IMG/VR virus record: IMGVR_UViG_3300017987_000001
Location: 1-64,000 of that record
Strand: one strand, 5' to 3'
Length of the DNA: 64,000 nucleotides
A program made the position numbers and the translations under genes. Positions within the stretch are counted from its first letter, which is position 1. Each line of letters begins with the position of its first letter. This document shows, one piece after another, positions 1 to 64,000 of this stretch. The notes beneath the pieces were generated by a model, which was given only the letters and a program-made list of their open reading frames with translations, made no database searches and was not told where the DNA came from.

Positions 1-28
1 AGCATAAGCACGATCTGCAGTCGTGCGC

Positions 29-319
29 CTAGTCGTTCGGCCACCGACCCTCTTGAATCTCCTTCCAGTCCTTCTCGGACTGTTCCATGTCGATGATCTC
101 GCGGAGGAAGAACTTCCCCATCCACGACAGGATCGACAGTACGACTGCCACGGCCGCGACGAGCAAGAGTGCAGCAAGCGCGCGAATCTGGCCATACGGC
201 TCCGGCCACAGCTCATACCACGCGAACAGCCATCCCACCGTCACCGCCCCGGCCCAGCTGCAGATGCGCTCCGTCCGTTGCAACTTCTGCAGCCACCAGT
301 GCGGATCGGCCACAGGCAC
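29..319 (-). CDS. small membrane protein (2 TM)
   Basis: GTG start after GAAAGGA SD, directly downstream of tRNA; two hydrophobic segments. Confidence 0.6.
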   Translation of the reverse strand: MPVADPHWWLQKLQRTERICSWAGAVTVGWLFAWYELWPEPYGQIRALAALLLVAAVAVVLSILSWMGKFFLREIIDMEQSEKDWKEIQEGRWPND

Positions 320-326
320 TCCTTTC

Positions 327-404
327 TGGTAGGGAGGAAGGGACTTGAACCCCCAACCTGCGGATTATGATTCCGCCGCTCTGTACCAGTTGAGCTACCT
401 CCCC
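327..404 (-). tRNA. tRNA with CAT anticodon (elongator Met or Ile2)
   Basis: Cloverleaf: acceptor GGGGAGG/CCTCCCT, anticodon arm GCGGA-ATCATAA-TCCGC, T-loop TTCAAGT, encoded CCA. Confidence 0.9.
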
Positions 405-405
405 A

Positions 406-479
406 TGGCGGGCCAGCGAGGATTCGAACCCCGAAAGGTGGATTTGGAATCCACTGGTTTACCGTTAGCCTACTGACCC
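406..479 (-). tRNA. tRNA-Trp(CCA)
   Basis: Anticodon arm GTGGA-TTCCAAA-TCCAC, T-loop TTCGAAT, acceptor GGGTCAG/CTGGCCC, G73, CCA. Confidence 0.93.
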
Positions 480-535
480 GACCTTCTCAAATTACGCGTG
501 AACCACCGTTCCAGCCAACCGCGTTGGCGGCGGGA

Positions 536-775
536 CTAATAGTCCTCCGCGTCGTCTTCCTTCTCCTGACTTGCGAGCCTCATCTGATTCACCTTGTTCG
601 TCGCGCGAAGCTCGGTGATCGTGTGCTTCTTCTGGCAGTCCGGGCACACGGTCGTGCAGTCATACTGCAGCCAGCCCTTCGGCGTGCGTCGGCCGCCACT
701 GTACGACTGCTCGTGCTCGTGAACCTCTTCCTTCTTGCAGAAGTCGCACTTGATCTTCGTCGAGACGATATGCAT
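536..775 (-). CDS. small zinc-ribbon protein
   Basis: ATG after GAAAGGA SD; CDFC...CPDC. Confidence 0.6.
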   Translation of the reverse strand: MHIVSTKIKCDFCKKEEVHEHEQSYSGGRRTPKGWLQYDCTTVCPDCQKKHTITELRATNKVNQMRLASQEKEDDAEDY

Positions 776-789
776 CTCGTTCCTTTCGA

Positions 790-876
790 TGGCGGAGGGA
801 GCGGGACTCGAACCCGCGAGGGCTGTTAACCCCACCCGCCTTCCAAGCGGGCGCCTTGCCGCTAGACTACCCCTCC
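790..876 (-). tRNA. tRNA-Ser(GGA)
   Basis: Anticodon arm CCCGC-TTGGAAG-GCGGG, long variable arm, TTCGAGT T-loop, G73, CCA. Confidence 0.93.
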
Positions 877-1079
877 ACTCTCAGCTCCTTGATGATCTGG
901 AGATGCTGGTCCACGCTGTACGCTCCAGCATCCGCCAGTCTCTTCGCCACCTTCTCCATAAAGGCCCGCGTATGCGGTCCTTTGAATCGGCTCGGGCACG
1001 CTTCGAGCGACTTCTCGTATACAAGCCCACACGCCAGACATCTCACCATGTTGTGAACTCGCATTTGGGTCGCTATCAC
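867..1079 (-). CDS. small hypothetical protein; stop codon lies inside the 5' end of tRNA-Ser(GGA)
   Basis: GGAGG SD, GTGA coupling with upstream ORF, CLAC motif. Confidence 0.55.
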   Translation of the reverse strand: MIATQMRVHNMVRCLACGLVYEKSLEACPSRFKGPHTRAFMEKVAKRLADAGAYSVDQHLQIIKELRVEG

Positions 1080-1420
1080 GCCTCCTGAACCTCAAGCTCC
1101 AGCTCGAATTTCTCACGTCCTGTTGCCGAGATCTTCCTCGGTTCGCGCTTCTGCTTCAGCGAGCGCCACTTCGAAATGTCGTGCTTGAAGAAGCCCAACG
1201 ACGTCTGCGAAGTGCCGAGCGTTCCGTCTTCCTTCACGAAACGATACATGAACGACGTATGATGTCCCGGTCGTTGCGCCACGCCCACCACCTGTACGAG
1301 GCGCGGATACAATCCGTTGGGCGGCGCGTAGATGTAGCGCTGTCCGATATCGATCAGCTCGTCCGGAATGTACGGCATCGCTTTCACGAGAATCGACAGC
1401 TGCCGTGACGTAAGTACCAA
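1076..1420 (-). CDS. hypothetical protein
   Basis: TTG start after GAAAGGAG SD just downstream of tRNA-Ser(TGA). Confidence 0.55.
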   Translation of the reverse strand: MVLTSRQLSILVKAMPYIPDELIDIGQRYIYAPPNGLYPRLVQVVGVAQRPGHHTSFMYRFVKEDGTLGTSQTSLGFFKHDISKWRSLKQKREPRKISATGREKFELELEVQEA

Positions 1421-1433
1421 GCTTCTCCTTTCG

Positions 1434-1521
1434 TGGCGGCAGGCGGAGGACACGATCCCCACACCCGTAGGTGCCATCGGCTTTCAAAACCGCGCCGGTA
1501 CGCCTGTCCGGTTCACCTGCC
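1434..1521 (-). tRNA. tRNA-Ser(TGA), atypical T-loop
   Basis: Acceptor GGCAGGT/GCCTGCC, anticodon loop TTTGAAA, long variable arm, T-loop ATCGTGT, G73, CCA. Confidence 0.8.
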
Positions 1522-1523
1522 TG

Positions 1524-1610
1524 TGGCGGCGAGCGAGGGATTCGAACCCCCAAGAGTGATTAGCTCCACCCGCATTCGAAACGGGCGCCTTACCGTTAGA
1601 CTAGCTCGCC
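1524..1610 (-). tRNA. tRNA-Ser(CGA)
   Basis: Anticodon arm CCCGT-TTCGAAT-GCGGG, long variable arm, canonical T arm, CCA. Confidence 0.92.
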
Positions 1611-1703
1611 AATCCTGACGACTATGTACATCATCACATGGATTCCGATCCAGATCATCGGGATCCAGAACTCTCCGGCCTCCCTCAGTTCGTCGTCGGT
1701 CAT
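1596..1703 (-). CDS. 35-aa single-TM peptide; stop inside tRNA-Ser(CGA)
   Basis: MTDDELREAGEFWIPMIWIGIHVMMYIVVRIGELV, GAGGAG SD. Confidence 0.4.
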   Translation of the reverse strand: MTDDELREAGEFWIPMIWIGIHVMMYIVVRIGELV

Positions 1704-1715
1704 GTGTCTCTCCTC

Positions 1716-1789
1716 TCCGGGCGGCGGGACTTGAACCCACAACCGGCGGATTAAAAATCCGCTGCTCTCCCAATTGAGCGTACGCCCGG
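1716..1789 (-). tRNA. tRNA-Lys(TTT), CCA not encoded
   Basis: Acceptor CCGGGCG/CGCCCGG, anticodon arm GCGGA-TTTTTAA-TCCGC, TTCAAGT T-loop. Confidence 0.88.
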
Positions 1790-2053
1790 TTACGCCTCTG
1801 CGTCTGCCACCGCCATCTCGGCGCGACTCGCTGCGGCCATCGCGTCGTCGAGCGAGGTTGCGGCGTCATCACTCAGGTCGGCCATGCGCTTGAGCTTACT
1901 CTTGAGTGTCTCTGCCGCCTCAAGCTTCTCGCGCATCTCGCCGATCTTCTCCTCCAGTTGTGCCACTGCGTCTTCTGCGTCCGCCGCGATCTCCTGCGCC
2001 CGATCGAGCGCGGTATTGAGATCCGTCGTATCGAAGTCGATGTTGATCTGCAT
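1790..2053 (-). CDS. small coiled-coil protein
   Basis: MQINIDF start with GAGGA SD; A/E/K heptads. Confidence 0.65.
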   Translation of the reverse strand: MQINIDFDTTDLNTALDRAQEIAADAEDAVAQLEEKIGEMREKLEAAETLKSKLKRMADLSDDAATSLDDAMAAASRAEMAVADAEA

Positions 2054-2065
2054 CAATTCCTCTCG

Positions 2066-2155
2066 TGGCGGAGAGCCGGGGACTTGAACCCCGAAGCCAT
2101 CAAAGATGACCGGCAGATTAGCAATCTGCTGCCTTACCAATTAGGCAAGCTCTCC
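2066..2155 (-). tRNA. tRNA-Ser(GCT)
   Basis: Anticodon arm GCAGA-TTGCTAA-TCTGC, long variable arm, TTCAAGT, G73, CCA. Confidence 0.93.
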
Positions 2156-2196
2156 GCAGTGCTGTATGGGTATGCTGTAGCTGGTAGGTGTGGGCT

Positions 2197-2292
2197 GGTT
2201 AGCTGGTAGCCGGATTGTCCGGCCGTCGGTCCCGGGGGCACGGGAGACAGGGGAAATGTCTAGCGCCGCGTGCGCTACGTGCCCAGCTAACC
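2197..2292 (-). ncRNA. candidate multi-branched structured RNA upstream of the tRNA cluster
   Basis: 10-bp closing stem GGTTAGCTGG/CCAGCTAACC enclosing GCACG/CGTGC, TAGCGC/GCGCTA, GACA/TGTC and GCCGGA/TCCGGC helices; intergenic. Confidence 0.45.
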
Positions 2293-2307
2293 CCCCAACA
2301 AGTGACC

Positions 2308-2640
2308 CTACGCGAGCGAAACAGCAAGACCCAGTGCAGCTTTGAGGAGATCCGTCTTATACGTTCTCCTCGCTTCGTACGCGCGCTTCACGGCTTGACG
2401 CGCGTCCTTCAGGATCTGGGACGACAAGCTGTCCCGCTCGGATTCTGACATATGCTCGTAGAGCGTCCGATCGACACGGGACCAATCCTGCGACCCCATA
2501 GCCTCGACGACCTGATTGAAGGCCGTGGTACCGCACCGCTTCATGGCGGGCAGGTACGGGGCGATCGAGTCGACGATCGCCTTGACTTCTGGGTTCATGG
2601 ATTCGGTAATTGCGCCGAGCAGTTCGTTACTGACTGTCAT
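2308..2640 (-). CDS. hypothetical protein with C-terminal hydrophobic tail
   Basis: ORF overlapping the upstream lipoprotein gene. Confidence 0.65.
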   Translation of the reverse strand: MTVSNELLGAITESMNPEVKAIVDSIAPYLPAMKRCGTTAFNQVVEAMGSQDWSRVDRTLYEHMSESERDSLSSQILKDARQAVKRAYEARRTYKTDLLKAALGLAVSLA

Positions 2641-2899
2641 CGGCCGGTCCCTCTCGTTCGATCCAACGCCTTAAATTTTCGGTATGGGGTTTCAGGCGCC
2701 GCAACGCGCGAATCGCCTTCTCACCCATACGGCCCTTGTCGACGTCACTTGCTTCCTCGAAGCCTTCCGTCTCGGAGACTCCGGTCTGAACGACGGTATC
2801 GACGAAGTCAATCTCGGTCTTGATTGCTGCCGGGGTGCATCCAATCAGGAATAGCACGAGTCCGGCGCCGAGTACTGCTCGCACGATACCTCCGCTCAT
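2627..2899 (-). CDS. putative lipoprotein
   Basis: Signal peptide with lipobox LIG-C. Confidence 0.65.
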   Translation of the reverse strand: MSGGIVRAVLGAGLVLFLIGCTPAAIKTEIDFVDTVVQTGVSETEGFEEASDVDKGRMGEKAIRALRRLKPHTENLRRWIEREGPADDSQ

Positions 2900-2907
2900 C
2901 TGCCCGG

Positions 2908-2936
2908 ACTATATACAGTTCCGTCGGGGAAAGCAA
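2908..2936 (-). promoter_or_regulatory. sigma70-type promoter for the lipoprotein/tRNA transcript
   Basis: TTGCTT-17 nt-TATAGT, 9 nt before the ATG at 2899 (near-leaderless). Confidence 0.55.
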
Positions 2937-2953
2937 GCCCGTTGTTCAAGAAT

Positions 2954-5056
2954 TTACAGCCGGATGATGTGATCGAACACGGGAATAAGCTCCTCCCGGT
3001 GTGTGATCACAATCAGCTGCAGCCCCGCATTGAGCACGTACGAACGCACGGTGCTCAGCATGTCCGCGATAACGCCCACGTGATGACCGTCAAGCCACGG
3101 AGTTGGCTCGTCGAGTATGACGAACCCCAGTTTGGACGCGAACAGGTTGTAGATCGCGAAACGGAACGCGATGCTCAACATGATCCGCTGACCGCCGCTC
3201 AAGCGTCCTGCAGGCTTGTCGGGGAATCCATCGATCCGACAGATCACGTCCATCTCGTCAGTGATCGCGCACGAGAATGGAACGTTGAAGATCTGCAGGT
3301 ACTTGTCCAGCTCCGCATTGAGCGCCGACAGGTACTGCCGCATCACATACTGCGGAAGCACGTCGCGATGAAGCACTTCACGCGCTTTGACGCACAGTCC
3401 CTTGTACGTGCGCTTGGCCTCCATGGACCCCGCCTGCTGCTTCAGTCCTTCCAGCTCAGCGAGAATGCGCATGCGTGTGGTGTGCAGTTGTTGAAGCTGC
3501 CCGTCGATGCCGGAGACCTCCATCTGCGACTGGATGCGCGCCTGCAGTGTTGACAAGACCGCGTTGTAGCGTCCTTCACTGCACGGCGCCTCAAAATTGA
3601 GTTCAGCCAGCTGACTGTCGACGCTGGCGAGGAGCGCTCGATCGCGTGCGTCGTGCTCACGATGCTCTGCCAGCTGCTTGTCAATCTGCGCCAACTCAGC
3701 CGACACAACATCGTGCCGCTGAATGAGCGTATTCAGCTCCGCCTCATTGACGTCGGGGATCTCACGCCCCTCGTCCTTCGCCACCTCTTCCTGCAACCGC
3801 GCAAGCTGATTGGAGGCTTCGGTGTGCCGCTCGTGCCAGCGCGCTCGCGCTGCGTCGTAGGTTTCGAGCAGCTTCACGCTGTTGGCGATGATCTGCTCTA
3901 CATCCGCCAGCTTACTCGGCTGCGTGAGCAGGTAGGCATGCGCTTCGGAAACGCGCTCGTTCGTGAACTGCAGCGTCTGTCCGCACAGCTCGCACGGCCC
4001 GGTCTTGCCTTGCGTGAAGAGTTCAAGGTAGCGCTGAGTGCGTTCGATCTGCTCCCGCTCGACCGCAACCTGCCGACGTCCTTCGTTGACCTGATCCCAG
4101 CTGACCGGCGGTGCGGTCGGTGCTTCTTCAGCCATGACAGCCTGACAGCGCTCCAGCTCCCGACGAAGGTGTGCGCGCGCACCAGCAGATGCGAGTGCGA
4201 CGTTCGACTGGTCGATCTGCTTGCGCATCTCTTCGTACTGGTGCCGTAACTCAACGCCACGGGTCTCAACGGCCTCTATATCGCCGCGCGCGTGAATGGC
4301 TGTTCTGAGCTTCTCCTGCTGCGCGACCAGATCCGTGCGCCGATTCAGATCAGCTACGTATTGCTCGTAGCGCTTGCGCAAGCTCTCCAGCTCTTCCTGA
4401 TCTTCCGCAGCAAGGAACGCTTCGTGCTTCGCGCGACTATCGTTCAGCTCACGAAGCTGTGGATCGATTTCCTCGTCGAGCTGCTTCTGTAGTTCCTTGA
4501 TCCGATCGTCCGTCGGATCGGTGGTAATGAGCGCGGCTTCCTGATGCAGCAGCTGCCGAAGCTTCTCGACATTCTCGATGCCGAACAGCCCCTGCAGCTT
4601 CTTCGCCCGCTCGGAGGGTCTCTCGAAGAGTATCTCTTCAAGCTTGCCCTGCATCACGAAGATGATGCTCTCCATCACCCTCTTGCTTACGGTGCTGATG
4701 TCCAGCACACGCGCCGTTACTGGGTTCGCGCCGGTGAGCGCCTTGCCGGACCCGAACTTCAGCGACGTGCGCGTGGTGTTGACCGCGCGCTTGATCGTGC
4801 CGGGCTGCCCGGCCACGTCGAACTCCAGCTCCACGAAGCCGGGTTCTCCGTCGGCAGCCGCCTGCCAGTTCAGGTCTTCGACCTTTGCGCCTTCGTTGCC
4901 AGACTCGCCGATGTACGCGAACCGCATCCCTTTGATGAGGTTCGACTTTCCACGGCCGTTCCCGCCGAGAATCCCAATAACCTTTCCCGGCGGGAACTCA
5001 ACCGTGAGATCGGCATGCTGACAGAAGTTATAAAGATGCAACTTCCTGTTCTGCAT
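2954..5056 (-). CDS. sbcC: SbcC/Rad50-like SMC ATPase (gp46-like)
   Basis: Walker A GGNGRGKS, coiled coils, CELC zinc hook, LSGGQ signature, VILDEPT Walker B, ITH. Confidence 0.93.
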   Translation of the reverse strand: MQNRKLHLYNFCQHADLTVEFPPGKVIGILGGNGRGKSNLIKGMRFAYIGESGNEGAKVEDLNWQAAADGEPGFVELEFDVAGQPGTIKRAVNTTRTSLKFGSGKALTGANPVTARVLDISTVSKRVMESIIFVMQGKLEEILFERPSERAKKLQGLFGIENVEKLRQLLHQEAALITTDPTDDRIKELQKQLDEEIDPQLRELNDSRAKHEAFLAAEDQEELESLRKRYEQYVADLNRRTDLVAQQEKLRTAIHARGDIEAVETRGVELRHQYEEMRKQIDQSNVALASAGARAHLRRELERCQAVMAEEAPTAPPVSWDQVNEGRRQVAVEREQIERTQRYLELFTQGKTGPCELCGQTLQFTNERVSEAHAYLLTQPSKLADVEQIIANSVKLLETYDAARARWHERHTEASNQLARLQEEVAKDEGREIPDVNEAELNTLIQRHDVVSAELAQIDKQLAEHREHDARDRALLASVDSQLAELNFEAPCSEGRYNAVLSTLQARIQSQMEVSGIDGQLQQLHTTRMRILAELEGLKQQAGSMEAKRTYKGLCVKAREVLHRDVLPQYVMRQYLSALNAELDKYLQIFNVPFSCAITDEMDVICRIDGFPDKPAGRLSGGQRIMLSIAFRFAIYNLFASKLGFVILDEPTPWLDGHHVGVIADMLSTVRSYVLNAGLQLIVITHREELIPVFDHIIRL

Positions 5057-5068
5057 GCCCTGCTCCTT

Positions 5069-5851
5069 CTAGCACGATACGGAATTCAGCAGGTACGTGA
5101 GCAACGCCTTCGCGTACAGCCTCCGGCGGCCCTTGACCAGCTCCTTGGTGGCATCGTCGGCGTCGTCGGGGATGACCAGCATCGCCCGGCCGACCCACGG
5201 GAAGCCGCTGAGGACCATGTTGTTGCCGCGCACGATCCCGCTCATGCGTCCGGTGAGCCCGTCGCCGCGCCAGATGAACGCGACCTTGATGCCGCTCGGC
5301 TCCGGCACGTCGACGCCGTTCAGCAGCTCGAACGCGATGCTCGACGGTGCCGACATCGTCGACGCTGACACCGGAAGCACCTCGCGGATGAAGCAGTCGA
5401 CCCACGCCGTGAACTTCTTGGTGCTGGTGTAGACGTCTTCATGGTTGTTCCGGTTGATGTGGTTGGCCGCCGCCGTCATGTACTTGGTGACGATCTCGTC
5501 GAACGCCGCCAGCACGCCCTCGTTGATCGACTGCGAGAGTTCCGCGCTGTAATTCTCGTGGAGGCGCTCGTACATCCATTCGTTCGCTTGGGCCATCTTC
5601 ACGGCGCCCTCGCCGAACTTCTCGATGAGGAGCTTATCGACCTCGGCGCGAATGATCTTCTTGCGCGTACCGGCCGGAAGGAGATTCTGCGCCGTGTGAT
5701 TCAGCGCACCGATCCCTTCGTTGATCTGCTCCTCGATCGCGTCCAAGGTCGCGGTTGCCGGATCGATCGGCGGCGCCTCGGTCGTCTGATTCTGTGGCTG
5801 TTCCTGTTCCGTCTCGGTGCCGCTCGGAGCGGCGAATCCTGCTTCTGCCAT
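5069..5851 (-). CDS. hypothetical protein (N-terminal AGFAAP motif)
   Basis: 260-aa ORF with phage-like codon usage, located between sbcD and sbcC. Confidence 0.75.
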   Translation of the reverse strand: MAEAGFAAPSGTETEQEQPQNQTTEAPPIDPATATLDAIEEQINEGIGALNHTAQNLLPAGTRKKIIRAEVDKLLIEKFGEGAVKMAQANEWMYERLHENYSAELSQSINEGVLAAFDEIVTKYMTAAANHINRNNHEDVYTSTKKFTAWVDCFIREVLPVSASTMSAPSSIAFELLNGVDVPEPSGIKVAFIWRGDGLTGRMSGIVRGNNMVLSGFPWVGRAMLVIPDDADDATKELVKGRRRLYAKALLTYLLNSVSC

Positions 5852-5878
5852 AGGGCTTTCCAGTCCTCCTGTAAGGGC

Positions 5879-6133
5879 CTACAGACGACTCAAGGCATCA
5901 CCAACGTTCGCGGCACGCGTGTCCGCACGCGCGCGAGCATCGCGAAAGTCGGCAACCGTTGCGCGATGACGGCAGTTGACGCACTTGCAGCTCGCGTCGA
6001 TGTCGATGGTCACGTTCTGGTACTCGTAGACCGAGCCATTATCCAAGTACAGCTGGGCATGACCCTCGACCAAGAAGCGCCGGTTGTGCCCACACTTGGG
6101 GCACTGCAGGCGCGGCAGACTGTTGAGATCCAT
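5879..6133 (-). CDS. zinc-ribbon protein with C-terminal GDALSRL motif
   Basis: CPKC...CVNC; GAGAGGA SD. Confidence 0.7.
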   Translation of the reverse strand: MDLNSLPRLQCPKCGHNRRFLVEGHAQLYLDNGSVYEYQNVTIDIDASCKCVNCRHRATVADFRDARARADTRAANVGDALSRL

Positions 6134-6143
6134 CAGAGTCCTC

Positions 6144-7193
6144 TCAGCTTGTGATACCCATCTCGTTCTTGACTGCTGCAAGTTCCTCCGCTGCGTCTGC
6201 CGCGCGAAGGGTTCGCAGAAGGAACGAGTACAGCTCCGGTGTCTCTTCACGATTCACCACGCGCCCAAGGCACTGCTCAAGCCCAACCTCGAACTCCGTG
6301 GGTTTGTCGAGCTTGGCATCATCCCTCAGTACGGGCAGGTCGCGGATGCGCAAGTGCACGCTTCGCTCTCGACATGCGTCGCCAAGCCGCTTGTATGCCT
6401 CCGGCACGTCCGGGGACACGCGCGCGAGCATCAACGAATCGACAGCCAGCTCGGTTTCGATCAGCTCGACGGTGGCGTCGAGCGTCTCGGGACTATCGAT
6501 GGTCATGATGCTCGTAGGCCGCCCGTGAATCTTGTGCCGCTTGACGGTCATCTTCTTGCCCGAGTGGTGAACGGAGATGAACGACTTCTGCGGATTCTCC
6601 TTCATCGAGCGAATGTGCGTCGATCCGGAATAGTGGCACTTACCCACGGACGCTTCCACGTGGAGATCGCCAAGCAAAGCGACCTTCACGAAGTCCGGGA
6701 TCCACTCCTCGTCCAGATTCCAAGCACCTTCGATCGACATCACCGACTTCAGCGCCTGATGAAGCATGAGAATGTCGCACTCCTTCAGGGCTTCGAGCTT
6801 CTGCTTCACGTCGTCGGCATGCGTATTGTCGAAGCCGTAGAGCAGGTGATCCTTCCCGTCGAAGTTGAGCGTGATCGGATCGTACCCATCGATCGAACTG
6901 ACCTCCGGCACCAGCTCGAACCACGGAGGGCTGCTGCGATCGTGCTGTCCTTGAATCGCGAGCTTCCGTGTCTTCTTCGGGAGCCGTCCGATCTCGTCCT
7001 TGAATGTCCTAACCGACAAGCTATCCGGCTTGCTCTTGTCGAAGATATCGCCGCCGAGCAGGAGCGCCTCTGCCTTGTTCTTCAGGCAGTAATCGATGAT
7101 CTGATGAAGCGCGTTATACGCGTCGCCGCGCATGTCCGGCAGCTCTGCCCAGATCGTCGGCGACAGGTGGAGGTCGGCAGCGAAGGCGATCAT
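6144..7193 (-). CDS. sbcD: SbcD/Mre11-like metallophosphoesterase nuclease (gp47-like)
   Basis: ADLH, GDIFD, GQHD, LHQ, LGDLH, YSGS motifs; near sbcC. Confidence 0.9.
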   Translation of the reverse strand: MIAFAADLHLSPTIWAELPDMRGDAYNALHQIIDYCLKNKAEALLLGGDIFDKSKPDSLSVRTFKDEIGRLPKKTRKLAIQGQHDRSSPPWFELVPEVSSIDGYDPITLNFDGKDHLLYGFDNTHADDVKQKLEALKECDILMLHQALKSVMSIEGAWNLDEEWIPDFVKVALLGDLHVEASVGKCHYSGSTHIRSMKENPQKSFISVHHSGKKMTVKRHKIHGRPTSIMTIDSPETLDATVELIETELAVDSLMLARVSPDVPEAYKRLGDACRERSVHLRIRDLPVLRDDAKLDKPTEFEVGLEQCLGRVVNREETPELYSFLLRTLRAADAAEELAAVKNEMGITS

Positions 7194-7513
7194 TTCTGAA
7201 ATCCCGACTGATCGTTCTTGGCTACCTCCTCAGCCCGTACTGCGCCGATGGCGTGTCCCACCATGACGCTGTGTGCGTGAATGATGAACGCCGCACACTT
7301 GTCATTGTCTGCCCCGACGGACATGTTCTTCAAGTACGTCTCGACCTCGCGCTTCACCTCGCTGAGGCAGGAGGCGCAGAACTCCAACTCCTCCACATGC
7401 TTGATGTCCTTCTCGTCGTCGAGCAACCTCCCGCAGGAGTCGCACCGCGTAACGGTGACCTTCACCTTCAATACATCTCCTTTCAGTCCAACTTCGCCAG
7501 TCGCCGTCGGCAT
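7190..7513 (-). CDS. hypothetical zinc-binding protein
   Basis: CDSC...CASC; ATGA coupling to sbcD. Confidence 0.6.
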   Translation of the reverse strand: MPTATGEVGLKGDVLKVKVTVTRCDSCGRLLDDEKDIKHVEELEFCASCLSEVKREVETYLKNMSVGADNDKCAAFIIHAHSVMVGHAIGAVRAEEVAKNDQSGFQK

Positions 7514-7686
7514 GTGTCACATACCGCCATCTCGTCGGTGTCAGAGACCTCGACCAGCTCGTAGCAGTATTCACACATGACCCGAATACGGAAGCGACTT
7601 CGTTTTCTCGGTCGCATTTCAAGGGGAATCCGGAACCGACGGCTGGTTTTCAGTTCCGGATCCATCTCTTTCGTGAAGACCGCCAT
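7483..7686 (-). CDS. small zinc-ribbon protein
   Basis: CEYC...CDTC; TGATG coupling. Confidence 0.55.
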   Translation of the reverse strand: MAVFTKEMDPELKTSRRFRIPLEMRPRKRSRFRIRVMCEYCYELVEVSDTDEMAVCDTCRRRLAKLD

Positions 7687-8612
7687 CAGCGAGCCACCAG
7701 CCTCTGGGTTCGCTTACCCGGCGGCGTCTTCACAAGCTTGCGTCCGGCGCGGAAGGCATTCCAGCAGCCGATGCACACGTTGTACATGACTTCGGCTGGA
7801 ACCTGCGTCTTGTTGTTCGAGGCTCCGCGAGAGCCGAGAACCGTTCGATGCAGGTAGTCGGAGAGCACCTTCGCCGGATCGCTCTTGCTGCTGAACAATC
7901 CCTCGATGAGGGTGTTCCAGAACTCGATAGCTTTAGTCTTTGCCGCCTTGACCGTCTCCATCATTGCGGCAACGACCGGGCTGCGCCGCAGGTGATATGC
8001 CTGCTGCGCGTTCAGGTACGCGAGCAACTCCGCCACGGCTCGCCCGATCTCGGGGAACTCGAAGCGCAACGCTTCGTGGACCTTGTCGGCCTTCACACGT
8101 TCGTTGTGGAACTTCCAGTACTTCGCGCCTGCGCAGAGGTACTGGATGACCGACTTCTTGATTCCTTCGTACTCGGGCGTGTCGAACAGCGCCATCTTCG
8201 CGAGATGCGCCGCCGTCCGCACACGGTTCCGGTCGAAGTTCTTGTACAGCTGGCGATACTCGTCCTCGGTGTCGACCCGATACTTCACCACTCGGATCGA
8301 TGGTTGGTACTTCGGGATTTCGAGGTACGACCTCGCCCAGCTGATGTGTTGACCGTTCAGCTTCCGTGCCTTCTTGTCCCATCCACACACGGCGATGGAC
8401 ATAACGGCCTGAGCGGCAAGGAACTGTCCGGTCTCCATGGCGCGCACGAGCGTTCCGACATGCTCGTCGCTGACCTCACGCTCGATGTCACGGAACTCTT
8501 CCAGCGACAGGTAGTAGTCCGCAAGCATCTTGGTGAATGGCTTCCGTTTATCCGATACGATTCGGCTTATCCAATCGATCGGAGCGCCCGGAGCCGCCTG
8601 CTTCTTCGCCAA
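7686..8612 (-). CDS. ParB/DGQHR-like N-terminal domain protein
   Basis: R..V..L..AM..G.F...NGQH motif resembling the ParB/Srx DGQHR core. Confidence 0.55.
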   Translation of the reverse strand: MAKKQAAPGAPIDWISRIVSDKRKPFTKMLADYYLSLEEFRDIEREVSDEHVGTLVRAMETGQFLAAQAVMSIAVCGWDKKARKLNGQHISWARSYLEIPKYQPSIRVVKYRVDTEDEYRQLYKNFDRNRVRTAAHLAKMALFDTPEYEGIKKSVIQYLCAGAKYWKFHNERVKADKVHEALRFEFPEIGRAVAELLAYLNAQQAYHLRRSPVVAAMMETVKAAKTKAIEFWNTLIEGLFSSKSDPAKVLSDYLHRTVLGSRGASNNKTQVPAEVMYNVCIGCWNAFRAGRKLVKTPPGKRTQRLVAR

Positions 8613-8615
8613 GAA

Positions 8616-9728
8616 TCACCACCCCTCTTTCGTTCTGGCGTCGTTGCGATGCGCGAATATGTAGAAGCCGGTTTGCGCCCCGGCCATAACAAGGATGAAG
8701 ACAATGTACGTCCATCCCGGCGGCTCTACGCTGAGATAGTCGAACTTGTCCCAGTCCTTGATGATGTAGTTCGCCCGCACCTCCTTCTCGATCACCGGGA
8801 TCATGCCAGCCTCCAACGGCATGTCCCGAAGGAGCATTTCGAGATTGCGCTTCACGATCTCCTGCTCGGTCCAGCCGAACACGTAGACCCATTCGGGAAC
8901 CTGTCCAGCGAGTCCGGCCACGCAGATGACGAGGTCGTTCTTCTTACCGCCCAACCACTTCGCCTCCTGCTGCTGCCCGACGAACGAGTCGGTACCGGGT
9001 TCGAACCCGGCCATGACTACGTTCACCTTCTTCACAGGACCAAGCCGCGCGTTCATCTGATCCCACTTGTAGAGATCAACGGCACGCGCCGTACCCAGCA
9101 AGCGGCCTGAGCGCCAGATACTTGGGTTCCCCGGATAGTCATATACGGGCGCGTCTTCCGGAACTGCAGCGAACTTGAATACGCTCGGCGACGCCTGCAC
9201 CCGGTTCGTCCACCGTTTGGTAGTCGTGACGGGAATAACGTGTCCACTCTTGTTGCGGATCACATAGATGTTTGGATCGCCGCGTACCAGTCCGGACTTC
9301 CACGCCTTGGTCTTGACGGGCGCGCAATCGAACTTCTTGGAGAAGTCGTTGAATTGCGACTTGGAGATCCGGCAACCCATCATGAACCCAAGCGTGGTCC
9401 TGCACGTCCAGTGCTCTGAGTGCTCCCGATATCGCACAACGATGCGTGTGTGCGTTCTGCGGTTCTTTCCCGATCCGGTGGTGTACGTCTCGGTAGTCGT
9501 ATACCGCTCCTTCCACCACGGGTGGAACGTAGCTTGGGTCACGCGGCCCGACCATGTCTCAATATCGGACGTCATCGACGTCGCGATGGTGACATGGAAG
9601 GTAATGGCCAGCACGAAGCCGATCCCAGCTCCGGCCAGCCATTCCCACCACGTGACCTCTTTGTCCTTCACCCACAGGATCGCGCCCGCGACCACGGGGA
9701 TGAAGGCGAAGAGATAGAAGAACCACAT
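8616..9728 (-). CDS. membrane protein (2 N-terminal and 1 C-terminal TM)
   Basis: Hydrophobic termini, large extracytoplasmic loop; paired with the upstream LemA-like gene. Confidence 0.75.
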   Translation of the reverse strand: MWFFYLFAFIPVVAGAILWVKDKEVTWWEWLAGAGIGFVLAITFHVTIATSMTSDIETWSGRVTQATFHPWWKERYTTTETYTTGSGKNRRTHTRIVVRYREHSEHWTCRTTLGFMMGCRISKSQFNDFSKKFDCAPVKTKAWKSGLVRGDPNIYVIRNKSGHVIPVTTTKRWTNRVQASPSVFKFAAVPEDAPVYDYPGNPSIWRSGRLLGTARAVDLYKWDQMNARLGPVKKVNVVMAGFEPGTDSFVGQQQEAKWLGGKKNDLVICVAGLAGQVPEWVYVFGWTEQEIVKRNLEMLLRDMPLEAGMIPVIEKEVRANYIIKDWDKFDYLSVEPPGWTYIVFILVMAGAQTGFYIFAHRNDARTKEGW

Positions 9729-9731
9729 ACG

Positions 9732-10280
9732 CTACTCGAACAGGTCCACGTCGTCGTCGACGCCCGTCTCCATGGCCTTCTTGGCCCTCGTCGACGATAC
9801 GACGGTGATCTCGATCTCTGGACGCCCGCCGACGATCAGCGATGAAGGGAAGATCGTGCGCAGCGTATCGTGTTCGCGCTTGAGGTCGATCAGCTCCTTC
9901 TGCCGCATGGTCCAGCGGTCGCGCGCGGCCGTGACGATCGCCATCAGCTTCTCATATGTCTTGAGATCCTGATTCGGGATCGCTTCGTGCAGTGCGCTGA
10001 CGAGGCCGCCTTCCTTGACGCCGCCCCGCGCCTCCGCGTAGCCGGTGACGAGTTCGAGCGTCTTCTCGGCCTGTCGGTCCGTGATCTGGGCGGTCTGCTT
10101 GATCTTCTTCATCATGTTGTCCAGCTCGGACTCGTTGTCCATCACCTTGGCCTCGATGGCCCGCCTGAGGCGCACCTCCGCGTTGCTGGTACCGACCCAC
10201 CAGCTCAGCAGGATGATAAGGAACAGTACGACACAGCCGCCAATTGCCGTAGGGATGACCCACTTAGGGAGTTCGTTCAT
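9732..10280 (-). CDS. LemA-like membrane-anchored coiled-coil protein
   Basis: N-terminal TM, helical body, EAIPN..L and FPSS motifs; GAAGGAG SD. Confidence 0.6.
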   Translation of the reverse strand: MNELPKWVIPTAIGGCVVLFLIILLSWWVGTSNAEVRLRRAIEAKVMDNESELDNMMKKIKQTAQITDRQAEKTLELVTGYAEARGGVKEGGLVSALHEAIPNQDLKTYEKLMAIVTAARDRWTMRQKELIDLKREHDTLRTIFPSSLIVGGRPEIEITVVSSTRAKKAMETGVDDDVDLFE

Positions 10281-10358
10281 CGTCTCCTTCTTCCGATCCT
10301 TCCGACGAAGCGAACCCCGCCTCGCCGGTATCGCCCGTGAAACGACCGGGACAAACAA

Positions 10359-11441
10359 TCAGGCATTCTCTTCTTCCGCCATCATTTCGGAGCAGCTTTC
10401 GCAGAGGTTGTCTATGTTGAGGTCGTTCACGTTGAACTCGCCTCCGCACTCGCTGCACGTATCGAACTCCGCCGCACAATCCTCGCAGCGGTTGTTCCAG
10501 TCGAGACTGTCCACGTGCGTTTCGTCGCCACACTCCGCGCAGGGGCGGAAGTTTGCTTCGCAGTTCTCGCAGCGTCCGGAGGCGTTGAGTTCATCGGCGG
10601 GGAATGTGTTCCCGCAGTGCTCGCACTCCTCAGGCGCTTCGCAGTTCTCGCAGTAGCCGTCGTCGAGATCGTCGTCGCTGTGCCACGTGCCGCAGCCTTC
10701 GCAGCGTGACATGTAGTTGTCCCGACAATCCTCGCAGTAGCCGTCTTCGAGTTCGTCTTGGGTACGCGCAGAAGAGCAGCGATCGCAGAATACGCGGCAG
10801 CTCTCGCACAGCTCGTCGTCAAGCTCATCCGGCTCGAACATACCCTCGCACTCACGGCACGGGATCAATTCGTCCTCGTCGTCATCCGCGTCTTCTCCGG
10901 CCGAATCCCCGGATGTCTGGATGCGGATGTCGTTCAGGTTCAGGCCGTGTTCGAGACCACCCGTGCCATTCGTGCAAATGCAACGAAGCGTCGCCACCGG
11001 CAGTTGCACCGTGCGTAGTTCGATTTCCTCATCGAGGTGGAGATCGATTTCGAATGCGAGATACGCCACGTCGGCGACGGCGCGCATCGTATCGATATTG
11101 AGCCGGAACATGCTCAGCAACGCGAACTGTTCCGGCGAGAAGTGCACGAAGACGAATTCCGTGCCGTCGTGCAGCCTGTCGATGACCCCACTGGTCAGGT
11201 GCTTCCACATGTGCTCTGGAATCACCATGGCGTCGGGGTATGGATTGACCACAGATTCTGCCTCCGACAGATCTCCGACGTCGAAGTCCTCGAAGTCGAG
11301 AACCGCTGCGTCGCCCGTGAGTGCATCGACGGCATTCATGATCGGGCGCATACGGTCGGCCTCCAGATTGATCAGCGCGTAGAGTCTACTCGTGCCGTAC
11401 CACAGCATCGTAGCACAACCGAGAAATGGCTCGTTCGACAT
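10359..11441 (-). CDS. protein with C-terminal tandem acidic CxxC zinc-ribbon repeats
   Basis: About six units of CxxC-(11-13)-CExC. Confidence 0.75.
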   Translation of the reverse strand: MSNEPFLGCATMLWYGTSRLYALINLEADRMRPIMNAVDALTGDAAVLDFEDFDVGDLSEAESVVNPYPDAMVIPEHMWKHLTSGVIDRLHDGTEFVFVHFSPEQFALLSMFRLNIDTMRAVADVAYLAFEIDLHLDEEIELRTVQLPVATLRCICTNGTGGLEHGLNLNDIRIQTSGDSAGEDADDDEDELIPCRECEGMFEPDELDDELCESCRVFCDRCSSARTQDELEDGYCEDCRDNYMSRCEGCGTWHSDDDLDDGYCENCEAPEECEHCGNTFPADELNASGRCENCEANFRPCAECGDETHVDSLDWNNRCEDCAAEFDTCSECGGEFNVNDLNIDNLCESCSEMMAEEENA

Positions 11442-11451
11442 GATGTCCTTT

Positions 11452-12747
11452 CTAGCCTACTGAGAGTCCTTGCTCCAGCTCACGGTACCACTGCACCACG
11501 TCCGGATCGGCCTCTACGGCGTTTGCCGTGACCGGACGTACCAGCGACAAGCCGTCGAGCGTCTTGACGCGAGATAGCGCAACGTACACGTGACCCGGAC
11601 TGAAGCATTCCGATACGTCGCAGCGCATGGCGCTCAGCGTCATGCCTTGAGACTTGTGGATTGTGATAGCCCACGCGAGTTTCAGCGGGAACTGCTCCAT
11701 CGCAGCAACTTCCTTGTGCTGATGGTTGTACAAGCCCCACCGCTCGGGTTCGACGAATACGATCTCGCCGGTGTCCTTCTTAACCGTGATGGTGTCATCT
11801 GCCAGTTCCTCTATGACACCCCTCTCGCCATTGATGAACAGAGTCTCGACTGGCGGACCGTATTCGTACTTGTTCCGCGCGAACAGCACCGGAGCGCCCG
11901 GCTTCAGCCGAAGCTTGTCGGGCACGATGCAGTCGCGTGCCAGCTTGCTCCACAGGCGCTGGTCGCCGCTGAACTCGGCTTCGTACAGCTTCGCGGCGCC
12001 GGGCAGCTTCGCAAGCTCGCGGTTGTTGACGGCATCTACTGCCGCATTCTTCGCATACAGCTGGACAGGCAGCTTCAGCGGCGCACCGACGCGCGCGTTG
12101 AAGTAGTCGATGGTCTCGCTGCTGGGATTACCGTATCGGATCCCGTTCAGGTGACGGATGAACTCCTTGTCATCCTGCCTGAAGATCTTCGTCAGATAGA
12201 TGATCTTCGGGTTCAGCTTCTGCCACGACTTTGACGCTGGCGCGTACTCGTCGCGAACGGGCTGATCGTATCGAATCACCGGAGGCAGCTGAAGGAAGTC
12301 GCCGGAGAAGATCACCTGTATCCCTCCGAACGGCTTCTTCGTACCTCCGAGCAGTGTCCTGAGCCACCAGTCCATCATCGTGATGTAGTCCCCGCTGAGC
12401 ATGGAGACCTCGTCGAGGATGATGGTATCGAGAGCGCCGAGCTTCCAAGTCGCGCGATCGAGATTGAGCTTCCCGTGCTTGATCGCGACCTTCAGGTCAT
12501 CGACGCTATTGATGATGTTGGTGCCCAGACACGAGTGGATCGTGCACCCGCCGATGCGAACGGCGGCGATCCCTGTTGACGCGCACACGGCGAAACGTCT
12601 GCCCTGTAGCGTCAGCTCTTCGATGATTCGGTTGATCGTCTCCGACTTGCCGGTGCCCCCGGGACCGGTCAGGAAGATGCTCTCACCGGTCGTCACGCAG
12701 TCGAGTGCCTGTTGCTGCTCGTCACTCAACTGGAATGGCGTCTGCAT
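11452..12747 (-). CDS. Pif1-family SF1B DNA helicase
   Basis: TGPGGTGKS, ILDEVSML, GDFLQLPPV, QFPLKLAWAITIHKSQGMTL, YVALSR. Confidence 0.95.
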   Translation of the reverse strand: MQTPFQLSDEQQQALDCVTTGESIFLTGPGGTGKSETINRIIEELTLQGRRFAVCASTGIAAVRIGGCTIHSCLGTNIINSVDDLKVAIKHGKLNLDRATWKLGALDTIILDEVSMLSGDYITMMDWWLRTLLGGTKKPFGGIQVIFSGDFLQLPPVIRYDQPVRDEYAPASKSWQKLNPKIIYLTKIFRQDDKEFIRHLNGIRYGNPSSETIDYFNARVGAPLKLPVQLYAKNAAVDAVNNRELAKLPGAAKLYEAEFSGDQRLWSKLARDCIVPDKLRLKPGAPVLFARNKYEYGPPVETLFINGERGVIEELADDTITVKKDTGEIVFVEPERWGLYNHQHKEVAAMEQFPLKLAWAITIHKSQGMTLSAMRCDVSECFSPGHVYVALSRVKTLDGLSLVRPVTANAVEADPDVVQWYRELEQGLSVG

Positions 12748-13150
12748 CCTGTTCGGTCACCTCCTTCTTTTCGGTGAGCGCTTCGGCCACCCGCGCGGAC
12801 AGCTCTTCGATCTTCGCGCTGCGCTTCTCGCACTCCTCGCGCATCTTGTGCACGACCTCGCCGTGCCGATGATTCAGCTCCGCGATACGCCCCTCGAACT
12901 CCTTGCGCATTGCGTCAGCCGCTTCAAGCGCCTGCTCCAGAGCCGAGCGCTTCTGGGCAACGACAGCAGCCTGCTCTTCGAAACGCGACTTGTAGTCGGC
13001 AGCCATATCAAGGCTCGACTTCTTGAGCTTGGTCAGCTCGGCCTGCAGCTTCTCGATCTCGGCATCGCGCGACTTCACCGCGCGATCGTGCTCGTCTGCC
13101 GGTACGACGTCGGCGTGCTGCATGGTCTTCTTGGACTTGCCCTTCTTCAC
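12722..13150 (-). CDS. coiled-coil protein
   Basis: Heptad-rich, Lys-rich N-terminus. Confidence 0.65.
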   Translation of the reverse strand: MKKGKSKKTMQHADVVPADEHDRAVKSRDAEIEKLQAELTKLKKSSLDMAADYKSRFEEQAAVVAQKRSALEQALEAADAMRKEFEGRIAELNHRHGEVVHKMREECEKRSAKIEELSARVAEALTEKKEVTEQDADAIPVE

Positions 13151-13488
13151 GCCGTCGCTCCCTTCTGCAGCTTCTTGAGTTCCACCGCCACGACAATCAG
13201 TTCTGCCTTGGTATCCCGCAGTTCTTCTTTGAGTCGTTCGATATAGTCGTGCGCCTTCTTGAGGCTTCGATCACGGCGTCCGATCATATCGTCCTTCTGC
13301 TTGTGCCGGTTCTGGCACGCATTGAGCTTGCGCTGCAGCGCTGATACGTTGGCACGAAGGCCGTCCAGTTCGTCGAGAAGGTAGCTGAGATCATTCTGAC
13401 GAACCGGCACGGGGAACGGACTGCCTTCGGCCTTCAGCGAATCAAGCCCATTGGCTACACGTGCGCGAATGCTCTGGATCCTACTCAC
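13147..13488 (-). CDS. coiled-coil hypothetical protein
   Basis: GTG start overlapping the upstream stop. Confidence 0.55.
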   Translation of the reverse strand: MSRIQSIRARVANGLDSLKAEGSPFPVPVRQNDLSYLLDELDGLRANVSALQRKLNACQNRHKQKDDMIGRRDRSLKKAHDYIERLKEELRDTKAELIVVAVELKKLQKGATA

Positions 13489-13870
13489 TGATTGGGGTCC
13501 ACCCAACCAGTCGCCAGACCAGCATGTAGAGCTTCCCGCAGTCGTGGCACTCCCACGCTTCCTTGAGCTGCTGATTGGTCGTGACCTCGTCGTGCATAGG
13601 AGCAACGTTGTGCCCACCGCAGTGCGGACACGTTCGCGCGTCCTCTACTGCCTCCAGCTTGTCGTCCGACGTCTCTGGCTTCTTCTCCGCTCGTTCCTTG
13701 ATCTCAACATCGAGCTGCGACCGCATCCAGTGAACGTCCTCAGCGACGCTCACGACGGACGCGGCTAGCCCTTCGAGCACGATGAGTTCCCGGGACTTAC
13801 GCCCTCGGGAAGAGCTGGTCGAACCAGTCCCCCTCTTCTTCGCCTTCTTCTTCCTCTTCGCCTTTGCCAC
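13481..13870 (-). CDS. zinc-ribbon protein with Lys-rich N-terminus
   Basis: GTG-AKAKRKKK start, CPHC...CHDC. Confidence 0.55.
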   Translation of the reverse strand: MAKAKRKKKAKKRGTGSTSSSRGRKSRELIVLEGLAASVVSVAEDVHWMRSQLDVEIKERAEKKPETSDDKLEAVEDARTCPHCGGHNVAPMHDEVTTNQQLKEAWECHDCGKLYMLVWRLVGWTPISE

Positions 13871-14513
13871 AATCACCTTCCATTCCGCATATCGGTCGAA
13901 ACTCACAGCCCTCGCAGTCCGGCCCTTCCTCTGGATCGTCGTCGATGAGGATGCGCGAGTAGATCATCTTGTCCACGGGGGACATACGATCAATTACCTC
14001 ACACACCTGCACGAGCCACGCCTGCGCTTCGTTGAATGCACACTCGATATTGCCCGTCGTCTTGATCTTCTTCGACGCTACTGTCCTGACGGTCCGTGTG
14101 ATCGGATTCAGCAGTCCGTAGACCAGCAGAACGCCGTAGCGATCCTTGCGCGCGGGCTTGTCGAGCACAAGCGATACGATGTTGTGCTTGGCGCTCCGAA
14201 ACGCATATGCAAGCTTCGCGAAACTCGGGCTGGGGAGCGAACTGGTCACCTCTTCCATGTCGGACTGCTGAACCAGCGACCTGATGTCCGCTGCTTCGAG
14301 CGTATAGAAGATCTTAGTGCCGGGCTGAATCTCTTCGCCCAACCGCTTGCTCAGCTTCTGAGGATCCGTGAATGACTCATCGACAGCGTCGGCCTCATCG
14401 CGGAACACGTACGGTTGCCGGAAGATGCTCTTCCCGTCCCGGGATACCTGCAGCAAGTAGTCTCCCGTGACCGCTTCGAACGCGATCAGTCTGCTGATGT
14501 TGATGGTCGTCAC
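13797..14513 (-). CDS. degenerate Cas4/RecB-like (PD-(D/E)XK) protein
   Basis: C-terminal CEGCEFRPIC cluster motif and acidic tail; catalytic motif not evident; GGAGGAG SD. Confidence 0.4.
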   Translation of the reverse strand: MTTINISRLIAFEAVTGDYLLQVSRDGKSIFRQPYVFRDEADAVDESFTDPQKLSKRLGEEIQPGTKIFYTLEAADIRSLVQQSDMEEVTSSLPSPSFAKLAYAFRSAKHNIVSLVLDKPARKDRYGVLLVYGLLNPITRTVRTVASKKIKTTGNIECAFNEAQAWLVQVCEVIDRMSPVDKMIYSRILIDDDPEEGPDCEGCEFRPICGMEGDCGKGEEEEEGEEEGDWFDQLFPRA

Positions 14514-15058
14514 TTCTCCTCCAGTGAAGCTATACGTAACGTACGCGCAGCCTTCGGATCGACGCTCACAACAACGGACAGCAGGTGGTTCCAGAGTTCG
14601 TGCTCGTGGCAGTCTTCGAACGTGCCCTTCAGGAGCCGAACCGTGTTCTTGACGTACCGCTGTACCCATTCGCTGTCGAACGTCTTCACTCCGTCGCTGA
14701 GGTTGTCGATCCTGTCGGCGAGCTTGATCAGAAGTCCTTCCCGATCACGCGACGCGCAGATTCGATCGACCATTCGACTCTTGTTCTCGTAGTCCTTCAC
14801 GGTGAGCAGATCGACGAGCTGCTCCACCCGAAGCGGGAACTGTTCGATCCCATGGTCAGTATCTTCGAGGACGTCGTGAAGCAGGGCAGCAGCAACACCC
14901 GCCGCCGACACGTGTGGGAATACCAGCACGGCCACACGCAGCGGGTGCTGCACGAACGGCTCATGAACGCCTTTCCGGAACTGGCCTTCATGCGCCATCA
15001 CTGCCCATTTATACGCCTCGTGTATGAGGCCGCCCTCTTGGAACGGGAACTCACTCAT
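14510..15058 (-). CDS. HD-domain small alarmone hydrolase (Mesh1/SpoT-HD-like)
   Basis: AHEGQFRK, HPLRVA, LLHDVLEDT, IKLADRIDNL. Confidence 0.88.
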   Translation of the reverse strand: MSEFPFQEGGLIHEAYKWAVMAHEGQFRKGVHEPFVQHPLRVAVLVFPHVSAAGVAAALLHDVLEDTDHGIEQFPLRVEQLVDLLTVKDYENKSRMVDRICASRDREGLLIKLADRIDNLSDGVKTFDSEWVQRYVKNTVRLLKGTFEDCHEHELWNHLLSVVVSVDPKAARTLRIASLEEK

Positions 15059-15362
15059 GGATGGTTGCACTCGCATTCTGCTGTGCTCGCTGCTGATCCA
15101 GTCTACGCGGCCGTTGAATCACTACGTGGCTGCGCGGTATCGTGAGGATTTCCACGTTCGGTATCTTCGCCGTGCCAATCTGCGCACCGACGCTCATCAC
15201 AACCGAGCGCGTGCCGTCCGTGATCCCCTCCTTGCGATATGCCGGGCCTTCGTAGAGCACGAGACCCGTTATGCCTTTGGGGATCACCCGATCAGCTAGC
15301 GCAAACTTGACGGCGGTCTTGGGGATTCGGAAGTCCCTGACGACCCTTGCTACTAGATCCAT
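15051..15362 (-). CDS. hypothetical protein
   Basis: MDLVARV start; fills the operon gap. Confidence 0.5.
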   Translation of the reverse strand: MDLVARVVRDFRIPKTAVKFALADRVIPKGITGLVLYEGPAYRKEGITDGTRSVVMSVGAQIGTAKIPNVEILTIPRSHVVIQRPRRLDQQRAQQNASATIHE

Positions 15363-15549
15363 TCCTGTCCAATCTGTCCAGCGCGTCGCCGAGATCTTTC
15401 GACTCCTCTCGCTTGGTACTCTTTGCGGGTTCAGCCCACGCCCACTGAACGCCACAACTCGGGCAGTAGTTCCCGATCTGCATGTAGGCGTAGCCGGGGC
15501 GCTTAACCAACGCGCCACAGTGTCCGCAACGGCCTAGTGAGAACCGCAT
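15292..15549 (-). CDS. zinc-ribbon protein with GDALDRL motif
   Basis: CGHC...CPSC; AAGGAG SD. Confidence 0.6.
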   Translation of the reverse strand: MRFSLGRCGHCGALVKRPGYAYMQIGNYCPSCGVQWAWAEPAKSTKREESKDLGDALDRLDRNGSSSKGRQGLPNPQDRRQVCAS

Positions 15550-15550
15550 A

Positions 15551-16018
15551 TTACTCCTTCAGACTGAAGGCGACGACGGTGTTCTTCAGGATCTTCTTCA
15601 GCTGCGCGGAGATGCCCTTCTTCTCCGCCAGCTCCTCGATCGACTTCATGATGTTTCCGTCGTTGTGGCGCTCCGATGCCGCCTTGCAGTCGGCGAGGAA
15701 CTCCACGAGATCGATGAGGTTCATGTCATCGATACCGTTCTCGAAGTGCTCCGGATGATGCCGGTTACGCGCGTAGTGGTGCGCGAGAGCGTCGCCCAGA
15801 GCCTCCACCTTCTGCTGCTCATACTCTGGCGTGCCGAACGTCATCGCGTTCAGCTTCTCCGTGTTCGCTTCGAACTTCTCGCGCTCCGGCGATTCGAGCT
15901 TGGTGCTGTCGTGCTCGTTTGCCCGCTTCAGCAGTTCGACAACGAACAGGGTGAGGATTTGCACAACACGAGCCTTGTGCTTCCGCGTCTCACACGTCGG
16001 GCAGAAGTCTTCGCTCAC
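15551..16018 (-). CDS. DUF5662-like (HD-fold-related) protein
   Basis: HD..K, HHY..NRHHPEH, DL.E..AD motifs. Confidence 0.75.
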   Translation of the reverse strand: MSEDFCPTCETRKHKARVVQILTLFVVELLKRANEHDSTKLESPEREKFEANTEKLNAMTFGTPEYEQQKVEALGDALAHHYARNRHHPEHFENGIDDMNLIDLVEFLADCKAASERHNDGNIMKSIEELAEKKGISAQLKKILKNTVVAFSLKE

Positions 16019-16239
16019 GGCGTACCTCCTAGCTTCTTGATGCGCTCTTCGAGATACTCGGTGACAGCGTCCACGTCCTGTCGAGCAGCGTCGAGCGTAT
16101 CCTTCGCGTTCTCCAGCTCCATCTCCGCATTATCGAGGGCGCTACTCGCACCTTCGACAGCGTCCTTCACTCGCTTCAGCGCACGCTCGGTCTCGACAAT
16201 CGGCTTAGTGCGGCGCTTCCGCTTCTTCTTTTTCGCCAT
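16015..16239 (-). CDS. small coiled-coil protein, basic N-terminus
   Basis: MAKKKKRKRR. Confidence 0.6.
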   Translation of the reverse strand: MAKKKKRKRRTKPIVETERALKRVKDAVEGASSALDNAEMELENAKDTLDAARQDVDAVTEYLEERIKKLGGTP

Positions 16240-16540
16240 CCAGCTCTCCGGGGTCGATCAACCCCATGCCCTCGCTGCACAGGTCGCACAGCTGACTCCA
16301 CCCGGTCATGTAGTGAATCGACCGGTCATCCGGAGCATCCTCCCACGCCTGCTGGAGGATCTTCCAGAGTTCGTACAGCTTGTCGGGCGGCGAGTCGGCC
16401 GGGAGGTTCTTGAACTTGTCGAGCGCATTGCCCGCCGGGGATCCGCTGTAGAAGCGGACGAGCGGACGCACCACGTCGAAATGCTCATTGAAGAACCCGA
16501 TCCAGCCTTCCCGCGTCTGGTACCACTTATCGTTTGACAT
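16205..16540 (-). CDS. hypothetical protein
   Basis: MSNDKW start with GAGGAGG SD. Confidence 0.65.
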   Translation of the reverse strand: MSNDKWYQTREGWIGFFNEHFDVVRPLVRFYSGSPAGNALDKFKNLPADSPPDKLYELWKILQQAWEDAPDDRSIHYMTGWSQLCDLCSEGMGLIDPGELDGEKEEAEAPH

Positions 16541-16574
16541 CCGATCCTCCTCGATTGTTGAACGCGTCCAACTA

Positions 16575-16808
16575 TCAGAGCAGCTCGCTGCACTTGTCGA
16601 CAGCATTATTCAGGCTTCGCAAGCCGTACTCCAATTCGTCGACGCCGTCGTTGAGGCTATCGATGATATCCTCGACATCGCTGACTGCCTCACGCAGCTC
16701 GTCACGCTTCGCTGCGATCTGCTCCTTGAGTTTCTCTATCTTTTCAAGCCGCTGGCTGAGTGCAGCAACCCACGTAGGCTTCTCCGGCTTTACGCGCTTA
16801 GCTGTCAT
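16575..16808 (-). CDS. small coiled-coil protein
   Basis: Operon context, heptads. Confidence 0.6.
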   Translation of the reverse strand: MTAKRVKPEKPTWVAALSQRLEKIEKLKEQIAAKRDELREAVSDVEDIIDSLNDGVDELEYGLRSLNNAVDKCSELL

Positions 16809-17112
16809 CGCATATCACCAGCACTTCCGTTCCGTCCGGCTTGCCGTTGTGGGTCCAGCCAATGCCAACCCACTCGCGCCGCTCGCCGTGCAGCTCGATG
16901 GCGTGCGGAAGCTTGGGGCTATTGCAGACCGAGAGCCGCTTCAGCGTTGCGAACTTGATCGTCTTGCGTTTGCCTTTCCGCTTGGCGGTCTCTTCGTCGA
17001 AGATCTCCTTCTCCAGCTTCTTGATCTCCTGCTCGTGCCGACGGATGTCCGCACGCATCTGCCGAACGGTGCGTTTCTTCGCCTTCTTCTTCGCAACCTT
17101 CTTCTTGGCCAT
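16798..17112 (-). CDS. hypothetical protein, Lys-rich N-terminus
   Basis: MAKKKVAKKKAKK; TGATG coupling. Confidence 0.6.
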   Translation of the reverse strand: MAKKKVAKKKAKKRTVRQMRADIRRHEQEIKKLEKEIFDEETAKRKGKRKTIKFATLKRLSVCNSPKLPHAIELHGERREWVGIGWTHNGKPDGTEVLVICDDS

Positions 17113-17321
17113 CAGGCCCTCGAATTCAGGTTGAGGTTCAGCCACATGTCACCCTGTCCGGGGATCGTGGCAAAGCCGTGCGTCGTGGCGACCGTGATCG
17201 ACCGCCCGTTCTTGGACGGCCCGTGTCGCTCGGTCAGGTTGCACCGAATGATGAGAATGTCATCTTCGATCGTCATCCTGACGTTCGTTGGTGGCTTCTT
17301 TTCCTTCCTCGACTCCGCCAT
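17112..17321 (-). CDS. small conserved-type beta-rich protein
   Basis: GPSKNGRSITVATT.G motif. Confidence 0.6.
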   Translation of the reverse strand: MAESRKEKKPPTNVRMTIEDDILIIRCNLTERHGPSKNGRSITVATTHGFATIPGQGDMWLNLNLNSRA

Positions 17322-18150
17322 ACACGTCCCTTCTGATTCCCTTGTTCGTCTCGATCGCACCAAACATCGTATTCGGCGTGACGCCGATACTGTGTGCGAG
17401 ATCCGCAAACGCAGCCAAATCCTTGGGCAGGCACGCTCCGCCGAATCCGTACTTCCCGTCCGGTCCGGGCACCTGCGTGTGCATCTTGTTGACCCACCCA
17501 CTGGTGAGCATGCCCTGCAACACGCGACCGTAATCGATCTTCAGCGTGTCACACATGAGTGCCACTTCGTTCATGAACGACAGCTTCGTCGCGAAGAACG
17601 AATTGCAGGCACACTTGATCATGGCTGCCTCATCGTGCGAGACGATCAGGATAGGTGTATCCGCCTTGACCATGCTGCGGTAGATCGCCCACAGCGCCAT
17701 CGTCGCGAGCGTCTTGCTGTGCTCGTCGGTTCCGATGACCACGCGCGACGGCTTTGCGAAGTCGTCGCGTGCCGTACGCTGCGTAAGGAACTCGGGGTTC
17801 GAGATGAAGCGCTGCGCCGGGTACCTGCCGCGATACCCCTCCACGACGCCCGGAAGCACCGTGGACTTGATCACGATCGTACCGGGTTCACGCCCCTCTA
17901 CTCGCAGCTTCTGAATCTGCTTAACGACTGAATCGAGGATGACGAAATCCATCGAACCGTCGGAACGGGATGGCGTGGGCACGCAGACGAAGACGAACTC
18001 CTGCGTAGCGGCACGCTCGAAGCTCACCTCCGATCGATCCGGCTTGGCATCGTAGATGTAGGGGGTCAGCCCGTGGCGCGCGAAACCGTGCGCTACTGCA
18101 TCTCCTACGAATCCGTGACCGATGATCCCGATGCCCATCTCCATCTTCAT
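17260..18150 (-). CDS. ugd: UDP-glucose/GDP-mannose 6-dehydrogenase (short phage type)
   Basis: GHGFVG Rossmann, CVPTP, KSTVLPG, NPEFL, K..N.F...K..F.NE, GFGGACLPKD; lacks the C-terminal UDP-binding domain. Confidence 0.92.
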   Translation of the reverse strand: MKMEMGIGIIGHGFVGDAVAHGFARHGLTPYIYDAKPDRSEVSFERAATQEFVFVCVPTPSRSDGSMDFVILDSVVKQIQKLRVEGREPGTIVIKSTVLPGVVEGYRGRYPAQRFISNPEFLTQRTARDDFAKPSRVVIGTDEHSKTLATMALWAIYRSMVKADTPILIVSHDEAAMIKCACNSFFATKLSFMNEVALMCDTLKIDYGRVLQGMLTSGWVNKMHTQVPGPDGKYGFGGACLPKDLAAFADLAHSIGVTPNTMFGAIETNKGIRRDVYGGVEEGKEATNERQDDDRR

Positions 18151-18374
18151 GTACCATCCCCGTTCGTTTCGAGTTCGACCTCATCCACTTCGTGCTCGAT
18201 GTTCAGCCACTCGGCTTCCTCGCCGGTCTCAAGGGCTTCGAGCGCCATCGTGTGCGCGTCGTCCTTGTCGGCAGCCGTGACTGTGATCATTCCGTACGAG
18301 ATGCGACGTACGTACGCAATGTAAGTGTGCTCACTGGCTATGGCTTCTCTCCTTGTGTGCCCTACGACAATCAC
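18147..18374 (-). CDS. small acidic hypothetical protein
   Basis: ATGA coupling to ugd; start uncertain. Confidence 0.45.
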   Translation of the reverse strand: MIVVGHTRREAIASEHTYIAYVRRISYGMITVTAADKDDAHTMALEALETGEEAEWLNIEHEVDEVELETNGDGT

Positions 18375-18567
18375 TGAGCATCACGCGCTTCTCCATCTCG
18401 ATCAGATCCAGATTGATCTCGAAGTACTCGGCGAGGAGCACTTCGATTCGCTCCGGGAGGATCACGCCCTTCTCGCACTGCAACCAGTCGAGGAAGGTTC
18501 CGATCGGCTGCGACTCGGCGTGAACCGCAGCCAGCTTGTCGTGCTCAGGGTAGACTCGCTTTGCCAT
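18331..18567 (-). CDS. hypothetical protein
   Basis: MAKRVYPEHDKL start. Confidence 0.55.
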   Translation of the reverse strand: MAKRVYPEHDKLAAVHAESQPIGTFLDWLQCEKGVILPERIEVLLAEYFEINLDLIEMEKRVMLSDCRRAHKERSHSQ

Positions 18568-18569
18568 TG

Positions 18570-18833
18570 TTATACCTTGAAGATGTGCCAGACGAACGGC
18601 GGGGTGTGTACCGTTCCAAGGTAGTCCCAATCCGCCACTTCGCGCGGCAGTTCCCATCCTGTGCCGATGATCCGAATTTCGATCTCGGTATCCGGGAACT
18701 CGGGGTCGACCAGCGCCCACAGCGTGGGCACGTCATTCTGTGCGTGTACCTTCAGTAGCCGATGCCGGGTGGGGAGCTTGACTTTCTGTACGTCCTCCAC
18801 CGTCAGCGGGTACTTGTAGATCGTCATGGCCAT
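18570..18833 (-). CDS. conserved phage hypothetical protein (DUF7352-like)
   Basis: TIYKYPL...LWALVDP...IIGTG...YLGTV..FVWHIF. Confidence 0.7.
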   Translation of the reverse strand: MAMTIYKYPLTVEDVQKVKLPTRHRLLKVHAQNDVPTLWALVDPEFPDTEIEIRIIGTGWELPREVADWDYLGTVHTPPFVWHIFKV

Positions 18834-18997
18834 ATGTACACCACGTTGGGCTTCTTCATCGCTTCTTCGCCTTCTTCCGTTTCGGCCGCGCCTTCAACTG
18901 CGCGCGCAACTCCCTGTTCTCCTTCTGTAGCTTGCGTATCTTGGCGCGCAGCTCCGGGCAGGTCTGACACGGGCCATAGAGCGATTCGAAGTAACGG

Positions 18998-19396
18998 TCA
19001 ACCCCCACGGCACGCTCCGCATCCGGAGCACGACGGGCCGCCGTATATCTCGCGCATCGCACTCCTTGTAGCAGCCACGACACGCTCATACTCCTCGTCC
19101 GTGATCATGCCCAAGTCGTGCTGCTTGGAGGCATCGATGATCTTCTCGCTGAGTATGTTGACTTCGCGCATCTTGTCGAACGTCTTCGCGGTATTGATCG
19201 CCGAGGCGAGCGTGGAGCGAATCACGAAATAGTGCATGACCGCCCAGAGCGTGATAATGATAAGCTTGTACGCGATATGCCCGGTCGGGTTAGTCGCGTG
19301 ATCTACGACGGCAATCCAGCCGAGTACCGCGAACAGTGTCGGCGCGTACAGCGACCATTTGATCAGCGTATGCATCGGATCGCGTGAAGCACTCAT
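18998..19396 (-). CDS. membrane protein (2 TM, SHOCT-like C-terminus)
   Basis: Two hydrophobic segments; G.ITDEEY motif. Confidence 0.55.
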   Translation of the reverse strand: MSASRDPMHTLIKWSLYAPTLFAVLGWIAVVDHATNPTGHIAYKLIIITLWAVMHYFVIRSTLASAINTAKTFDKMREVNILSEKIIDASKQHDLGMITDEEYERVVAATRSAMREIYGGPSCSGCGACRGG

Positions 19397-19584
19397 GTAC
19401 TCTCCTGAACTTCAACATCTTCGGGGAACACGCCATCGCAGACGAGGCCGCTACCGTGCGTGCCCTCCAAGCGATATGCGAGGCGCTGTGCCCATTTGTC
19501 CGCCTTCTCGCGCGCCGACTCCTCATCCTTTGCTTCGATGGTAAGATCGGCGTGCATCGGTACCTGTACGAGGTACTGCTTCAT
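19393..19584 (-). CDS. small hypothetical protein
   Basis: ATGA coupling at both ends. Confidence 0.55.
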   Translation of the reverse strand: MKQYLVQVPMHADLTIEAKDEESAREKADKWAQRLAYRLEGTHGSGLVCDGVFPEDVEVQEST

Positions 19585-19955
19585 ACTTCCACCTCGCTAC
19601 TCTGTGCTGATTCCGCCAGTCCCGAGCAAACGGCGCGAACGAACGCTGCGACTTCGTCCACGAAGTCCAGCACCTGCTGCGCCGTCTCGAACTTCCGATG
19701 CTGGTAACGAATGCGCGTGCCCGCAACCCAGAAGTGGTGACCGTCCGAGCGCAGGGATTCATACCGTGAGGTCAGCCCCGCCTGCTTTGCGAGGAAATGC
19801 ACGATGCCCGGAATGATGCTCGACGACCCGGTCGACGGCTGCACCTGCAGCACCTTCGGCTCGGGATCGTTCCAGCGCTTCATCTCCACGCGGACGTATT
19901 CGCCACGAACGTACGCGGTCGTGGCTACGGTTGCTTGAGGTTTGTAGGTTCCCAC
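19581..19955 (-). CDS. hypothetical protein
   Basis: GAGGAG SD, GTG start. Confidence 0.55.
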   Translation of the reverse strand: MGTYKPQATVATTAYVRGEYVRVEMKRWNDPEPKVLQVQPSTGSSSIIPGIVHFLAKQAGLTSRYESLRSDGHHFWVAGTRIRYQHRKFETAQQVLDFVDEVAAFVRAVCSGLAESAQSSEVEV

Positions 19956-20596
19956 TCAGGCTCCTCCATGAGTTGGATTGACTCCAACTTCTGTCGGATC
20001 TCAGCAAGCCTGTTGCTTGCTTCCATCCTAGGCTTCTCGATGACCGTGTCAACCATGTCACCGTGCCCCTCTGCTATCAGCTCGCCCTCGTCCTGCACGA
20101 GCTGATCGAGCTTGGTTTGAAGCTGATGGTACTCCTCAGCCAGCTTCATTGCGGTCTGCTTGCCCAAGTGCCTTCCTTTCTTGTCGAATCGTTCGATGGC
20201 CGCGCGCACGTCGGAGTAATCGCCAGAATACTCCTCATATGACACACACCGCTCCGGACGATAGTCCATCCACGGCGCTGCCCTATTGAGCAGTGCTACC
20301 AGCTCTGCAATCTCCTCCTCGCGACGGCCATGCTGATGGCCGCACGCCGACAAGTCACCCTTCAGTTCCTCGATCTCCTGTTCCTGCTCTTCCATGGCTT
20401 TCCGGAGTTCGATAGCCTCGTTGAGCAACTTGACGATGTATTCGGCCTTGCGCTTGTCTTCGTTGAAGTAGCAGTAGACGTAACCGACTTGGCGGTCGTC
20501 CGCATCAACAAGGCACCATCCGTGCCCCTGCACGGGCTTCCGCCACATGCGAATGGGGAACGTGATCTTGTACCCGATGTTCGATAGGTCTTTCAT
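19925..20596 (-). CDS. coiled-coil hypothetical protein
   Basis: 223 aa, ATGA coupling. Confidence 0.65.
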   Translation of the reverse strand: MKDLSNIGYKITFPIRMWRKPVQGHGWCLVDADDRQVGYVYCYFNEDKRKAEYIVKLLNEAIELRKAMEEQEQEIEELKGDLSACGHQHGRREEEIAELVALLNRAAPWMDYRPERCVSYEEYSGDYSDVRAAIERFDKKGRHLGKQTAMKLAEEYHQLQTKLDQLVQDEGELIAEGHGDMVDTVIEKPRMEASNRLAEIRQKLESIQLMEEPEWEPTNLKQP

Positions 20597-20904
20597 GCCA
20601 GTCGATCCAATGCATCGCCGAGCCGTACCACCTGCTTGGGGTTCAGCTTGCGCACCAGCTCGTCGGCGAGCTTGGGGTAGGCGTACCGGATCGCATCGAT
20701 CAGCCCGGGGTGGTGCTCTATATGCTGCAGCTGTGGGTTTTCGAGCGGGACGCTTACCGACTGCGATCGCGAGTTACCCCATCGAGCTACCGCATAGAGG
20801 TAGTTGTAGCTGCCCATGTTGCACGCGTACAGATCGTCATCGCCGTGCATGCCGACGAACTGGCAGTACGTGCAATCATGTTCGTAACGCGGGGCACCCC
20901 TCAT
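20593..20904 (-). CDS. hypothetical protein with C-terminal GDALDRLA motif
   Basis: PRYEHDCTYC.F.G....DLY.C N-terminal domain. Confidence 0.7.
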   Translation of the reverse strand: MRGAPRYEHDCTYCQFVGMHGDDDLYACNMGSYNYLYAVARWGNSRSQSVSVPLENPQLQHIEHHPGLIDAIRYAYPKLADELVRKLNPKQVVRLGDALDRLA

Positions 20905-21185
20905 TTCGCCTTCTTCTTCGCCTTCTTCTTATGCTCCAGCTGCGAGCGAAGCGGCTCGGCCTTCTTGATCAGCTGGTAGACACCGTTGAGATGGATCCAC
21001 AACTCGGGCTTGTTGGACTGCAGTGCATCGCGCATCGCCTGCTTGAACGCGGCGGTCACTGCAACCCACGCCGGGATGTCGCCCTGATACTTCTCGCAGA
21101 CGTCGCAGCGTTGGATCTCATCGCGTTCGAGCGTACTGGAGTAGACCCAGCCGGTTCCTTCACACGCCTTGCACGTGACGCTCAT
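20901..21185 (-). CDS. zinc-ribbon protein with Lys-rich tail
   Basis: CKAC...CDVC; KKKAKKKAK. Confidence 0.65.
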   Translation of the reverse strand: MSVTCKACEGTGWVYSSTLERDEIQRCDVCEKYQGDIPAWVAVTAAFKQAMRDALQSNKPELWIHLNGVYQLIKKAEPLRSQLEHKKKAKKKAK

Positions 21186-21496
21186 TTCAGCCTTTCCAAG
21201 GCATCGCCGAGAACGGTCCTCGCGGCCTTGATCAGCCCGTCCTCCATCATGCGCGAGAGCGGGCCGAGGTAGAACACACGCCGATCGTGCTCGTCGGCGA
21301 AGAACGTGCGCTTCTCGGTCGAGTAGATGTGCCGCAGTTTCGACCCCGGGTGGTAAACGCGCCCGCCGATGCTTACCGGCGAGGGCAATCTTCCCCCGTA
21401 CTTGAGCCGCGTTGCGGTCTTCAGCTCGTACACTGGGGCCATCGAGCTGATGGGGATGAACTTGACGAGCTCATCCCCGCGAATGGTGCTAGCCAT
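21182..21496 (-). CDS. paralog family A member 4, C-terminal GDALERLK
   Basis: GGRLPSP...Y.PG..LRHI.ST..FFADE shared with neighbours. Confidence 0.7.
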   Translation of the reverse strand: MASTIRGDELVKFIPISSMAPVYELKTATRLKYGGRLPSPVSIGGRVYHPGSKLRHIYSTEKRTFFADEHDRRVFYLGPLSRMMEDGLIKAARTVLGDALERLK

Positions 21497-21801
21497 TACG
21501 CAAGCCTTTCCAGCGCATCGCCGAGAATGACGCCTACCTGTTCGAACCGACCAGTCCTGAGCGTGTCTTCGAGCTGCCCGCACAGGAAGCAGCGGCGCTG
21601 CTCCTCGTCTGCGAACACGGTGACGTGCTTCGTCGACGCGATGTGTCGCAATATCACACCCGGCTCGTAGCGACGAGATCCCTCGTTCAGCGGATCGGGC
21701 AGCGTGCCGCCCACGTACATGACCGTTCGCTTCAGCACCCGATACATCGGCGCACCGTCGGGAATGGGTGTACGATTGACACGACAGGTAAGGCTAGACA
21801 T
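21496..21801 (-). CDS. paralog family A member 3, C-terminal GDALERLA
   Basis: GGTLPDP...YEPGVILRHIAST..VFADE. Confidence 0.7.
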   Translation of the reverse strand: MSSLTCRVNRTPIPDGAPMYRVLKRTVMYVGGTLPDPLNEGSRRYEPGVILRHIASTKHVTVFADEEQRRCFLCGQLEDTLRTGRFEQVGVILGDALERLA

Positions 21802-22168
21802 CACGCAACCTTTCCAGCGCGTCCCCGATGATGTACTTGGGGGGTACCGCCTCAAGATAGCCGTCACTGATGAGGGCGCTGATGCCATAATTGTAGGTGA
21901 GGTAGCCGATGCGCCCTACGTCGTACGCGAAGAAGACGTAGATGCCCGTGTAGCCGATGTACCCGATGATGGTTCCCGGGTCGAGGTAGTAGCTGTCAGC
22001 TGCTACCGGTTCGGGCAGGCGCCCGCCGCGCAACGCCCGCAGCGCGCTCAATACCCGGTAGCGCTTCACGTCGCCCGGGACTTCGAGCGTGTCGACATTG
22101 CAGCGCTTATCCGACAAGTCCAGCGGATCGGCGGCTTGCGCAGGTCCGGAACTTGGTGCGATGTCCAT
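21794..22168 (-). CDS. paralog family A member 2, C-terminal GDALERLRDV
   Basis: RCNV..LEV....YRVL...GGRLPEP. Confidence 0.7.
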   Translation of the reverse strand: MDIAPSSGPAQAADPLDLSDKRCNVDTLEVPGDVKRYRVLSALRALRGGRLPEPVAADSYYLDPGTIIGYIGYTGIYVFFAYDVGRIGYLTYNYGISALISDGYLEAVPPKYIIGDALERLRDV

Positions 22169-22497
22169 TACTTCAACCTTTCCAATGCGTCACCAACGAA
22201 GTTTGGCGGATTCACGTGCTTGAGGTGGTTGTAATTCACGAGCGACTCGACGCCGCCCGCCTCGTAGCAGTAGCAGCGGATGCCCGTATTCACGGTCGAG
22301 AAGAAGTGATAGTACCCCGCCGTGCCGAGATAGCGCAGCTTCTCGTCGCGCTTGACGAATATGTAGGTACTGCTCGACGGCAGGGGTAGGAAGCCGTTGG
22401 TGCCCAACCGCATCTCCGTCAGCACTTGAAGCCACGGTGCGTCCTCGTGCACCTCCAGCTCATTGACGTCGCAGCGCAGCGTCGTCAGATCCTGCAT
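22168..22497 (-). CDS. paralog family A member 1, C-terminal GDALERLK
   Basis: RCDVNELEV..DAP..QVL...G.LPLP. Confidence 0.7.
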   Translation of the reverse strand: MQDLTTLRCDVNELEVHEDAPWLQVLTEMRLGTNGFLPLPSSSTYIFVKRDEKLRYLGTAGYYHFFSTVNTGIRCYCYEAGGVESLVNYNHLKHVNPPNFVGDALERLK

Positions 22498-22793
22498 CAG
22501 TCATTCTTTCCTTGTATGAGCGCCGGGTCGGTCCTCACGCTGAGGAGTCCGTCGATGCCGTAGATGTACCACGTGTTGCAATGCGTGCAGATGCAGTACT
22601 GCAACCCCGGTGCCATTGGTGCGTCTGTTTCGATTCGTTCTATCTCGTCCGGCCTGCGGAACTGCTGCAGTGCGTTGCAGATCGCGCAGTACTCGCGGAA
22701 GTTCCACCAGTCCTTGATGCCCTGCCAGAGAGACCGATCGTCGCGCTTCTGGAACCGGAGGGTTTGCGCCTGTATGAAGTCGAACAGGTCCAT
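22497..22793 (-). CDS. zinc-ribbon protein
   Basis: CAIC...CTHC; AGGAG SD. Confidence 0.6.
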   Translation of the reverse strand: MDLFDFIQAQTLRFQKRDDRSLWQGIKDWWNFREYCAICNALQQFRRPDEIERIETDAPMAPGLQYCICTHCNTWYIYGIDGLLSVRTDPALIQGKND

Positions 22794-22795
22794 GG

Positions 22796-23005
22796 CTACT
22801 CCTGCTTCCTGCGCGCGGCGAAGCCGAGCAACAGGACCATTCCGATCAGTGCGGTCGCCGCTGGCAGCGCCGTCCACACTTGGTTGCCGCCGTTCGGCCC
22901 CGCCGAGTTGTAGTGCATCACCGCCACCATGCCCAAGGACATGACGATGACGATTGCCGTTACGGCGAGCATGCCGTTCTTGAAGTCATCACTTTGTCCG
23001 TACAC
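22796..23005 (-). CDS. small membrane protein (2 TM)
   Basis: Hydrophobic segments; AAAGGA SD. Confidence 0.5.
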   Translation of the reverse strand: MYGQSDDFKNGMLAVTAIVIVMSLGMVAVMHYNSAGPNGGNQVWTALPAATALIGMVLLLGFAARRKQE

Positions 23006-23006
23006 G

Positions 23007-23210
23007 TCACTTGTCCTTTCTCGGGAAGACGGCGTAGATGATCCCGCCCAGTACCGGTATGCCGAAAATGATACCAAGCATGATCGCGGCGCCCGGTTCT
23101 CTGCTACACAACTCGACTACCGTGTAACCTATGGCGACGACGATCACCACGACGGCCAACGCGCAGAATGTTTTCAAGCCTCCTTCAACAAACTGATCCC
23201 AGAAGCTCAC
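23007..23210 (-). CDS. small membrane protein (2 TM)
   Basis: GTGA coupling, GGAGG SD. Confidence 0.55.
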   Translation of the reverse strand: MSFWDQFVEGGLKTFCALAVVVIVVAIGYTVVELCSREPGAAIMLGIIFGIPVLGGIIYAVFPRKDK

Positions 23211-23587
23211 TTGAGTACCTCCAGCTCCGCCACACCATCGTGGCACCACCAATCGAGCACGCCATCGTTGTGGGCGGAGTCGAAGTTGATCTCGCTATTG
23301 ATCCGGCGCATTCGCGTGGCGAAGATCTGCCGCGTGGTGAGCGACAGTTCGATGTCTTCGCGATCGTCGATGAGCTTGAAGTAGCTCTTCAGCGCCGCGT
23401 GCTCGGCGATGATCTCCGCGCCCTCTTCCTGCTCGACGATCATGACGACGCCCATGATGAACAGGACGCAGGCGCCGACCGATGCGAGCATGACGCCGGT
23501 GACGTGCCACCATTCGTACGTCTCGTAATTGACGGCGCAGTAGATGCCGATGAGCAGCATCACGAGCGGGATGGCCAGAATGATCAT
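23207..23587 (-). CDS. membrane protein (2 TM)
   Basis: ATGA coupling; hydrophobic N-terminus. Confidence 0.6.
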   Translation of the reverse strand: MIILAIPLVMLLIGIYCAVNYETYEWWHVTGVMLASVGACVLFIMGVVMIVEQEEGAEIIAEHAALKSYFKLIDDREDIELSLTTRQIFATRMRRINSEINFDSAHNDGVLDWWCHDGVAELEVLK

Positions 23588-24165
23588 CCCTGCCCCTTCA
23601 TGACTTCGTCCGCCGCAGGGCACTCACCCTGCGAGCGGCAGAAGCGTTCGATGCGTATCACCAGATTGATCCCGAGAACCCTCATGTTCTGGTCCGGGCT
23701 GTTCGCCAACGCGCCTGCGGCGAGCGCGACGAACGCCATGACGTCGTCGAACTCCCGCATGACGCCTGCCGCCGTCGCCAGCAGCATCACCTCGTCGAAG
23801 GAATCCACGGCGCATTGCCACAGTTCCTTGTCCAGAGGATCCTTGCCCTCGACCTTCAGCGGCGGCGGGAACGAGGTGAACGCCCGGCTGATCCTGCGCA
23901 GCACCGCCCACGTGAGACGGGTCGCTGCGGCGTAGGATTCGATCTTGTCCACCGCCTCCGTGATCGACATGTTCTCGTCCGGCTTATCGAGCACCAGCTC
24001 TCCGAAGGCGACCTTCGCGCCTTCGAAGTGCACGTCCTCGGCGATGTCGGTGGGCAGCTTCTTGAGTGTCTCGGCGTAGTCCTTGTCGCACATGTTGAAG
24101 TGTGCGCGCATTTCGGCGGGAGCGCCGCATACGATGCACTTCATATCGTTCGGTTCTTCTCCCAT
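23584..24165 (-). CDS. hypothetical protein
   Basis: CIVC N-terminus; TAATG coupling. Confidence 0.65.
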   Translation of the reverse strand: MGEEPNDMKCIVCGAPAEMRAHFNMCDKDYAETLKKLPTDIAEDVHFEGAKVAFGELVLDKPDENMSITEAVDKIESYAAATRLTWAVLRRISRAFTSFPPPLKVEGKDPLDKELWQCAVDSFDEVMLLATAAGVMREFDDVMAFVALAAGALANSPDQNMRVLGINLVIRIERFCRSQGECPAADEVMKGQG

Positions 24166-24473
24166 TAGTCTCCGTCCATCTCATCGAAGTCCTTGAGTGC
24201 GGCGAGGATGCGAGCCTTCTGCTCGGGCGTGGTCTTCTGATGAATGATCTCGCCCTTCTCCTCGTCCCACCCGACCGTGAACTCGCCCTGCTGCATCATG
24301 GCCAGCAGCCAGATGCTGACCTTGGCGAGGTCGAACTCTTCGATGATCTTTTCGAGGTTCCCGTGTGTCTCCCCGCCGTCCTTGCACGTCGCGGCGGAGA
24401 AGAGTCCCGCGAATTCGCGCGGCTCCAAGAACTGCGCCTTTGCTAGCAGGTCCGCCGGATTTGGCGCGACCAT
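24165..24473 (-). CDS. hypothetical protein
   Basis: GGAGG SD. Confidence 0.6.
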   Translation of the reverse strand: MVAPNPADLLAKAQFLEPREFAGLFSAATCKDGGETHGNLEKIIEEFDLAKVSIWLLAMMQQGEFTVGWDEEKGEIIHQKTTPEQKARILAALKDFDEMDGD

Positions 24474-24794
24474 CTATGCCTCCATTCCTAGTTCAACCTG
24501 AATTCGGTGCGCGCGGTCGGACAGCTCTTCCCATCCGCCCCGGCGCAGGTCGGCAGCCGTCTCCTTGCACTTCTCCCACGATCGGGCGCTCATTGGCTCC
24601 ACGCGAACGCTGGCTACCCACTGCTCCGGGTTGCGGATGCTTTCGCTCCACGATACGGATTGCACTTCGCGGCTGTTGATGGACTCGCCGACGCGCGGTA
24701 CTGCGGGCATCTCCGTGTCCCGGCACATGATGAGCGCCGCCATGCCGTCTTCGTTGGCGATCGGGAGCTGGATGGTGACCATTACAGCGCCCAC
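24474..24794 (-). CDS. hypothetical protein
   Basis: GGAGG SD; abuts the next gene. Confidence 0.55.
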   Translation of the reverse strand: MGAVMVTIQLPIANEDGMAALIMCRDTEMPAVPRVGESINSREVQSVSWSESIRNPEQWVASVRVEPMSARSWEKCKETAADLRRGGWEELSDRAHRIQVELGMEA

Positions 24795-25276
24795 AGGTCA
24801 TCCTCCGTGAAGGAGAACCCGCTCAGTGCGGTGTGGATGTCGATCATCACGCGCGACTCGGCCGTGTCGATCTCCACCACCCCGTCGTTGAACGTGTACT
24901 TCACCTGCTGTACCTGCGTCTGCCCCTTGGCGAACGCGACGCCGGAGCGGGTGACGCGCCAGAAGCCCCGGCGTCCCCTGACCGAGTTCGGGCACTCTTC
25001 GATCAAGCCCCAGTACTTCAGACGGGGCCAGTCCCGACCGGTCTTGACGCCGAGCTTGTTGAGTAGGCGGGTGACGTGTATCCACTCGTCCGCCGGGTAC
25101 TTCTCGCGGTACTTGCACATGAGGACGAGTACCTTCGCCATGTCGCGATTGAAGCGCCTGCGGTCGGCGTGACAGCGCTTGCTGCAGCAGGGGCACTTCA
25201 CGGTGCGTCTTGAGCTTACCGCACGCCGCACATACTCCACGGCGTCGGCAAGCAGTGTGATCTTCGGCCTTCCCAT
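24782..25276 (-). CDS. zinc-ribbon plus winged-helix-like phage protein
   Basis: CPCC, LKYWGLIE, G.WRVT.SG..F. Confidence 0.65.
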   Translation of the reverse strand: MGRPKITLLADAVEYVRRAVSSRRTVKCPCCSKRCHADRRRFNRDMAKVLVLMCKYREKYPADEWIHVTRLLNKLGVKTGRDWPRLKYWGLIEECPNSVRGRRGFWRVTRSGVAFAKGQTQVQQVKYTFNDGVVEIDTAESRVMIDIHTALSGFSFTEDDLWAL

Positions 25277-25311
25277 CTATTGCTCCTTGATCTCCAGCAG
25301 GTATGTCGGAA

Positions 25312-26733
25312 TCACTTGCGAACCCTGTATAGGTGCCGTAGTGCTTGTTCATCCACATCCGGCCCCTTCTCGAACGGTCCGCGCCATTTCACGATCATCT
25401 TCGCATTGCGGAGGGGTGTTACAGTGCCGCACTCCTTACATGGCTCCACCTTCAGCAACTCCTTGATGGTGCGCCGCTTGTCACAGTTGGGACAGTAGCG
25501 ATACCTCACCTTGTGGCGCTGGACGCTGACTCTGTGGTCCAGCTTCGTTCCGGTGCCGGTCGCTATCTGGTCCCGTATCCGCAGTACGTAGTCGTTGCGC
25601 ACTTCGGTCACGTGATACGGCTTGGGCGGATTCTTTCTCTTGACCTTCGATGAGCCGGTATACTGCCGGGTCTGCAGCTCGTAGGTGATGTTCTTCGACA
25701 TCAGGTACTTTATGATTCGCAGCGGCATCCGCGTTTCGGTGGCCGTTCTCAGATCTTCGCCACCAAGAGTAAGCAGCACGATGCCATCGTCGTCGTATCC
25801 CTGATACGCTTCAGGCGCGTACCACGTACTCTGGTTTGGGACGGTGTATGTATTTGCCGTGGTCGTAATCTTCTTACGCAGTTTCAACATCCCACGATAG
25901 GCATGCCGCACGTTATCCGCCATCAGGTACAGATCGCAGAAGGACCAGCCGCCGTAGTCGACAGCGCCTCGATGTGCTGGTTCCACCCATACACTCTTGA
26001 ATGGCAATTCCAGCGGCTCATCGCTGGGGTACACGACCGTGTTCTCGATCGCATTCAATAGCTCATTGTCGAGGATGAAGAGCTTGGCCTTGAGAAGCGC
26101 TATGTGGCTCTCTATGATCACCCACTGGTCTACGATACCGTTCCGCTGGTCTCTCGGGATATCTAGCTCTTTCGATCCAGCGATTTCCCCGCAGCAGTGC
26201 AGTGTCACGCTGGTTATCCATGACATATAGACGCTCAGCGACGCACGTGTCAGTTCCACCGCTCGCGTGCCGTGCTTGCCTATTGTTGTGGGGATTATGA
26301 GGGCGTCGCCACGCAACTGCTTGCCCGCAGCTGTTTCCGCTGAGTGCACCTCTACGCCGCTCTCCTCCATCTTCGCTACCACTTTTTTGCCGCTCCCCAG
26401 CAGCGGAGCTGTAAATGCGTGTACCAAGCTCAGCTGGGTCTGCGTAGTTGTGATATACCCCTCCGGCCCGGCTATTCCGGCCAGTCCGGCTATGAGCTGC
26501 GCCTGTAGGAACAGGAACTTCTCTTTTGGCGTCATGAGATGCATTGCTCGGCTGAGCGGGAGCATGACCGTGGCAAGGATGAGGATTGCATTCGTCTGCT
26601 CTGTGGTCGTCACCTTGGCATCTATGAGCTTGCTCATCGCATTTATTCGATTTGTGGTTTCGTCCTCCGAACACTCTCGATCTACCGATCGTATTAGTTC
26701 GGCGATCGTATCATCGTAGTTGAGTGTCCTCAC
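25312..26733 (-). CDS. hypothetical protein with C-terminal H.V..H zinc-ribbon region
   Basis: 473 aa; HRVSVQRH...CPNC...CKEC...WRGPF.KGP; visibly more AT-rich codons than the neighbours. Confidence 0.7.
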   Translation of the reverse strand: MRTLNYDDTIAELIRSVDRECSEDETTNRINAMSKLIDAKVTTTEQTNAILILATVMLPLSRAMHLMTPKEKFLFLQAQLIAGLAGIAGPEGYITTTQTQLSLVHAFTAPLLGSGKKVVAKMEESGVEVHSAETAAGKQLRGDALIIPTTIGKHGTRAVELTRASLSVYMSWITSVTLHCCGEIAGSKELDIPRDQRNGIVDQWVIIESHIALLKAKLFILDNELLNAIENTVVYPSDEPLELPFKSVWVEPAHRGAVDYGGWSFCDLYLMADNVRHAYRGMLKLRKKITTTANTYTVPNQSTWYAPEAYQGYDDDGIVLLTLGGEDLRTATETRMPLRIIKYLMSKNITYELQTRQYTGSSKVKRKNPPKPYHVTEVRNDYVLRIRDQIATGTGTKLDHRVSVQRHKVRYRYCPNCDKRRTIKELLKVEPCKECGTVTPLRNAKMIVKWRGPFEKGPDVDEQALRHLYRVRK

Positions 26734-26858
26734 GTTGAGTCACCCCCCATCTCCCAGTCTGTATATAGTATGGTCCAAGCACTCTACGGGCGTAGAATGC
26801 TATCGCGCCCCCGTCACCAGCCTGTGTAGACGTCAGCATCGCTAACGCCAGCCGGTAC

Positions 26859-27374
26859 TTACGACGGGGCAGCTCTGAGGTTGTTGCTGACGGCGATTCG
26901 GCCGTTTCCGGGGCGATACTTCTTGGCGAGGTAGGCAGTGCCGCGCATGTAGGGTTTGTAGATCTCGACCAGTCCGTCACCGGCGAGTCGGGACCAAGCC
27001 TGCTGTGCGAACTCCGGCGTCAGCGTTCTGCCGAAGGGCGCGATGACTGGTCCGTGCCCGATCAGGACATGGTAGTGGATCACATCCCTGCGCTGCAGTT
27101 CCTCCCCGCGAACCCAGCGTAGCCCCGTGTGATGCTTCCAATACGTCTGGCCGTACAGCCGCCTGTTGAGCTTGTGAATCAGTTTGTGGAAAGCGTCCTC
27201 CGCACGACGACAGGAGGGAGTACCGCGAAACGTGAGGTGGCCGTAGAGATCCCACGAATACCGCCGTAGGAACTGGTCCCATGCTTCGATGTACTCATTG
27301 ACGTCAAGACTCACCGACGCTTCCCGATGCAGCTCCGCGAGGAACAACTCTAGACTTTGTGAGGTCTGTGTCAA
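26859..27374 (-). CDS. HUH endonuclease, rolling-circle Rep-like
   Basis: Motif I HLTFR, motif II E.QRR.VIHYHVLI, motif III YLAK. Confidence 0.75.
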   Translation of the reverse strand: MTQTSQSLELFLAELHREASVSLDVNEYIEAWDQFLRRYSWDLYGHLTFRGTPSCRRAEDAFHKLIHKLNRRLYGQTYWKHHTGLRWVRGEELQRRDVIHYHVLIGHGPVIAPFGRTLTPEFAQQAWSRLAGDGLVEIYKPYMRGTAYLAKKYRPGNGRIAVSNNLRAAPS

Positions 27375-27747
27375 GAGTTTCTTCGAGATCTCCGACGGCG
27401 TCGATCACCATCCGGACGAGGTTATCGCCATCGACCTCGGCTATCGAGAACGGTGTCACGGCGTGGAGGCGTATCGGGTTGCCGAACACGTCGACATCCA
27501 CGGTCTCGCCGAAGAGCATCCACTCACCGTCCTTGAGCAGTGGCTGCAGTTGTCGCATGAGTGCCGGGGCGGAGAACCCGGAGTCGTAGGGCACGACGAG
27601 CTTGATGTGCATCGGCAGCGGCCCCTCCCAATGCACGACCGACTCCTCCTTCGCCTTGAATCGGTTCCACGCCCAGTACAGCTTGCTCGTCACGGCGTCC
27701 TTCTGGTCTATGGTTGTCGATCGAAGTAGCTGGAACATCCAACTCAT
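27304..27747 (-). CDS. hypothetical protein
   Basis: ATGA coupling. Confidence 0.55.
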   Translation of the reverse strand: MSWMFQLLRSTTIDQKDAVTSKLYWAWNRFKAKEESVVHWEGPLPMHIKLVVPYDSGFSAPALMRQLQPLLKDGEWMLFGETVDVDVFGNPIRLHAVTPFSIAEVDGDNLVRMVIDAVGDLEETLDTDLTKSRVVPRGAASGSVGES

Positions 27748-28496
27748 AGGATCTCACCTATCTTCGTGATGACGGCACTGACGCCTCCGTGCACGGTATG
27801 CCCTGCGGCACCCCGATTGTTGAACGCGTCCAACACTTTGTTCTGGGTATCGTGCGGGGTGAACCGCGAATTGATGATCGCCACATCCGCCTGTGGGATC
27901 CCTCGCTCGTGGCCATCCGACGGCAGGAACAGCAGTTCCGCACGTCCCTTGAATCTCGCGCTGATCTCGTGCGACTGGCTGGCGAGCATGCCCACCACCA
28001 GTACGCGCGGCAGCTTCTTCTCCGGCTTCGGTTTCGGAATCTCGACCTTCACGGGAACGGCACGACCCTCCAGCCGCGCTAGTCGCTGCAGGATCTCCTG
28101 ATGCTGGGTCTCCACACGCGCCATGATCTCTATCAGAAGATCCTCCGTGCTCGTCTTCTTGATGGCGTCGCGGCGTGCGTCGCTGACCATGTCCGTAAGC
28201 CGTTGCTTCAGGTCCGACTGCGTCTTCTTTGCCGTCGTTGCTTCCGTCTTGGCGCTCTCTAGAGCACGCGCCTTCTCCCGCATATCGCGGAACTTGGTCT
28301 TCAGCGCCTCGCTCAACCATGGGATGACCTTCACCGATGGAATGGTGCGTTGCCGATCCTTGGGTAGCTGAGCTTGGGCGCGGTTGATGATTGAGATCAG
28401 TGATGAGTCCGGATCATTCTGGCGCATTACGAACACGGCGTCGATCAGCTTGTGCTTCTCGTCGTCGTTCCAGTAGATCCGCTCCTTTTCAGCCAC
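27744..28496 (-). CDS. hypothetical protein (HTH-like N-terminus, coiled coil, Rossmann-like C-terminus)
   Basis: AGGAGG SD; 250 aa. Confidence 0.7.
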   Translation of the reverse strand: MAEKERIYWNDDEKHKLIDAVFVMRQNDPDSSLISIINRAQAQLPKDRQRTIPSVKVIPWLSEALKTKFRDMREKARALESAKTEATTAKKTQSDLKQRLTDMVSDARRDAIKKTSTEDLLIEIMARVETQHQEILQRLARLEGRAVPVKVEIPKPKPEKKLPRVLVVGMLASQSHEISARFKGRAELLFLPSDGHERGIPQADVAIINSRFTPHDTQNKVLDAFNNRGAAGHTVHGGVSAVITKIGEIL

Positions 28497-28546
28497 ACAC
28501 CCTCCTATGGAAATGGCCCGACCATTACTGGCCGGGCCATCTCTTG

Positions 28547-28753
28547 TCAGTACCTCGCGTCAGTCGTGTAGTCGGTCAGGCCGTGCATACGAATCCACTG
28601 CACGACGAATTCTGGCGGCGGGATCTTGGCGTCGAACGCCTCCCGCAACCGCTTCGGCTCGCAGTTCAGCTCGTCACACGCCTTGCGCGTTCGGATACGG
28701 AACTGCCTGTCGACTTCGAACCTCCACTCGGCAAAGGTTTTGTAGTTTGCCAC
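28547..28753 (-). CDS. small hypothetical protein
   Basis: GGGAG SD; followed by a hairpin at about 28513-28540. Confidence 0.6.
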   Translation of the reverse strand: MANYKTFAEWRFEVDRQFRIRTRKACDELNCEPKRLREAFDAKIPPPEFVVQWIRMHGLTDYTTDARY

Positions 28754-28762
28754 GGCTGCTCC

Positions 28763-29425
28763 CTACATCGTCGTGGTGCTGAGACCACACTGGGGGCATG
28801 TCGCTTCAGATGGTAACCTCGGAGCCTGACAGTGAGCGCACTTGATGACCTTGACCTTCACTTCCTCAAGCGTGTCACCTGCGTCAGGCAGTAACTGGAA
28901 CAGTTCTTGGTCGGGTACGAGGATGGGCTTCAGCGCCTTCCGCGCGTTGCCGGACAACTGATCGGCCTTCGCGTGCAACGGGTTGCTGTTGCGCGGAACC
29001 CACCGCCAGCGGATTCGGTACCCGCGCGTCTCGTACCAATCCACGACGGTCCACAAGTCCAAGTTGGCCTTACGTCCGTATTCGCGGGAGCCGCACTTGA
29101 TCGTGTACTCCGAGTCGGAGAAGACCCAGACACGGTACGGCGGATCCTTCACGGATTCGCTGAGCAACTTGTAGTAGTGGTAGCTGAGCGCCTCAGTATA
29201 CGCCGTCAGCTCCATCCTGTTCACGGTTGAGTGCGACCGTCCGCCAATGACGACTGCACGCGCGTGAAGCCGTCTATCGACTAGGAACGCTGAATACCCT
29301 CCCGCGCCCTTCCAGTCCAGCCCACTGCCGTCTCCGAAGAGCAGGAGATCCCACTGTGAGAGCGGGATCTCCTGACTCTTCAGGAAAGCGGCAAGCGGCA
29401 TCTCAGGCGAGGTTTTCTGAGTCAT
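28763..29425 (-). CDS. rnhA: ribonuclease HI with C-terminal zinc ribbon
   Basis: FGDGS, TVNRMEL, SDSEY, KANLDLW, WRWVP, ADQLS; CAHC...CPQC. Confidence 0.9.
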   Translation of the reverse strand: MTQKTSPEMPLAAFLKSQEIPLSQWDLLLFGDGSGLDWKGAGGYSAFLVDRRLHARAVVIGGRSHSTVNRMELTAYTEALSYHYYKLLSESVKDPPYRVWVFSDSEYTIKCGSREYGRKANLDLWTVVDWYETRGYRIRWRWVPRNSNPLHAKADQLSGNARKALKPILVPDQELFQLLPDAGDTLEEVKVKVIKCAHCQAPRLPSEATCPQCGLSTTTM

Positions 29426-30170
29426 GCAGTACGTCGCCGGACAGGATATTGAGCAGCGTATCCCGATTCGGGCGCATCCCTCTCAGCCATCTGGTGAATG
29501 TGCCGACCACCAGTCCTGCGGCAATGTTCGCGCAGTAGATGGTCGACTTCGCGGTACAGGACTGCTGCAGCCCCTCGCCCTCACTGAAGAGCGTGCGCTC
29601 GTAGTAGTCCCGCTCGTCCGTGGCACTCACGGCGAGCACGCGCGCGATTTCGGAAGCCATGCGCGAGTCGATGAACAGGGCGTTGCTGTTGCCCTTGAAC
29701 TTCTCCGCGTACGCCTCCCATATTTCCTTCCGAACCTCCATCTTGTCAACAGCGGATATCACGACGAACCGCTGCGGCTCGGGCGGATCCTCTCCGTCCT
29801 CGACCGGCTCCGGCTCCTCGATCTTGATGTTCGAGATCATCTCGGGCCGGAACTTGTTCTTGGAGGTCTTGAGCGTGACCGCGCTGTTGATCTGGAGACA
29901 CGCCTCGGCCACGGCTTCGACCTTCAGCTTGCCCAGATCGGACTCGATGAATCCCTGAACGGCGAGGTTCTCGACGTCCACGGTGTCGAAGTCGACGATG
30001 CGGATGTTCTCGACACCGATGTGTGCCAGCTGCTTTGCGACGAGCGAGCCGATTGCGCCAACGCCGATCAGCGTGACGCTGGCCGACGCGACCTTCTCCG
30101 GCTTGATGATGTCGCGGTGCCGAATCGCGCGATTGCTAAGGTCCGGCGAATCCGGCGGCGTCGTCGTCAT
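29403..30170 (-). CDS. E1-like ThiF adenylyltransferase
   Basis: GVGAIG nucleotide loop, VDFDTVDVENL..QG, SAVD, IDSRM, SCTAKSTIYC; start could be as far upstream as 30269. Confidence 0.9.
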   Translation of the reverse strand: MTTTPPDSPDLSNRAIRHRDIIKPEKVASASVTLIGVGAIGSLVAKQLAHIGVENIRIVDFDTVDVENLAVQGFIESDLGKLKVEAVAEACLQINSAVTLKTSKNKFRPEMISNIKIEEPEPVEDGEDPPEPQRFVVISAVDKMEVRKEIWEAYAEKFKGNSNALFIDSRMASEIARVLAVSATDERDYYERTLFSEGEGLQQSCTAKSTIYCANIAAGLVVGTFTRWLRGMRPNRDTLLNILSGDVLHDSENLA

Positions 30171-31917
30171 CTCCGAGTTCGACGAGTCCTCCGGTTCTGA
30201 CGGTGTACTCTGCTGTAGCGTGCTCTCCAGCAGTGACTGCGTCTCCTCCATCGTCTGCTCTTGCGGCAAGCTCCGCCTCCACTTCCTTGCGAACTTCGCT
30301 GATGGTGATTACGTCAGTGTCGCGGCGGGCGAGCGCGGCGTCCGTTACGTCCGCTTTCTTCTCGTCTGCCGTCTTGGTGGCGTCATCGGGTTCCGCGAAA
30401 CCGGGCGCCCCGTTCGACCCCGAGCTGCATGTTGCTGCGGATACGGCTCCCGTCGCGCCGGTTTCGGCCTTCTTCTCGGACTTGTTCGCGTCCTTCGGAT
30501 TGCCCAGACACAGTTCGAGGTCTGCGGCTTCCTCGTCCTCGCGCAGGTCGATGATGTGCCCCACATTGGTGAGACGGGTGATCTTCAGCGGAGCGTACTC
30601 GCCATCGACGAATCGCCATGTGATCTCGCCGTATGCGACCGGCGATTCGGTGGCGATATCGCACAGGCTGTCGATGTCGTCCTCTTCCGAGGCATACACG
30701 TCGATGCCTTCGGCGTACTCGTACCACCCGAAGTCGGTGATGACGATGGTGCCGTTCTTGTAGCGCTCGATCTGCCAGATCTGCTCTACGCTTTCGCTGA
30801 CGAGCTTCTGCGCAGGATCATCTTCACCAGACGCGAGACGATGGCGCCCACCCCAGTCAGGAATCTCCTCCTGATCGAAGATGGAGCGGGAAGCGACGCG
30901 ACGGCGGGCGGACGAAAAGGACGAATCCGAGTTCGCCGGTGTCTTGGTCTCGAATCCCTCCGTCCCCTCATTGTCGCCACGATTCCACTGGTTGCGCCAC
31001 TCGCGCCAGTCCTGCTCGTCCATGTAGTGGCCGTAGTGCCTGCCACCGTAGTTGTCGTAGCAGCCGCCGTAGCTTCCGCCGCCGTGAACCGTGACGGACG
31101 AGCCGGACGTGTACGAGCGCGTGAGGATGTTCGCCTGATACTCCTCCTCCCACGCCTCGTAGTCCTCCTGCGTCACGCCGAGGAACGGCGGGTTGATGTC
31201 CAGCTGCACCTTCAGATCGGCCTCTCGACCTCCGCCGAAGACTTCGCCGACAATACCCTGCTCTTGGATGTTGTAGCGGAACTTGGCCTTGAACTCCCCG
31301 CCCTTCGCGAGGATGGCCATGATCGACCAGTCGCTCCCACCGAACACGTCGCGGAACGTAGCCACGTCCGTGCTGCTGGGACTGGCCGAGTTGCCCGGAT
31401 GCGTGTGCAACCAGATCCGGAGCACCTCCGACGGGTGCCATCCGACCTTGACCATGTCGTCGAGGTACTTGTTCAGCGCATCGTCGTCGAACTCGACCGA
31501 CGCGGCGCTCGCCTTCTGCTTGATGGTCAGGAAGTCGGCCACGTACAGAAGCTCGCTGCGATAGCTGAGGCCGAAACCGCTGATCTCGGTGGATCCCCGG
31601 TCCCTGAACCACTGCAGCTTCGCGTATGCTCGCGGACCGAGACGCAATGCGCCCGGAACGTTCGGGCGCGTGGCAACCTCCTTGCGCTCCGGCGTCTTCC
31701 ACGAGCTGATGGCCGAGTGCTGGCTCGCTGCGGAGCCACTGCTTCCACGCGACGTCTGCGCTGCGGCAGACGGTGTCGACGCGGACGAATTCGCCGGTAC
31801 GCTTGACCGCCCCTGATTGGGGTGGCCAAGCGTCGGCGTGTTACCGGCAAATCCTGCGGACGGGTTACTGATGATATTCTCCTCTCGTCGCCTTCTTCGA
31901 CGCCTTCGCCTACCCAT
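30136..31917 (-). CDS. JAB/MPN (JAMM) isopeptidase with long disordered extensions
   Basis: TEISGFG catalytic Glu; WLHTHPGNSASPSSTD (HxH-x7-S-x2-D); ATG overlaps the E2 stop. Confidence 0.88.
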   Translation of the reverse strand: MGRRRRRRRRREENIISNPSAGFAGNTPTLGHPNQGRSSVPANSSASTPSAAAQTSRGSSGSAASQHSAISSWKTPERKEVATRPNVPGALRLGPRAYAKLQWFRDRGSTEISGFGLSYRSELLYVADFLTIKQKASAASVEFDDDALNKYLDDMVKVGWHPSEVLRIWLHTHPGNSASPSSTDVATFRDVFGGSDWSIMAILAKGGEFKAKFRYNIQEQGIVGEVFGGGREADLKVQLDINPPFLGVTQEDYEAWEEEYQANILTRSYTSGSSVTVHGGGSYGGCYDNYGGRHYGHYMDEQDWREWRNQWNRGDNEGTEGFETKTPANSDSSFSSARRRVASRSIFDQEEIPDWGGRHRLASGEDDPAQKLVSESVEQIWQIERYKNGTIVITDFGWYEYAEGIDVYASEEDDIDSLCDIATESPVAYGEITWRFVDGEYAPLKITRLTNVGHIIDLREDEEAADLELCLGNPKDANKSEKKAETGATGAVSAATCSSGSNGAPGFAEPDDATKTADEKKADVTDAALARRDTDVITISEVRKEVEAELAARADDGGDAVTAGEHATAEYTVRTGGLVELGDDDDAAGFAGP

Positions 31918-33649
31918 TGTTGTCGGCCGGAGGCCCGAAGCCTGTTCCTGCGTTTGCGCCCGGATCGATCGCGCCGATGTACTGCGGTGCTTCGCTGCTC
32001 GGCAGCTCTTCATAGCGACCGTTTGCGCCCAGCCGTCGCAGCATATGACCGTACGCACACTGGCGCGTGGGGTCTTCGCAGCACGGCTCGTTGTCGTTGA
32101 CGGCGTTTTCGAGACAGCCAGCACAGAAGTACACGTCGCTGCAGTCGTACATCTCGTTTACGTCGAACGACTCACTGCACGTCGCGCACATGCGCGTGCC
32201 GGTTGGTGCTGCGATCAGTGTTTCTACGTTGAAGTTCAGCGGGTTGACCTCATCCTGCGGGATCGTCGGGATCGAGTCGATCGTGATTCCCCGTCGCGGT
32301 GGGATGTTCACGTAGTTCGGGTGATTGGAATCCTCACCCCGCCCGGTCTCGGGCTGCTCGGGCGGCGCGAAACCGGTACCGGCTTCGTTGCGCGCCTGAT
32401 TCTGCTGCGCCCGCTGCGTGATCTCGCGATGCCATGGATGACGCGTGGCGGCAAGCCAGTTGCCAAGCGGACAGTACTGCGAGAAGTCTGCGCAGCATGT
32501 TCTGCGATCGTCCGCACGCCGCTGCACACACGCCGTGCAGCGCCATACGCTACGACACTGAATCGCATCATGTGCGTTCACGCTCGTGCCGCACTCCCCG
32601 CATTCTATGGATTCGCGAATTGCACAACCGGTCGTGCCGAACCCGTCACAGTCCTCGCAGCCCTCGTTGCGCATATCTTCGTCGGTGCGGCAGTTGCCAC
32701 AGATCGACACGTCGCCGATATCGCAGTAGTGCGAACAGTCGCGACACACCGCGTTCTCGCAGACCGCGCACGTGTACATGTCGTCCGGGTAGCCGCGATG
32801 GCCACAAACGATACACGTGTGCGTGCGCCGGTGATTTGCAGGCGGGGGCGCCGTGCCCACATTTGGGTTACGCCGCTTGAACTCCTTCGCGAAGTACTCC
32901 AGTCGCAGGAACGGCGACCTGTGGTTGTACGTTCGAAGTACCTGATCGATGAGGATGAAGAAGGTGAACAGGTCGCCTCGCTTCAGTGCATCGCCGATCT
33001 GCAGCTCGCCGTCGCCCTCGCACATCGACGCGTCCCGCACGTGCGGGTGACAGATCGTTGAGTGATCGGGAGCCAATAGTGGGGTCTCGGCGTAGACGCG
33101 GTACGGGCGCACCACGCCACGCAAGACCTGATTCATGTTCAGCTTGACCATGTACCGGCCGAACTCGACATTGAGTTGATTAACCTCACAGTAGAGTGCA
33201 ACCGGACGGGTGAGCACGACGAGGTACCAGCCGTCGATCGAACGCTCCATCCTCCAACCGTCGAAATCGCCGGTCAGCCGCTGAAGCATTCGCGTCATGC
33301 TGGTCTTTGTGATCGGAGTCAGCTGCTTATCGTCCTTGTTGTCCGTCTTTGTGATCGTCCGACGACATGACTCGACCTGATTCTGCAGGAACGCGTGATG
33401 ATTGCGCAGAAGCGTCAACCAGTCACGGATCTCGTCGAGAAGCACGCACGCCGAGTTGACCTCACCTTTCCCGGTGTAGAGAAAATCTGCGCGGTCGCAG
33501 ATCGCCATGTACTCTTGGCTCTCCTCCACGAGGGACTGAATCATAACCTTGAGGTCTTCTGGGCGACGGGCGTTCCTGCGGCGCAGCACATCCTGCAGAA
33601 TTTCCGCAGCTTGTGCCGTGTCCGTCAGTGTCTCCATCGTTTCAGACAA
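31910..33649 (-). CDS. E2-like (UBC fold) conjugating protein with C-terminal Cys-rich zinc domains
   Basis: HPHV-x4-MCEGDG (HPH plus catalytic Cys), L.TYN..SP; many downstream CxxC; TTG start after GGAGG. Confidence 0.75.
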   Translation of the reverse strand: MSETMETLTDTAQAAEILQDVLRRRNARRPEDLKVMIQSLVEESQEYMAICDRADFLYTGKGEVNSACVLLDEIRDWLTLLRNHHAFLQNQVESCRRTITKTDNKDDKQLTPITKTSMTRMLQRLTGDFDGWRMERSIDGWYLVVLTRPVALYCEVNQLNVEFGRYMVKLNMNQVLRGVVRPYRVYAETPLLAPDHSTICHPHVRDASMCEGDGELQIGDALKRGDLFTFFILIDQVLRTYNHRSPFLRLEYFAKEFKRRNPNVGTAPPPANHRRTHTCIVCGHRGYPDDMYTCAVCENAVCRDCSHYCDIGDVSICGNCRTDEDMRNEGCEDCDGFGTTGCAIRESIECGECGTSVNAHDAIQCRSVWRCTACVQRRADDRRTCCADFSQYCPLGNWLAATRHPWHREITQRAQQNQARNEAGTGFAPPEQPETGRGEDSNHPNYVNIPPRRGITIDSIPTIPQDEVNPLNFNVETLIAAPTGTRMCATCSESFDVNEMYDCSDVYFCAGCLENAVNDNEPCCEDPTRQCAYGHMLRRLGANGRYEELPSSEAPQYIGAIDPGANAGTGFGPPADNNG

Positions 33650-33658
33650 GGTGCCTCC

Positions 33659-33707
33659 AAAAAAAGAAGAGAAGAGCGCCCGCCCGGCCGAAGCCGAGCG
33701 GGCGCCC
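33659..33707 (-). terminator. intrinsic terminator between the Ubl and E2 genes
   Basis: GGGCGCCCGCTCGGC-TTCG-GCCGGGCGGGCGCTC hairpin followed by TTCTCTTCTTTTTTT. Confidence 0.7.
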
Positions 33708-33737
33708 TGTACACATCAGACGACGTGCGTCAGACGA

Positions 33738-34046
33738 CTAACCCGCGAAGCCGGGGAGGTCCGCTCCCGCGACCTTGTGCGGGCTGATGGTGACCCTGTC
33801 ACCGTCCTGCAGGACGAAGTCGGCGGGCATCCGGCCGCCCGTGAACCGCTCGCAGCGGATCACGTACTTGGCCGGATCCTGCGTGCCCATGTGGCGCTCC
33901 CAGAGCGTCTTGACGGTGGAGCCTGCGGGCAGCGAGACGAAGTCCGCGAAGCCCGTGTCGGAGGTGGACGTCAGGAAGATGCGCATCTCGCCTTCGGGAG
34001 CCGGGGCCATCTCGGGGGCGGCGGGGGTCTCGTTCTGATCGGTCAC
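33738..34046 (-). CDS. ubiquitin-like beta-grasp protein (ThiS/MoaD-like) with C-terminal extension
   Basis: MRIFL...GSTVK.L...Y.IR...DFVLQDGDRVTISPHKVAGA-DLPGFAG; GTG after GAAAGG. Confidence 0.85.
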   Translation of the reverse strand: MTDQNETPAAPEMAPAPEGEMRIFLTSTSDTGFADFVSLPAGSTVKTLWERHMGTQDPAKYVIRCERFTGGRMPADFVLQDGDRVTISPHKVAGADLPGFAG

Positions 34047-34104
34047 GATGAAACCTTTCGCGAAAGTAAGGGTGAATGATACGAGGAGCGCGCGCTCCTC
34101 ACGG

Positions 34105-35502
34105 TTACGGCATAAACGGGGAATTGAGGCGGTCCTTCTTGACGATAATCGTCTTACCCCACGGAACGATGCTCCGTTCAAACTCGTCCGTGGTCATACA
34201 GTCCTCGGGCAACAACCACAGTGTGGGGAAGCCGTCTGGACTCTTGTCGGGACGGGACGCGGTATACGTGTCCCACCATGACTGGCCGCGCTCTTTCAGG
34301 ATGTTTGCCTTGTACGTGGCGATGGTACCGTAGCCGTCCGTGTAACCGACTATGTAGTGTGGCCTCGGGTGCATTTGTCGAATATGCATGAGGGCACTAC
34401 TGTAGTCGGTCCCACCGCGTCCAAAGAATCGCTCAAGTGGTTCGCCCGGGCGATATGGGTGAACCTTCGCGACACGCGCGTCACTCTGTACGACAGTGAT
34501 CGTCGCGCCCCGCGCACACATGCCCCGAAGTTCGGGGTCAACGAGCTTGAGTTCTTCTGCTCCCATGGACCCGCTGGTATCGATCAAGAATGCTACGCGC
34601 AATCCGCCGGTCCACGTATAGCCGCGATACGCTGGATGGCGCCGCGACGGTCGTCTACGTGTTTCGGTCCGGATCTGATGACTGTGCTGGGTTTCCATAG
34701 CGCGCAAGTGTCTGTACCACGGAACTACCGCGTCCCGCTTGGACGCCTTCATGAGTTGCTCGTGATCAGCACCGAGAGTGCCGCGCCATTTCTTGTGCAC
34801 CTCATCGCCGAACATCTTGAGTGCTTCGGACACCGACGTGATGATGTTCCTCGTGCGTTCGTCTGCGAACGTACCGTCGCTCTCACTGAGGCGGAGCACC
34901 TCACTCATGAGATACGGTACGTTCTTGCCCGGGAATCCATCCGACTGACCTGCAGTGCCAGTCGACAAGGCGGAGTTGGGTGACTGGAATTTCGGAAGCT
35001 TCAGCTTGCCTTCATTGACGAGCGTCTGGATGACTTCTGCATACTGCATTGACGTCATGCCCATCGGCACGCCCTGAAGGTGCTGTAATTGAAAACCTAC
35101 CAACCCCTCTTGCGACAAGTGCGGACTGGGATGCTTCTGGTTGACGTAGACGTCCATCGCTGCGGTTGCGATCTCTGGACCGAATCGATCAATCAGGAAT
35201 CTCCCATAGCTGGTGAAGTGCCCCTCAATGATGTGTGCTGCCTGATGTTCGAGGACTTCCAGCCGTGCTTCGAAGCTCAGCTCCTTCATAATTGGCCAGT
35301 ACAGCGTGATCTGCAATTGGCCATCGACGACGTCACAGCCCGCGTGAATCGGATAGGATCCACTGTAGCCGATCGGTGCCGATGTAGCGACGATATTGAC
35401 GTTGTGCAGGACGTAGCACAGGTCATGCCTCTTCGTCGTTACGAGATAGTAGAGGAGTTCGCTGAGCCAGTTACCGTCACCGCTGTGCTGCTCTGCGTCC
35501 AC
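34105..35502 (-). CDS. DUF2201-type metallopeptidase-like plus vWA domain protein
   Basis: LEHQAAH (degenerate HExxH), RRPSRR, IDTSGSM MIDAS, GRGGTD, TDGYG. Confidence 0.85.
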   Translation of the reverse strand: MDAEQHSGDGNWLSELLYYLVTTKRHDLCYVLHNVNIVATSAPIGYSGSYPIHAGCDVVDGQLQITLYWPIMKELSFEARLEVLEHQAAHIIEGHFTSYGRFLIDRFGPEIATAAMDVYVNQKHPSPHLSQEGLVGFQLQHLQGVPMGMTSMQYAEVIQTLVNEGKLKLPKFQSPNSALSTGTAGQSDGFPGKNVPYLMSEVLRLSESDGTFADERTRNIITSVSEALKMFGDEVHKKWRGTLGADHEQLMKASKRDAVVPWYRHLRAMETQHSHQIRTETRRRPSRRHPAYRGYTWTGGLRVAFLIDTSGSMGAEELKLVDPELRGMCARGATITVVQSDARVAKVHPYRPGEPLERFFGRGGTDYSSALMHIRQMHPRPHYIVGYTDGYGTIATYKANILKERGQSWWDTYTASRPDKSPDGFPTLWLLPEDCMTTDEFERSIVPWGKTIIVKKDRLNSPFMP

Positions 35503-36734
35503 TAGCCGAGTACCTTCTCGAACTTCTTGACGAAGTCGTGGTACACTTTGCCCATCTGCGCGACGACATCCGATTTCTTGAAGACGTCCATGATCGGACT
35601 GCGCACGAATCTGGGCGCGCGATACACCGCATCGCACAACGACGATACGATGTCCGCAGCGTTGTTCAGCATCAGCACCTGACAGAAGCCGGTGAATCGC
35701 TCTCCCGCTTCCGGGTACTGGGTCGTGAACGTGTTGTCGGACTGTGCGATCACGCGAATCACATCGAGCTGCGTCGCACCAATGTATCCGCGTGCCTTGG
35801 TCCCACCACTGAACCAGCGCTGAACACGCTCTAGTTGCGCCGCGAACTGCTCCACGCTACTTCCGAGCAGCTCACGACCGAGAATAGGCACCTTGTCCGG
35901 CTGGTACCCACTCTGAAGGAACGTCAGCAACGGTGGCGAGATCGTATCGTCAATGACCGCTCGTGCGCTCTTGACGATGTTCGCGGCCGATTCGCCAGCG
36001 GCCCGTTGCGCCTCGACATGCACCGCCAACCCCATCCAACCACGCGGTGTGAGCTGGTTGAAGAAGCTGTCGTGGTTGAGGATGAACTGGTAGACCGTCG
36101 GCTTCATGATGATCGACCAGACGGCCAGCAGTTCAGCCTTCTCCGGTACGACGATGTACGGGTGCAGTCGTTCTTCGATCGAGTGGCACAGCTCGGCCTC
36201 AACCGTCGTGTAGTCGGCGGTCAGTGGGTTGCCGGTTGCCACGAGGATGCAGTTGGGGCTTACCTCGCGGTTATTGAACTTGGCCTTTCCCGCCGTCGAG
36301 TCGACGATCTGTCGCAGCTGGTTGAGCACCTTCTTGCTGGCCGTGGGAAGCTCGCTGATCTCCAGCAGCAGCGCTTCCTGTTCGAAGATCGGAAGCATCG
36401 CAGCTTCCATGTTCTCGGTGACCTTCTTGGTGGTCCCGTCCGGATTCGTGACAATCTTGCCCGCTGGGTCGGGAACGCCAAGGTTGTCATCGAAGAGTTG
36501 TGCGTCGGGATCCCAGCGACAGTACGGTATGCCGAGGTCGTCGGCGATGCACGTACACGTTGTCGACTTACCGTCTCCCGACTCACTGAGCATGATCGGG
36601 ATCTTGTTCACCCGTTCGCGCTTCGGCTGGCTCAGCAGGTACTTCGCGTGATTCGTGATCGCTCGGCGAGCGAACCCGAGGCTCACTTGGTACTTGTTCT
36701 GCTGATTCCAGACCGTCGTGAGCAGCCTGCCCAT
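35502..36734 (-). CDS. MoxR-like AAA+ ATPase
   Basis: Walker A SESGDGKST, atypical Walker B LLEISE, VATGNP sensor 1, arginine finger EERL; partner of the vWA gene. Confidence 0.8.
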   Translation of the reverse strand: MGRLLTTVWNQQNKYQVSLGFARRAITNHAKYLLSQPKRERVNKIPIMLSESGDGKSTTCTCIADDLGIPYCRWDPDAQLFDDNLGVPDPAGKIVTNPDGTTKKVTENMEAAMLPIFEQEALLLEISELPTASKKVLNQLRQIVDSTAGKAKFNNREVSPNCILVATGNPLTADYTTVEAELCHSIEERLHPYIVVPEKAELLAVWSIIMKPTVYQFILNHDSFFNQLTPRGWMGLAVHVEAQRAAGESAANIVKSARAVIDDTISPPLLTFLQSGYQPDKVPILGRELLGSSVEQFAAQLERVQRWFSGGTKARGYIGATQLDVIRVIAQSDNTFTTQYPEAGERFTGFCQVLMLNNAADIVSSLCDAVYRAPRFVRSPIMDVFKKSDVVAQMGKVYHDFVKKFEKVLG

Positions 36735-36990
36735 TACGATCTCCTGTCAGTCCGCGAGCTAGCACGCTGATGTGTTCCGAGAGCCGTACGATAGCCTTAA
36801 GCAATGTGTCGGCCCCTTGGTGCTGCTTGTCGTAAATGATGACCCCGAGAGGGACGTCGTCGTCCCCCACGTGCGTGATGAGTACAGCGTTGATCCCCGG
36901 GACTTTCAGGATCTTCTGCCCCGCATCTCTACTGATTTCGATTGCGAGGTCGTTCAGATTGGTCCTGTCCGTCGGGTTCATTGGAATCAC
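36583..36990 (-). CDS. hypothetical protein
   Basis: Operon context; 3' end overlaps the AAA gene. Confidence 0.45.
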   Translation of the reverse strand: MIPMNPTDRTNLNDLAIEISRDAGQKILKVPGINAVLITHVGDDDVPLGVIIYDKQHQGADTLLKAIVRLSEHISVLARGLTGDRNGQAAHDGLESAEQVPSEPRVRSPSDHESREVPAEPAEARTGEQDPDHAQ

Positions 36991-37147
36991 CCTTCACAAC
37001 GGCATACACGACTCCGAAGAGCACGAGCATGCCGCCGATGAAGAAGCCTATGGATTTTCCGAGGATCGCGCCACCCGCTATGCCGATGAGCGCTCCGAGG
37101 AAGGCAAAACCGATCGTTTCGTCACTCGGTCGATATGGTTCGCTCAA
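36929..37147 (-). CDS. small membrane protein (2 TM)
   Basis: Gly-rich hydrophobic hairpin. Confidence 0.5.
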   Translation of the reverse strand: MSEPYRPSDETIGFAFLGALIGIAGGAILGKSIGFFIGGMLVLFGVVYAVVKGDSNEPDGQDQSERPRNRNQ

Positions 37148-37343
37148 TCTCGCCCTTCACTTGATTGAGCGGCTTCGTCGCTAGTCGGTTGTCTGGTTCC
37201 TCCAGATTCCGAAGCTCCGGCAGTAAGTCGTGCGGCCGGAAGTGCGTCTTCAGCCGCCCCGGCGGGAAGCGTGGCAGGTCATCGAGTTCCTGTAGCACCA
37301 CCTTCTTGCGTTCGAGGTAGAGCATGGATGATCTTGTTGCCAT
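37122..37343 (-). CDS. small hypothetical protein, first gene of the leftward operon
   Basis: AGGAGG SD. Confidence 0.55.
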   Translation of the reverse strand: MATRSSMLYLERKKVVLQELDDLPRFPPGRLKTHFRPHDLLPELRNLEEPDNRLATKPLNQVKGEIERTISTE

Positions 37344-37482
37344 AATGTGTGCCTCCTGCTACACTTCCACTAGAGGTCTTTCGCGATACCACGCAGGATG
37401 CTGAGGATGGATCGAAAGTACACACCAACCTTGTCAGCAAAGTTATCCCACATGATTCTGACCCTCCAATTGTACATTATCG

Positions 37483-39303
37483 ATGCACCGAAGGGAAGGC
37501 GTGATGGTAATCACTGAAGCACAGACGCCGCAAGCGCCGAAGTCTGTGGCGGAAGCGATCACCTCGCTTGCCCATCAGTACACGGAGCACACAGTCGACA
37601 CCTTGGTGCCACTGTTGCCCCTTCTGACCTTAAAGGGCGAGCCGTACACGCTCAGTCACCACGCGCCGTTCGAGCCGCTCTTCGATTTGAGCTTGCCCAA
37701 GCGGACGACGTGGAAGACCGGACGGCAGGTCTCGAAGACGACAGGGCTATCGTCGCAGTCGGTCCTTCACTGCGCGATTCAGCCCTACTTCGCCACCCTT
37801 TTCGTGGCTCCACGCTTTGAGCAGATCCGCCGCGTCTCGGCGAACTACGTGAAGCCGTTCATTGAGAACAGCATACTGGACAAACTGATCGCGGGGAAAT
37901 CCGTCGAACGGTCTGTCCTTCAGAAGACCTTCCGCAACGAGGCGCGGATGTACTTCAGCTTTGCGTTCCTCGACGTCGACCGCATTCGTGGTCTGTCCGT
38001 CGACTGCGTGAAGTACGACGAGATCCAAGATATCGATACTGACTTCATCCCGATTATCAAGGAGTGTATGTCCGCGTCGCGCTATGGAATCGAAATGTTC
38101 TTCGGCACGCCCAAGACTCTCGACAACACCATTCAGGTGCTGTGGGAGCGCTCATCGCAGGCCGAATGGGTCACACGATGTCAGGCGTGCAACCACGAGA
38201 ATATTCCGGGGCTTGAGTATCACCTTCTCAAGATGATCGGCCCGCGCGGGCCGGTCTGTGCCAAATGCGGACGTGACATCCAGCCTAGGACTGGGCGCTG
38301 GATACACGCTAACCCCGATGAGCTTCCGTTGAACGTCGGGTACCATGTTCCCCAGATCATCATGCCGATGCACTATGAGGATCTGGACGAACCGTGGAAG
38401 CTACAGGAACATCCTACCGAGAAGTGGTTGGATCTGCTCGGTAAGCGGGAAGGCCGCAACAACTACACTGAGGCCAAGTTCCTGAACGAGGTTTTGGGCG
38501 AGTCATGTGATGTCGGCACCAAACTGGTTACGCTCACCGACATCAAACGCGTCGCCACGTTGAACAAGAACACCGAGAAAGACGCACTTCGCAGCATCCA
38601 TAACTACCTGTACCGGGCCATGGGCGTTGACTGGGGCGGCGGCGGTGAGGACGAAATCTCCTTCACTGTCGTCACCGTCGTCGGCATGAACCCACAGAGC
38701 GGTAAGATGGAGTGCATCTTCGCGAAACGACTACACTTGGGCTACTCCCATATCGAGGAAGCACAGGAGGTGATGCGCCTGTTCAAGGCGTTCCAGTGCC
38801 ACTACTTCTGCCACGATTACGGAGGTTCGGGATCTGTCCGTGAGGCCCTGATGATTCAATCCGGGTTCCCCATAGAGAAGATCCTGCCCTTCATGTACGT
38901 TCGCGCGACCGTGAACAAGATGGTCGAAGCCAAGCGTCCCGGCGGCTTCAACCAACGCGCCTACTACACGGTCGACAAGGCGCGATCGCTGGTCCTGCAG
39001 GCTCAGTGCATCAAGACCCAAGCCATTCAGCTGTTCAAATACGACTCTGAATCGCAGGAAATCCTACACGACCTACTCGCTCTCATTGAGGCCAAGAGCG
39101 AGCGCCCCGGTGCCGCAGACGTATTCCTCATCACGCGCAATGCGAAGATGCCCGACGACTTCGCACACGCTCTGAATTTCGCCTGCATCGGCATCTGGCA
39201 CGTCCACAAAGCGTATCCAGACCTGACAAAGCTCACCCAAATCAAGCTTACGCCCGAGCAGCGGAACTTCGCTGACCCGGTCGTACAGGACTGGAACGAG
39301 TAG
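37483..39303 (+). CDS. terL: terminase large subunit (GpA-like)
   Basis: GRQVSKTT Walker A, RIRG...YDEIQD Walker B, GTPK, CxxC pairs, MGVDWG nuclease, DDFAHA; likely start 37501 or 37504. Confidence 0.9.
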   Translation: MHRREGVMVITEAQTPQAPKSVAEAITSLAHQYTEHTVDTLVPLLPLLTLKGEPYTLSHHAPFEPLFDLSLPKRTTWKTGRQVSKTTGLSSQSVLHCAIQPYFATLFVAPRFEQIRRVSANYVKPFIENSILDKLIAGKSVERSVLQKTFRNEARMYFSFAFLDVDRIRGLSVDCVKYDEIQDIDTDFIPIIKECMSASRYGIEMFFGTPKTLDNTIQVLWERSSQAEWVTRCQACNHENIPGLEYHLLKMIGPRGPVCAKCGRDIQPRTGRWIHANPDELPLNVGYHVPQIIMPMHYEDLDEPWKLQEHPTEKWLDLLGKREGRNNYTEAKFLNEVLGESCDVGTKLVTLTDIKRVATLNKNTEKDALRSIHNYLYRAMGVDWGGGGEDEISFTVVTVVGMNPQSGKMECIFAKRLHLGYSHIEEAQEVMRLFKAFQCHYFCHDYGGSGSVREALMIQSGFPIEKILPFMYVRATVNKMVEAKRPGGFNQRAYYTVDKARSLVLQAQCIKTQAIQLFKYDSESQEILHDLLALIEAKSERPGAADVFLITRNAKMPDDFAHALNFACIGIWHVHKAYPDLTKLTQIKLTPEQRNFADPVVQDWNE

Positions 39304-39326
39304 CTGATATCAAAAAGGGGATTCAG

Positions 39327-39361
39327 CCATGCCCCGGTCGCGCAAGGCGACCGGGGCGTGG
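39327..39361. terminator. strong hairpin between convergent genes
   Basis: CCATGCCCCGGTCGC/GCGACCGGGGCGTGG 15-bp stem. Confidence 0.55.
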
Positions 39362-40033
39362 TCAGGTGTAAAGAAGCCCCTAGTGGATGGCCCGGCTAGC
39401 CCGGGCCGACGACGGATCGAGAAGACCCGGCGTGAGTGAAGACATCAGTGCAATGTCGTCCGTGTAATCATCGGACGACCTGCCACACGCGTGACACACC
39501 TCACCGATTGTATCATTGGTGAGTTGCTCCCCGCATTCACAAACCTTGTCGTTCCGCAGTTGCAGTTCGAGCAACCTCAGTTCGACACGATCTCTCTGAC
39601 GCTCCGCCCAGTCCTGCATGACAGTCCCATTCCACCCCCCACGGTAGAAAAGACTTGGGCCGTCCCTACGTAGTAGGGGCGGCCCAACACCCGAAAAACA
39701 GCCATTTGCCGATGCGCGCATAGCACGATCGGCGGTCCATATCATTATAACGCGAAAATGGCCCGAATTTAGGCTCTCAGGACTACTTTCGGCCCCCAAC
39801 GCCCTTTGCACTTGTAGAGCGTCGCGGACCACAATCTGCGGCATCGTTGACACCTACAGACCGCCTTCAGCTTGCGCTGCTTGGACGGAATGCCGTCTAT
39901 CACGATGCGCAAGCGTCGATGACAGCATGGGGAGACAACTATGAGCAGCGTGTCGGACCATTGGGTGACCCGACCATTGAATGACTGCCCCATCGAGACG
40001 GTTGCAGGGGGTGGCGTGCGCGGGATCTTGATC

Positions 40034-42682
40034 TTACGGTCGGGTGTTTGACCAGCGGCGCGCTTCGTTCTCCCAGTAGTCGAGGTTGAGGATGAAGCCG
40101 TTCGACCCTGATTCGAAGCCGTTTTGCCGGGAGTTGACTGCCAGCTCCCGGATCGCGGTTTCAGTATCCGGTTTTGGATACGCTTTGAGCGCTTTGAGGA
40201 GCGCTGGCTCGTGGACAAAGACTTTCTCGGCACCATCGTCAATAACGACAAGGGTGCTTTGAGAGCGAACGTCGCCAGCGCCGCGTCGCTGGAAGTCTGC
40301 ATAGATGTCGTCATGGTCTACCCTCAATTTCTGATCTTCCCGCACCCAAAAGATCAGCTGCAGCAGCTTCAGGTCAGGGCTGCCGATGTCCGGCGTCTGA
40401 ATCAGCTTCGCAGCTTCGGAGAATACGCCCATATCGAGAGCATGTAGCTCTTCGTCCGCCCACTCTGTGAGCGCAGTCAGTACGCTAGACTGAAGGTTGG
40501 ACCCGAATCCCAGTTGGAATCCCCGAGCCTGCAGCCATGCGACAAAGCGCATGGCGCCCTGCAACTTCGGGAGGGCCGTACGCTGTGAAATCACCTCCGA
40601 ACTGTGGATGAAGACCCAGCTATCTCCGACGGCCAGCGCCACGGCCTGCGGCTTCGCGAACTGCGTCATGATGTTGACCTGATCCGTGGCGCTGAGTCGG
40701 GCGAGGATGTGCGTGGCTTGCGGGTCGAAGTCGACCCAGATCGGGTAGCCGTGCTGGTTGCTCTCCTTGTGGACATCCTGAAGTGCGTAGGCGGGCTGCT
40801 TGCGCGCCATCCGCTCGTGCTGGAACGTCGGCATGTCGAGCTGTCGGGCGAAGTGCCGACCGACAATGCTCGCTATGGAGCCTACACCCCCCACGAACGC
40901 GATCGGGGATACCTCATCGCCCACGACCGGGGCCAAGAGGTTTGCCATGAAGCAAGCCAATCCGGCCCAGATCGTGGCGTTCTCCTTCGTGTTCGTCATC
41001 GCCGCGTCCCAGTCCCCCTGACTCAGTGGCTCCGAGGTCAGGTTGGCTGCCGGGAGCTTCGACCCCATGGCATACAGCGTGTCATCGATGCGTCCGTCCC
41101 GAATACTGAAGTTCGGGAAGATGAATGCCTGCTGGTCCGGGTACCACCCGATGCGACTGTACCCCTGCGCATAGACGGGGGGACAGAACTGCTTCGCGAT
41201 CTCGATGATGTGCCGTCCCATGATCCGCTGCAGCGTCGGAACGCCCAGACCTCCGGCCATCATCGTCTTGCGCAGCCAGTCGGCCGGGCGCCGCTCGACA
41301 ACATCGATGTGCTCTTGGAAGCGGACCGTCTTGCCTTCGGCAGTGATCGTGCCCTCGTACTGATCGACCCCGGAGTCCTGCGCGTGAATGGCGCGGGTGA
41401 TTCGGATGACGGCATTGCACAGCAGCTCGCGGTGTCCGTCGCGCACGATCCACCACGCTCCGTCCGCTTCGACGACGCGCTGCTTGTTGACATAGACCGC
41501 CTGCTCGATCGGCTTCTCGCCAATAACCTGCTTCACCATCTCGCGCTCGATGGTCGAGCACAGCTCGTAGACGCGATTCATGTCGTATGCGGTCAGGTCG
41601 AGGCTCTTGATCGTGTCATAGATCTCGCCGCGATCGTCGTGCGTCAGAATGTACTGCTTCAGTGCTTCCGACCACGGCACCGCCGAGTCGGACATCAGCG
41701 TGAGCACCTTCGGGACCGTCGTATGTCGCAGATACTCGTAGGCGTCCGAGAAGCGCGGCCTCGTCGCGACGTGCGCGCGTGCATGCTTGCGCGACTGGAA
41801 GAACATCCGGAAGCTGAGTTCGTGGTCCCAGAAGATCACGCGCCGCGCGTAGATCGACATCCACGACTTGTCCGTCATCGTCCCATACACCACGACCTTC
41901 AGCGGCTCGTTCTCACAAACGAAGTTCCGCCGCTGCAGCTGAAGTGCGAACAGCGGGTCGCTGACGGCGAGAACGATGTCGTCCTCCAGTCCAGTCGAGT
42001 CGAGCATCATGAGACCGTCGTCGCGCGGGGCGTCCCACAGGTGCACGCGCGCCGTACCGCTCTTCCCGATCAGCAGGAACGATACGATGCGCCCGGGCAC
42101 GTCGTAGTACGGGCACACGAAGAAGTACGTGTTGAAGCCGTTCGGGACGTCGAGGCCAGCCCTGCGGGCCGTTGCCTTGTCAGCACAACCGAGGAAGCGC
42201 CCAAGCGTAGCTGCCCACTCGGCCGGTACGCTGCGCCCGATCCAGAGCTGGTGCGCTTGGAACAGCTCCAGCCAATGCTGGTTAATGTTGAGCACCTGCT
42301 GGCGGGCATTCTCGAAGAACTGCTGGAACTGCTTGCGCCTCGTGATGTAGTACTTGACGTATGACTCGACGCACTCACGGGTTAGCTCACTGACCGTCAT
42401 GGGGATCAGGCGCTGCTTCGCCAGCTCAAGCACCGCAGCGTGTAGGTCGTGGAAGCCGTGTCCGGCCGCGTACAGCTCGATCGAGTCCCCGTTGAAGTTG
42501 CAGGCACGACAGGTGTACCAGCGACCGCCCGCGCCGGGAGACACGTAAACGTAGAGCGATTCACGCCTACAGAGCGGGCATACGGTAGCGGAGGGGAGAT
42601 GATTCTTGACCGGCACGTCGAAAGACTGTAATATCTGGTCGTGACCTATGTGAACATTCAAGTCCGTTGGAGGGTTTACCAT
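40034..42682 (-). CDS. primase-like protein (N-terminal zinc-binding domain, degenerate TOPRIM, DUF927-like region)
   Basis: CPLC...WYTCRAC..GD.IEL zinc domain; G..RIGW....FIFPN; true start probably about 42616. Confidence 0.6.
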   Translation of the reverse strand: MVNPPTDLNVHIGHDQILQSFDVPVKNHLPSATVCPLCRRESLYVYVSPGAGGRWYTCRACNFNGDSIELYAAGHGFHDLHAAVLELAKQRLIPMTVSELTRECVESYVKYYITRRKQFQQFFENARQQVLNINQHWLELFQAHQLWIGRSVPAEWAATLGRFLGCADKATARRAGLDVPNGFNTYFFVCPYYDVPGRIVSFLLIGKSGTARVHLWDAPRDDGLMMLDSTGLEDDIVLAVSDPLFALQLQRRNFVCENEPLKVVVYGTMTDKSWMSIYARRVIFWDHELSFRMFFQSRKHARAHVATRPRFSDAYEYLRHTTVPKVLTLMSDSAVPWSEALKQYILTHDDRGEIYDTIKSLDLTAYDMNRVYELCSTIEREMVKQVIGEKPIEQAVYVNKQRVVEADGAWWIVRDGHRELLCNAVIRITRAIHAQDSGVDQYEGTITAEGKTVRFQEHIDVVERRPADWLRKTMMAGGLGVPTLQRIMGRHIIEIAKQFCPPVYAQGYSRIGWYPDQQAFIFPNFSIRDGRIDDTLYAMGSKLPAANLTSEPLSQGDWDAAMTNTKENATIWAGLACFMANLLAPVVGDEVSPIAFVGGVGSIASIVGRHFARQLDMPTFQHERMARKQPAYALQDVHKESNQHGYPIWVDFDPQATHILARLSATDQVNIMTQFAKPQAVALAVGDSWVFIHSSEVISQRTALPKLQGAMRFVAWLQARGFQLGFGSNLQSSVLTALTEWADEELHALDMGVFSEAAKLIQTPDIGSPDLKLLQLIFWVREDQKLRVDHDDIYADFQRRGAGDVRSQSTLVVIDDGAEKVFVHEPALLKALKAYPKPDTETAIRELAVNSRQNGFESGSNGFILNLDYWENEARRWSNTRP

Positions 42683-43814
42683 GCCCGTTGCCCAGATCGT
42701 TGATGTTGCCAGCGATGCGAGCCATCAGACACTATTCAAGCTCGCCAAGCTTGTCGACTTCCCCGCCTTCGTGAAGGATGCGGACGCCGACGATGCCGAG
42801 ACGGTCAGCAAGCTCCCTCCAGCGGTATTCGCCGACCCGATCAACCGCAAGTTCCCGTGCCACACGAAGGCAGCAACGTGGCTCTCGCAGCTGTACTTCC
42901 TCGACTCCCGGCATCAGTACCCTACCCGCCGGATTTCAGAAGTTCAAGACCGAATCAGCAAGGCTGCTGCTTTCTTCGCGATCGACGAGGACGTGAAGCA
43001 GGCAATGGCCCGCTGGGGCGACCACGAGAAGACCACGCAGGAGCTGACAGACCGCGATTTCGCCATCATCGCCGACTTCGACGACCAGCGTCATCGCGCG
43101 CTGCCCATCAACAACGCCGAGAGCATCAAGGCAGCTGCACGGGAGATCTCCGAGAAGAAGGCCAACTACCCCTTCGAGATTCGCCACCTCGCCGCTCGTC
43201 GTATCCTGCACGCCGCCAAGGAGCAGCAGGTGCAGCTCCCACTGGAGACCACCGAGTATCTGCACAAGGCCGCAGGCTTCGGCATGACGCTGCCCGAGCG
43301 CGCCGCCGAGAAGCTTGGCCTTCGCGTGCTCATGATGCCGAAGAGTGCATCCGCCGAGCGGCTCACCGGCGCGAAGCTCGCTCAGACCATCTCGAAGATG
43401 GAAGAGATCTCGAACTCCGAGCTTGTGAAGCTCGCGCACATCGTCGATCGCATCGACCTTGAGTTCGGACTGCATCACCACTACGACGAGGGTGTCGACA
43501 CCCCCGAGGAGATCTTCTTCGAGCTGACCTCCAACAAGGCTGCGTCTCTTCGTGACGACTACGTCGAGCTGACCACCGGTACGATCGTCCCGATCAGCGC
43601 GCTGGAGAACATCCCCATCGCCAAGGTCGCTGCAGCGCTCGGTGACGACTTCATGAAGTCGATCACCGCTGACGGCAATCTCGACATCGACTTCGACAAG
43701 TTCGCGCGCATCGCTCCGACGCTTCCACGCAGCGACGCTGAACTGCTTGAGCGCGCGATCGCGTCTTGCGGCGTCAACCTCGACGCGCTCGGCATGGACG
43801 AGCTGGTGAGCTGA
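42681..43814 (+). CDS. putative virion head-associated protein with two FA..P..R.(F/L)P motifs
   Basis: LPPAVFADPINRKFPCHT and LTDRDFA...RALPINN; same strand as terL. Confidence 0.6.
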   Translation: MPVAQIVDVASDASHQTLFKLAKLVDFPAFVKDADADDAETVSKLPPAVFADPINRKFPCHTKAATWLSQLYFLDSRHQYPTRRISEVQDRISKAAAFFAIDEDVKQAMARWGDHEKTTQELTDRDFAIIADFDDQRHRALPINNAESIKAAAREISEKKANYPFEIRHLAARRILHAAKEQQVQLPLETTEYLHKAAGFGMTLPERAAEKLGLRVLMMPKSASAERLTGAKLAQTISKMEEISNSELVKLAHIVDRIDLEFGLHHHYDEGVDTPEEIFFELTSNKAASLRDDYVELTTGTIVPISALENIPIAKVAAALGDDFMKSITADGNLDIDFDKFARIAPTLPRSDAELLERAIASCGVNLDALGMDELVS

Positions 43815-44041
43815 TGCCTGCAACGAACGGTCTTCCTATCAATCCGGCGCTCAGTCCGATGAAGATGAAGATCCGGGCGATGATGAACGCGTCCAAGCAG
43901 AACCCGAACAGTCAGAAGACCAAGGCGAACATGAGCCTGCTCACGCAGACCGGCGGTATCACGCCGCAGGCTGCCGCACTCGCACTCGTCGAGAAGCGCG
44001 CACAGATCGATCGCTTCGTCGATCACATCCTGTTTGGATAA
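43814..44041 (+). CDS. small hypothetical protein
   Basis: TGATG coupling. Confidence 0.6.
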   Translation: MPATNGLPINPALSPMKMKIRAMMNASKQNPNSQKTKANMSLLTQTGGITPQAAALALVEKRAQIDRFVDHILFG

Positions 44042-44043
44042 CC

Positions 44044-44796
44044 ATGCCCCTGCTCCGCAAGGACCAACTCGCTGCTGTCATCGAGAACGAGGAGTCGCTT
44101 GCGACTACGCTCCTCGTCGCGTGTATCGATCAGTTCGGCACCGACTTCTTCGAGTGGGAGCCTCAGACATTCGACCTCGAACTGAAGGGCGCCTTCGGCA
44201 CCGAGATGCCGCAGGTCAATCGCGACAAGCTCTGGGCACTCATCACGTCTCTCACCACGAACCTCTTCTACATCAGCCTTGAGACGTTCATCCCCACCTG
44301 CAACTCACTGAACGACGCCGAGGCGAACTTCCAGTATTACGACCCCGTCACCAGCGAAGAGGCGGCGTGGGCGATCACCGAGGTGCTTCTCAACAGCCCG
44401 CCGGAGGGTGACGAAGATCCGGCCGATCGCTTTAGCCACGAGATCAAGCAGTACATCGGGTACACGCTCGAATCGGAGGGGATCACCGAGCCTCCGGCAT
44501 CGCTGGAACCCTACGTCGAGATGCGCGCGAAGCCCGGCGAAGATCTCGGGATTACCGTCGGCCCGGACGAGACGATGGTGAAGATGTACGCTGATCGGCA
44601 GGCTGGTGAGAAGGAGAACATCGAGAAGTACGTTACGGACCGTCTGGACCAGCTGGCTGCTCAGCTTCAACAGCTTCCGCTTGTGCACGGCGAGGTTGCC
44701 GGGCTTGTTGATCACCTACGACAAGCGCGAGTAGCCGCGACAGCGATATCCCAACCTGCAGAATCGGCGGCCCCCAACCCTCTGCCACTTCTGTAG
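44044..44796 (+). CDS. acidic hypothetical protein (putative virion-associated)
   Basis: 250 aa, strong codon bias. Confidence 0.7.
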   Translation: MPLLRKDQLAAVIENEESLATTLLVACIDQFGTDFFEWEPQTFDLELKGAFGTEMPQVNRDKLWALITSLTTNLFYISLETFIPTCNSLNDAEANFQYYDPVTSEEAAWAITEVLLNSPPEGDEDPADRFSHEIKQYIGYTLESEGITEPPASLEPYVEMRAKPGEDLGITVGPDETMVKMYADRQAGEKENIEKYVTDRLDQLAAQLQQLPLVHGEVAGLVDHLRQARVAATAISQPAESAAPNPLPLL

Positions 44797-45136
44797 CCTT
44801 CCTGAAGTCGAAGTAGCTCCGATTGGTCAGCAGGTCTGCCAGCAACGACGTCACCTGATTGTCGAGCACCGTCAGCAGCAGCGGAGTACGCTTCGTCTGC
44901 CCCCACTGCTCCATCGTCTCCCTGTAGTGCCGGAAGATCGCCTGCACGTGCTGGAGCGTATGCCCTACGTCGAGCAGTAGCTGCGAGCCGAGCACCGCCA
45001 TCGTCTCGGTCTCGCTGAGCTTGTCATCGTCGGTGACGTCGCGATTGAACACAGAAGCGACAACAGTCCGAACAAGCCCACTGCCGGGCTTGATCGGACT
45101 GTCGTTGAGCTGCTTCTGTGAGATGTCGTAAGACAT
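44633..45136 (-). CDS. hypothetical protein
   Basis: TGATG coupling; 3' end overlaps the convergent gene. Confidence 0.5.
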   Translation of the reverse strand: MSYDISQKQLNDSPIKPGSGLVRTVVASVFNRDVTDDDKLSETETMAVLGSQLLLDVGHTLQHVQAIFRHYRETMEQWGQTKRTPLLLTVLDNQVTSLLADLLTNRSYFDFRKATEVAEGWGPPILQVGISLSRLLALVVGDQQARQPRRAQAEAVEAEQPAGPDGP

Positions 45137-45534
45137 CAGATACCCGGAGTGAGCCGGAAGTCGCGCCGCCAGACCTGCGGGTTGCGCTGCTCTTCCTTCG
45201 CCGCAGCCATCTCCTCCTCGGGCACGTACATGCCCGCGAGCGCCTCGATACCGGCGTTGGTCAGTCCGAACTCGAAGCGCTGGGCATAGGCAAGGTTCCG
45301 CGCCTTCGTCGACATCAGCTGCTCGGGGTCTGCGCACTCCACCGTCACGTGCAGCTTGCCGCCCTCGAACTTCGACTCGACGACCTTGACGTCCCCGTCC
45401 TCTTTCGGGATGCCCTTCCCGCCCGACTGATTCTTCGCCTCCGCCTGCTGCCCCTGCTCGCCTACCGGCTTCGGCTGCAGGATGTTCCCAACCCGTCTTC
45501 CTTCAGTGTCGTGAGAGTCGAATGGATCGCCCAT
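45136..45534 (-). CDS. hypothetical protein
   Basis: GAAAGGAG SD; upstream TTGACC-18-TACACT promoter-like sequence (45560-45589). Confidence 0.7.
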   Translation of the reverse strand: MGDPFDSHDTEGRRVGNILQPKPVGEQGQQAEAKNQSGGKGIPKEDGDVKVVESKFEGGKLHVTVECADPEQLMSTKARNLAYAQRFEFGLTNAGIEALAGMYVPEEEMAAAKEEQRNPQVWRRDFRLTPGI

Positions 45535-45604
45535 AACGATCTCCTTTCAAGGTTCGTTCAGTGTAAATCAACCCTCATGCTCAGGTCAAGCGGAACTGAT
45601 AGCT

Positions 45605-45634
45605 AAAAAAAGCCCGGGCTAGAATGCCCGGGCT
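45605..45634 (-). terminator. intrinsic terminator
   Basis: AGCCCGGGC/GCCCGGGCT stem plus T7. Confidence 0.75.
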
Positions 45635-45741
45635 GTGAGTTCATGCCACATCCAGCTGAGTACGTGAAAGAAGATCCACGCACCTAAGATCCAGCCAACC
45701 ACACGGGCCGTCCACGTGTCGGACGCGTCCATCTTGGCCAT

Positions 45742-46032
45742 CTAGACCTCTCGTCGCTGCGTCTTGCCTTTCGGTCCCCGTATGTAGAGGACAAGCTTGT
45801 CGGCCTTCAGCAGCTGCTTCAGCGCCAGCAGCGAGGCTGGCGTTTTCGCGAGCGCAGTACGCACCGCGATGACGGACTGTGAGAGCTTGGCGCGCTTCGC
45901 GCACGTCCCACATCCGCCCTTCTTCTTTCTCATTGCGTTGTAGACGGCCTGTAGCAGCGGTACGCGCTTCCGCGCATTGCTGTCTTTGGCTAGGTTCAGT
46001 AGCGTCGCATCTGATACTGTGACCGTCTTCAT
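45742..46032 (-). CDS. small basic protein with GCGTC motif
   Basis: GGAGG SD; K/R-rich. Confidence 0.65.
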   Translation of the reverse strand: MKTVTVSDATLLNLAKDSNARKRVPLLQAVYNAMRKKKGGCGTCAKRAKLSQSVIAVRTALAKTPASLLALKQLLKADKLVLYIRGPKGKTQRREV

Positions 46033-46055
46033 ATGTATCCTCCGGGGTGGGAAGA

Positions 46056-46083
46056 TGCCCTCGCTCACCCGAGAGCGAGGGCA
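46056..46083 (-). terminator. hairpin at the 3' boundary of the candidate ncRNA
   Basis: TGCCCTCGCTC/GAGCGAGGGCA 11-bp stem. Confidence 0.5.
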
Positions 46084-46086
46084 AAG

Positions 46087-46425
46087 AGACTGCCGACGAA
46101 GGTATGGAGAGAGGGTCCGGGTACCGCACAGAACACCTGTACGAACTAACCGGGAACAATTGGTTAACGATGATCACGAGGGTCGTTCACTCCCTTGGAC
46201 GAACTACCTTCGGGTAAGATAGGCGCCCTGTTCACACCGAACTGCGCTTGAGCCTTCACTTAGTTGTACGCGTCCAACTATCCAGCTCATTGGGTACGCT
46301 GACCCTTGGTTTGCATGTAATCGATGGTACGATCACACACGCAGTCGACTCACCAAGGGCGGTCAAAGCATCACGACCACCTTAACCTTGATCGCTATGT
46401 ACTCCCTCCGGCCATTCGGCAGACT
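46087..46425 (-). ncRNA. candidate large Ro60-associated (Y-like) structured RNA
   Basis: 5'/3' ends pair (CTGCCGA/TCGGCAG; GGAGGGAG/CTCTCTCC); GCCGAATGG at the 5' end; many internal helices; no credible ORF; adjacent to the TROVE gene. Confidence 0.6.
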
Positions 46426-46432
46426 TCCCCCC

Positions 46433-46465
46433 AAAGAAACGGCCCGCGAACGACGCGGGCCGTTT
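46433..46465 (-). terminator. terminator after the TROVE gene
   Basis: AAACGGCCCGCG/CGCGGGCCGTTT stem plus CTTT. Confidence 0.6.
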
Positions 46466-46469
46466 GCTT

Positions 46470-48137
46470 CTACATTTTAGCCGTCAGCTTGTCCAGATCA
46501 ATGGCCTTGATCTGATCGAGCCAGTAATCGGCTGCACGTCCGGCGCTCCAGTCACCGATGTACGTGAAGACCTGATCGGAGAAGCCGCCGATCTGGTACA
46601 CGTCCGGATGATTCTCCGGCATCTGGTTGCTGGTGTTGGCGTACACGTTAATGTTCACCAACTGCGCCTTCGGGTTGCGCTTCTTGTAAGCCGCCCACGC
46701 CGTGGCCATCCCAGTGGCTCGGGAGCCATAGATGGATCCGAACTCGGCGTACGGCGTCTCGACCCACGCCTCGTTGTCCGAGACGTAGATCACCAGATTG
46801 CCCTTGTGCTTCTGGGCGTTCAGGTGCTTCAGCGCGACGGAGCAGTCCGTGCCTCCACCATGGAGCGCCAACTTGCGCGCGTTGGTCATGACCGAATCGC
46901 GCGGGTTGGCGGCAACCCGATGCACGCGCGTGTCGAACGGTACGATCGTCGTGGCGTCCGGGTTCTTGCGCAGCAGCGACGCTGCGACAAGCCCGGCCAC
47001 ATCCACGGCGAGCACCTTCGACGTTGCGCCTCCGCGCATGCCCGTGACAGGCCACGTCATCGATCCGCTCGTGTCAATGCAGACCGCGACGTTACCTTCG
47101 ATCGCCGGAACGTTCTCGCACGCGACTTCCATCGCGTCCTGTAGGGCGTTCGTGATCTTGGTCGGCGCCGAGCCTTCGTTCATCTTGAAGGCCATGAGGA
47201 TCTGGTACGGGAAGACCCGCGCCTTCCGGATCACGTCCGGGTCGCGCAGCTTCGCCGCGATCAGATCCACCATCGCAGGGTCGTTGTAGACCCCGTGACG
47301 GAGCGCCGTCTGCAGGTTCATCCTGCAGAAGTGCCAGCCGCCCTTCTTGAACAGTTCGCCCCATTCCGCCGTCGTCAGCGGGGAGGGGAGGCCGTCGAGC
47401 CGCTGGAACGGAACGGCCGGTACTTCCATGGCCAGTCCGCTCTCGGGCATCTTCGCACCGTTCGCAACCACCTGCTTCATGGCCTTGAACGCTTCGAACT
47501 GCTGAACCAGCTCGGGCAGCTGACTCAGATACTTCGACACCGGATCCCCGTCCTTCTTCAGGAAGTACCTGTAGATGGCCGAGTGCTGCGGCGTCGCGGG
47601 CTTCGGGTGCATCATCGTGATGACGTCCTTCATGGACGGCTTCCCGATGTCCCATCTGAAGAGCATCTCCGGGGACGTCCGGTCGAGCATCTGCTGGAGC
47701 AGACGTCGCGGACGGTGACCGATGTTGTCGCGACCGGTCACGTTGCTCCAGAGGATCTCGAAGAACCTCAGGAACATCTTCCCATTGTCGATGATCTTCG
47801 GGAACGCCTTCTCCAGATGGCGCATTCCCTCATTTCCGAGAGTCGTGAGGTAGCACGCCAGCAACGCTGGCATGTCCTTCATGTACCCTCGCTGACGGGC
47901 GAAGACTGCGATCTTCGCCACTAGTTCAGCTGAGACCTTCGGGAGCAATCCCACGATGGCCTTCAGCTGGTCCTCGGCTGAGCTGTAGTACGCATCACCG
48001 AACGTGCACGTCGCAGCCATCTGCGCCAGTGCCAGTTCGGGCGACAATGCGTACGCAGCTCCCCCAGCCTCGTTGGCTGCGGTTGCCGCCGGTGCAGCGA
48101 ACCCACCTCGCTGCGATCGAAAGACTCGGTTACTCAT
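46470..48137 (-). CDS. rsr: Ro60/Rsr TROVE-domain RNA-binding protein with vWA domain
   Basis: NEAGG.AY, RQRGYMKDMPA, HPKP, RMNL, ARVFPYQ, IDTSGSM, GGGTDCS, SDNE. Confidence 0.93.
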   Translation of the reverse strand: MSNRVFRSQRGGFAAPAATAANEAGGAAYALSPELALAQMAATCTFGDAYYSSAEDQLKAIVGLLPKVSAELVAKIAVFARQRGYMKDMPALLACYLTTLGNEGMRHLEKAFPKIIDNGKMFLRFFEILWSNVTGRDNIGHRPRRLLQQMLDRTSPEMLFRWDIGKPSMKDVITMMHPKPATPQHSAIYRYFLKKDGDPVSKYLSQLPELVQQFEAFKAMKQVVANGAKMPESGLAMEVPAVPFQRLDGLPSPLTTAEWGELFKKGGWHFCRMNLQTALRHGVYNDPAMVDLIAAKLRDPDVIRKARVFPYQILMAFKMNEGSAPTKITNALQDAMEVACENVPAIEGNVAVCIDTSGSMTWPVTGMRGGATSKVLAVDVAGLVAASLLRKNPDATTIVPFDTRVHRVAANPRDSVMTNARKLALHGGGTDCSVALKHLNAQKHKGNLVIYVSDNEAWVETPYAEFGSIYGSRATGMATAWAAYKKRNPKAQLVNINVYANTSNQMPENHPDVYQIGGFSDQVFTYIGDWSAGRAADYWLDQIKAIDLDKLTAKM

Positions 48138-48263
48138 TCTGCCCTCCTCTCGAATAGCAGACAAAGCACGCGCTCGAAATGAGCGCATGGCGAACCGGGT
48201 CCAACATATAGTAACGCGATATGGGCCTGTTTTAACCCCGGCCTAGGGCGTTCCACGGGTGTC

Positions 48264-48291
48264 AGATTACAGCAAGTAGGTTGCTTGTCAA
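48264..48291 (-). promoter_or_regulatory. putative promoter of the TROVE gene, giving a structured leader of about 120 nt
   Basis: TTGACA-16 nt-TAATCT. Confidence 0.4.
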
Positions 48292-48623
48292 TAGGGACTG
48301 TCGGCAAAAACGATGGTCTTCGCGTTGACCCATTTCCGCCGCAGCAGGAAGGTTCGGAGGGCGTCGTAGTCCGACGGTTTGAAGAGGCGGTGGAAGTGCC
48401 GCACGATATCCTGATACTTCTCCCGGGTCTCCGGCCGGAGCGCCCCGCGCGTGGTTTCACGGAGCTTGGTCATGTGTGCGGTCAGCTTCAGGACCGGCCC
48501 CTTCAGCGGAGCAAGGGATGGCACGTCGTCGTAGATGCGCAGGTCGGCGAGCAGCTTGCAGATCAGCCGATCGTCGATGAGATAGATGTCGTGATGCTTT
48601 ACTGCTCGTCCTGCTTTATGCAT
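48288..48623 (-). CDS. hypothetical protein
   Basis: Last gene of the GT operon; start uncertain. Confidence 0.5.
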   Translation of the reverse strand: MHKAGRAVKHHDIYLIDDRLICKLLADLRIYDDVPSLAPLKGPVLKLTAHMTKLRETTRGALRPETREKYQDIVRHFHRLFKPSDYDALRTFLLRRKWVNAKTIVFADSPY

Positions 48624-50065
48624 GGGCGCACCACCGGAATCTGTACGTCTGTCCCGACCGGCAGGAAGTGATCCTGCGAGATCTGTCGGAACAGGTCTGT
48701 ATACGTCTCCGCCTCCTTGTCCAGCTGCTGTGCCGGGGCGATGAAGAAGCCCGGGTGGGGGTAGTGTCGACCCCCCGCTGTACGGTAGATCCTACCACAG
48801 ACAGTAGCTGGAGCCACGGCGTTGGTCATCATGCGCAGCCAGTACGCGGAGGTCGGCTTGGCTCCCTGCTCGAACCAGAACAGGTGCCCGGACGTTCCTG
48901 CCGCGATCTCCTTGATGTCCTTCACCAGCTCACCGTCCCGCCGCACGATCGGGCTATCATCCCCGCTCTCACGAATCAGCGAGACCATGGAGTCGTACCA
49001 CTCCCCCTCGGGACCGTGGAGGCAGAAGACGTGCGACGGCAATGACGGCGGCTTGGCCACGACGTTCAGCCCACGCTCGATGGTCCCCTCCTTGTAGTAG
49101 GAGAAGATCGAGTCGATGACCTTGTCGGGCGTGATCATCGCCAAGCACTTCGGGAGCGACTGCTTGCCAATCTGTACGATGTTCTGACACTTCGAAGAGC
49201 CACCAGCCAGCTTCGACTTCCAGCAGCCCTTGCCCTTGCAGCAAGATAGCTGATCCTGCGTGTGTAGAAACCGGTGCTCGACGTAGTTGTCGTCGGCCGG
49301 GATCTGCCAGTGCGGGTCGCCGACCCGCATGTTGAAGAGCCGGTTCTCGTTGTTGTACGCCTCCCACCACCATGGCTCCCGACCCCCTGCTATGACCACG
49401 CAGGGCTTGTTGAAGGCCGCAGCGATATGCATGGCCGCCGTCACCGCACAAACCACACCCTCGGCATGATAGATCAGCCGGATGAACTCGCGCAGACCGG
49501 TCTTCTTGACCATGTAGTGCGCGACCCCGTCGATCTTCTCGTGCATGATGTGGTTCTTGCTACCTCCGCCGCACTGCACCCAGTCGATCTGGTCCTTCGT
49601 AGCAGTGATCACATCCTGCCAGTACTTCCGTGCCCAGATCTTTGTTCTGAAGTCCGTCTTGCCGCCGGAGAGGAAGAGCCAGTACGGAGGCTCGATGACT
49701 GGGTTCGTCTTCTCTTCTAGGGATAGGTGCAAGTCGGGCCTGAAGTCGGTCAGCTTGATGTCCGTCTTCAGTTTGTTGTTCATGTGCTCGATGAAGCCCC
49801 AGAGGAAGTGCTTCTTCGCTTGGTTCGACTTGTGGATCAACGGGTAGTGCGCGACGAACTGCTGCCCCTTCGGTGCCGGGCGCTTCGCCTTCTGCGCGTG
49901 CTTGATGTACGGGTTGTTCCTGAAGACATGCTCGGAGCCGGGAGAGACCGTCATCGTCACGTCGAACTTCCCCGGGTGGCGGAGCGCGAGATCGCGGATG
50001 GCTGCCGACAGTACGACGATGTCACCGGGACTCTGGGTGTTACGGACAATCAGTGGGGAACCCAT
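48599..50065 (-). CDS. GT9-like (heptosyltransferase-type, GT-B) glycosyltransferase with extra C-terminal domain
   Basis: SPGD...SAAIRDL, PDLHLS, TAAMHIAAAFNKPCVVI.GGRE. Confidence 0.8.
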   Translation of the reverse strand: MGSPLIVRNTQSPGDIVVLSAAIRDLALRHPGKFDVTMTVSPGSEHVFRNNPYIKHAQKAKRPAPKGQQFVAHYPLIHKSNQAKKHFLWGFIEHMNNKLKTDIKLTDFRPDLHLSLEEKTNPVIEPPYWLFLSGGKTDFRTKIWARKYWQDVITATKDQIDWVQCGGGSKNHIMHEKIDGVAHYMVKKTGLREFIRLIYHAEGVVCAVTAAMHIAAAFNKPCVVIAGGREPWWWEAYNNENRLFNMRVGDPHWQIPADDNYVEHRFLHTQDQLSCCKGKGCWKSKLAGGSSKCQNIVQIGKQSLPKCLAMITPDKVIDSIFSYYKEGTIERGLNVVAKPPSLPSHVFCLHGPEGEWYDSMVSLIRESGDDSPIVRRDGELVKDIKEIAAGTSGHLFWFEQGAKPTSAYWLRMMTNAVAPATVCGRIYRTAGGRHYPHPGFFIAPAQQLDKEAETYTDLFRQISQDHFLPVGTDVQIPVVRPCIKQDEQ

Positions 50066-51047
50066 GCGTCTCCTCTTCAATCAACTGTAGTACCTTCTCG
50101 ACCACAACCGCCGGATTGATCCGCTCCAGCGCGAGACAGCCCTTCCGGCACGACGGCTTGCACCCGTACGAAGCGCGGCGGTAGCAGGGCATCGTGCACT
50201 CAAGTCCGACACGCTCGCGCTCTCCCGCCATGATCGCATGACACGTGCGGTAGTCACTGCCAATAGCCTCCCCGTTCGTCTGCGCGAACAGTCCCACGGT
50301 GGGCCGTTCGAGGAAGCCACCGATGTGGAAGAACGCGCTATCGCCGGTTATGATCGCGTCGCAGATCCGCACGGTCTCTACGATCATCCTCGGATCGGCA
50401 CCAATCATCGCCCATGCGTCCATCTCCTCTGCCCACTCCTGCATGAACTTCTCGTGGTGAAAGAGGATGCACTTCGCGCCCTCCAAGCGGAAGGCGTCGA
50501 CCATACCGGCAACCTGCTCCTTGCTGAGCGAGCGCCACTTCCAGTGCGACAGCGGCTGGATGCCGACCAGATATCGCTCCGGCAAGTCCTTCTGCTTGTG
50601 AAGCCACCCCGCCGTGCGCAGTACCCACTCGCGCCGACGCGGGATCTTGATGTGACACAGCGGCAGCTCCTCGCCGAGGATGTTCGACGCAACCTCACGC
50701 CACTTCTGCCAGCGGCTGTGGTTGATCGGGCTGAAGGCTGCATTCTCGTACGACTCCGCCGGGTCGTACAGGTCTACGACGCGATCGAAGTCTACGTTGA
50801 TGTCGAGGTAGGGATACCGCGCCGGGTCAGGTGGTTGACTCAGGCCACGGCGTGCGCCGGAGTTCACGACCACCAGCGGCGAGGCGACCGGATCGAGCTG
50901 CGCCCAACTAAGCAGGCTATCCTGTACGAACGTCCATACCTCCGCGTTCGGTATGGCTTCGCGAATTGAGTAGGCGATACTGAGGCGTCGGAGGACGTCA
51001 CCGATGCCTCCGCCCTCACTCAGCAGCTGGATCTTCGGGTTTCGCAT
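50040..51047 (-). CDS. GT9-like glycosyltransferase
   Basis: GGIGD, IITGDSAFFHIGG..RPTVGLF, C.PC...C...CL..I.P..V. Confidence 0.82.
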   Translation of the reverse strand: MRNPKIQLLSEGGGIGDVLRRLSIAYSIREAIPNAEVWTFVQDSLLSWAQLDPVASPLVVVNSGARRGLSQPPDPARYPYLDINVDFDRVVDLYDPAESYENAAFSPINHSRWQKWREVASNILGEELPLCHIKIPRRREWVLRTAGWLHKQKDLPERYLVGIQPLSHWKWRSLSKEQVAGMVDAFRLEGAKCILFHHEKFMQEWAEEMDAWAMIGADPRMIVETVRICDAIITGDSAFFHIGGFLERPTVGLFAQTNGEAIGSDYRTCHAIMAGERERVGLECTMPCYRRASYGCKPSCRKGCLALERINPAVVVEKVLQLIEEETHGFPTDCP

Positions 51048-51702
51048 CGTCAATAGCTCTTGTCCCAAGGGCTATACGGAGCAGCTCCATCGAAGCCCAT
51101 CGCGCCTTGTTCGGCGTACCCGGGAAGTGGATCAGTCGCGCATCGGCAACCTCGTCGTAGCTGGAGTGCACAAGACAGTGCACGTTCCCCGGCAGCCAGT
51201 GCACCTTGAAGTTCACCTGTATGAGGTGGTTCATCGGCATCTGCTCGTACGTACCGTTGTACGGATCCCTGAAGCCCATATTGAGCATGAAGCCTTTGAG
51301 CTGTTCGAATACCGGCTTCGTGTCTCGTCGCATAACGAAGAAGCCCGCATTGAACACGTGCTTGTTCCTCGCAAACAGCGGGTGCGCCGCACACATCTGA
51401 CTGACCCACCACGGGGCGTCCGGCACCGCCGCGAACGGAACATCGGGGATCTCCGGCATAGCGCGGATCGGCGCAGCATCGAAGTCGATGTACATGATGC
51501 GCTGCGTATCCTCCGGAACGACGTCCCACAGCCATGCCTTCGCGTAGGTCGGGTGGCCAAGAAGCGCCTCGTCAGGGAGCATATCCCGACGGATGATCAG
51601 CATCTTACGGTTGTTCAGCGCTTCGAACCGATCCGCGATCCACTGCTCGATCTTCGGGTACGGGTGGTCAACAGAGAGCAGCACCGGCAGGTAATCAGTC
51701 AC
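51016..51702 (-). CDS. GT8-like (GT-A) glycosyltransferase, paralog 3
   Basis: KAWLW, YIDFD (DxD), FAAVPD, FNAGFFV, EQ..MN, LIHF.G. Confidence 0.75.
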   Translation of the reverse strand: MTDYLPVLLSVDHPYPKIEQWIADRFEALNNRKMLIIRRDMLPDEALLGHPTYAKAWLWDVVPEDTQRIMYIDFDAAPIRAMPEIPDVPFAAVPDAPWWVSQMCAAHPLFARNKHVFNAGFFVMRRDTKPVFEQLKGFMLNMGFRDPYNGTYEQMPMNHLIQVNFKVHWLPGNVHCLVHSSYDEVADARLIHFPGTPNKARWASMELLRIALGTRAIDDAKPEDPAAE

Positions 51703-52366
51703 GGTCTTCCTCCTCCGGCAGAGGGTCCAGTCCGATCGTGTGTCGCAGCAAGTTCATCATGACGAGGTTCGTATCCATGGGGAGCGCGCAGAAGTGCACG
51801 GCGATCGCCGTCTTCATCATCTCGGGATCGGCGCAGAGCATGACCGTGTTCAGGTCGTGTGACATCCACTCAACCCCTACCGTCGACTGCATGATGTGGT
51901 TGAAGTGGGTCTGCAGGAACTCGCCGTTCGTGTAGTCGTCCTGCCCGTTCCACACTGCGAACGACTTGAGCTGGTCGAAGAGTGGTTGCGTGTCTCGCCG
52001 GGCCACGAAGAAGCCAACGTTGAAGAAGCACGGCAGGCTCGGGTACAGCCCAGCCATGTACTCGATCTGCATCTCCGCGTCGCGCGCCGCGACGAATGGC
52101 GCATCCGGGATCTCCGGCAGCGGGCGCAACGGGACCATATCGGTGTCGACGAACAAGACCCTGCGCGTGAACTTCGGGACCACATCCCAGATCCACGCTT
52201 GGCGATACGGTCCGTAGACCTCCTTCGCCACGTCCGGTAGGTCGTCACGCTCGACAATGTGTACGCGCTTGCCGTTCAGCCTCTCGAAGCGCTCCGCTAT
52301 CCACTGCTGCAGATCAGGATGCGGTTGGTCAATAGACAGCATGACAGGCAGGTAGTCGGAAGCCAT
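51695..52366 (-). CDS. GT8-like glycosyltransferase, paralog 2
   Basis: FVDTD, FVAARD, FNVGFFV, Q..FN, VHF. Confidence 0.75.
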   Translation of the reverse strand: MASDYLPVMLSIDQPHPDLQQWIAERFERLNGKRVHIVERDDLPDVAKEVYGPYRQAWIWDVVPKFTRRVLFVDTDMVPLRPLPEIPDAPFVAARDAEMQIEYMAGLYPSLPCFFNVGFFVARRDTQPLFDQLKSFAVWNGQDDYTNGEFLQTHFNHIMQSTVGVEWMSHDLNTVMLCADPEMMKTAIAVHFCALPMDTNLVMMNLLRHTIGLDPLPEEEDRD

Positions 52367-52383
52367 TGCTACCTCCGTCGAGG

Positions 52384-53112
52384 TTACTTAGCGTCGCGCG
52401 GATGCGCTACCCACCCGGGGGTTGGGGGGCCGTCAAGATTCCCGCCGAACGCCTCGATTCGTTCGGTGAGATGCTTGACGTATCTGTGGTAGGCCCACGT
52501 GCCGTGCTCGTTGGCGTTGAAGTTGATCATGTACGGGTAGTCGTAGTAGTACTGCTTCTCGTACGTGATATTCCAGTTCCACTCGCGTGGTAATTCGTGG
52601 ACCTCAAACCGAGACTGAATCTCTTCATTCAGCGGGGTGTAACACGCCCGGCCATCGAAGCCGAGACCACCCTGCTTCTCGAACTTGGGCGTGCCCTCCA
52701 GAAGCTTCACCTTGTCAAAGGCAACGCGCGTATCGCGATGTGCGACAAACATATGCATCTGGAAGTACTTCTGCGTCTGCTTGATGACCTCTGAGTGGTA
52801 CATCCCCTGATTGACGCGATCGTGCCGATCCATGACAGCCGCGAACTTCAGCTCCGGCAGTGGTGGTAGCGTACGGATCGGAAGCACCTTCGAGTCCAAG
52901 ACCATGATGTACTCCACGTCGTCCGGAACCATGTCCCAGACCCACAGGAAGTACCAGTACTTATTGACCTCTTTGGGGAAGTCGGCCGTCGTCAGAAGCT
53001 GCGGCCTGATATCGTTCAGCCGCTCGAACTGATCTACCGTATCCCGGGCGCGCGCTACTGACTCCTTGCGCGTCTCTGTCGTATGAACGACTACCGGGTG
53101 ATACGCGATCAT
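52384..53112 (-). CDS. GT8-like glycosyltransferase, paralog 1 (divergent DxD)
   Basis: WVWDMVP, VLDSK, FAAVMD, LPREWN shared with the other paralogs. Confidence 0.6.
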   Translation of the reverse strand: MIAYHPVVVHTTETRKESVARARDTVDQFERLNDIRPQLLTTADFPKEVNKYWYFLWVWDMVPDDVEYIMVLDSKVLPIRTLPPLPELKFAAVMDRHDRVNQGMYHSEVIKQTQKYFQMHMFVAHRDTRVAFDKVKLLEGTPKFEKQGGLGFDGRACYTPLNEEIQSRFEVHELPREWNWNITYEKQYYYDYPYMINFNANEHGTWAYHRYVKHLTERIEAFGGNLDGPPTPGWVAHPRDAK

Positions 53113-56100
53113 TATGCCGTTCCGCTCACGCAGCAGCTTCCCGAAGCGCCGGACTGACCCGACGTACCGGAGAGGCCCGACGCACCGGAGAGGCCCGAGG
53201 CGCCCGACAACCCGGAAGCGCCCGACAAGCCCGATTCTCCCGACTGACCGGATGCACCAGACTGGCCCGACTGTCCGGACTGACCCGACTGACCCGACTG
53301 GCCAGACTCACCGGACTCACCGGACTCACCCGATTGGCCAGACTCACCGGACTCACCCGACTGGCCGGACTCTCCGCCACCGCCACCGGGGACCGGCGGG
53401 CAACAGAGAATCACCGGCTCAGGCGGAACCGGGATGTCACAGTCTTCGACTAGCGCACCAGTGATGCGACGGACGTACGGGATCTCGCATCCTGCCCGCC
53501 GCCAGTATGCGGGCATCGCGAATTCGACGGGCAGGTACGCGAACACCTCGGCTGCGTACGTGTACGGATCGTCGACGTCGCTGCGAGTCCGTATCTTGAG
53601 GGTGGTGCGGTAATCCTCCTCGTTGTCAGAAAATGGTACTTCTGTCGGGAAGAGTGTCAACACCTGATTCTCGTAGTTGGGACTGTCGTCGTTGATCGTG
53701 TACTGCAGCCAGTACGGAATCGGGTATGCCGGGTCTCCCGTGATGACCGAGATTGCTTCCTTGCCCGTGCCGCGCACCAAGTTGAAGAGTACGTACTGAG
53801 GAAGCGGGATCTGCCAGTCCGCTGTCGGCTCGAAGTAGATCGATCGCGGGTTGTAGTCGTAAAGTTCCGACTCTTCCCAGTTCACCGTGATGGTGACGGT
53901 AGCCGGGATGATTGTCGACAGTTGCGTCTGCCCCTCCGCGTACGCATTCGCTGCGGACACGTCGATGTCCTGCGAGTACGACGACGCAGGAGGATCAGCG
54001 AGGCCGGTCATCACTCCGATATCGACAGTTAGGTCTACGTACTGGTCGTTCCCCGAACCGCCGTAGCTGTCCACGGACAACCACGTGCCGAGGCTGCTCA
54101 CAGCGATCGGGTCGAGGATGAAGTCCCCGATGTTCGTCACTGGAACGCGGATCGTCAGCGACGTGTCCTCCCCGGCAATGAACGTGGCAGACACATCTTC
54201 GACGCCAAGCACCGGCGCCTGAATGTACAGGTTGACCGGCACGTCCAGCTCGATCGCGCACCCGGGCGATGACGACGAGTGGAAGGATGACGAGCTGTCC
54301 GAATTGTCGGGGGCGCAGATCTTGAAGGTGCCTTGATAGAGTCCCTGTGGCACCGTCACGCCAGCCACCGTCGGGCGTACGTGCAGGTAACCGACCCGGT
54401 CCTGATAGCGCGACTCGGTGAACGACGCGGTCAGCCACGCCGGGACGTCCTGCACCGTGATCGGTGAGCCGATCGGGACGCTCTCCGGCCAGTACTTGTC
54501 ATACACCGGGATGATCTGCTCATCCGGCTGAACGCCAAGCGGCGTGACGAACTGGATCGGCAGGTTGTCAATCTCGAACGTGGGCGCTGGTTCGATGTCG
54601 TAGCGAACGTAGTACTTGCGCGGGGTGTTCAGCGCGTTCGGGACCGAGATCTGAATGATCGCCTCGTACGGTGAGTTCTCGGGAGCCAGCTCCGTCGTGT
54701 TCGGTTGGAAGTTGAGGTACTGGTCGTCACCGCTTCCGATGCGTGTCAGGTCAAGCCAACCGGGTTTCGATACGACCGCGTCCAGCAGCGTGTCGGTCGC
54801 CCCCGGTTCGGGTGTGACGTGGATCGTCTCCATGGGCGGTGCGGGATCGCCGTAGACCGCGTCAAACTGGATGATCGGCTGCGGCGGCCACGGGTTCCTG
54901 AAGTACGTACCAACCCGCGTCGGCGTGTCCGGACAGCCGTTGAAGTCAGTACCGCTGCTGGAGATTCCGGTACAGGCGGCAACAGTGTTGGTATCGGAGC
55001 CAGCCTCCCAGTTCTTTCCATCGATACCATTCTTTGACTTCAGCGTCGTGTTAACGTCTGAAAAGCGCGCATACTCAGGCTTCGGCGTAGTTTCAGCAGT
55101 GAGCGTTACGTCGTTTGCCGCTGCAGCGATCCATGGCCGTGCTGTTAGGGTAAGCGGGCAACGAGTTCCTTGTCCTTGCGCGTCGATCTCCTTGGCGGCA
55201 ATCCACGCATAACCCGGACCCTCGCTAGGATTCGATCCGTCGTTGGGCAAATGCACAAGAAAGTCACCGCTTGTCGCCTTGAACGACAGCTTGTTGCGCA
55301 CGTACAACTGAGCACCAGTCTTCGCGATCGTCATGTCCTGCGGCGCGATACCGCCAGCCCCGGCAACATCACGAATCGTGAGGTCGTAGAAGTTGTAGAC
55401 CGATGAGTCACCCGTCCCGAACGTATAGGTGCGGCCGTGCGTCAGTGCCGCGTGCAGCTCAACGAGGCTGCCGTTGGCGCAGTCGATCTCGACGTTGGTG
55501 AAGTCGACGTTCGAGCCGCCGGTTGCATCCTCGCTGAGCGTAAGCAGCGCACCGGCCTCGACCGAGATTGTGATGTCGGCCGTGGTAGCCCCGAAGCGCT
55601 GGAAGTCCCTGCACTTCACGCCCTCCTGTAGTGCAATACCTCCGATAGGTGGCTTTACCACGATGTCGACAGTCTTACCAGCCGCCCCGGTATGGGAGAC
55701 TCTTAGTTCAGCGCTGATGTCGAAGTTGCCGTGGAAGTTGATCGTACCGCCGTCTGCAGCTACGACTCCAGAGCCAACAGAGAGGTAGTTCGTCACCTCA
55801 GCAACGAAGACGTGCTCCGTTGGGTCATCGCCCTGATCGTACGGATACAGATCGATCGTCTGGCCAGTCCCGTTCAACAGGCAAGCTATTATATTACTCC
55901 TAATCGTGCCTCGCGGCAGCCGCACCGTGACTGCAGCATTGGGATACGCAGCGAACATGCTCAGCGCGAATGAGTTGATCCTGTTCGTAGACGTGTCGAA
56001 CGGCTCGCCACCGCCGATATTGCGCATGTCGCTGATGTCGCCGTCCTGACCGCTGACGAGGAAGTTCCGCGTCCCGTCCGCGTCCGGAGCGATCTGGTAC

Positions 56101-56297
56101 TGATAGCCCGAGAATGTAACCGTGCGCGCGTTCCCGTTCGTGTTCAGCACGCAGCCGCCGGGCGCGTTCTCGTTGAAAATGACGTGGTCGGATAGTGTGG
56201 GTATGGCTCCCGCAGGCGTACTAAGGCTGGCGTCCGTGTACCACTTGGTGGTATCGGACCAGTTGTCGCCGTTGCCACCCCAGTACAGCGTTGCCAT
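53112..56297 (-). CDS. large virion/tail fibre protein with BACON/Ig-like units, poly-Ser and C-terminal collagen-like repeat
   Basis: YW.G....WSD..KW N-terminus, repeated P.WL units, SSSS linker, (G-x-S)n tail. Confidence 0.7.
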   Translation of the reverse strand: MATLYWGGNGDNWSDTTKWYTDASLSTPAGAIPTLSDHVIFNENAPGGCVLNTNGNARTVTFSGYQYQIAPDADGTRNFLVSGQDGDISDMRNIGGGEPFDTSTNRINSFALSMFAAYPNAAVTVRLPRGTIRSNIIACLLNGTGQTIDLYPYDQGDDPTEHVFVAEVTNYLSVGSGVVAADGGTINFHGNFDISAELRVSHTGAAGKTVDIVVKPPIGGIALQEGVKCRDFQRFGATTADITISVEAGALLTLSEDATGGSNVDFTNVEIDCANGSLVELHAALTHGRTYTFGTGDSSVYNFYDLTIRDVAGAGGIAPQDMTIAKTGAQLYVRNKLSFKATSGDFLVHLPNDGSNPSEGPGYAWIAAKEIDAQGQGTRCPLTLTARPWIAAAANDVTLTAETTPKPEYARFSDVNTTLKSKNGIDGKNWEAGSDTNTVAACTGISSSGTDFNGCPDTPTRVGTYFRNPWPPQPIIQFDAVYGDPAPPMETIHVTPEPGATDTLLDAVVSKPGWLDLTRIGSGDDQYLNFQPNTTELAPENSPYEAIIQISVPNALNTPRKYYVRYDIEPAPTFEIDNLPIQFVTPLGVQPDEQIIPVYDKYWPESVPIGSPITVQDVPAWLTASFTESRYQDRVGYLHVRPTVAGVTVPQGLYQGTFKICAPDNSDSSSSFHSSSSPGCAIELDVPVNLYIQAPVLGVEDVSATFIAGEDTSLTIRVPVTNIGDFILDPIAVSSLGTWLSVDSYGGSGNDQYVDLTVDIGVMTGLADPPASSYSQDIDVSAANAYAEGQTQLSTIIPATVTITVNWEESELYDYNPRSIYFEPTADWQIPLPQYVLFNLVRGTGKEAISVITGDPAYPIPYWLQYTINDDSPNYENQVLTLFPTEVPFSDNEEDYRTTLKIRTRSDVDDPYTYAAEVFAYLPVEFAMPAYWRRAGCEIPYVRRITGALVEDCDIPVPPEPVILCCPPVPGGGGGESGQSGESGESGQSGESGESGESGQSGQSGQSGQSGQSGASGQSGESGLSGASGLSGASGLSGASGLSGTSGQSGASGSCCVSGTA
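53137..53375 (-). repeat. collagen-like (G-[E/Q/A/L/T]-S)n tandem repeat, 9-nt period
   Basis: GESGQSGESGESGQS...GASGLSGASGLS, about 26 triplets. Confidence 0.9.
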
Positions 56298-57367
56298 CAG
56301 ACATCGACCTCACAAATACCTTCATCCTCGAAGCGAACCACAATACGATTCTTGTCGGGCTGCGGGTCAATCACGACCCCCGGACCGCCGACAAGCTGCA
56401 ATTGATCCACTCCAAAGCCAACACCATTCAGAGCGAACACGAGGCCATCACACGTCACACAGCTGTTCGGGCTGAGATCGCCCGTTGGCGTCATGCGTAG
56501 ATCCTCGCACTGCATCCCTTCACCTTCGTCCACGCCTGCACCAAGCGTAATTGCGTTCTGCAGCTCGTCCACCTCAACCAAGAAATTGTATCCAGCCTTG
56601 ATCGCTACGTCACCAAGGAACAGTCCGGCTGGGAGTGGCGTGCGCTCTGGCGCGGAAACATCCGCTGGCTCAGGCTCAAGCGGATCCTCGCACGAAGCTA
56701 TTGATGAGGATGAAGATGACGATAAGGATGGCGATGAAGACGAGGATAGCGATGAAGACGAGGATAGCGATGACAAGCTGCTTGAAGAACTTGAATCGCA
56801 CGGGCATTCCGGTGGACACGGTCGTGGTTCGTTTGCCACGCTGATTCCCGCTACATGTGCCAGCATGTCCGACTGAATGACTCCCGGCTCGACCTGTGGT
56901 TGCAACACGAAGATACCATCGTCCACGCCGAAGGTAGCAACGATGATATTCACATTGCCGGTGGTCATGAAGCCCAGCCCAAGCGCGGGGTTCTCCGCTC
57001 CCGGCTGCGCGAGATCATCAGTGATTCGTGTCGGGATGGCGTACTGCGTAATGAAATTGCCGTCCGCAATATTGAACTCGAACACGAACTGGTAGCACTT
57101 TAGCGGATCCCACGTTGCCGCTGCGCCATACGCTACGCGAAACGCGAAGTACAGCTTATCCGCTGTTGCCTTCCACGCGTCGAGGTAGACCGTATCGCGC
57201 CCCGGCTCGAAGTTGCTATCAACCCCAAGCGTGAATCCTGCATCAGCGAAGATCTCGTTACCGGGCGGCTCAATCAGCCCAGCCCCGCCAAACATTGTGA
57301 AGTCCGAGCCAGCGAGAAGCGGGTAGGCGCGCTGGGTATTCTGTGTGAGCCAATCAGTCTGAGGCAT
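56297..57367 (-). CDS. virion structural protein, paralog family B, with long poly-Ser tract
   Basis: DWLTQNTQRAYPL; CPCD-S-rich-C. Confidence 0.75.
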   Translation of the reverse strand: MPQTDWLTQNTQRAYPLLAGSDFTMFGGAGLIEPPGNEIFADAGFTLGVDSNFEPGRDTVYLDAWKATADKLYFAFRVAYGAAATWDPLKCYQFVFEFNIADGNFITQYAIPTRITDDLAQPGAENPALGLGFMTTGNVNIIVATFGVDDGIFVLQPQVEPGVIQSDMLAHVAGISVANEPRPCPPECPCDSSSSSSLSSLSSSSSLSSSSSPSLSSSSSSSIASCEDPLEPEPADVSAPERTPLPAGLFLGDVAIKAGYNFLVEVDELQNAITLGAGVDEGEGMQCEDLRMTPTGDLSPNSCVTCDGLVFALNGVGFGVDQLQLVGGPGVVIDPQPDKNRIVVRFEDEGICEVDV

Positions 57368-58206
57368 TACGTCCCCCTGAGCCGACGCTCGCCAAGCATT
57401 TCGATCTTCACCGTCGCTACCTTGAGCGACGTCTCACCCTCAAGGTGCTCCGTGACATCCGACCCCGACTCGGACCCCGGCGTGATACGCAGGATCGGCG
57501 TCAGCGACTGGTTGCTGCCTACGATGAGCTGAAAATTTCCCTTCCCGTCCGGTGTAATGCCGTTGAGTGTCTTGATCGGGCAGTACGGCCGCAGCGCTGG
57601 CAGCTCCTCGTTCGCGTCCGATTCGGCACACAGCTTTCGATTGGCAAACGGGTCACCAATCACGTCGATACGTAGGTCGGAGCCATCACGACGGATCACC
57701 ACGCCATCCTCGCCCACCAGCCACACGTTCCCCGTCACCAGCTCGCCCGACGGGAGAATGAAGCCACGAACACCGGCCTCGGGCTGAGGTACGTTCACTG
57801 CCGCCGCGAACTCGGTCTGGCTGAGCAGGAACGTGTACACACCAACATTGACACCTGAGAAGGACTGCAATGCCGTCTTGCTGGAAACCAATACGCCAGC
57901 AGGTCGCCCGTACGTATCAAAGAAGGCAAGCTGTCCATTCTCCGGGATATCGGTCAGCTCAAAGGATGCGGTAGCTAGCTCGTCTGTACCTGTCGCACGA
58001 ATCGCGAACGTGATCTCGTTGGTGTCCTTGGTGATCCGGCTCAGGTACAGCTGCTCGTTGCCGCCGATCGGGTACAGCCGCCCATCCACGAACAGATCAT
58101 CGGGGATATCGAGCGTGCCATTCGACGCAGGTACGTGGTCCGCGAAGGGGTACTTTCTCCGCGAGTTCGTGTCACGCCAGTCGTGGAAGCGAACACCGAG
58201 AGCCAT
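57367..58206 (-). CDS. virion structural protein, paralog family B
   Basis: DWRDTNSRRKYPF; IKTLNGITPDGKGN. Confidence 0.75.
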   Translation of the reverse strand: MALGVRFHDWRDTNSRRKYPFADHVPASNGTLDIPDDLFVDGRLYPIGGNEQLYLSRITKDTNEITFAIRATGTDELATASFELTDIPENGQLAFFDTYGRPAGVLVSSKTALQSFSGVNVGVYTFLLSQTEFAAAVNVPQPEAGVRGFILPSGELVTGNVWLVGEDGVVIRRDGSDLRIDVIGDPFANRKLCAESDANEELPALRPYCPIKTLNGITPDGKGNFQLIVGSNQSLTPILRITPGSESGSDVTEHLEGETSLKVATVKIEMLGERRLRGT

Positions 58207-58208
58207 AG

Positions 58209-59876
58209 CTAGATCCCAAAGACACCGAAATTATCGTAGTGCGCTTCACATCCTACAGCGCCCACACCACATATGCCAGATAGATCGAAACCAGTGACGA
58301 GTTTGGCCGTATTGAACGGATCCGTGGGGTTCGGGAACCCCTGTCCGCTCCTGTTCCAGTACCACTCAACCGTAACAAGCTTCAGCTCGCTGGCCGCCTC
58401 AACCGGCTCAACTCGCACATCCACACGCACGTCGACATCGATCACTCCGTCCGAGGAGATGATGCCAGCTCCGGCGTCCATGTCCGGAGCGCCCGATAGG
58501 TCGAACTGGTAGCCGAACTCCAGCCCATACGGCCAAGCATCGAGCGAGCTTCCGAGATCTCCGGTCTTGTGCCCGAAGTAGAGCAGACCATTCGTAGCGC
58601 GCTCCGTATTGACGCTGACTCCGGCGTACCAGAAGTCGTCGAGGCCCTTGTAGCCGAAGATCACGTGGCCGTTCGCAGCAGCGCTGAACGGGCGGATCAC
58701 GCTGAACGTGCGGTATCCGATCGTGTCCACCTTCGGTACGCGTGGGACCACGATCACCGACGGGGCGTCGCTCTCCGTACAATAGAGCCGTGAGATGCCG
58801 GAAGTAGCCTCCGACGGTTCGACCTCCTTGATCGACCAGATCCCCTGCTGCGGTATCATCCATTCGAACGTGCGCTCCGGATCGGTGAAGTCGTCGAAGT
58901 ACGAGTCGTACACCGGCTCCGGGGTTGCGGATGACGACGACGGAGGGATCTCGGATGACGAGGAGTCCGACGACTCGCTGGACGATGGCTGTTCCTCGCA
59001 CAGATCGTTCGGGTCGTAGCGCTCCGGGTCGAACTCGGTACATACGTCGTCCAGCCCGATAGGGACATCAACCACAAGCCCTGCGTCGACGCCCGTAAGC
59101 TGCGCGTCGAGACCCTCAAAGATGATGTCCACGTTCCCATCACAGTCAGGCGGCACGCCATTGATCGTCAGGAACGCCTTACCCTGCTCGCACGTCTCAT
59201 CTTCGGGGCGTGTCCCGCAGGCTCCGGCATACTCCCGGAGCTTCTCCGCAGCCTCCGTGGTCAGATCGAGGCCGATGGTAATCACGTTGCGCTTGCGTCC
59301 GTTGATCGTGCGCACACTCTTGTTGATCACGATGTCGTCGCCCGCGAAGAGCTGTACGAGGCCGGTCAGCTCCGTGAGGCGCCCGGCCTTCTTGAGCGAG
59401 GATACCGGGTAGTCCCGATAGCTTCGCGCGGCTTTGGCGTCGAGCACCGATTGGCTAGCCTCCGTGAACCGGAACGCGAGATTGTCGTTCTCCTCCACGT
59501 CGCTGCCGAACGCCACCCAGCCCGCAACACCCGGGTAGAGCGGCGTGATCGGGTAATTTTTGAACGCGTCCAACGGTCTCGTCACCACGATCGAGGCGAG
59601 CGGTACGAATCCAGCGCCGGATGAGGACGACTGCCCGGCGGAGCTGAAGGGGTCTTCGTCGGTTGCGAGGAACGTAACGCTGACCAATCCGGGCGTCACG
59701 ACCAGCGAGCTGACGAACACGAAGCGTCCGGCCGACTCGGGTACCATGATATTGGCATCCGCAATCAGGCCATCAGGCATGACGGCTCCGGTCGCCGACT
59801 GCTTCGACGCGTAGTCGTGCAGCGGGTAGTTCCGCAGCTCGTTCGTATTCGACCAGCCTGTGAATACCGTAGGCAT
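58209..59876 (-). CDS. virion structural protein, paralog family B, with lectin-like C-terminal domain
   Basis: GWSNTNELRNYPL; LTINGVPPDCDGN; Ser-rich linker. Confidence 0.75.
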   Translation of the reverse strand: MPTVFTGWSNTNELRNYPLHDYASKQSATGAVMPDGLIADANIMVPESAGRFVFVSSLVVTPGLVSVTFLATDEDPFSSAGQSSSSGAGFVPLASIVVTRPLDAFKNYPITPLYPGVAGWVAFGSDVEENDNLAFRFTEASQSVLDAKAARSYRDYPVSSLKKAGRLTELTGLVQLFAGDDIVINKSVRTINGRKRNVITIGLDLTTEAAEKLREYAGACGTRPEDETCEQGKAFLTINGVPPDCDGNVDIIFEGLDAQLTGVDAGLVVDVPIGLDDVCTEFDPERYDPNDLCEEQPSSSESSDSSSSEIPPSSSSATPEPVYDSYFDDFTDPERTFEWMIPQQGIWSIKEVEPSEATSGISRLYCTESDAPSVIVVPRVPKVDTIGYRTFSVIRPFSAAANGHVIFGYKGLDDFWYAGVSVNTERATNGLLYFGHKTGDLGSSLDAWPYGLEFGYQFDLSGAPDMDAGAGIISSDGVIDVDVRVDVRVEPVEAASELKLVTVEWYWNRSGQGFPNPTDPFNTAKLVTGFDLSGICGVGAVGCEAHYDNFGVFGI

Positions 59877-59877
59877 G

Positions 59878-61323
59878 CTACACCGATATCGAAGCCGAGC
59901 CGCTTAGTGCCTCGGCATTAGACCCAGAGGTGATAACGGTGACCTCCACCGTCTCGCCCGTGATGTCACCCAGCGTGAACTGTCCGACCCAATACAGCAT
60001 CGTATGCGGCTGCACCTCCATGTTGTTCACTTCGATCACCGGCTCCCAGTCCGTGGACATGTCGGGATTGAGTGGCATTGCCGCAGAACTCGAACTGACC
60101 ACGCGCCCGGAGTTCGCTACGTAGCTGAGTGACTTACCTTCAATCTCGTCGAACGTCAGGTTGAACGTCATCGGATCCGTATCCCAGTCGGTAGCCGGAT
60201 TGACCACGTTCTCCGTGTCATTCAGGTATGCGATCGTGACCGTGACGACCTGCGAGTCGTTCACCGCCAGCGATAGGATCGACGGTCCGCTGCGGTTCTT
60301 GTATGTGTCAATGAGGCTGGTGACTGCGCCGCGCAGCGCATTGATCTGGTCTGACACGACCTTCGCGCGATCCCAGATGCCCTGCAGGTGCAGGTACGTA
60401 TCGACGTACGCCTCGCACGAGCAGCACGGGCCGCAGCCGTTCTTGATCTGCAGCTCATTCGGCTTGAGCGTCGCGTTGTAGCGGATCCCGTGGGAGCCGT
60501 CCGCCGACACAGGCTCTCCTTCGAGCGCGCGCTCCAGCCAGTAGCACTCGATCGGCTTCAGCTGTGTGTCGCCCTGCTGGTTCGGCCCAACACCGTTGAG
60601 CGTCAGGAGGTAAAGCGAGCCGGGGCACAGGAGGTACTGGCCGCGTCCGGCCCCCGGGACCGCGTTGATGGCAACGCGCGTCTGCGGACGCCCCTCCTGC
60701 ACCGTAAAGGTCTCGGCTTGGAACCCCGTCGTCTCTTCCTCCTGCTGCTCAATCTCCATGTTGAAACCAGCCTGCAAAACCAGCTCTTCGCCCCTATCGG
60801 CCACCAGCTCCAGCGTGCTCCCGCGCTTCCAGTAGACGCGGCGAACCTCGTTCGGTCCCTGCTTCACGACCGACGGCTGGAACGGGACGTCTCCGTAGAG
60901 ATCCTCCATCTGGATGTAATAGGTGCCCGCGAGATCCTCCACCGCCGACGTAGGGAAGACCATGCGAACGGACGTGGTCTCACCTGCCGCCATGTCCGTC
61001 TCATCGGCGAACCAGTCGACGACGATCCACGTGCCATACGCGTAGGCTTTCGCATACGCCGTACCTACAATGGCAACCTCCTCGCCAGCGGTCTCCCACT
61101 CCATGCGGATCTCTGCAGTGGTGAGGGTAGCGAAGTCGGCAGATGCCGAGCGCAGGTCGACCTTCGTCAGCTTCAGCGTGTCGTCGCGCTGGTCGACCGT
61201 CCTGATCTGAGCACCGGCGCAGAACGGCGCCACGTCCCCCGCAGCGGACAGGCGTTCGATCTGAACGCTCTCCTTGAAGGGGTACGGAATCTGAAGGTTG
61301 CTCGACAGGAACTCAAATCCCAT
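59878..61323 (-). CDS. virion structural protein, paralog family B
   Basis: EFLSSNLQIPYPF; LTLNGVGPN; PCCSC. Confidence 0.75.
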   Translation of the reverse strand: MGFEFLSSNLQIPYPFKESVQIERLSAAGDVAPFCAGAQIRTVDQRDDTLKLTKVDLRSASADFATLTTAEIRMEWETAGEEVAIVGTAYAKAYAYGTWIVVDWFADETDMAAGETTSVRMVFPTSAVEDLAGTYYIQMEDLYGDVPFQPSVVKQGPNEVRRVYWKRGSTLELVADRGEELVLQAGFNMEIEQQEEETTGFQAETFTVQEGRPQTRVAINAVPGAGRGQYLLCPGSLYLLTLNGVGPNQQGDTQLKPIECYWLERALEGEPVSADGSHGIRYNATLKPNELQIKNGCGPCCSCEAYVDTYLHLQGIWDRAKVVSDQINALRGAVTSLIDTYKNRSGPSILSLAVNDSQVVTVTIAYLNDTENVVNPATDWDTDPMTFNLTFDEIEGKSLSYVANSGRVVSSSSAAMPLNPDMSTDWEPVIEVNNMEVQPHTMLYWVGQFTLGDITGETVEVTVITSGSNAEALSGSASISV

Positions 61324-61326
61324 AGC

Positions 61327-62265
61327 TTACCCTGAGCACGTTCCGAGTGTGGTCATCAGCGTCTGCATGATCGCTACGACGCCTTCCAGTCTGGAGGCGA
61401 GGTTCTCCAGCGTCTGGACCTGATCACGCATCCTGTTCTGATCATCCACGAGCGTTTCGAGTTCGGGGCATCCGCAGCACGGCTTCGAGCAGACGTCCGA
61501 GATCTCTACCGCGTTCTCATCGGCTTTCGCCTCAGGGACAAGACAGTCGTCGCCAAGGAGATTGATGTTCCCCAGCGCATCCGGTGGGACATTGTTGATC
61601 GTGCGAATAGCCGGAGTCGCGGCTGCCTCCCCCTCGCAGACACAATCGGCGATCGTACCCTCGCCGTCGATTGCGCTGAACTGCAGAACGGTCACGCCGT
61701 TGAAGTTGGACTTCGTGATGCGGAAGTTCGAGCCAGCTTCGAAGGCGATATCGCCCTGATACAACTCTCCGAGATCGTCGCCGTCGAGAATGCGCATCCC
61801 GGCAACGCCCCGGATATCTGGAACGACAACCGTCGATTCGATACGTCCGCCCGCCAGTGCGAACGCGAAAACGCCCGGAGTCAGCAGGACAGTGTCGAGT
61901 GTTCCGATCACGACCTTGCCCGTCACGCCTTCGAAGTCATCGTCACCCTCGATCGTGAACGTATCGAATCGCTCGAACGTCGAGGTCTGGATCGATACGC
62001 GCCCGAGCAACGACGCTTGCGTACCCGTCCAGTACGAGATCTCCATCACCACGCCAGTACCGAAAACCGACAATTGCGACAGGTAGAAGTTCGCGGGGCT
62101 GTAGTTGAGGCCGCCGTTCACCGAGATCACCATGTCGGCGAGGAAATTGTTCGGTAGCGTGTATGTTGACGTCGTGTCCTGCCGCGTGGCAGCCTCGCTG
62201 AGCGGATACGCGCGCAGCTCGTTCTGATTCAGCCAGCCGACGTTAACAACGCCCTGCGCAGGCAT
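61327..62265 (-). CDS. virion structural protein, paralog family B
   Basis: GWLNQNELRAYPL; IRTINNVPPD..GN; PCCGC.EL plus coiled coil. Confidence 0.75.
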   Translation of the reverse strand: MPAQGVVNVGWLNQNELRAYPLSEAATRQDTTSTYTLPNNFLADMVISVNGGLNYSPANFYLSQLSVFGTGVVMEISYWTGTQASLLGRVSIQTSTFERFDTFTIEGDDDFEGVTGKVVIGTLDTVLLTPGVFAFALAGGRIESTVVVPDIRGVAGMRILDGDDLGELYQGDIAFEAGSNFRITKSNFNGVTVLQFSAIDGEGTIADCVCEGEAAATPAIRTINNVPPDALGNINLLGDDCLVPEAKADENAVEISDVCSKPCCGCPELETLVDDQNRMRDQVQTLENLASRLEGVVAIMQTLMTTLGTCSG

Positions 62266-62277
62266 AGGAACTCCTCG

Positions 62278-63999
62278 TTACGTTTTGACGACGCGTGCTC
62301 CGAAGCGCATGATGCCGAAGCCGTCGGACGGGCCGCCAGTGCCATCCCATCCAATTGTGAAGTCCACTGTATCGCCCATCGCCACGCTGAAGAAGTCCGT
62401 TTCTGCCGGACCATACTCACCTGCGGCAAGGGTCAACCCCGGCGTCCAGTCGCCACCGCCGCCTTCGATATCCGTGTCCGCAACCGGAAGGGCGGTAGCT
62501 GCTGTCGGCTGCGCGTAGCGACGGTACGTCGCTTCCAGCGCGGGGATGGCCCCGGCAGAGCGGCCTACGAACCAGAACCACAGCTGCAGCTCTAGTGGGC
62601 TGGACAGACCGAGGCGGGGGATCTCGACCCGCCCACGCATGCTCGAAGGACGCCCTGCCGGGAAATGGAGGTAATAGAACAGATTCGCACTGTCGTATGC
62701 CTCAAGGATGTCATTCAGCGCGACGATCGTGATCTGGTATTCTTTCGGATCCCCGGTTGTGTCTTCGAGCTGGACCTGCAGATCTCCATGGTAGAAGCCT
62801 TCGTCGTCTACCGACCAATCGGTATCTTCCGTGCCGACGCCGACCACTTCCGCGCCCGTACCGGCCTTCAGCCCGATCACGGCCGGACCGCGCTGGACCT
62901 TGTCGGTGCTGAAGCTCTTGACTACGGCGATGCCCGCAACAGGCTCTTCGACCTCCAAGAGGCTGAGGTCGAGGTAGCTGAAGATCCTGCCTGCGCTGGC
63001 CTCATTGCCGTCACAGTCCACGTACCGAATCGGCGTGGTGTCGCTGAGCGGAGACAGCTCGTTGACCACGTTCGGATCGGTCTTGTAGACCATCTTCGAG
63101 TACCACAGAATGAGCCGCTTCTCGTCGAGCCACGTGTCGTCGAGGCCGAGGTACTCAAGCGGCGTGTGACAATGGTACTCCGGCTCCCCGGAAGAGGTCG
63201 AGGGGTCCGGGCCGAACGACTGCGAGGATGAGGACGACTCACACTCGGGGTAGCTCGGCGCCCACGGAGCCGCACCGTAACAGTTCTCCATCCACCACAG
63301 CCCACTGCAGTCGATGATCGCCGTCGGGCGCTCTGTGGCATTGATCGGCAGTCCGTAGCCGTTCTGCTCCAGATAGACGCTGCCACTCGGGTTCGGCGGC
63401 CACACCTTCTGCAGTTCCGGATGCTGCGCGAGGTTGTAGCCGAACTTGGCACCGTCCGGAGCTGCGCCTTGGAACAGCGGGTGATCGGCCGGTAGCCAGC
63501 CCTGCTGGGTCGGGTCCGGGTCGACCACCTGATGAACTTGGCCGTCCCCCCGCACGACGCAGTTCGCCTCGCCTGCGGGCTTGGCGTACAGCTCAAACTT
63601 GTAGTGCACGTGATCTTCGAGCAGGTCACGCGGCGTCGGCATGAAGTGGAACGTGTCGTCGCCACGATTGTAGAGCACGTAGACGCTGATGGCGGGCTTC
63701 TGCAGCGTCAGCTTACCCGGCGTCTGCATCGATAGGAAGTACGGACCTACCTCGTCCGGACCGCCGTTGACGATCGCGTTCGTCAGGTCGAAGTCGCGCA
63801 GCGTACCAGCCGTCAGGATGTGGCCCGCTTCCGTACCAGTCTTCGCGTACACCATACCGACAACGAAGGCGGACGGTGCGAGCATGTACCAGCCCGCCGT
63901 CTGGTTGAACTCGACGGCAGCCAGCGCGCGCTTGTACCCGTTGTAGGTCTCGTCGAAGTAGACGAGATCGCCCGGAGCCGCGTCGGCTTCGATCTTCTG
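62278..63999 (-). CDS. virion structural (tail/baseplate-like) protein, 5'-partial
   Basis: Frame stays open to the window end; Ser-rich linker ECESSSSSQS. Confidence 0.7.
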   Translation of the reverse strand, partial: QKIEADAAPGDLVYFDETYNGYKRALAAVEFNQTAGWYMLAPSAFVVGMVYAKTGTEAGHILTAGTLRDFDLTNAIVNGGPDEVGPYFLSMQTPGKLTLQKPAISVYVLYNRGDDTFHFMPTPRDLLEDHVHYKFELYAKPAGEANCVVRGDGQVHQVVDPDPTQQGWLPADHPLFQGAAPDGAKFGYNLAQHPELQKVWPPNPSGSVYLEQNGYGLPINATERPTAIIDCSGLWWMENCYGAAPWAPSYPECESSSSSQSFGPDPSTSSGEPEYHCHTPLEYLGLDDTWLDEKRLILWYSKMVYKTDPNVVNELSPLSDTTPIRYVDCDGNEASAGRIFSYLDLSLLEVEEPVAGIAVVKSFSTDKVQRGPAVIGLKAGTGAEVVGVGTEDTDWSVDDEGFYHGDLQVQLEDTTGDPKEYQITIVALNDILEAYDSANLFYYLHFPAGRPSSMRGRVEIPRLGLSSPLELQLWFWFVGRSAGAIPALEATYRRYAQPTAATALPVADTDIEGGGGDWTPGLTLAAGEYGPAETDFFSVAMGDTVDFTIGWDGTGGPSDGFGIMRFGARVVKT

Positions 64000-64000
64000 G

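What the first reader, a model, noticed from the sequence alone, without database searches (positions are those of the whole stretch)
5879..22497. Seven small proteins share a C-terminal GDALxRL tag
Seen: 5879-6133 (VGDALSRL*), 15292-15549 (LGDALDRL plus an overlapping tail), 20593-20904 (LGDALDRLA*), 21182-21496 (LGDALERLK*), 21496-21801 (LGDALERLA*), 21794-22168 (IGDALERLRDV*) and 22168-22497 (VGDALERLK*). Four are paralogs, but the other three have unrelated bodies and lie up to 16 kb away. Codons vary synonymously (GGT/GGC/GGG, GAT/GAC, GCC/GCG/GCA, TTG/CTG), pointing to selection on the peptide. Inference: a modular adaptor family with variable target-binding N-terminal domains and a common helical docking tag, analogous to F-box/SOCS-box adaptors. 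The tag could recruit the phage Ubl/E2 or AAA+ machinery or a host protease, or serve as a capsid-packaging signal. Caveat: GAAAGG (E-R) also acts as the SD of the next gene, but that does not explain GDAL.
Basis: partly seen in the sequence, partly recalled or inferred. Interest (0 to 1): 0.78.

Follow-up and report, generated by a model that had tools for sequence, protein, structure and literature searches.

The report
Shared C-terminal peptide tag, jumbo phage
Seven small proteins of an uncultured 208-kb marine/sediment phage, with at least three unrelated body types, all carry the same eight-residue C-terminal helix (hydrophobic-G-D-A-L-x-R-L), which is conserved as a peptide rather than as DNA and most likely docks them all onto one still unknown partner.

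Summary
GDAL.RL occurs seven times in the six-frame translation. All seven copies lie in coding-like minus-strand ORFs at the stated coordinates. About 0.013 copies are expected in the whole proteome.

All nucleotide variation inside the tag is synonymous except at the x position. The flanks are unrelated and there is no RNA structure. Selection therefore acts on the peptide.

I rebuilt 95% of the roughly 207.7-kb circular genome, a jumbo phage that encodes its own multisubunit RNA polymerase. It holds no eighth copy and no degenerate copy. All seven genes lie within one gap-free operon of about 24 kb, alongside PIF1, SbcCD-like and other DNA-metabolism genes.

The four paralogs fold as SH3-like beta-barrels followed by a detached, low-confidence helix, which is the tag. 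Two of the other genes encode zinc ribbons. One is a Cys/His-rich orphan that shares only a 22-residue C-terminal module with the paralogs.

No homologue and no other tagged locus was found in 5.8 billion proteins, 1.84 billion cluster representatives, IMG/VR, JGI metagenomes or GTDB genomes.

Best reading: a tethered amphipathic docking helix for a common partner. The partner is unidentified. Links to the Ubl/E2 system, an AAA+ ATPase or a protease remain untested.

In the four paralogs the E-R codons (GAA-AGG) also serve as the Shine-Dalgarno site of the next gene.

The parts
5879..6133 (-). g5879, 84 aa. CxxC...CxxC zinc-ribbon body, then an R/D/A-rich linker, then tag VGDALSRL directly before the stop (tag codons 5882-5905). 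It lies between the SbcD-like gene (6144-7193) and a 260-aa orphan gene followed by the SbcC-like gene.
   Evidence: sub-threshold zinc-ribbon hits; publicly called gene; coding score +0.46; AF2: beta strands plus helix 60-81
15292..15549 (-). g15292, 85 aa. CxxC...CxxC zinc-ribbon body with tag LGDALDRL at codons 15370-15393. It is followed by a 25-aa tail that overlaps the next gene, whose ATG is at 15362.
   Evidence: not called publicly; non-overlapping part scores as coding; in the overlap the next gene's frame scores as coding
20593..20904 (-). g20593, 103 aa. Cys/His-rich orphan body. Its last 22 residues (helix, NP linker, LGDALDRLA) align with the paralogs. Tag codons 20599-20622. The stop overlaps the ATG of the next gene (ATGA).
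21182..21496 (-). Paralog 1, 104 aa. SH3-like beta-barrel (residues about 18-94) plus tag helix LGDALERLK (tag codons 21188-21211). GGAAAGG lies 5 nt before the next ATG.
21496..21801 (-). Paralog 2, 101 aa (public aa, starting at 21747). Tag LGDALERLA (tag codons 21502-21525).
21794..22168 (-). Paralog 3, 124 aa. Tag IGDALERLRDV (tag codons 21806-21829).
22168..22497 (-). Paralog 4, 109 aa. Tag VGDALERLK (tag codons 22174-22197).
2954..26637 (-). Gap-free minus-strand gene array (probably one operon) that contains all seven tagged genes. It also holds SbcC/SbcD-like, PIF1 helicase, HD_4, DUF5662 and UDP-glucose dehydrogenase genes, plus many orphan genes.
   Evidence: no intergenic gap of 60 nt or more apart from g15292 itself and one caused by a start call; no excess of sigma-70 promoters or terminators

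Best explanation
Phi-G-D-A-L-x-R-L (Phi = V/L/I) is a short linear peptide motif private to this phage. It forms a two-turn amphipathic helix, tethered by a variable linker to the C-terminal end of small proteins with different bodies: four SH3-like beta-barrel paralogs, two zinc ribbons and one Cys/His-rich orphan. All seven are co-transcribed in one early/middle-type operon with DNA-metabolism genes.

Proposed mechanism: the helix docks into one common pocket on a single partner, so a set of diversifying small binding modules is brought to the same machine or place. The hydrophobic face (Phi1, A4/L5, L8) would be buried, while the invariant Gly allows close approach and the invariant Asp and Arg make specific polar contacts.

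Shown:
- selection acts on the peptide;
- the sequence definition is strict;
- the motif is exclusive to seven genes;
- the tag is predicted to be helical and unpacked;
- the bodies are heterogeneous.

Inferred: docking itself, and the existence of a single receptor. The receptor is unknown. Candidates are a phage replication/recombination factor, the phage multisubunit RNA polymerase, a virion component or a host protein.

Secondary point: in the four tandem paralogs the Glu-Arg codons are held as GAA-AGG, so the tag's mRNA also supplies the ribosome-binding site of the next gene.
For: Statistics: 7 observed against 0.013 expected, with 6 of 7 within 0-3 residues of the stop.

Peptide-level selection: 85 synonymous against 14 non-synonymous codon differences, the latter all at x. 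Flanks are at random identity and no RNA structure is predicted.

Strict definition: the seven sites match 7 of 7 defined positions. Nothing else in 197 kb exceeds 5 of 7, and those weaker matches lie in frames with non-coding-like base composition.

Strongest conservation in the family: the paralogs are 30-44% identical overall, yet the tag is their only invariant block.

Bodies differ: there is no BLAST similarity once the tag is removed. The paralog core is SH3/SH3b-like (Foldseek probability 0.98-1.0, VIA Z 6.5). g5879 and g15292 have CxxC pairs and zinc-ribbon hits. Isoelectric points range from 4.7 to 10.0.

Tag conformation: helix 95-103 with pLDDT below 50, next to a core at pLDDT 85-93. 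In g5879 the tag is part of a long terminal helix. Helical hydrophobic moment is about 0.78.

Residues after the tag vary (none, A, K, A, RDV, K, or 25 aa), so recognition does not need the free carboxyl end.
Against: No receptor was found, and no complex prediction could be run.

There are no relatives, so there is no evolutionary replication of the pattern.

There is no expression or protein data. The phage is known only from DNA metagenomes.

g20593 shares 22 C-terminal residues with the paralogs, so part of the sharing could reflect common descent of a C-terminal module rather than a free-standing tag.

AF2 confidence for the tag is low, and the g5879 model is weak (pLDDT 60.7).
Confidence: 0.55

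Rival explanations
1. Virion-loading signal. The tag binds the inside of the procapsid (major capsid protein or scaffold) or another virion part, so that the small proteins are packaged and ejected with the DNA. Known parallels are the T4 capsid targeting sequence and the C-terminal targeting peptides of encapsulin cargo. This is a special case of docking.
For: T4 internal proteins are described as a highly diverse set sharing only a conserved targeting sequence (PMC3012670). The pattern here is the same: diversifying tandem paralogs plus unrelated bodies.

Encapsulin targeting peptides are short and C-terminal, with hydrophobic residues around a Gly and a basic residue near the end. The native T. 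maritima peptide is NTGGDLGIRK (PMC7925596), which loosely resembles GDALERLK.

Protein-language-model neighbours of paralog 1 are small phage proteins, some from HK97 gp10-like or minor-capsid families, at 0.95-0.96. This is a lead only.
Against: All seven genes sit in an operon with DNA-metabolism genes (helicase, SbcCD-like nuclease and others), not among the head genes.

The tag lacks the GSL/LGI core of the encapsulin consensus.

It is C-terminal with no protease site, unlike the T4 sequence.

The language-model hits share fewer than 170 features, and no sequence or fold search supports a connector protein. Fold searches give SH3 instead.
Confidence: 0.17
2. Common descent, not a modular tag. 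All seven genes derive from one ancestor, and the C-terminal helix is simply the slowest-evolving part because it is needed for self-association or for the fold. The bodies have diverged beyond recognition.
For: Four are clear paralogs. g20593 lies next to them and shares a 22-residue C-terminal module. All seven lie within 16.6 kb of one operon. Several carry Cys-rich N-terminal parts.
Against: The zinc-ribbon bodies and the SH3-like barrel are different folds. Linkers upstream of the tag show no similarity in g5879 and g15292. A helix needed for the fold would be expected to pack against the body, but AF2 leaves it unpacked at pLDDT below 50. Seven of seven defined positions are invariant while the bodies have diverged to no detectable similarity, which points to an external constraint.
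Confidence: 0.13
3. Turnover tag. The motif is a degron read by a host or phage protease or unfoldase, which would limit the lifetime of these early proteins.
For: The motif is terminal, exposed and partly hydrophobic, on small proteins co-expressed from one operon.
Against: The residues after the tag vary, and in g15292 25 residues follow it. That does not fit degrons that depend on the free carboxyl end, such as ssrA-type LAA (the degron rule is from general knowledge). Known degrons are rarely defined this strictly at seven positions.
Confidence: 0.08
4. Nucleotide-level signal. The 21-nt element would be a ribosome-binding or translational-coupling site, a promoter, an RNA structure or a recombination joint, and the peptide would be a by-product.
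For: Each tag ends 0-10 nt before the next gene's ATG in 6 of 7 cases. All four paralogs use the rare GAA-AGG codons, giving GGAAAGG 5-8 nt upstream of the ATG. Leu4 is always YTG.
Against: Variation has period three and is synonymous. The GDAL part lies outside any Shine-Dalgarno site. g5879 has its own GGAGGA site 27 nt downstream. The flanks are random and no base pairs are conserved. This reading explains only the E-R codon choice, not the motif.
Confidence: 0.03

Closest known systems
Capsid targeting sequence (CTS) of phage T4 internal proteins (IPI-III, Alt and others)
   Same: A short terminal peptide is the only conserved part of otherwise diverse, fast-evolving small phage proteins, some of them in paralogous sets. 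It acts by docking onto one common partner (PMC3012670).
   Different: The CTS is N-terminal, is followed by a prohead-protease cleavage site, and is shown by experiment to load proteins into the scaffolding core. The tag here is C-terminal, has no recognisable cleavage site, lies in a DNA-metabolism operon, and has no known partner.
Encapsulin cargo targeting peptides (family 1, C-terminal)
   Same: A peptide of about 10 residues on a flexible linker, with hydrophobic residues flanking a Gly and a basic residue near the C-terminus. It is attached to unrelated cargo proteins and binds a pocket on a shell of phage (HK97) ancestry (PMC7925596).
   Different: The consensus DGSLGIGSLKG, with its GSL/LGI core, is absent here. 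Cargo genes sit next to the shell gene. Encapsulin peptides bind in an extended form, whereas this tag is predicted helical.
Hub-docking linear motifs of replication and transcription proteins (beta-clamp-binding QL[SD]LF; the C-terminal clamp-binding tails of T4 gp43, gp33 and gp55), from general knowledge
   Same: Several unrelated proteins of one phage or cell carry the same short, often C-terminal peptide, and it docks in one hydrophobic pocket of a hub. The genes lie among DNA-metabolism genes.
   Different: The sequence does not fit any clamp-binding consensus. No sliding-clamp gene was seen in the annotated 95% of the genome. The motif is defined far more strictly than clamp-binding motifs.
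F-box / SOCS-box substrate adaptors
   Same: The architecture is a variable binding module joined to a constant docking element.
   Different: Those docking elements are folded domains of about 40-50 residues that bind Skp1 or Elongin BC in ubiquitin ligases. Here the element is 8 residues long, no Pfam family matches, and no link to the phage ThiF/JAB/Ubl genes is shown.

Membership tests
T4-type capsid targeting sequence | N-terminal position followed by a prohead-protease cleavage site | tested here: not met
   The tag is C-terminal in all seven. Zero to 3 residues follow it, or 25 in g15292.
T4-type capsid targeting sequence | The tagged proteins are found inside the capsid | not testable with these tools
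   The phage is uncultured and known only from DNA metagenomes.
Encapsulin family-1 targeting peptide | C-terminal peptide on a flexible linker | tested here: met
   variable linkers precede the tag, and the terminus has low pLDDT.
Encapsulin family-1 targeting peptide | GSL / L-G-I core of the consensus (DGSLGIGSLKG) | tested here: not met
   The motif is Phi-GDALxRL. The only resemblance is a loose one to the native T. maritima peptide NTGGDLGIRK.
Encapsulin family-1 targeting peptide | The cargo gene lies next to the shell gene | tested here: not met
   The neighbours are SbcCD-like, PIF1, HD_4 and orphan genes, with no capsid gene among them.
F-box / SOCS-box adaptor | Recognisable F-box or SOCS-box domain | tested here: not met
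   A Pfam scan of all seven at E up to 1 gave no such hit.
Bacterial beta-clamp-binding motif | Consensus QL[SD]LF / QLxLxL | tested here: not met
   Direct comparison of the sequences: the tag has no Gln and different hydrophobic spacing (the consensus is from general knowledge).
C-terminal degron of ssrA type | Defined last residues with a free carboxylate (such as LAA) | tested here: not met
   The last residues differ among the seven: L, A, K, A, V, K and a 25-aa tail.
SH3-like small beta-barrel (bodies of the four paralogs) | Five- to six-stranded barrel that superposes on SH3/SH3b domains | tested here: met
   AF2 core pLDDT is 85-93. Foldseek on PDB gives SH3 domains at probability 0.97-0.99 and TM(target) 0.57-0.71. 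AlphaFold DB gives SH3b at E 8e-3. VIA Z is 6.5 with 66 residues aligned at 2.6 A. The scores are modest, but every top hit has the same fold.
Zinc ribbon (bodies of g5879 and g15292) | Two CxxC knuckles | tested here: met
   CPKC...CVNC in g5879 and CGHC...CPSC in g15292. The Pfam zinc-ribbon hits fall below the curated cut-offs.

The most novel reading that the evidence does not exclude
The tag is an address label private to this phage. It would load a set of small, diversifying SH3-like and zinc-ribbon effectors into the procapsid, much as a C-terminal encapsulin targeting peptide works on an HK97-type shell. Alternatively it would load them onto the RNA polymerase, if that enzyme is packaged in the virion. 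Either way they would be co-injected as a first-wave host-takeover or anti-defence cargo. That would be a phage counterpart of encapsulin cargo loading and a C-terminal analogue of the T4 targeting sequence.
Probability: 0.12. Interest if true: 0.8.

Novelty: new variant of a known kind. Interest (0 to 1): 0.5.

Why it matters
Short shared docking peptides are how phages address many different proteins to one place. The T4 capsid targeting sequence is one example and clamp-binding tails are another. Few such codes are known, and those few were found by experiment.

This tag was found from sequence alone and is unusually clean. Seven of seven defined positions are invariant, only synonymous change occurs in them, it sits on at least three different body types, and it occurs nowhere else in the genome.

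If the partner were found, it would identify a hub of infection in a lineage of RNA-polymerase-encoding jumbo phages that has no cultured member. It would also assign a role to seven orphan genes and provide an 8-residue portable tag.

Its weaknesses are that it is private to one uncultured phage and cannot yet be tested in a host.

Tried and rejected
1. Pfam and PHROGs scans of the seven proteins and of 20 neighbours gave only sub-threshold zinc-ribbon hits.

2. Homologue searches with the paralog profile, against 5.8 billion proteins and then exhaustively against 1.84 billion representatives, returned only the phage's own proteins. One extra hit, P0005, is a spurious tandem-repeat protein.

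3. DNA pattern scans for GDALERL (GAA-AGG codons; preceded by a hydrophobic codon in the last two scans) covered IMG/VR, JGI metagenomes and GTDB genomes. Only the source contig has several copies. The 7, 76 and 43 other loci each have one copy. In the first two sets these show no C-terminal bias; the 43 GTDB loci were not checked for position.

4. Distant relatives were reached through the primase-like protein (29-39% identity) and PIF1 (32-41%). None has the tag or any recurrent terminal motif within 10 kb either side. In one relative, SbcD and SbcC are adjacent with no gene between them.

5. Population variation: the public runs hold only identical fragments and no RNA run was found.

6. 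There is no conserved RNA structure and no excess of sigma-70 promoters or terminators. A k-mer search of intergenic gaps for phage promoters was swamped by tRNA genes and abandoned.

7. The genes just downstream of the tagged genes, which might have encoded a shared receptor, are unrelated to each other.

8. ESM Atlas on g20593 gave nothing above noise.

9. PDB sequence searches with the tail and with the profile gave nothing.

Full report
**What is there.**
A six-frame search finds GDAL.RL seven times in the window. A hydrophobic residue (V, L or I) always precedes the motif, so it reads Phi-G-D-A-L-x-R-L, with x = E in four copies, D in two and S in one.

In six proteins, 0-3 residues follow the motif. 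In 15292-15549, 25 residues follow it. From the amino-acid composition of the phage, 0.013 copies are expected in the whole proteome. Counting the paralog array as a single event, the probability of four or more independent copies is about 1e-9. The degenerate DNA pattern gave 6 matches in the window against 0 in 100 shuffles.

**Peptide or DNA?**
Inside the 21 nt of the tag, every third codon position varies except that of Leu4. The only first-position changes are the synonymous ones in Leu (Y) and Arg (M). Pairwise there are 85 synonymous and 14 non-synonymous codon differences, and all the non-synonymous ones are at x.

The 21 nt on either side are at random identity (0.33 and 0.27), against 0.72 in the tag. 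RNAalifold predicts no conserved pair. The element is therefore conserved as a peptide, and a DNA repeat, promoter or RNA structure does not explain it.

One nucleotide-level overlay is real. GAA is 28% of Glu codons and AGG is 8% of Arg codons in this genome, yet all four E-R tags use GAA-AGG. This gives GGAAAGG 5-8 nt before the ATG of the next gene.

**Are the genes real?**
All seven ORFs score as coding in frame (+0.26 to +0.76 bits per codon) and as non-coding in the other two frames. Public gene calls include six of them.

The ORF 15292-15549 is not called publicly. It fills an otherwise empty 188-nt gap and has two CxxC pairs, and its non-overlapping part looks coding. In its 25-residue tail, however, it is the next gene's frame that looks coding. 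The tail is therefore probably an unselected read-on where a stop codon is missing. The next gene's ATG lies 7 nt after the tag, much as in the other copies.

**The bodies.**
The four tandem genes at 21182-22497 are paralogs, 30-44% identical, and the tag is their only invariant block. With the tag removed, the other three proteins match neither the paralogs nor each other.

A profile comparison of the paralogs with 20593-20904 aligns only the last 22 residues, as helix, N/P-P linker and tag. That protein therefore shares a longer C-terminal module but not a body.

AlphaFold2 on paralog 1, using the four-sequence alignment, gives mean pLDDT 75.9. The model has a beta core (blocks at 81-93) followed by helix 95-103, which is the tag, at pLDDT below 50. 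Every top structural match of the core is an SH3 or SH3b domain:
- Foldseek on PDB: probability 0.97-0.99, TM(target) 0.57-0.71;
- AlphaFold DB: SH3b at E 8e-3;
- BFVD: phage orphan proteins and KTSC-type fusions;
- VIA-align: Z 6.5, with 66 residues aligned at 2.6 A.

The scores are modest but unanimous.

g5879 and g15292 each have two CxxC knuckles and sub-threshold zinc-ribbon hits. A single-sequence model of g5879 (pLDDT 60.7) shows short strands and then one long helix, residues 60-81, that includes the tag. As a helix the tag is strongly amphipathic, with a hydrophobic moment of about 0.78. The isoelectric points of the seven proteins range from 4.7 to 10.0.

**The genome and the census.**
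The window is positions 1-64000 of IMGVR_UViG_3300017987_000001 (207,857 bp). The same genome appears in JGI, ENA and Logan assemblies from sediment and seawater. The assemblies start at different points, and the IMG/VR contig has a 123-nt terminal overlap. Together these indicate a circle of about 207.7 kb.

I walked outward with 12 fetched loci and rebuilt 197,078 bp, which is 94.9% of the genome, with at most one mismatch per overlap. There is no eighth tag. A position-by-position scan of ORF tails gives 7 of 7 defined positions for the seven sites and at most 5 of 7 elsewhere. Those weaker matches lie in frames with non-coding-like base composition.

In an earlier scan of the 128 kb assembled by then, using a crude gene set that dropped several tagged genes, no other N- or C-terminal motif was shared by three or more genes.

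All seven genes lie in one gap-free minus-strand array, window 26637 down to 2954. The array also carries SbcC/SbcD-like, PIF1, HD_4, DUF5662 and UDP-glucose dehydrogenase genes.

Elsewhere the phage encodes:
- DnaB, a primase-like protein and PolA fused to UDG;
- NAD salvage genes and many tRNAs;
- a ThiF/JAB/Ubl cluster;
- tail sheath and fibre genes;
- beta/beta'-like subunits of a multisubunit RNA polymerase.

The phage RNA polymerase fits the lack of sigma-70 promoters in the tag region.

**Relatives.**
None carries the tag. The paralog profile finds only the phage's own proteins in 5.8 billion proteins and in an exhaustive search of 1.84 billion representatives. The single extra hit is a spurious tandem-repeat protein.

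Pattern scans for the GDALERL coding sequence (preceded by a hydrophobic codon in the last two scans) covered IMG/VR, JGI metagenomes and GTDB genomes. Several copies occur only in the source contig. The other loci have single copies, in numbers near the chance expectation. Those from IMG/VR and the metagenomes show no preference for C-termini.

Distant jumbo-phage relatives, reached through the primase-like protein and PIF1, show no tag and no terminal motif of their own in the 20-kb loci. In one of them SbcD and SbcC are adjacent. g5879 and the 260-aa gene after it therefore look like a lineage-specific insertion. The public runs hold only identical DNA, and no RNA run was found.

**Interpretation.**
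The data fit a tethered docking helix. It is strictly defined, exposed, attached by variable linkers to small binding-type modules of different folds, and indifferent to what follows it. The last point argues against recognition of a free carboxyl end. I give this reading 0.55.

The partner is not identified. The genomic context (one operon with recombination and helicase genes, a phage-encoded RNA polymerase) favours a replication, recombination or transcription hub or a host target. That preference is inference only.

The main rival, at 0.17, is a special case of docking: loading into the virion, as with the T4 capsid targeting sequence or encapsulin targeting peptides. In its favour are the T4-like pattern of diversifying paralogs with one constant tag, a loose likeness to the T. 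maritima peptide, and language-model neighbours among small virion proteins. Against it are the gene context and the missing consensus core.

The other rivals are common descent with an oligomerisation helix (0.13), a degron (0.08) and a purely nucleotide-level signal (0.03).

Its proposed links to Ubl/E2, AAA+ or a protease have no evidence for or against.

**Limits.**
No complex prediction was available. No relatives exist for covariation analysis. There is no expression or virion data. About 10.7 kb of the genome was not read. The g5879 model and the tag parts of both models are low confidence. The SH3 assignment rests on modest scores.

Noticed in passing
outside the window: IMG/VR contig about 127628-129490 and 135427-140142 (L117:10742-12604 and L117:90-4805): Two large genes match PHROG families of RNA polymerase beta/beta' subunits (E 5e-56 to 6e-66 for the best families). 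The phage therefore encodes its own multisubunit RNA polymerase, like the phiKZ and AR9 groups. Whether it also forms a phage nucleus was not checked.
   Followed up: partly
window 327-2155 and further left of window position 1: Six tRNA genes lie in the window (Met, Trp, Ser x3, Lys). tRNA-like T-arm k-mers dominate at least 14 intergenic gaps elsewhere in the genome, so the tRNA set is large.
   Followed up: partly
window 28763-34193: A cluster holds a ThiF-type E1 (about 29403-30170), a protein with a JAB domain (30136-32124) and a ThiS/MoaD-like protein (33738-34193). The last ends in ...DGDRVTISPHKVAG followed by 8 more residues, which suggests a Ubl that needs C-terminal trimming. I found no link to the tag.
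   Followed up: no
window 46470-48188 and 34105-35637: One protein combines Ro60/TROVE-like and vWA domains. A second has a DUF2201 vWA-like domain. Both are unusual in phages. vWA MIDAS sites bind acidic residues of ligands, so they are speculative candidates for reading the invariant Asp of the tag.
   Followed up: no
window 15785-15796 and 6144-7193: The DUF5662 protein has an internal LGDALAHH, and the SbcD-like protein has an internal RLGDACRER. Both are partial look-alikes of the tag inside larger proteins and are probably chance.
   Followed up: partly
window 20901-21185: The one gene inside the tagged cluster that lacks the tag is a 94-aa CxxC...CxxC protein ending in a lysine-rich tail (KKKAKKKAK).
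   Followed up: no
left of window position 1 (L015/L017): An NAD salvage set (NAD synthase, nicotinamidase-type isochorismatase, NAPRTase) lies next to the tRNA region. Further left come HNH, an NrdD fragment, ResIII, DnaB, a primase-like gene and PolA with a fused UDG domain.
   Followed up: no
IMG/VR contig ends: The 207,857-bp IMG/VR contig and the 207,878-bp JGI contig are the same circle started at different points. The IMG/VR record repeats about 123 nt at its two ends.
   Followed up: yes
L021:388-591: In a distant relative (IMGVR_UViG_3300024348_000001), a small ORF ends in ...VTTLVGDGE and a nearby reading frame ends in ...VTTLIGDDA. The second is not a convincing ORF, so this is probably not an analogous tag.
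   Followed up: partly

Follow-up and report, generated by a model that had tools for sequence, protein, structure and literature searches.

[quoted passage not shown] The Ubl has a conserved Gly followed by up to nine non-conserved residues, and in the Type II system the JAB enzyme BilC cleaves BilA after that Gly (PMC10557695). Bil conjugates its Ubl onto phage tail proteins (PMC11601603). Its E2s lack the N-terminal HPN-type motif and have a conserved His after the Cys, while the E1, BilD, has IAD, AAD and CYS domains and a zinc site. The Caldiarchaeum-type "eukaryote-like" operons, also reported in Planctomycetes, Actinobacteria and Acidobacteria, combine a Ub, an E1, a UQ_con E2 with a classical His-Pro-x motif before the Cys, a separate small RING and an Rpn11-like JAB that trims the Ubl precursor (PMC4197634, PMC5654768). 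Type II CBASS fuses E2 and E1 in Cap2, which acts with the JAB protein Cap3 and has a CD-NTase as its substrate, and Bub (6E/DUF6527) is defined by a DUF6527-type E2 and the BubCD architecture.

Ubl components have also been found next to other machinery. Ternary conflict systems of the vWA-MoxR FtsH type contain an embedded Ubl-E2/E1/RING/JAB set (Kaur et al. 2020, PMC7159879), and a MoxR plus peptidase-vWA pair is described in jumbo phages, where it has been proposed to act in virion assembly (Iyer et al. 2021, PMC7824862); the text of the latter survey has no match for "Ubl" or "E1-like", and its two mentions of ubiquitin are incidental. In lambdoid and T1 phages the tail-assembly proteins TAPI (a Ubl with a conserved C-terminal Gly) and TAPK (JAB-NlpC) form a pair inside a tail gene cluster, without E1 or E2 (Iyer et al. 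2006, PMC1779556).

A four-gene Ubl operon in a large phage

The window analysed is a stretch of 64,000 nucleotides, positions 1 to 64,000 of the IMG/VR record IMGVR_UViG_3300017987_000001. A reading of the sequence alone had proposed a complete Ubl, E2-like, JAB and E1 operon at 29403-34046, and this observation is confirmed: four co-directional open reading frames lie there on the minus strand, and public gene calls on identical contigs map to the same positions. The E2-like and JAB genes overlap by 8 nt, JAB and E1 by 35 nt or more, and E1 and the following RNase H gene by 23 nt, while the Ubl gene is separated from the E2-like gene by about 100 nt. The possibility that the contig is host chromosome, which had been put forward as grounds for rejecting the proposal, was examined and the contig is a phage, probably of Planctomycetota. 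It encodes TerL at 37483-39303 (phrog_675, 1e-54), a tail-fibre-like C-terminus at 53112-56297, a Dda helicase, SbcC and six tRNAs, and it was assembled twice independently at about 208 kb, as IMG/VR UViG records of 207,857 and 207,878 bp.

The conservation of the operon in related phages, a survey suggested with the original proposal, shows that the set is more than a chance association. The whole block recurs in other phage contigs (L008, L009, L017, L018 and P0002) at 31-68% protein identity, and the order MoxR-vWA-Ubl-[terminator]-E2-JAB-E1-RNaseH is kept in at least six divergent phages. The phage-type E2s form one side of a split with 100/98 support. The same Ubl-E2-JAB-E1 order occurs in a Planctomycetaceae MAG (L001) and in other MAG and metagenome contigs (L002, L014, L015 and L016), so that the resemblance to Planctomycetota operons suggested by the sequence-only reading is real. 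That the operon is a conserved core block of a phage lineage, linked to a MoxR-vWA pair, was not noticed in that reading, nor were the terminator after the Ubl gene, the GF[AG]P motif and the missing E1 arginine described below.

Directly upstream of the Ubl in every phage copy lies a metallopeptidase-vWA protein of 465 aa (DUF2201_N plus DUF2201 by Pfam; 34105-35502, minus strand), with synteny seen in L009, L008, L018 and P0002, and this is preceded by its partner, a MoxR-like AAA+ ATPase of 410 aa (phrog_1297 ATPase, 4.4e-8; 35502-36734, minus strand). The peptidase-vWA architecture is that of the jumbo-phage pair, and the protein may belong to the same functional unit as the conjugation genes, although this link rests on synteny alone. 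The linkage of MoxR and vWA proteins to a Ubl-conjugation set is shared with the vWA-MoxR FtsH conflict systems, but no FtsH, EAD1 or caspase effector is present here. An RNase H with a C-terminal zinc ribbon (Pfam RNase_H, 3.3e-8; 28763-29425, minus strand) overlaps the E1 stop codon and sits downstream in every phage copy, with synteny in L009, L008 and L017; its membership in the system is uncertain.

Between the Ubl and E2-like genes a scan located an intrinsic-terminator-like hairpin of 16 bp, 13 of them GC, followed by a U-tract and then GGAGG (33673-33708, minus strand; fold z = -4.8). Equivalent hairpins of 15-16 bp with U-tracts occur at the same place in L008, L009 and L018, while the hairpin is absent from the cellular operon L001.

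Catalytic signatures of the four proteins

The Ubl precursor (33738-34046, minus strand, 102 aa) ends in KVAGADLPGFAG and is a ThiS/MoaD-type beta-grasp candidate. In the family alignment an invariant Gly, here that of HKVAG, is followed by 1-9 variable residues, here the tail ADLPGFAG. The proposal that JAB cleaves after the Gly of VAG fits this alignment and the Type II BilA/BilC precedent. Five of seven family members hit Pfam ThiS (best E 5.4e-5), with SAMP2 and Ub-Mut7C also appearing, but the window's own copy gives no Pfam hit and its fold was not modelled, leaving the beta-grasp assignment undecided.

The E2-like protein (31910-33637, minus strand, 575 aa) contains CHPHVRDASMCEGDG and comprises an N-terminal helical hairpin, an E2-like core at aa 105-268 with HPH at 197-199 and Cys206, a Cys-rich zinc region at about aa 273-400, and a second CxxC module at about aa 495-545. 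The core has no Pfam, NCBIfam, PADLOC or PDB sequence match and defines a family of at least 1,756 cluster representatives. The expected Cys a few residues after an HPN-type motif is present: HPH-x6-C is invariant in 62 family members, with His rather than Asn in the third position, and further invariant positions are G, G and Y. The UBC fold, named in advance as the feature on which the E2 assignment would stand or fall, is only weakly supported. An AF2 model of high confidence (pLDDT 94.5) has the order a1, beta-meander, HPH loop, Cys, a2-a4, with one or two extra strands, and the top three PDB Foldseek hits are E2s (Cdc34, UFC1), but with E-values of 0.1-0.4 and TM of 0.29-0.35. The only named Atlas neighbours are a Planctomycetota UQ_con cluster (TM 0.53), E2-CBASS (0.44/0.53) and UFC1. 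These matches do not settle membership of the UBC superfamily, and thioester formation with the Ubl was not assayed.

The sequence-only reading further proposed that the Cys-rich region is a built-in E3 or substrate adaptor, which is not supported by any test. It holds a regular array of CxxC pairs (8-10 in short-type members) with alternating 4- and 3-residue spacers. Pfam profiles give only sub-threshold and mixed leads, all above E 5e-4 (Siva, ANCHR B-box, FYVE, RING), LIM is a further sub-threshold lead, and Atlas scores are below 0.8, so that the region could not be assigned to RING or any other family and the presence of a cross-brace, eight-ligand zinc site that binds E2~Ubl, as in RING-type E3s, is left undecided.

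The JAMM/MPN+ peptidase (30136-31917, minus strand, 593 aa) contains HTHPGNSASPSSTD with an upstream Glu in GSTEISGFG. A poly-Arg N-terminus precedes the JAB domain at about aa 95-265, followed by a phage-specific conserved C-terminal domain at about aa 350-490 and an acidic tail ending GFAGP. The full E...HxHx7Sx2D zinc site is present, with Glu111, His171, His173, Ser181 and Asp184 invariant in seven homologues. The Pfam Prok-JAB match (E 1.7e-4, score 21.9) is below the cut-off of 25, but PADLOC JAB models hit the protein, and in the PDB the family profile best matches Rpn11 (3.2e-4), with the catalytic residues aligned.

The E1 (29403-30170, minus strand, 255 aa) is a minimal ThiF/MoeB-type protein with no CYS, IAD or UFD domains and no rhodanese. 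It matches Pfam ThiF at 1.5e-26 and 93.5 bits against a gathering cut-off of 28.1, and has an invariant GVGAIG loop, fitting the GxGxxG loop of the Rossmann-type fold, and invariant Asp, Lys and Asp residues. Profile searches of the PDB hit the active adenylation domains of Uba6 and Uba1 at 1e-18, as well as ThiF, MoeB and, distantly, BubCD (4.6e-10). The candidate catalytic Cys lies in QQSCTAKST, where an invariant Cys-Thr (SCTAKS/ECTSRG) precedes the IYxAxIAAG helix in the crossover-loop region; MoeB Cys187 and ThiF Cys184 would be the equivalent residues, but these sequences were not aligned here and the role of the Cys is left undecided. The ATP-contacting Arg of the (S)NLxRQ motif, which is near-universal, is absent: the family reads N-[LI]-x-[VAT]-Q-G where the Uba6 active adenylation domain has NLNRQ, so adenylation cannot be taken for granted. 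This loss could suggest a degenerate or repurposed relic, in which the E1 cannot adenylate and the proteins act only as binding or scaffold modules, for example with the MoxR-vWA chaperone, and the window's DUF2201 peptidase motif likewise reads HQAAH where L009 has HETLH. We consider this unlikely, as every other catalytic residue of E1, E2 and JAB, and the Ubl Gly, is invariant across phage and cellular members down to about 30-40% identity, a pattern that indicates selection for chemistry rather than decay.

Comparison with described systems and proposed function

By their defining features the operon is not Bil, Bub, CBASS or the Caldiarchaeum type. In contrast to Bil, it is encoded by the phage, the E2-like protein has HPH before the Cys and fused zinc modules, the E1 is a single domain of 225-255 aa, and no PADLOC model hit the E2 or the Ubl. 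Bub is ruled out as there is no Pfam hit of any kind on the E2. The E1 hits PADLOC Cap2 "E1-E2" models at 1e-15 and the conserved C-terminal tail on the E2 is reminiscent of the conjugated CD-NTase tail, but the E1 and E2 are not fused, a separate Ubl is present, and no CD-NTase or effector was found among the neighbours. The classical His-Pro-x motif, the zinc-finger component and a JAB whose closest solved relatives are Rpn11/CSN5 are shared with the Caldiarchaeum type, yet there is no UQ_con match and no separate RING gene, the Ubl is ThiS-like rather than ubiquitin-like, and the E1 is minimal. The TAPI/TAPK pair is likewise a phage-encoded Ubl and JAB, whereas here the full set lies outside the tail genes.

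A sulfur-carrier system, in which the ThiS-like Ubl would be adenylated by the ThiF-like enzyme and converted to a thiocarboxylate to thiolate a cofactor, nucleoside or tRNA and the JAB would only mature the carrier, as in CysO/Mec+ or TtuB-type pathways, is the alternative suggested by the ThiS hits, by the minimal E1, whose nearest NCBIfam models are ThiF and MoeB (all below their cut-offs), and by the several tRNAs of the phage. It is unlikely, as the sequence-only reading had argued: no thiamine or molybdopterin genes, and no rhodanese, cysteine desulfurase, ThiG/ThiH, MoaE or PP-loop thiolase, were found among the neighbours scanned, and an E2-like protein with an invariant Cys and large zinc modules, which has no role in known sulfur-carrier pathways, sits in the operon in every copy examined where that position is preserved.

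The interpretation offered with the original observation, that the virus carries its own ubiquitination-like machinery, is partly supported. We favor, with a probability of roughly 0.7, a phage-encoded Ubl-conjugation cascade of a previously unnamed family. In this view the Ubl is made as a precursor and the JAMM peptidase removes the tail after the invariant Gly (HKVAG|ADLPGFAG); the homodimeric E1 adenylates that Gly and may also form a thioester on its crossover-loop Cys; the Ubl passes to Cys206 of the E2-like core, 7 residues after HPH, and from there to a lysine on target proteins, the fused zinc modules probably helping to choose the target; and the same JAMM enzyme can reverse the tagging. 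The analysis itself demonstrates the gene set, the conserved catalytic residues, the operon order in cells and phages, the terminator after the Ubl gene, and long-term retention in one phage lineage beside a MoxR-vWA pair, whereas every chemical step, the cleavage site and the targets are inferred, there being no biochemical evidence of any kind. Targets and timing are not known, and expression was not examined. The position next to TerL and the MoxR/peptidase-vWA pair, together with retention in all relatives, suggests a role in the phage's own program, in virion or host-protein modification, rather than a sporadic accessory gene, although this too is inference.

A real cascade acting in conflict is a possible but less likely alternative. 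It might counter host Ubl systems of the same family, the enlarged, Arg-rich JAB stripping host tags from phage proteins, or exclude competing phages as Bil does by tagging tail proteins. Homologous operons are present in a Planctomycetaceae MAG, with four copies in the one MAG and one of them directly next to a tyrosine integrase, and the phage JABs carry lineage-specific additions. No test bears on this reading, and neither the tagging of host defense proteins nor the countering of host Ubl defenses, both proposed at the outset, is supported by any test; the block behaves as a conserved core module of the lineage rather than a variable accessory gene, and its MoxR/peptidase-vWA neighbors have been proposed to act in virion assembly.

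More tentatively, a lineage of large phages, probably of Planctomycetota, may run its own tagging system, with a eukaryote-style E2 motif, an Rpn11-like DUB and an E2-fused zinc "E3", as a core and long-retained part of the infection program. The shared GF[AG]P motif and the conserved Gly or Gly-Pro ends of E2 and JAB would then mark a second layer, such as docking onto a common partner or CBASS-like self-conjugation of the enzymes, and this would be the first viral ubiquitin-like system in bacteria and a new branch of the E2 superfamily. The conserved tails on E2 and JAB and the loss of the canonical E1 arginine are at present unexplained, as is the GF[AG]P motif, which recurs in three of the four proteins; the E2-like protein carries GFAPP and GFGPP motifs, and its C-terminal residue is Gly.

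The operon and its phage setting

The four genes occupy positions 29403-34046 and are all encoded on the minus strand, and gene calls on identical public contigs place the Ubl at 33738-34046 (102 aa), the E2-like protein at 31910-33637 (575 aa), the JAB at 30136-31917 (593 aa) and the E1 at 29403-30170 (255 aa). From these coordinates the E2 and JAB genes overlap by 8 nt and the JAB and E1 genes by at least 35 nt, while the E1 gene overlaps the following gene, an RNase H with a C-terminal zinc ribbon at 28763-29425 (-), by 23 nt. The sequence-only reading had described these four ORFs, and every motif that it had listed is present: KVAGADLPGFAG at the Ubl end, CHPHVRDASMCEGDG, HTHPGNSASPSSTD with an upstream Glu, and QQSCTAKST. 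Its observation is confirmed, whereas its interpretation of the operon as ubiquitination-like machinery carried by a virus is supported only in part.

That the contig might be host chromosome rather than phage had been named in advance as grounds for rejecting the finding, and this possibility was considered and rejected. The window contains TerL at 37483-39303 (phrog_675, 1e-54), a Dda-like helicase, SbcC, a protein with a tail-fibre-like C-terminus, and a cluster of six tRNA genes at 327-2155 (-) comprising Met, Trp, three Ser (GGA, CGA, GCT) and Lys. The same sequence is listed in IMG/VR as UViG contigs of 207,857 and 207,878 bp, two assemblies of ~208 kb that came from different samples. 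The phage also encodes, at 2954-5056 and 6144-7193 (-), 17260-18150 (-) and 48599-50080 (-), an SbcC/SbcD-like nuclease pair, a UDP-glucose/GDP-mannose dehydrogenase and a family 9 glycosyltransferase. A small protein at 26859-27374 (-) has a rolling-circle Rep-like domain (Pfam REP_ORF2-G2P, 28.1 bits against a cut-off of 27.8), which here lies inside a large phage genome. A Ro60/TROVE-vWA-like protein is encoded at 46470-48188 (-) (Pfam vWA_Ro60, 1.5e-8; phrog_850 "RNA-binding protein", 1.7e-35); a partner Y-like RNA was not sought.

Four predicted components of a proposed conjugation cascade

The E1 scores 93.5 bits on Pfam ThiF against a cut-off of 28.1, and a profile built from six family members hits the active adenylation domains of Uba6 and Uba1 at 1e-18, followed by UBA5, ThiF, MoeB and BubCD. 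The Gly-rich loop, the Asp of VDFD, Lys83 and Asp142 are invariant, as is a Cys-Thr pair in the region where MoeB and ThiF carry their crossover-loop Cys. One departure stands out, in that the Arg of the near-universal NLxRQ motif is V, A or T throughout this family. A relationship to the ThiF systems of PRTRC mobile elements was considered and rejected, as the hit scored 27.9 bits against a cut-off of 144.75. The JAB scores below its Pfam cut-off; however, Glu111, His171, His173, Ser181 and Asp184 are invariant in seven homologues, and the family profile aligns these residues to the active site of Rpn11, its best solved relative at 3.2e-4.

The Ubl of the window has no family hit of its own in Pfam, PHROGs, PADLOC or NCBIfam, although five of seven aligned homologues hit Pfam ThiS, with a best E of 5.4e-5. 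The alignment shows an invariant Gly followed by 1-9 variable residues, which read GA, GS, GAA and GAL...S in the short-type operons from metagenome-assembled genomes (MAGs) and metagenome contigs, and GA, GAEKPGFLKR, GAEAAGFAA and GADLPGFAG in phages. Chambers et al. describe the same pattern for Type II BilA, where the JAB enzyme BilC cleaves after that Gly (PMC10557695).

The E2-like protein has no hit in Pfam, PHROGs, PADLOC or NCBIfam, and sequence searches of the PDB with profiles of the family gave only noise (IST1, CheZ) or nothing. A profile search of 1.84 billion cluster representatives nevertheless found 1,756 relatives at E of 1e-3 or better and 1,135 at 1e-10 or better, most of them about 350 aa in length. 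In 62 aligned cores G, H-P-H, C, G and Y are invariant, with the signature THPHVxxxxLCEGxG. The absence of a UBC fold was another outcome that had been set beforehand as counting against the operon. A first AF2 model of the whole N-terminal 275 aa, based on a 4-sequence alignment, was too poor to use (pLDDT 57), but with the 62-sequence alignment AF2 gave a confident model (pLDDT 94.5, pTM 0.87) in which the element order is helix, beta-meander, HPH loop, Cys and then three helices, which is the UBC order with extra strands. Foldseek against the PDB ranks Cdc34, UFC1 and Cdc34 again as the top three and also lists the CBASS CdnG-E2, but at E 0.1-0.4 and TM 0.29-0.35 these matches are not significant on their own, and Foldseek against BFVD returned only unnamed uncultured-phage proteins. 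The ESM Atlas search agrees: apart from unnamed clusters of its own family, the only named neighbors by features are UQ_con, UFC1 and E2-CBASS, while by structure they are a Planctomycetota UQ_con cluster (TM 0.53) and an E2-CBASS cluster (0.44/0.53). We read this as a divergent E2-like fold that is probable but not proven.

C-terminal to the core lies a regular array of CxxC pairs, 8-10 of them in short-type members, with alternating spacers of 4 and 3 residues, to which the phage proteins add one or two copies of a CxxC-x11-C-x5-CxxC-x10-CC-x6-C module. Domain searches of this region gave only sub-threshold and mixed matches (Siva, ANCHR B-box, FYVE, RING, LIM and Prok-RING_2), with low-score leads alone from the Atlas. 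The region is very probably zinc-binding, but these matches do not settle its kinship with RING-type E3 domains.

Distribution, proposed mechanism and known systems

Conservation of the operon in related phages had been put forward as a further point to examine, and two forms were found. In the first, the order Ubl (71-74 aa), E2 (about 355 aa), JAB (about 195 aa) and ThiF (about 225 aa) occurs in a Planctomycetaceae MAG and in other MAG and metagenome contigs (loci L001, L002, L014, L015 and L016). The Planctomycetaceae MAG SOY_31_metabat_283 alone has four separate loci with the E2-like gene (L010-L013), and in L013 the gene, at 6520-7848, lies next to Planctomycete-typical PSD1/PSCyt2 genes and directly follows a tyrosine integrase, which suggests carriage on integrative elements. 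The Atlas places the family in Planctomycetota (a cluster of 2,546 members) and in Uroviricota (clusters of 335, 258 and 72 members).

The second, phage-type form occurs in the window phage, in the contig that encodes the homologue P0002, and in the phage contigs L008, L009, L017 and L018. These share the block MoxR-like AAA+, peptidase-vWA (DUF2201), Ubl, E2, JAB, E1 and RNase H, with TerL on the other strand, at 31-50% E2 identity; the RNase H follows the E1 gene in every phage copy (L008, L009, L017). In a maximum-likelihood tree of 62 E2 cores, rooted at the midpoint only, the phage-type sequences, which do not include the homologue P0005, lie on one side of a branch with 100/98 support. 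A tblastn search of the E2 core against 50,697 GenBank phage records found no match, and a scan of IMG/VR with a short-type profile likewise found nothing.

The simplest account of a set that keeps every catalytic residue across about 30% identity is a working cascade. In this view the JAB would trim the Ubl after the invariant Gly, the E1 would adenylate it, and the Ubl would move to Cys206 of the E2, which, helped by its zinc modules, would transfer it to lysines, with the JAB reversing the tagging. The analysis itself extends to the genes, their conserved residues and their order, and each of these chemical steps is inferred from them, none having been demonstrated here. A sulfur-carrier role is unlikely, as no sulfur-transfer partner was found among the neighbors scanned and the E2-like protein is present in every copy examined.

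The evidence does not choose between use of the cascade for the phage's own assembly or host take-over and use in conflict with host or rival-phage systems. Two observations lean towards a core role, namely that the block is retained across the lineage and that it is linked to the MoxR/peptidase-vWA pair, which Iyer et al. proposed as a virion-assembly chaperone in jumbo phages (PMC7824862). Two others keep a conflict role possible: homologous operons occur on a probable integrative element in Planctomycetaceae, and Kaur et al. describe vWA-MoxR conflict systems with embedded Ubl cascades (PMC7159879).

By their defining features the operon is not Bil, which has a different E2 signature and a multi-domain E1, nor Bub, with its DUF6527 E2, nor CBASS, with its Cap2 fusion and CD-NTase, nor the Caldiarchaeum-type operon, with its UQ_con E2 and separate RING. 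It shares the Gly-plus-tail Ubl with Bil, and the His-Pro-x...Cys E2 signature and an Rpn11-like JAB with the eukaryote-like type. Literature searches found no report of a complete Ubl cascade in a bacteriophage, although a prior description of the cellular family, for which Burroughs et al. 2011 and 2012 would be the most likely place, is not excluded. An Asgard-virus preprint reports only E1-like genes, and in the survey of 224 jumbo phages (PMC7824862) no mention of Ubl or E1-like proteins was found and the two mentions of ubiquitin are incidental. Prokaryotic Ubl-conjugation operons are already known, and what sets this one apart is that it is phage-encoded, conserved in a lineage and built on an unannotated E2 family.

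In bacteria, Ubl conjugation has so far been shown only as a host defense (CBASS, Bil) or stress system (Bub), and viruses with their own ubiquitin machinery are known mainly from eukaryotes. The operon is, by its gene content, a complete cascade on the virus side, and its E2-like protein belongs to a family with more than 1,700 cluster representatives. If it is active, it gives a tractable four-protein system for asking what a phage gains by tagging proteins, it adds a new E2 branch with a eukaryote-like HPx-Cys signature and a fused zinc module, which bears on how E2-E3 coupling arose, and it suggests that Planctomycetota and their mobile elements are a reservoir of ubiquitin-like chemistry.

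Sequence features conserved among the phage copies

Comparison of the phage copies also brought out features that the sequence-only reading had missed. A 15-16 bp GC-rich hairpin with a U-tract, followed by GGAGG, lies between the Ubl and E2 genes in all four divergent phages for which this spacer is available, at 33673-33708 (-) in the window and at about 5361-5395 in L008, 7915-7951 in L009 and 2752-2795 in L018, with fold z-scores of -3.9 to -4.9. In the cellular operon L001 there is no such spacer, as the called Ubl and E2 genes meet at position 2935. The hairpin may be a leaky terminator that sets the ratio of Ubl to enzymes, and it suggests that the Ubl is transcribed with the MoxR/vWA genes and in excess over the enzymes; this is an inference, transcription not having been examined. 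At the junction between the JAB and E1 genes, the E1 reading frame is open for 113-140 nt upstream of the JAB stop codon in three phages (30136-30269 in the window, 8606-8745 in L008 and 11211-11323 in L009), in the +1 frame relative to JAB. Whether this is a long gene overlap or a site of frameshifting was not tested, with reads or otherwise, and both proteins are low-complexity and acidic there.

A short motif, [GAPTS]-G-F-[AG]-[PGE], occurs six times in the Ubl tail, E2 and JAB of the window (30139-34046) and only once elsewhere in 77,004 residues of six-frame ORF segments, that hit being in a plus-strand ORF that overlaps the SbcC gene on the opposite strand. The motif sits at equivalent positions in L008, L009, L017 and L018. 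The protein ends are conserved as well, with all four phage E2s examined ending in Gly and all four phage JABs in Gly-Pro, while the short-type E2s have a conserved tail, G[VL]G[EQ]AxV[PS]A, that aligns with the phage GFGPP tail. Phage JABs further carry a poly-Arg/Lys N-terminus and a conserved extra domain of about 140 aa of unknown fold, for which Atlas searches of the JAB C-terminal domain gave only low-score leads. Finally, the predicted metallopeptidase motif of the DUF2201 peptidase-vWA protein at 34105-35502 (-) reads HQAAH in the window but HETLH in L009, so that the catalytic Glu may be replaced by Gln in this phage.

What the first reader, a model, noticed from the sequence alone, without database searches (positions are those of the whole stretch)
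30136..34046. Shared xGF[A/G] linear motif in the disordered tails of Ubl-pathway proteins
Seen: Ubl ends LPGFAG*; the E2-like protein has AGTGFAPP and ends AGTGFGPPADNNG*; JAB has SAGFAGN and APGFAEP and ends AAGFAGP*. The same motif opens the protein between sbcD and sbcC (MAEAGFAAP, 5851) and Ro60 (RGGFAAP, 48137). Each copy lies in low-complexity sequence outside the folded domains, and the codons differ. Inference: a docking signal that gathers these proteins on a common scaffold or condensate (FG-like), or a recognition tag for the AAA+/vWA pair. In the Ubl it sits in the propeptide JAB would remove, so it could couple localisation to maturation.
Basis: partly seen in the sequence, partly recalled or inferred. 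Interest (0 to 1): 0.7.

Follow-up and report, generated by a model that had tools for sequence, protein, structure and literature searches.

The report
Conserved GF docking motif, phage Ubl operon
Three neighbouring proteins of a giant phage's ubiquitin-like tagging system (the tag precursor, the E2-like enzyme and the JAB protease) carry a short Gly-Phe motif in their floppy tails far more often than chance allows, and related phages keep it; it looks like a docking signal, but its binding partner is still unknown.

Summary
[APTGS]GF[AG] occurs 8 times in their 1,274 residues, against 0.25-0.43 expected (0 of 5,000 composition-preserving shuffles). Seven disordered copies exist in all: one in the Ubl tail, two in E2 and four in JAB.

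The copies in E2 and JAB lie in AlphaFold segments with pLDDT below 50, and their codons differ. Related phage operons with 38-58% identical JAB proteins, one at only 47% GC, keep the motif as islands in otherwise unconserved linkers. In those loci it occurs only in these three proteins.

Ubl homologues all share ...K[VI]xG-A followed by a variable tail. The Ubl copy therefore sits in a propeptide, but one subclade lacks it.

Outside the three proteins the proteome count is at chance (13 against about 10). The Ro60 copy sits where bacterial Ro60 proteins have RG[LM]FTPK. The sbcD/sbcC-intergenic protein has no homologues to test.

My best reading is a lineage-specific short linear docking motif of the Ubl cascade, working like LIR, SIM or UFIM motifs in eukaryotes. 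The receptor is unresolved: the one complex prediction gave no answer. Condensate and AAA+/vWA-tag ideas remain untested.

The parts
33738..34046 (-). Ubl precursor gene (102 aa). The predicted mature end is Gly94 (codon 33765-33767), followed by an 8-residue propeptide.
   Evidence: Sits between the vWA and E2 genes in a conserved operon. The close homologues share ...TPHK[VI]xG-A followed by a variable tail. The beta-grasp fold was not shown here: only weak MoaD/ThiS leads and no Pfam hit.
33741..33758 (-). GF motif copy in the Ubl propeptide (LPGFAG-stop).
   Evidence: [PA]GF is kept in the propeptides of L001, L002 and L006, and is absent where the propeptide is a single Ala (L004, L015, L026, L028).
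31910..33649 (-). E2-like protein (579 aa): coiled coil, UBC-like core with HPH...C (33020-33049), then Cys-rich RING/FYVE-like zinc fingers.
   Evidence: AF2 mean pLDDT 79. The top Foldseek PDB hits are almost all E2 enzymes, but weakly (E 0.05-0.4). H, P and C are invariant in 84 homologues. Weak RING/FYVE matches. No Pfam, PHROG or PADLOC family.
32360..32383 (-). GF motif copy, E2 linker (AGTGFAPP).
   Evidence: Starts the pLDDT<50 segment 420-480 of the model. Conserved as TGFAP in L001 and P0140.
31928..31951 (-). GF motif copy, E2 C-terminal tail (AGTGFGPP).
   Evidence: Lies in the pLDDT<50 segment 550-575. [TAG]GF[GA]P[PA] is conserved in L001, L004, L006, L026, P0140, P0143 and P0144.
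30136..31917 (-). JAB/JAMM metalloprotease (593 aa): polybasic N-terminus, JAMM domain (residues 85-266, HxHx7Sx2D at 31366-31407), second beta-rich domain (360-455), and four disordered linkers or tails.
   Evidence: VIA-align Z 14.1 to Pyrococcus JAMM1, and Z above 10 to Rpn11, Cap3 and the Bil DUB. E111, H171, H173, S181 and D184 are invariant. AF2 model.
31840..31860 (-). GF motif copy, JAB N-terminal region (SAGFAGN).
   Evidence: Lies in the pLDDT<50 segment 17-74. Kept only in L001/P0002 and, in variant form, P0010.
30952..30966 (-).
   Evidence: G and F are 100% conserved in 11 of 11 close homologues, while the flanks are 9-45%. pLDDT<50.
30388..30408 (-). GF motif copy, JAB C-terminal linker (APGFAEP).
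   Evidence: The G and F columns are 91% and 82% conserved; the remainder reflects misalignment. pLDDT<50.
30139..30159 (-). GF motif copy at the JAB C-terminus (AAGFAGP-stop). Overlaps the 5' part of the E1 reading frame.
   Evidence: G and F are 100% conserved in 11 of 11. The terminal GP is conserved in the JAB frame, whereas the overlapping E1-frame residues vary.
29403..30251 (-). E1 (ThiF-type adenylating enzyme). No tail motif. The exact start is uncertain (ATG at 30251 or 30170).
   Evidence: Pfam ThiF 1.5e-26. PADLOC CBASS E1-E2 models down to 1e-15. Zero strict-motif hits in five loci.
34105..35502 (-). Zincin-like + vWA (DUF2201) protein. No tail motif. Candidate receptor, untested.
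   Evidence: Pfam DUF2201 1.2e-10 and DUF2201_N. MIDAS motif DTSGS is conserved.
35502..36734 (-). AAA+-like ATPase. No tail motif.
   Evidence: PHROG 1297 'ATPase' 4.4e-8. No Pfam hit.
5825..5851 (-). Doubtful outlier copy: MAEAGFAAP at the start of ORF 5069-5851.
   Evidence: Present, but the protein has no homologue in 5.8 billion sequences, so conservation cannot be tested.
48090..48110 (-). Doubtful outlier copy: RGGFAAP at residues 10-16 of Ro60.
   Evidence: Kept in the two closest homologues, one of them on a syntenic contig. Bacterial Ro60 proteins have RG[LM]FTPK at the same place.

Best explanation
The GF element (consensus [T/A/P]-G-F-[A/G]-[P/G/x]-[P/A/x], often with an acidic residue 3-4 positions upstream) is a lineage-specific short linear docking motif of a phage-encoded ubiquitin-like conjugation cassette (AAA+, zincin-vWA, Ubl, E2-RING-like, JAB, E1).

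It sits in disordered tails of exactly the three proteins that must be brought together: the Ubl precursor, the E2-like enzyme and the JAB protease. It most likely tethers them to one folded partner of the same pathway. Precursor trimming, adenylation and transfer would then happen at high local concentration.

My first guess for the partner is the small ThiF-type E1. It is the only core enzyme without the motif, and I saw no sign of the extra E2-recruiting domain that canonical E1s have.

**Shown:** enrichment, location in disordered segments, conservation and specificity to the three proteins. **Inferred:** that the motif binds something, and what it binds.
For: - **Enrichment.** 8 copies against 0.25-0.43 expected in the three proteins, reached by 0 of 5,000 shuffles. 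The same holds in five diverged loci (3-8 against 0.2-0.6), while AAA+, vWA and E1 together carry 0-1.
- **Specificity.** In L002, L004 and L006, none of the 7-16 other called genes per locus has the motif.
- **Disorder.** All E2 and JAB tail copies lie in pLDDT<50 segments.
- **Islands of conservation.** GF columns average 0.80 identity, against 0.27 for the surrounding disordered residues and 0.63 for folded domains.
- **Protein-level selection.** Codons differ between copies, and the motif is retained in a 47% GC relative.
- **Positional plasticity, typical of short linear motifs.** E2 homologues P0147 and P0149 carry it at the N-terminus, and copy number varies from 1 to 3 in E2 and 2 to 4 in JAB.
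- **Phe usage.** 6 of the 9 Phe residues in the 352 disordered residues follow Gly.
- **Established knowledge (not tested here).** Non-canonical E1 systems recruit partners through disordered linear motifs. Examples are the UBA5 UFIM and UFC1-binding sequence, the ATG3 flexible region binding ATG7, and the LIRs of ATG4B and ATG3.
Against: - No receptor was found. The complex prediction of E1 + Ubl + vWA protein + E2 tail scored ipSAE 0.01, which the tool defines as no evidence either way.
- A more distant operon with the same six genes (L009) has no tail GF at all. The motif is therefore not needed for the core chemistry.
- The Ubl copy is missing in one subclade and the E2 tail copy is missing in L002.
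- AF2 did not dock any copy back onto JAB or E2 in cis. This is weak evidence, given shallow alignments.
Confidence: 0.55

Rival explanations
1. Ubl-interacting motif. The GF peptide binds the Ubl beta-grasp itself, working like LIR/AIM, SIM or UFIM motifs. E2 and JAB would use it to capture Ubl or poly-Ubl, and the copy in the propeptide would mask the Ubl's own groove until JAB trims it.
For: - The carriers are the two enzymes that must bind Ubl. JAB has 3-4 copies, as multivalent SIM proteins do.
- By analogy (my knowledge, not tested here), the ATG4B protease and the ATG3 E2 carry LIRs in disordered regions.
Against: - The core does not match LIR ([WFY]xx[LIV]) or SIM patterns: the position three residues after F is A, P, S or G and never L, I or V.
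- The complex run, which included mature Ubl, gave no signal (no evidence either way).
- Ubl proteins without a GF propeptide exist in the same clade.
Confidence: 0.2
2. Recognition tag for the AAA+/zincin-vWA pair. The vWA MIDAS site or the zincin-like cleft would bind the acidic-flanked GF peptide and deliver its clients to the ATPase.
For: - Every GF-positive operon seen (window, L001, L002, L004, L006, L015, L026, and the P0147 contig, which shows the vWA gene plus a truncated upstream gene) sits in the AAA+/vWA-type operon.
- The minimal Ubl-E2-JAB-E1 systems without these genes lack tail GF, apart from one copy in the L017 E2.
- Acidic residues are common 3-4 positions upstream of G.
- A zincin-like cleft is a natural peptide binder, and in the window its HExxH is HQAAH.
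Against: - L009 has AAA+ and vWA genes but no motif.
- The co-occurrence amounts to one phylogenetic event.
- The complex run, which included the vWA protein, gave no signal (no evidence either way).
Confidence: 0.15
3. Exosite or substrate-like determinant for JAB. The propeptide GF would help JAB recognise the precursor. The copies in E2 and JAB would then be pseudo-substrates that regulate the protease, or extra processing sites.
For: - In four Ubl proteins the motif lies 4-5 residues after the conserved cleavable Gly.
- JAB tails end in a conserved G-P, reminiscent of a Ubl end with a one-residue propeptide.
- The Bil JAB peptidase is known to pre-process its Ubl (PMC10557695).
Against: - Ubl proteins with a single-Ala or AAA propeptide show that JAB does not need GF.
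- The other copies are not preceded by a [VI]xG-A site.
- AF2 did not dock any of the four cis copies onto JAB's folded domains.
Confidence: 0.1
4. Cohesive FG-like stickers. The motifs would drive a condensate or target the three proteins to a larger scaffold outside the operon, such as the capsid interior, a phage compartment or a host factor.
For: - Several copies per protein lie in disordered regions.
- The stricter, post-hoc motif occurs 3 times against 0.35 expected elsewhere in the proteome: the 5851 protein, Ro60 and a 900-aa protein at genome positions 97779-100481.
Against: - There are only 2-4 copies per protein, with charged flanks.
- The loose motif is at chance outside the three proteins.
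- No other gene in related loci carries it.
- The Ro60 copy has an ordinary family explanation.
Confidence: 0.07
5. Chance product of G/A/P-rich low-complexity tails in a 60% GC genome.
For: The tails are rich in G, A and P, and the genome-wide loose-motif count outside the three proteins equals expectation.
Against: - 0 of 5,000 window-preserving shuffles reach the observed count.
- Five diverged loci repeat the enrichment.
- GF columns are 82-100% conserved within flanks averaging 27%.
- The motif is retained at 47% GC.
Confidence: 0.03

Closest known systems
LIR/AIM, UFIM and SIM motifs of eukaryotic Ubl cascades (ATG4B and ATG3 LIRs, UBA5 UFIM and UFC1-binding sequence, SIMs of RNF4 and SENP6/7). 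Recalled from my own knowledge, not tested here.
   Same: Short motifs in disordered tails of the protease, the E2 and other pathway enzymes. They are often multivalent, variable in position, and used for docking within the cascade.
   Different: - The sequence pattern is different: G-F-[A/G] followed by small residues or Pro, with no [WFY]xx[LIV] or hydrophobic-acidic SIM core.
- The host is a phage-encoded prokaryotic system.
- One copy sits in the Ubl's own propeptide.
- The receptor is unknown.
Bil (BilABCD) bacterial ubiquitination system and type II CBASS Cap2/Cap3
   Same: - ThiF-type E1, with PADLOC E1-E2 hits down to 1e-15.
- JAMM peptidase structurally close to Cap3 and the Bil DUB, with Z above 10.
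- A Ubl with a C-terminal Gly masked by an extension that a JAB would remove, as shown for BilC (PMC10557695).
   Different: - The system is encoded by a 208-kb phage next to its terminase gene.
- The E2 is a separate 579-aa protein with an HPH...C core and RING/FYVE-like fingers, not the CEHH-type BilB.
- The JAB is enlarged by a second domain and long tails.
- An AAA+ and zincin-vWA pair is present.
- No PADLOC model matches the E2, Ubl, vWA or AAA+ proteins.
- I found no description of tail motifs in these systems.
FG-repeat nucleoporin domains
   Same: Phe-Gly-type dipeptides in disordered sequence.
   Different: - The order here is G-F, not F-G.
- There are 2-4 copies instead of tens.
- The flanks are acidic.
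- Each copy is positionally conserved, unlike a repeat array.
PGF-CTERM archaeal sorting signal, and GYF-domain ligands (PPG[FILMV])
   Same: Several copies read PGF.
   Different: - No transmembrane helix or basic tail follows any copy, and the Ubl ends 2-4 residues after GF.
- PPG is absent from the collected copies.
- No GYF domain occurs in the phage genome; the best hit has E 0.05 and is below the cut-off.

Membership tests
Short linear motif (ELM-type docking motif) | Lies in intrinsically disordered sequence outside folded domains | tested here: met
   All six E2 and JAB tail copies lie in AF2 segments with pLDDT<50. The Ubl copy lies after the conserved terminal Gly.
Short linear motif (ELM-type docking motif) | A few fixed positions conserved as an island within fast-evolving flanks | tested here: met
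   GF columns average 0.80 identity, against 0.27 for the other disordered positions, in 11 JAB homologues. See also the position table from 54 collected copies.
Short linear motif (ELM-type docking motif) | More frequent than composition predicts | tested here: met
   8 against 0.25-0.43 expected, reached by 0 of 5,000 shuffles. Repeated in five loci.
Short linear motif (ELM-type docking motif) | A defined folded binding partner | tested here: inconclusive
   The complex prediction with E1, Ubl and the vWA protein scored 0.01, which the tool reports as 'no answer'. AAA+, the JAB domains and the E2 core were not tested in trans.
LIR/AIM motif | Core [W/F/Y]-x-x-[L/I/V] | tested here: not met
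   Three positions after F the residues are A, P, S, G, T or K, and never L, I or V, in 54 collected copies.
FG-repeat cohesive domain | Many FG dipeptides in a long, low-charge disordered domain | tested here: not met
   There are 1-4 GF copies per protein, with acidic flanks, and each is positionally conserved.
PGF-CTERM sorting signal | PGF followed by a transmembrane helix and a basic C-terminal cluster | tested here: not met
   The tails end 0-30 mostly polar residues after GF, and no hydrophobic helix follows.
Ubl precursor processed by a JAB peptidase (as in Bil) | Conserved C-terminal Gly followed by a variable extension | tested here: met
   Seven of eight Ubl homologues read ...K[VI]xG-A and then diverge in length and sequence; L010 ends ...NVSAG.
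Ubl precursor processed by a JAB peptidase (as in Bil) | Cleavage by the cognate JAB | not testable with these tools
   JAB has intact JAMM residues and a JAMM fold. Cleavage itself needs biochemistry.
Ubiquitin-like beta-grasp protein | Beta-grasp fold | tested here: inconclusive
   No Pfam hit. The PDB profile search finds MoaD only at E 0.58. The Atlas gives a ThiS lead at 0.88, below its reliability mark.
E2 (UBC-fold) conjugating enzyme | UBC fold with an HPN-like motif and a catalytic Cys 7-8 residues later | tested here: inconclusive
   Foldseek's top 34 PDB hits are all E2 or UFC1 enzymes, but with E 0.05-0.4 and TM up to 0.48. H, P and C are invariant in 84 homologues. No sequence family matches.
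JAB/JAMM metalloprotease | JAMM fold with E...HxH...S..D zinc site | tested here: met
   Z 14.1 to 5ld9 and Z above 10 to Rpn11, Cap3 and the Bil DUB. E111, H171, H173, S181 and D184 are invariant.

The most novel reading that the evidence does not exclude
The tail motifs are mimics of the Ubl's own surface segment. The folded Ubl of the GF-positive clade carries an invariant TGFA at the position I infer, from sequence only, to be the beta1-beta2 loop. That is the same tetrapeptide as the E2 tail motif TGF[A/G]P, whereas GF-negative relatives have GGG[F/Y]A there.

E2 and JAB tails, and the Ubl's own propeptide, would then act as pseudo-Ubl ligands. They would compete for the Ubl-binding pocket of E1 or JAB and so gate the cascade. 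The conserved G-P end of JAB would be a second, tail-type mimic. This would be a built-in autoregulatory mimicry circuit in a viral ubiquitin-like system.
Probability: 0.12. Interest if true: 0.85.

Novelty: new variant of a known kind. Interest (0 to 1): 0.6.

Why it matters
Docking by short linear motifs is central to eukaryotic ubiquitin-like cascades, but to my knowledge it has not been described for prokaryotic or viral ones. Here a phage-encoded cassette of Ubl, E2-RING-like, JAB and E1 with an AAA+/vWA pair offers a clean, conserved, experimentally tractable motif. It marks exactly the proteins that must meet.

Identifying its receptor would show how a minimal E1 without an obvious E2-recruiting domain organises its partners. 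It would also give a handle, through GF-to-AA mutants or competing peptides, for finding out what this uncharacterised phage system does during infection.

The operon itself, with an E2-like family of more than 700 members and no Pfam model, is also poorly charted.

Tried and rejected
- **DNA-level repeat or site.** Rejected. The codons differ between copies, and GGNTTYGSN shows no special strand or frame pattern beyond coding bias.
- **GC-driven composition artefact.** Rejected by the window shuffles and by retention in 47-48% GC relatives.
- **GYF-domain ligand.** One distant E2 homologue has a GYF_2 domain. The phage genome has no GYF domain, and PPG is absent from the collected motif copies.
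- **PGF-CTERM, LIR and SIM motifs.** Pattern tests failed.
- **Conservation of the JAB C-terminal copy as a side-effect of the overlapping E1 frame.** Rejected for the terminal G-P, because the E1-frame residues there vary (DLS, DRN or APS). It cannot be excluded for the window/L001 pair alone.
- **Conservation of the 5851 protein's copy.** There are no homologues to test.
- **Ro60 relatives in viral contigs.** None found. The protein search showed the family-wide RG[LM]FTPK segment instead.
- **Complex prediction.** No answer.
- **DNA search of the phage collection.** No match.
- **Literature.** The two searches that ran found no description of this phage operon or of tail motifs in Bil, Bub or CBASS systems.
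- **Second domain of JAB.** No convincing structural or Pfam match.


Full report
**Setting**

The window is the first 64 kb of a 207,857-bp virus record with direct terminal repeats, which the tool's table lists as 100% complete. All genes of the finding lie on the minus strand and form one cassette:
- an AAA+-like ATPase (35502-36734; PHROG 'ATPase' 4.4e-8);
- a zincin-like + vWA protein (34105-35502; Pfam DUF2201 and DUF2201_N);
- a roughly 100-aa putative Ubl (33738-34046);
- a 579-aa E2-like protein (31910-33649);
- a 593-aa JAB protein (30136-31917);
- a ThiF-type E1 (29403 to about 30251; Pfam 1.5e-26);
- an RNase H gene downstream.

The terminase gene lies just upstream, on the other strand.

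Assignments vary in strength:
- **JAB** is solid. VIA-align gives Z 14.1 to an archaeal JAMM, and Z above 10 to Rpn11, Cap3 and the Bil deubiquitinase. The E...HxH...S..D residues are invariant.
- **E1** is solid. It also matches the CBASS E1-E2 models.
- **E2** is plausible but not proven. Foldseek's best PDB hits are almost all E2 enzymes, but weak. An HP...C signature is invariant in 84 homologues. The Cys-rich part weakly resembles RING/FYVE fingers.
- **Ubl** rests on context and on its C-terminal pattern. Sequence searches gave only weak MoaD/ThiS leads.

**The observation**

I called 240 genes crudely (64,869 aa) and counted [APTGS]GF[AG]. There are 21 copies against about 10.3 expected from shuffles. 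Eight of the 21 lie in the 1,274 residues of Ubl + E2 + JAB, where 0.25-0.43 are expected. None of 5,000 shuffles reached 8, even when residues were shuffled only within 10- or 20-residue windows, which preserves the low-complexity composition.

The remaining proteome has 13 copies against 10.3 expected, which is chance.

Two of the eight hits are in folded parts: the JAMM 'EISGFG' element and the Ubl 'TGFAD' segment.

AlphaFold2 models put all four disordered JAB copies and both E2 copies in segments with pLDDT below 50. Within those 352 disordered residues, 6 of 9 Phe residues follow Gly.

**Conservation**

The same gene order occurs on metagenomic phage contigs:
- L001/L014 (JAB 51% identical);
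- L002/L003/L023/L024;
- L004/L005/L027/L028 and L015/L025;
- L006/L007/L021/L022;
- L026;
- the contig of P0147.

In each of five loci tested, the three proteins carry 3-8 copies against 0.2-0.6 expected. AAA+, vWA and E1 together carry 0-1. None of the other called genes in L002, L004 and L006 has any.

In an alignment of 11 JAB homologues (38-58% identical), three GF dipeptides are 82-100% conserved. The disordered segments around them average 27% identity to the window protein, and the folded domains 63%.

E2 tails keep [T/A/G]GF[G/A]P[P/A]. In P0147 and P0149 the motif has moved to the N-terminus.

Relatives with only 47-48% GC keep the motif, so it is not a by-product of GC richness.

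The consensus from 54 collected copies is [T/A/P]-G-F-[A/G]-[P/G]-[A/P], with frequent D or E three to four residues upstream. There are two flavours: TGF[A/G]P in E2, and [A/P]GF in JAB and the Ubl propeptide.

**The Ubl copy is in a propeptide**

Seven of the eight Ubl homologues share ...TP.K[VI]xG-A and then diverge; the eighth (L010) ends ...NVSAG. The tails after the Gly are:
- ADLPGFAG in the window;
- AEKPGFLKR in L001;
- AEVAGFAA in L002;
- AELPGFED in L006;
- a single A in L004;
- AAA in L008;
- a basic 14-residue tail in L009.

The reactive Gly is therefore residue 94, and the motif lies in the part a JAB peptidase would remove, as shown for BilC and BilA (PMC10557695).

However, the L004/L015/L026/L028 subclade has no GF in its one-residue propeptide while keeping the E2 and JAB copies. 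A link between motif and maturation therefore cannot be general.

**Limits of the family**

A more distant operon with the same six genes (L009) has no tail GF at all. Minimal Ubl-E2-JAB-E1 systems without AAA+/vWA (L008, L010, L016, L018, L019) also lack tail copies, and L017 has a single copy in its E2 tail.

The motif is thus an accessory feature of one clade, not part of the core chemistry. All GF-positive operons are of the AAA+/vWA type, but this amounts to a single phylogenetic event.

**The two outliers**

The protein between sbcD and sbcC has no homologue in 5.8 billion sequences, nor in viral contigs.

Ro60 does start at 48137, behind a strong Shine-Dalgarno sequence. Its two closest homologues, one on a syntenic contig, keep GF[A].P. 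But the same N-terminal position reads RG[LM]FTPK in more distant Ro60 homologues (a few carry Acidobacteria or Saprospiraceae labels) and RGK..PP in others. The resemblance therefore has an ordinary family explanation.

A stricter post-hoc pattern gives 3 copies against 0.35 expected outside the three proteins. That is suggestive at most.

**Mechanism**

The features shown are those of a short linear docking motif: enrichment, disorder, island-like conservation, multivalency, positional plasticity and restriction to three functionally linked proteins.

What it binds is inferred. I favour a partner inside the cassette. My first guess is the small ThiF-type E1. It is the only core enzyme lacking the motif. 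By analogy with UBA5 and ATG7 (my knowledge), such an E1 would need linear motifs to recruit its E2.

The alternatives are Ubl itself (LIR/SIM-like), the zincin-vWA/AAA+ pair, a JAB exosite, or a scaffold outside the operon.

The single complex prediction allowed combined E1, mature Ubl, the vWA protein and the E2 tail. It scored 0.01, and the tool says this is evidence neither for nor against binding. AF2 did not dock any copy in cis.

Pattern tests exclude LIR, SIM, PGF-CTERM and GYF-ligand membership. FG-repeat behaviour is unlikely, given 2-4 copies with acidic flanks.

**Verdict**

The extension to Ro60 and the 5851 protein is not supported.

The docking-signal reading is the best available, and the propeptide placement is right. 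The receptor, any condensate and any AAA+/vWA link remain untested.

I found no description of such tail motifs in prokaryotic or phage Ubl systems. I rate the finding as a new variant of a known kind, with interest 0.6.

Noticed in passing
window 30139-30144 (JAB C-terminus); P0001-P0012: JAB proteins of this family end in a conserved Gly-Pro-stop: 10 of the 11 close homologues, plus the more distant P0012. The stop overlaps the E1 reading frame, but the E1-frame residues there vary (DLS, DRN or APS). The G-P is therefore selected in the JAB frame. It resembles a Ubl end with a one-residue propeptide, or an uncleavable pseudo-substrate.
   Followed up: partly
window 33945-33956 (Ubl residues 31-34, TGFA); alignment A3: The folded Ubl has an invariant G-[F/Y]-A early in the domain. 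I infer from sequence only that this is the beta1-beta2 loop. It reads ETGFAD in all GF-positive loci and GGG[F/Y]A in GF-negative ones. TGFA is the same tetrapeptide as the E2 tail motif.
   Followed up: partly
window 31910-33649: The E2-like protein looks like an E2-E3 fusion: a long coiled coil, a UBC-like core with HPH...C, several CxxC pairs and a C-terminal module weakly RING-like (E 0.05). Its family has 733 members at E<=0.001 in the representative library. None of the nine members I scanned matches a Pfam family over this domain, and the window's copy matches no PHROG or PADLOC model.
   Followed up: partly
window 35233-35247 (vWA protein residues 86-90): The zincin motif HExxH of the DUF2201_N domain is HQAAH in the window but HExxH in all five relatives compared. 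The window's copy may be a catalytically dead peptide-binding domain. The MIDAS motif DTSGS is intact in all six.
   Followed up: partly
window 31885-31917 (JAB N-terminus): JAB starts with a polybasic run (MGRRRRRRRRR). Most close homologues keep it as MGR[RGK] followed by an R/K-rich stretch.
   Followed up: no
window about 30298-30324 (JAB residues about 532-540): A second conserved short element, [K/E/D]-T-[E/D]-[V/I]-[I/V], lies in the JAB C-terminal tail between the last two GF copies. AF2 models a helix (539-555) just after it.
   Followed up: no
window 31910-31915 (E2 C-terminus) and homologues: E2 C-termini end either in Gly (NG, SG or TG in the window, L001, P0140, P0141, L015 and L026) or in Phe (L004, L006, P0144).
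   Followed up: no
window 330-2155: A cluster of six tRNA genes on the minus strand (Rfam gathering hits). No Y RNA family reached threshold anywhere in the window, despite the Ro60 gene at 46470-48137.
   Followed up: no
window 29403-30269 against 30136-30269: The E1 open frame overlaps the JAB 3' end by 35 to 134 nt, depending on which start is used (ATG at 30170, ATG at 30251 or TTG at 30269). The conserved ThiF-type N-terminal element DLS.R.IR.RDII begins right at the JAB stop codon, so the short overlap is more likely.
   Followed up: partly
genome C1:97779-100481 (L012:780-3482, minus strand): A 900-aa protein with no Pfam or PHROG match carries GRGGFAGPG. It is the only other strict-motif copy in the genome, and it resembles the Ro60 copy (QRGGFAAPA).
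   Followed up: partly
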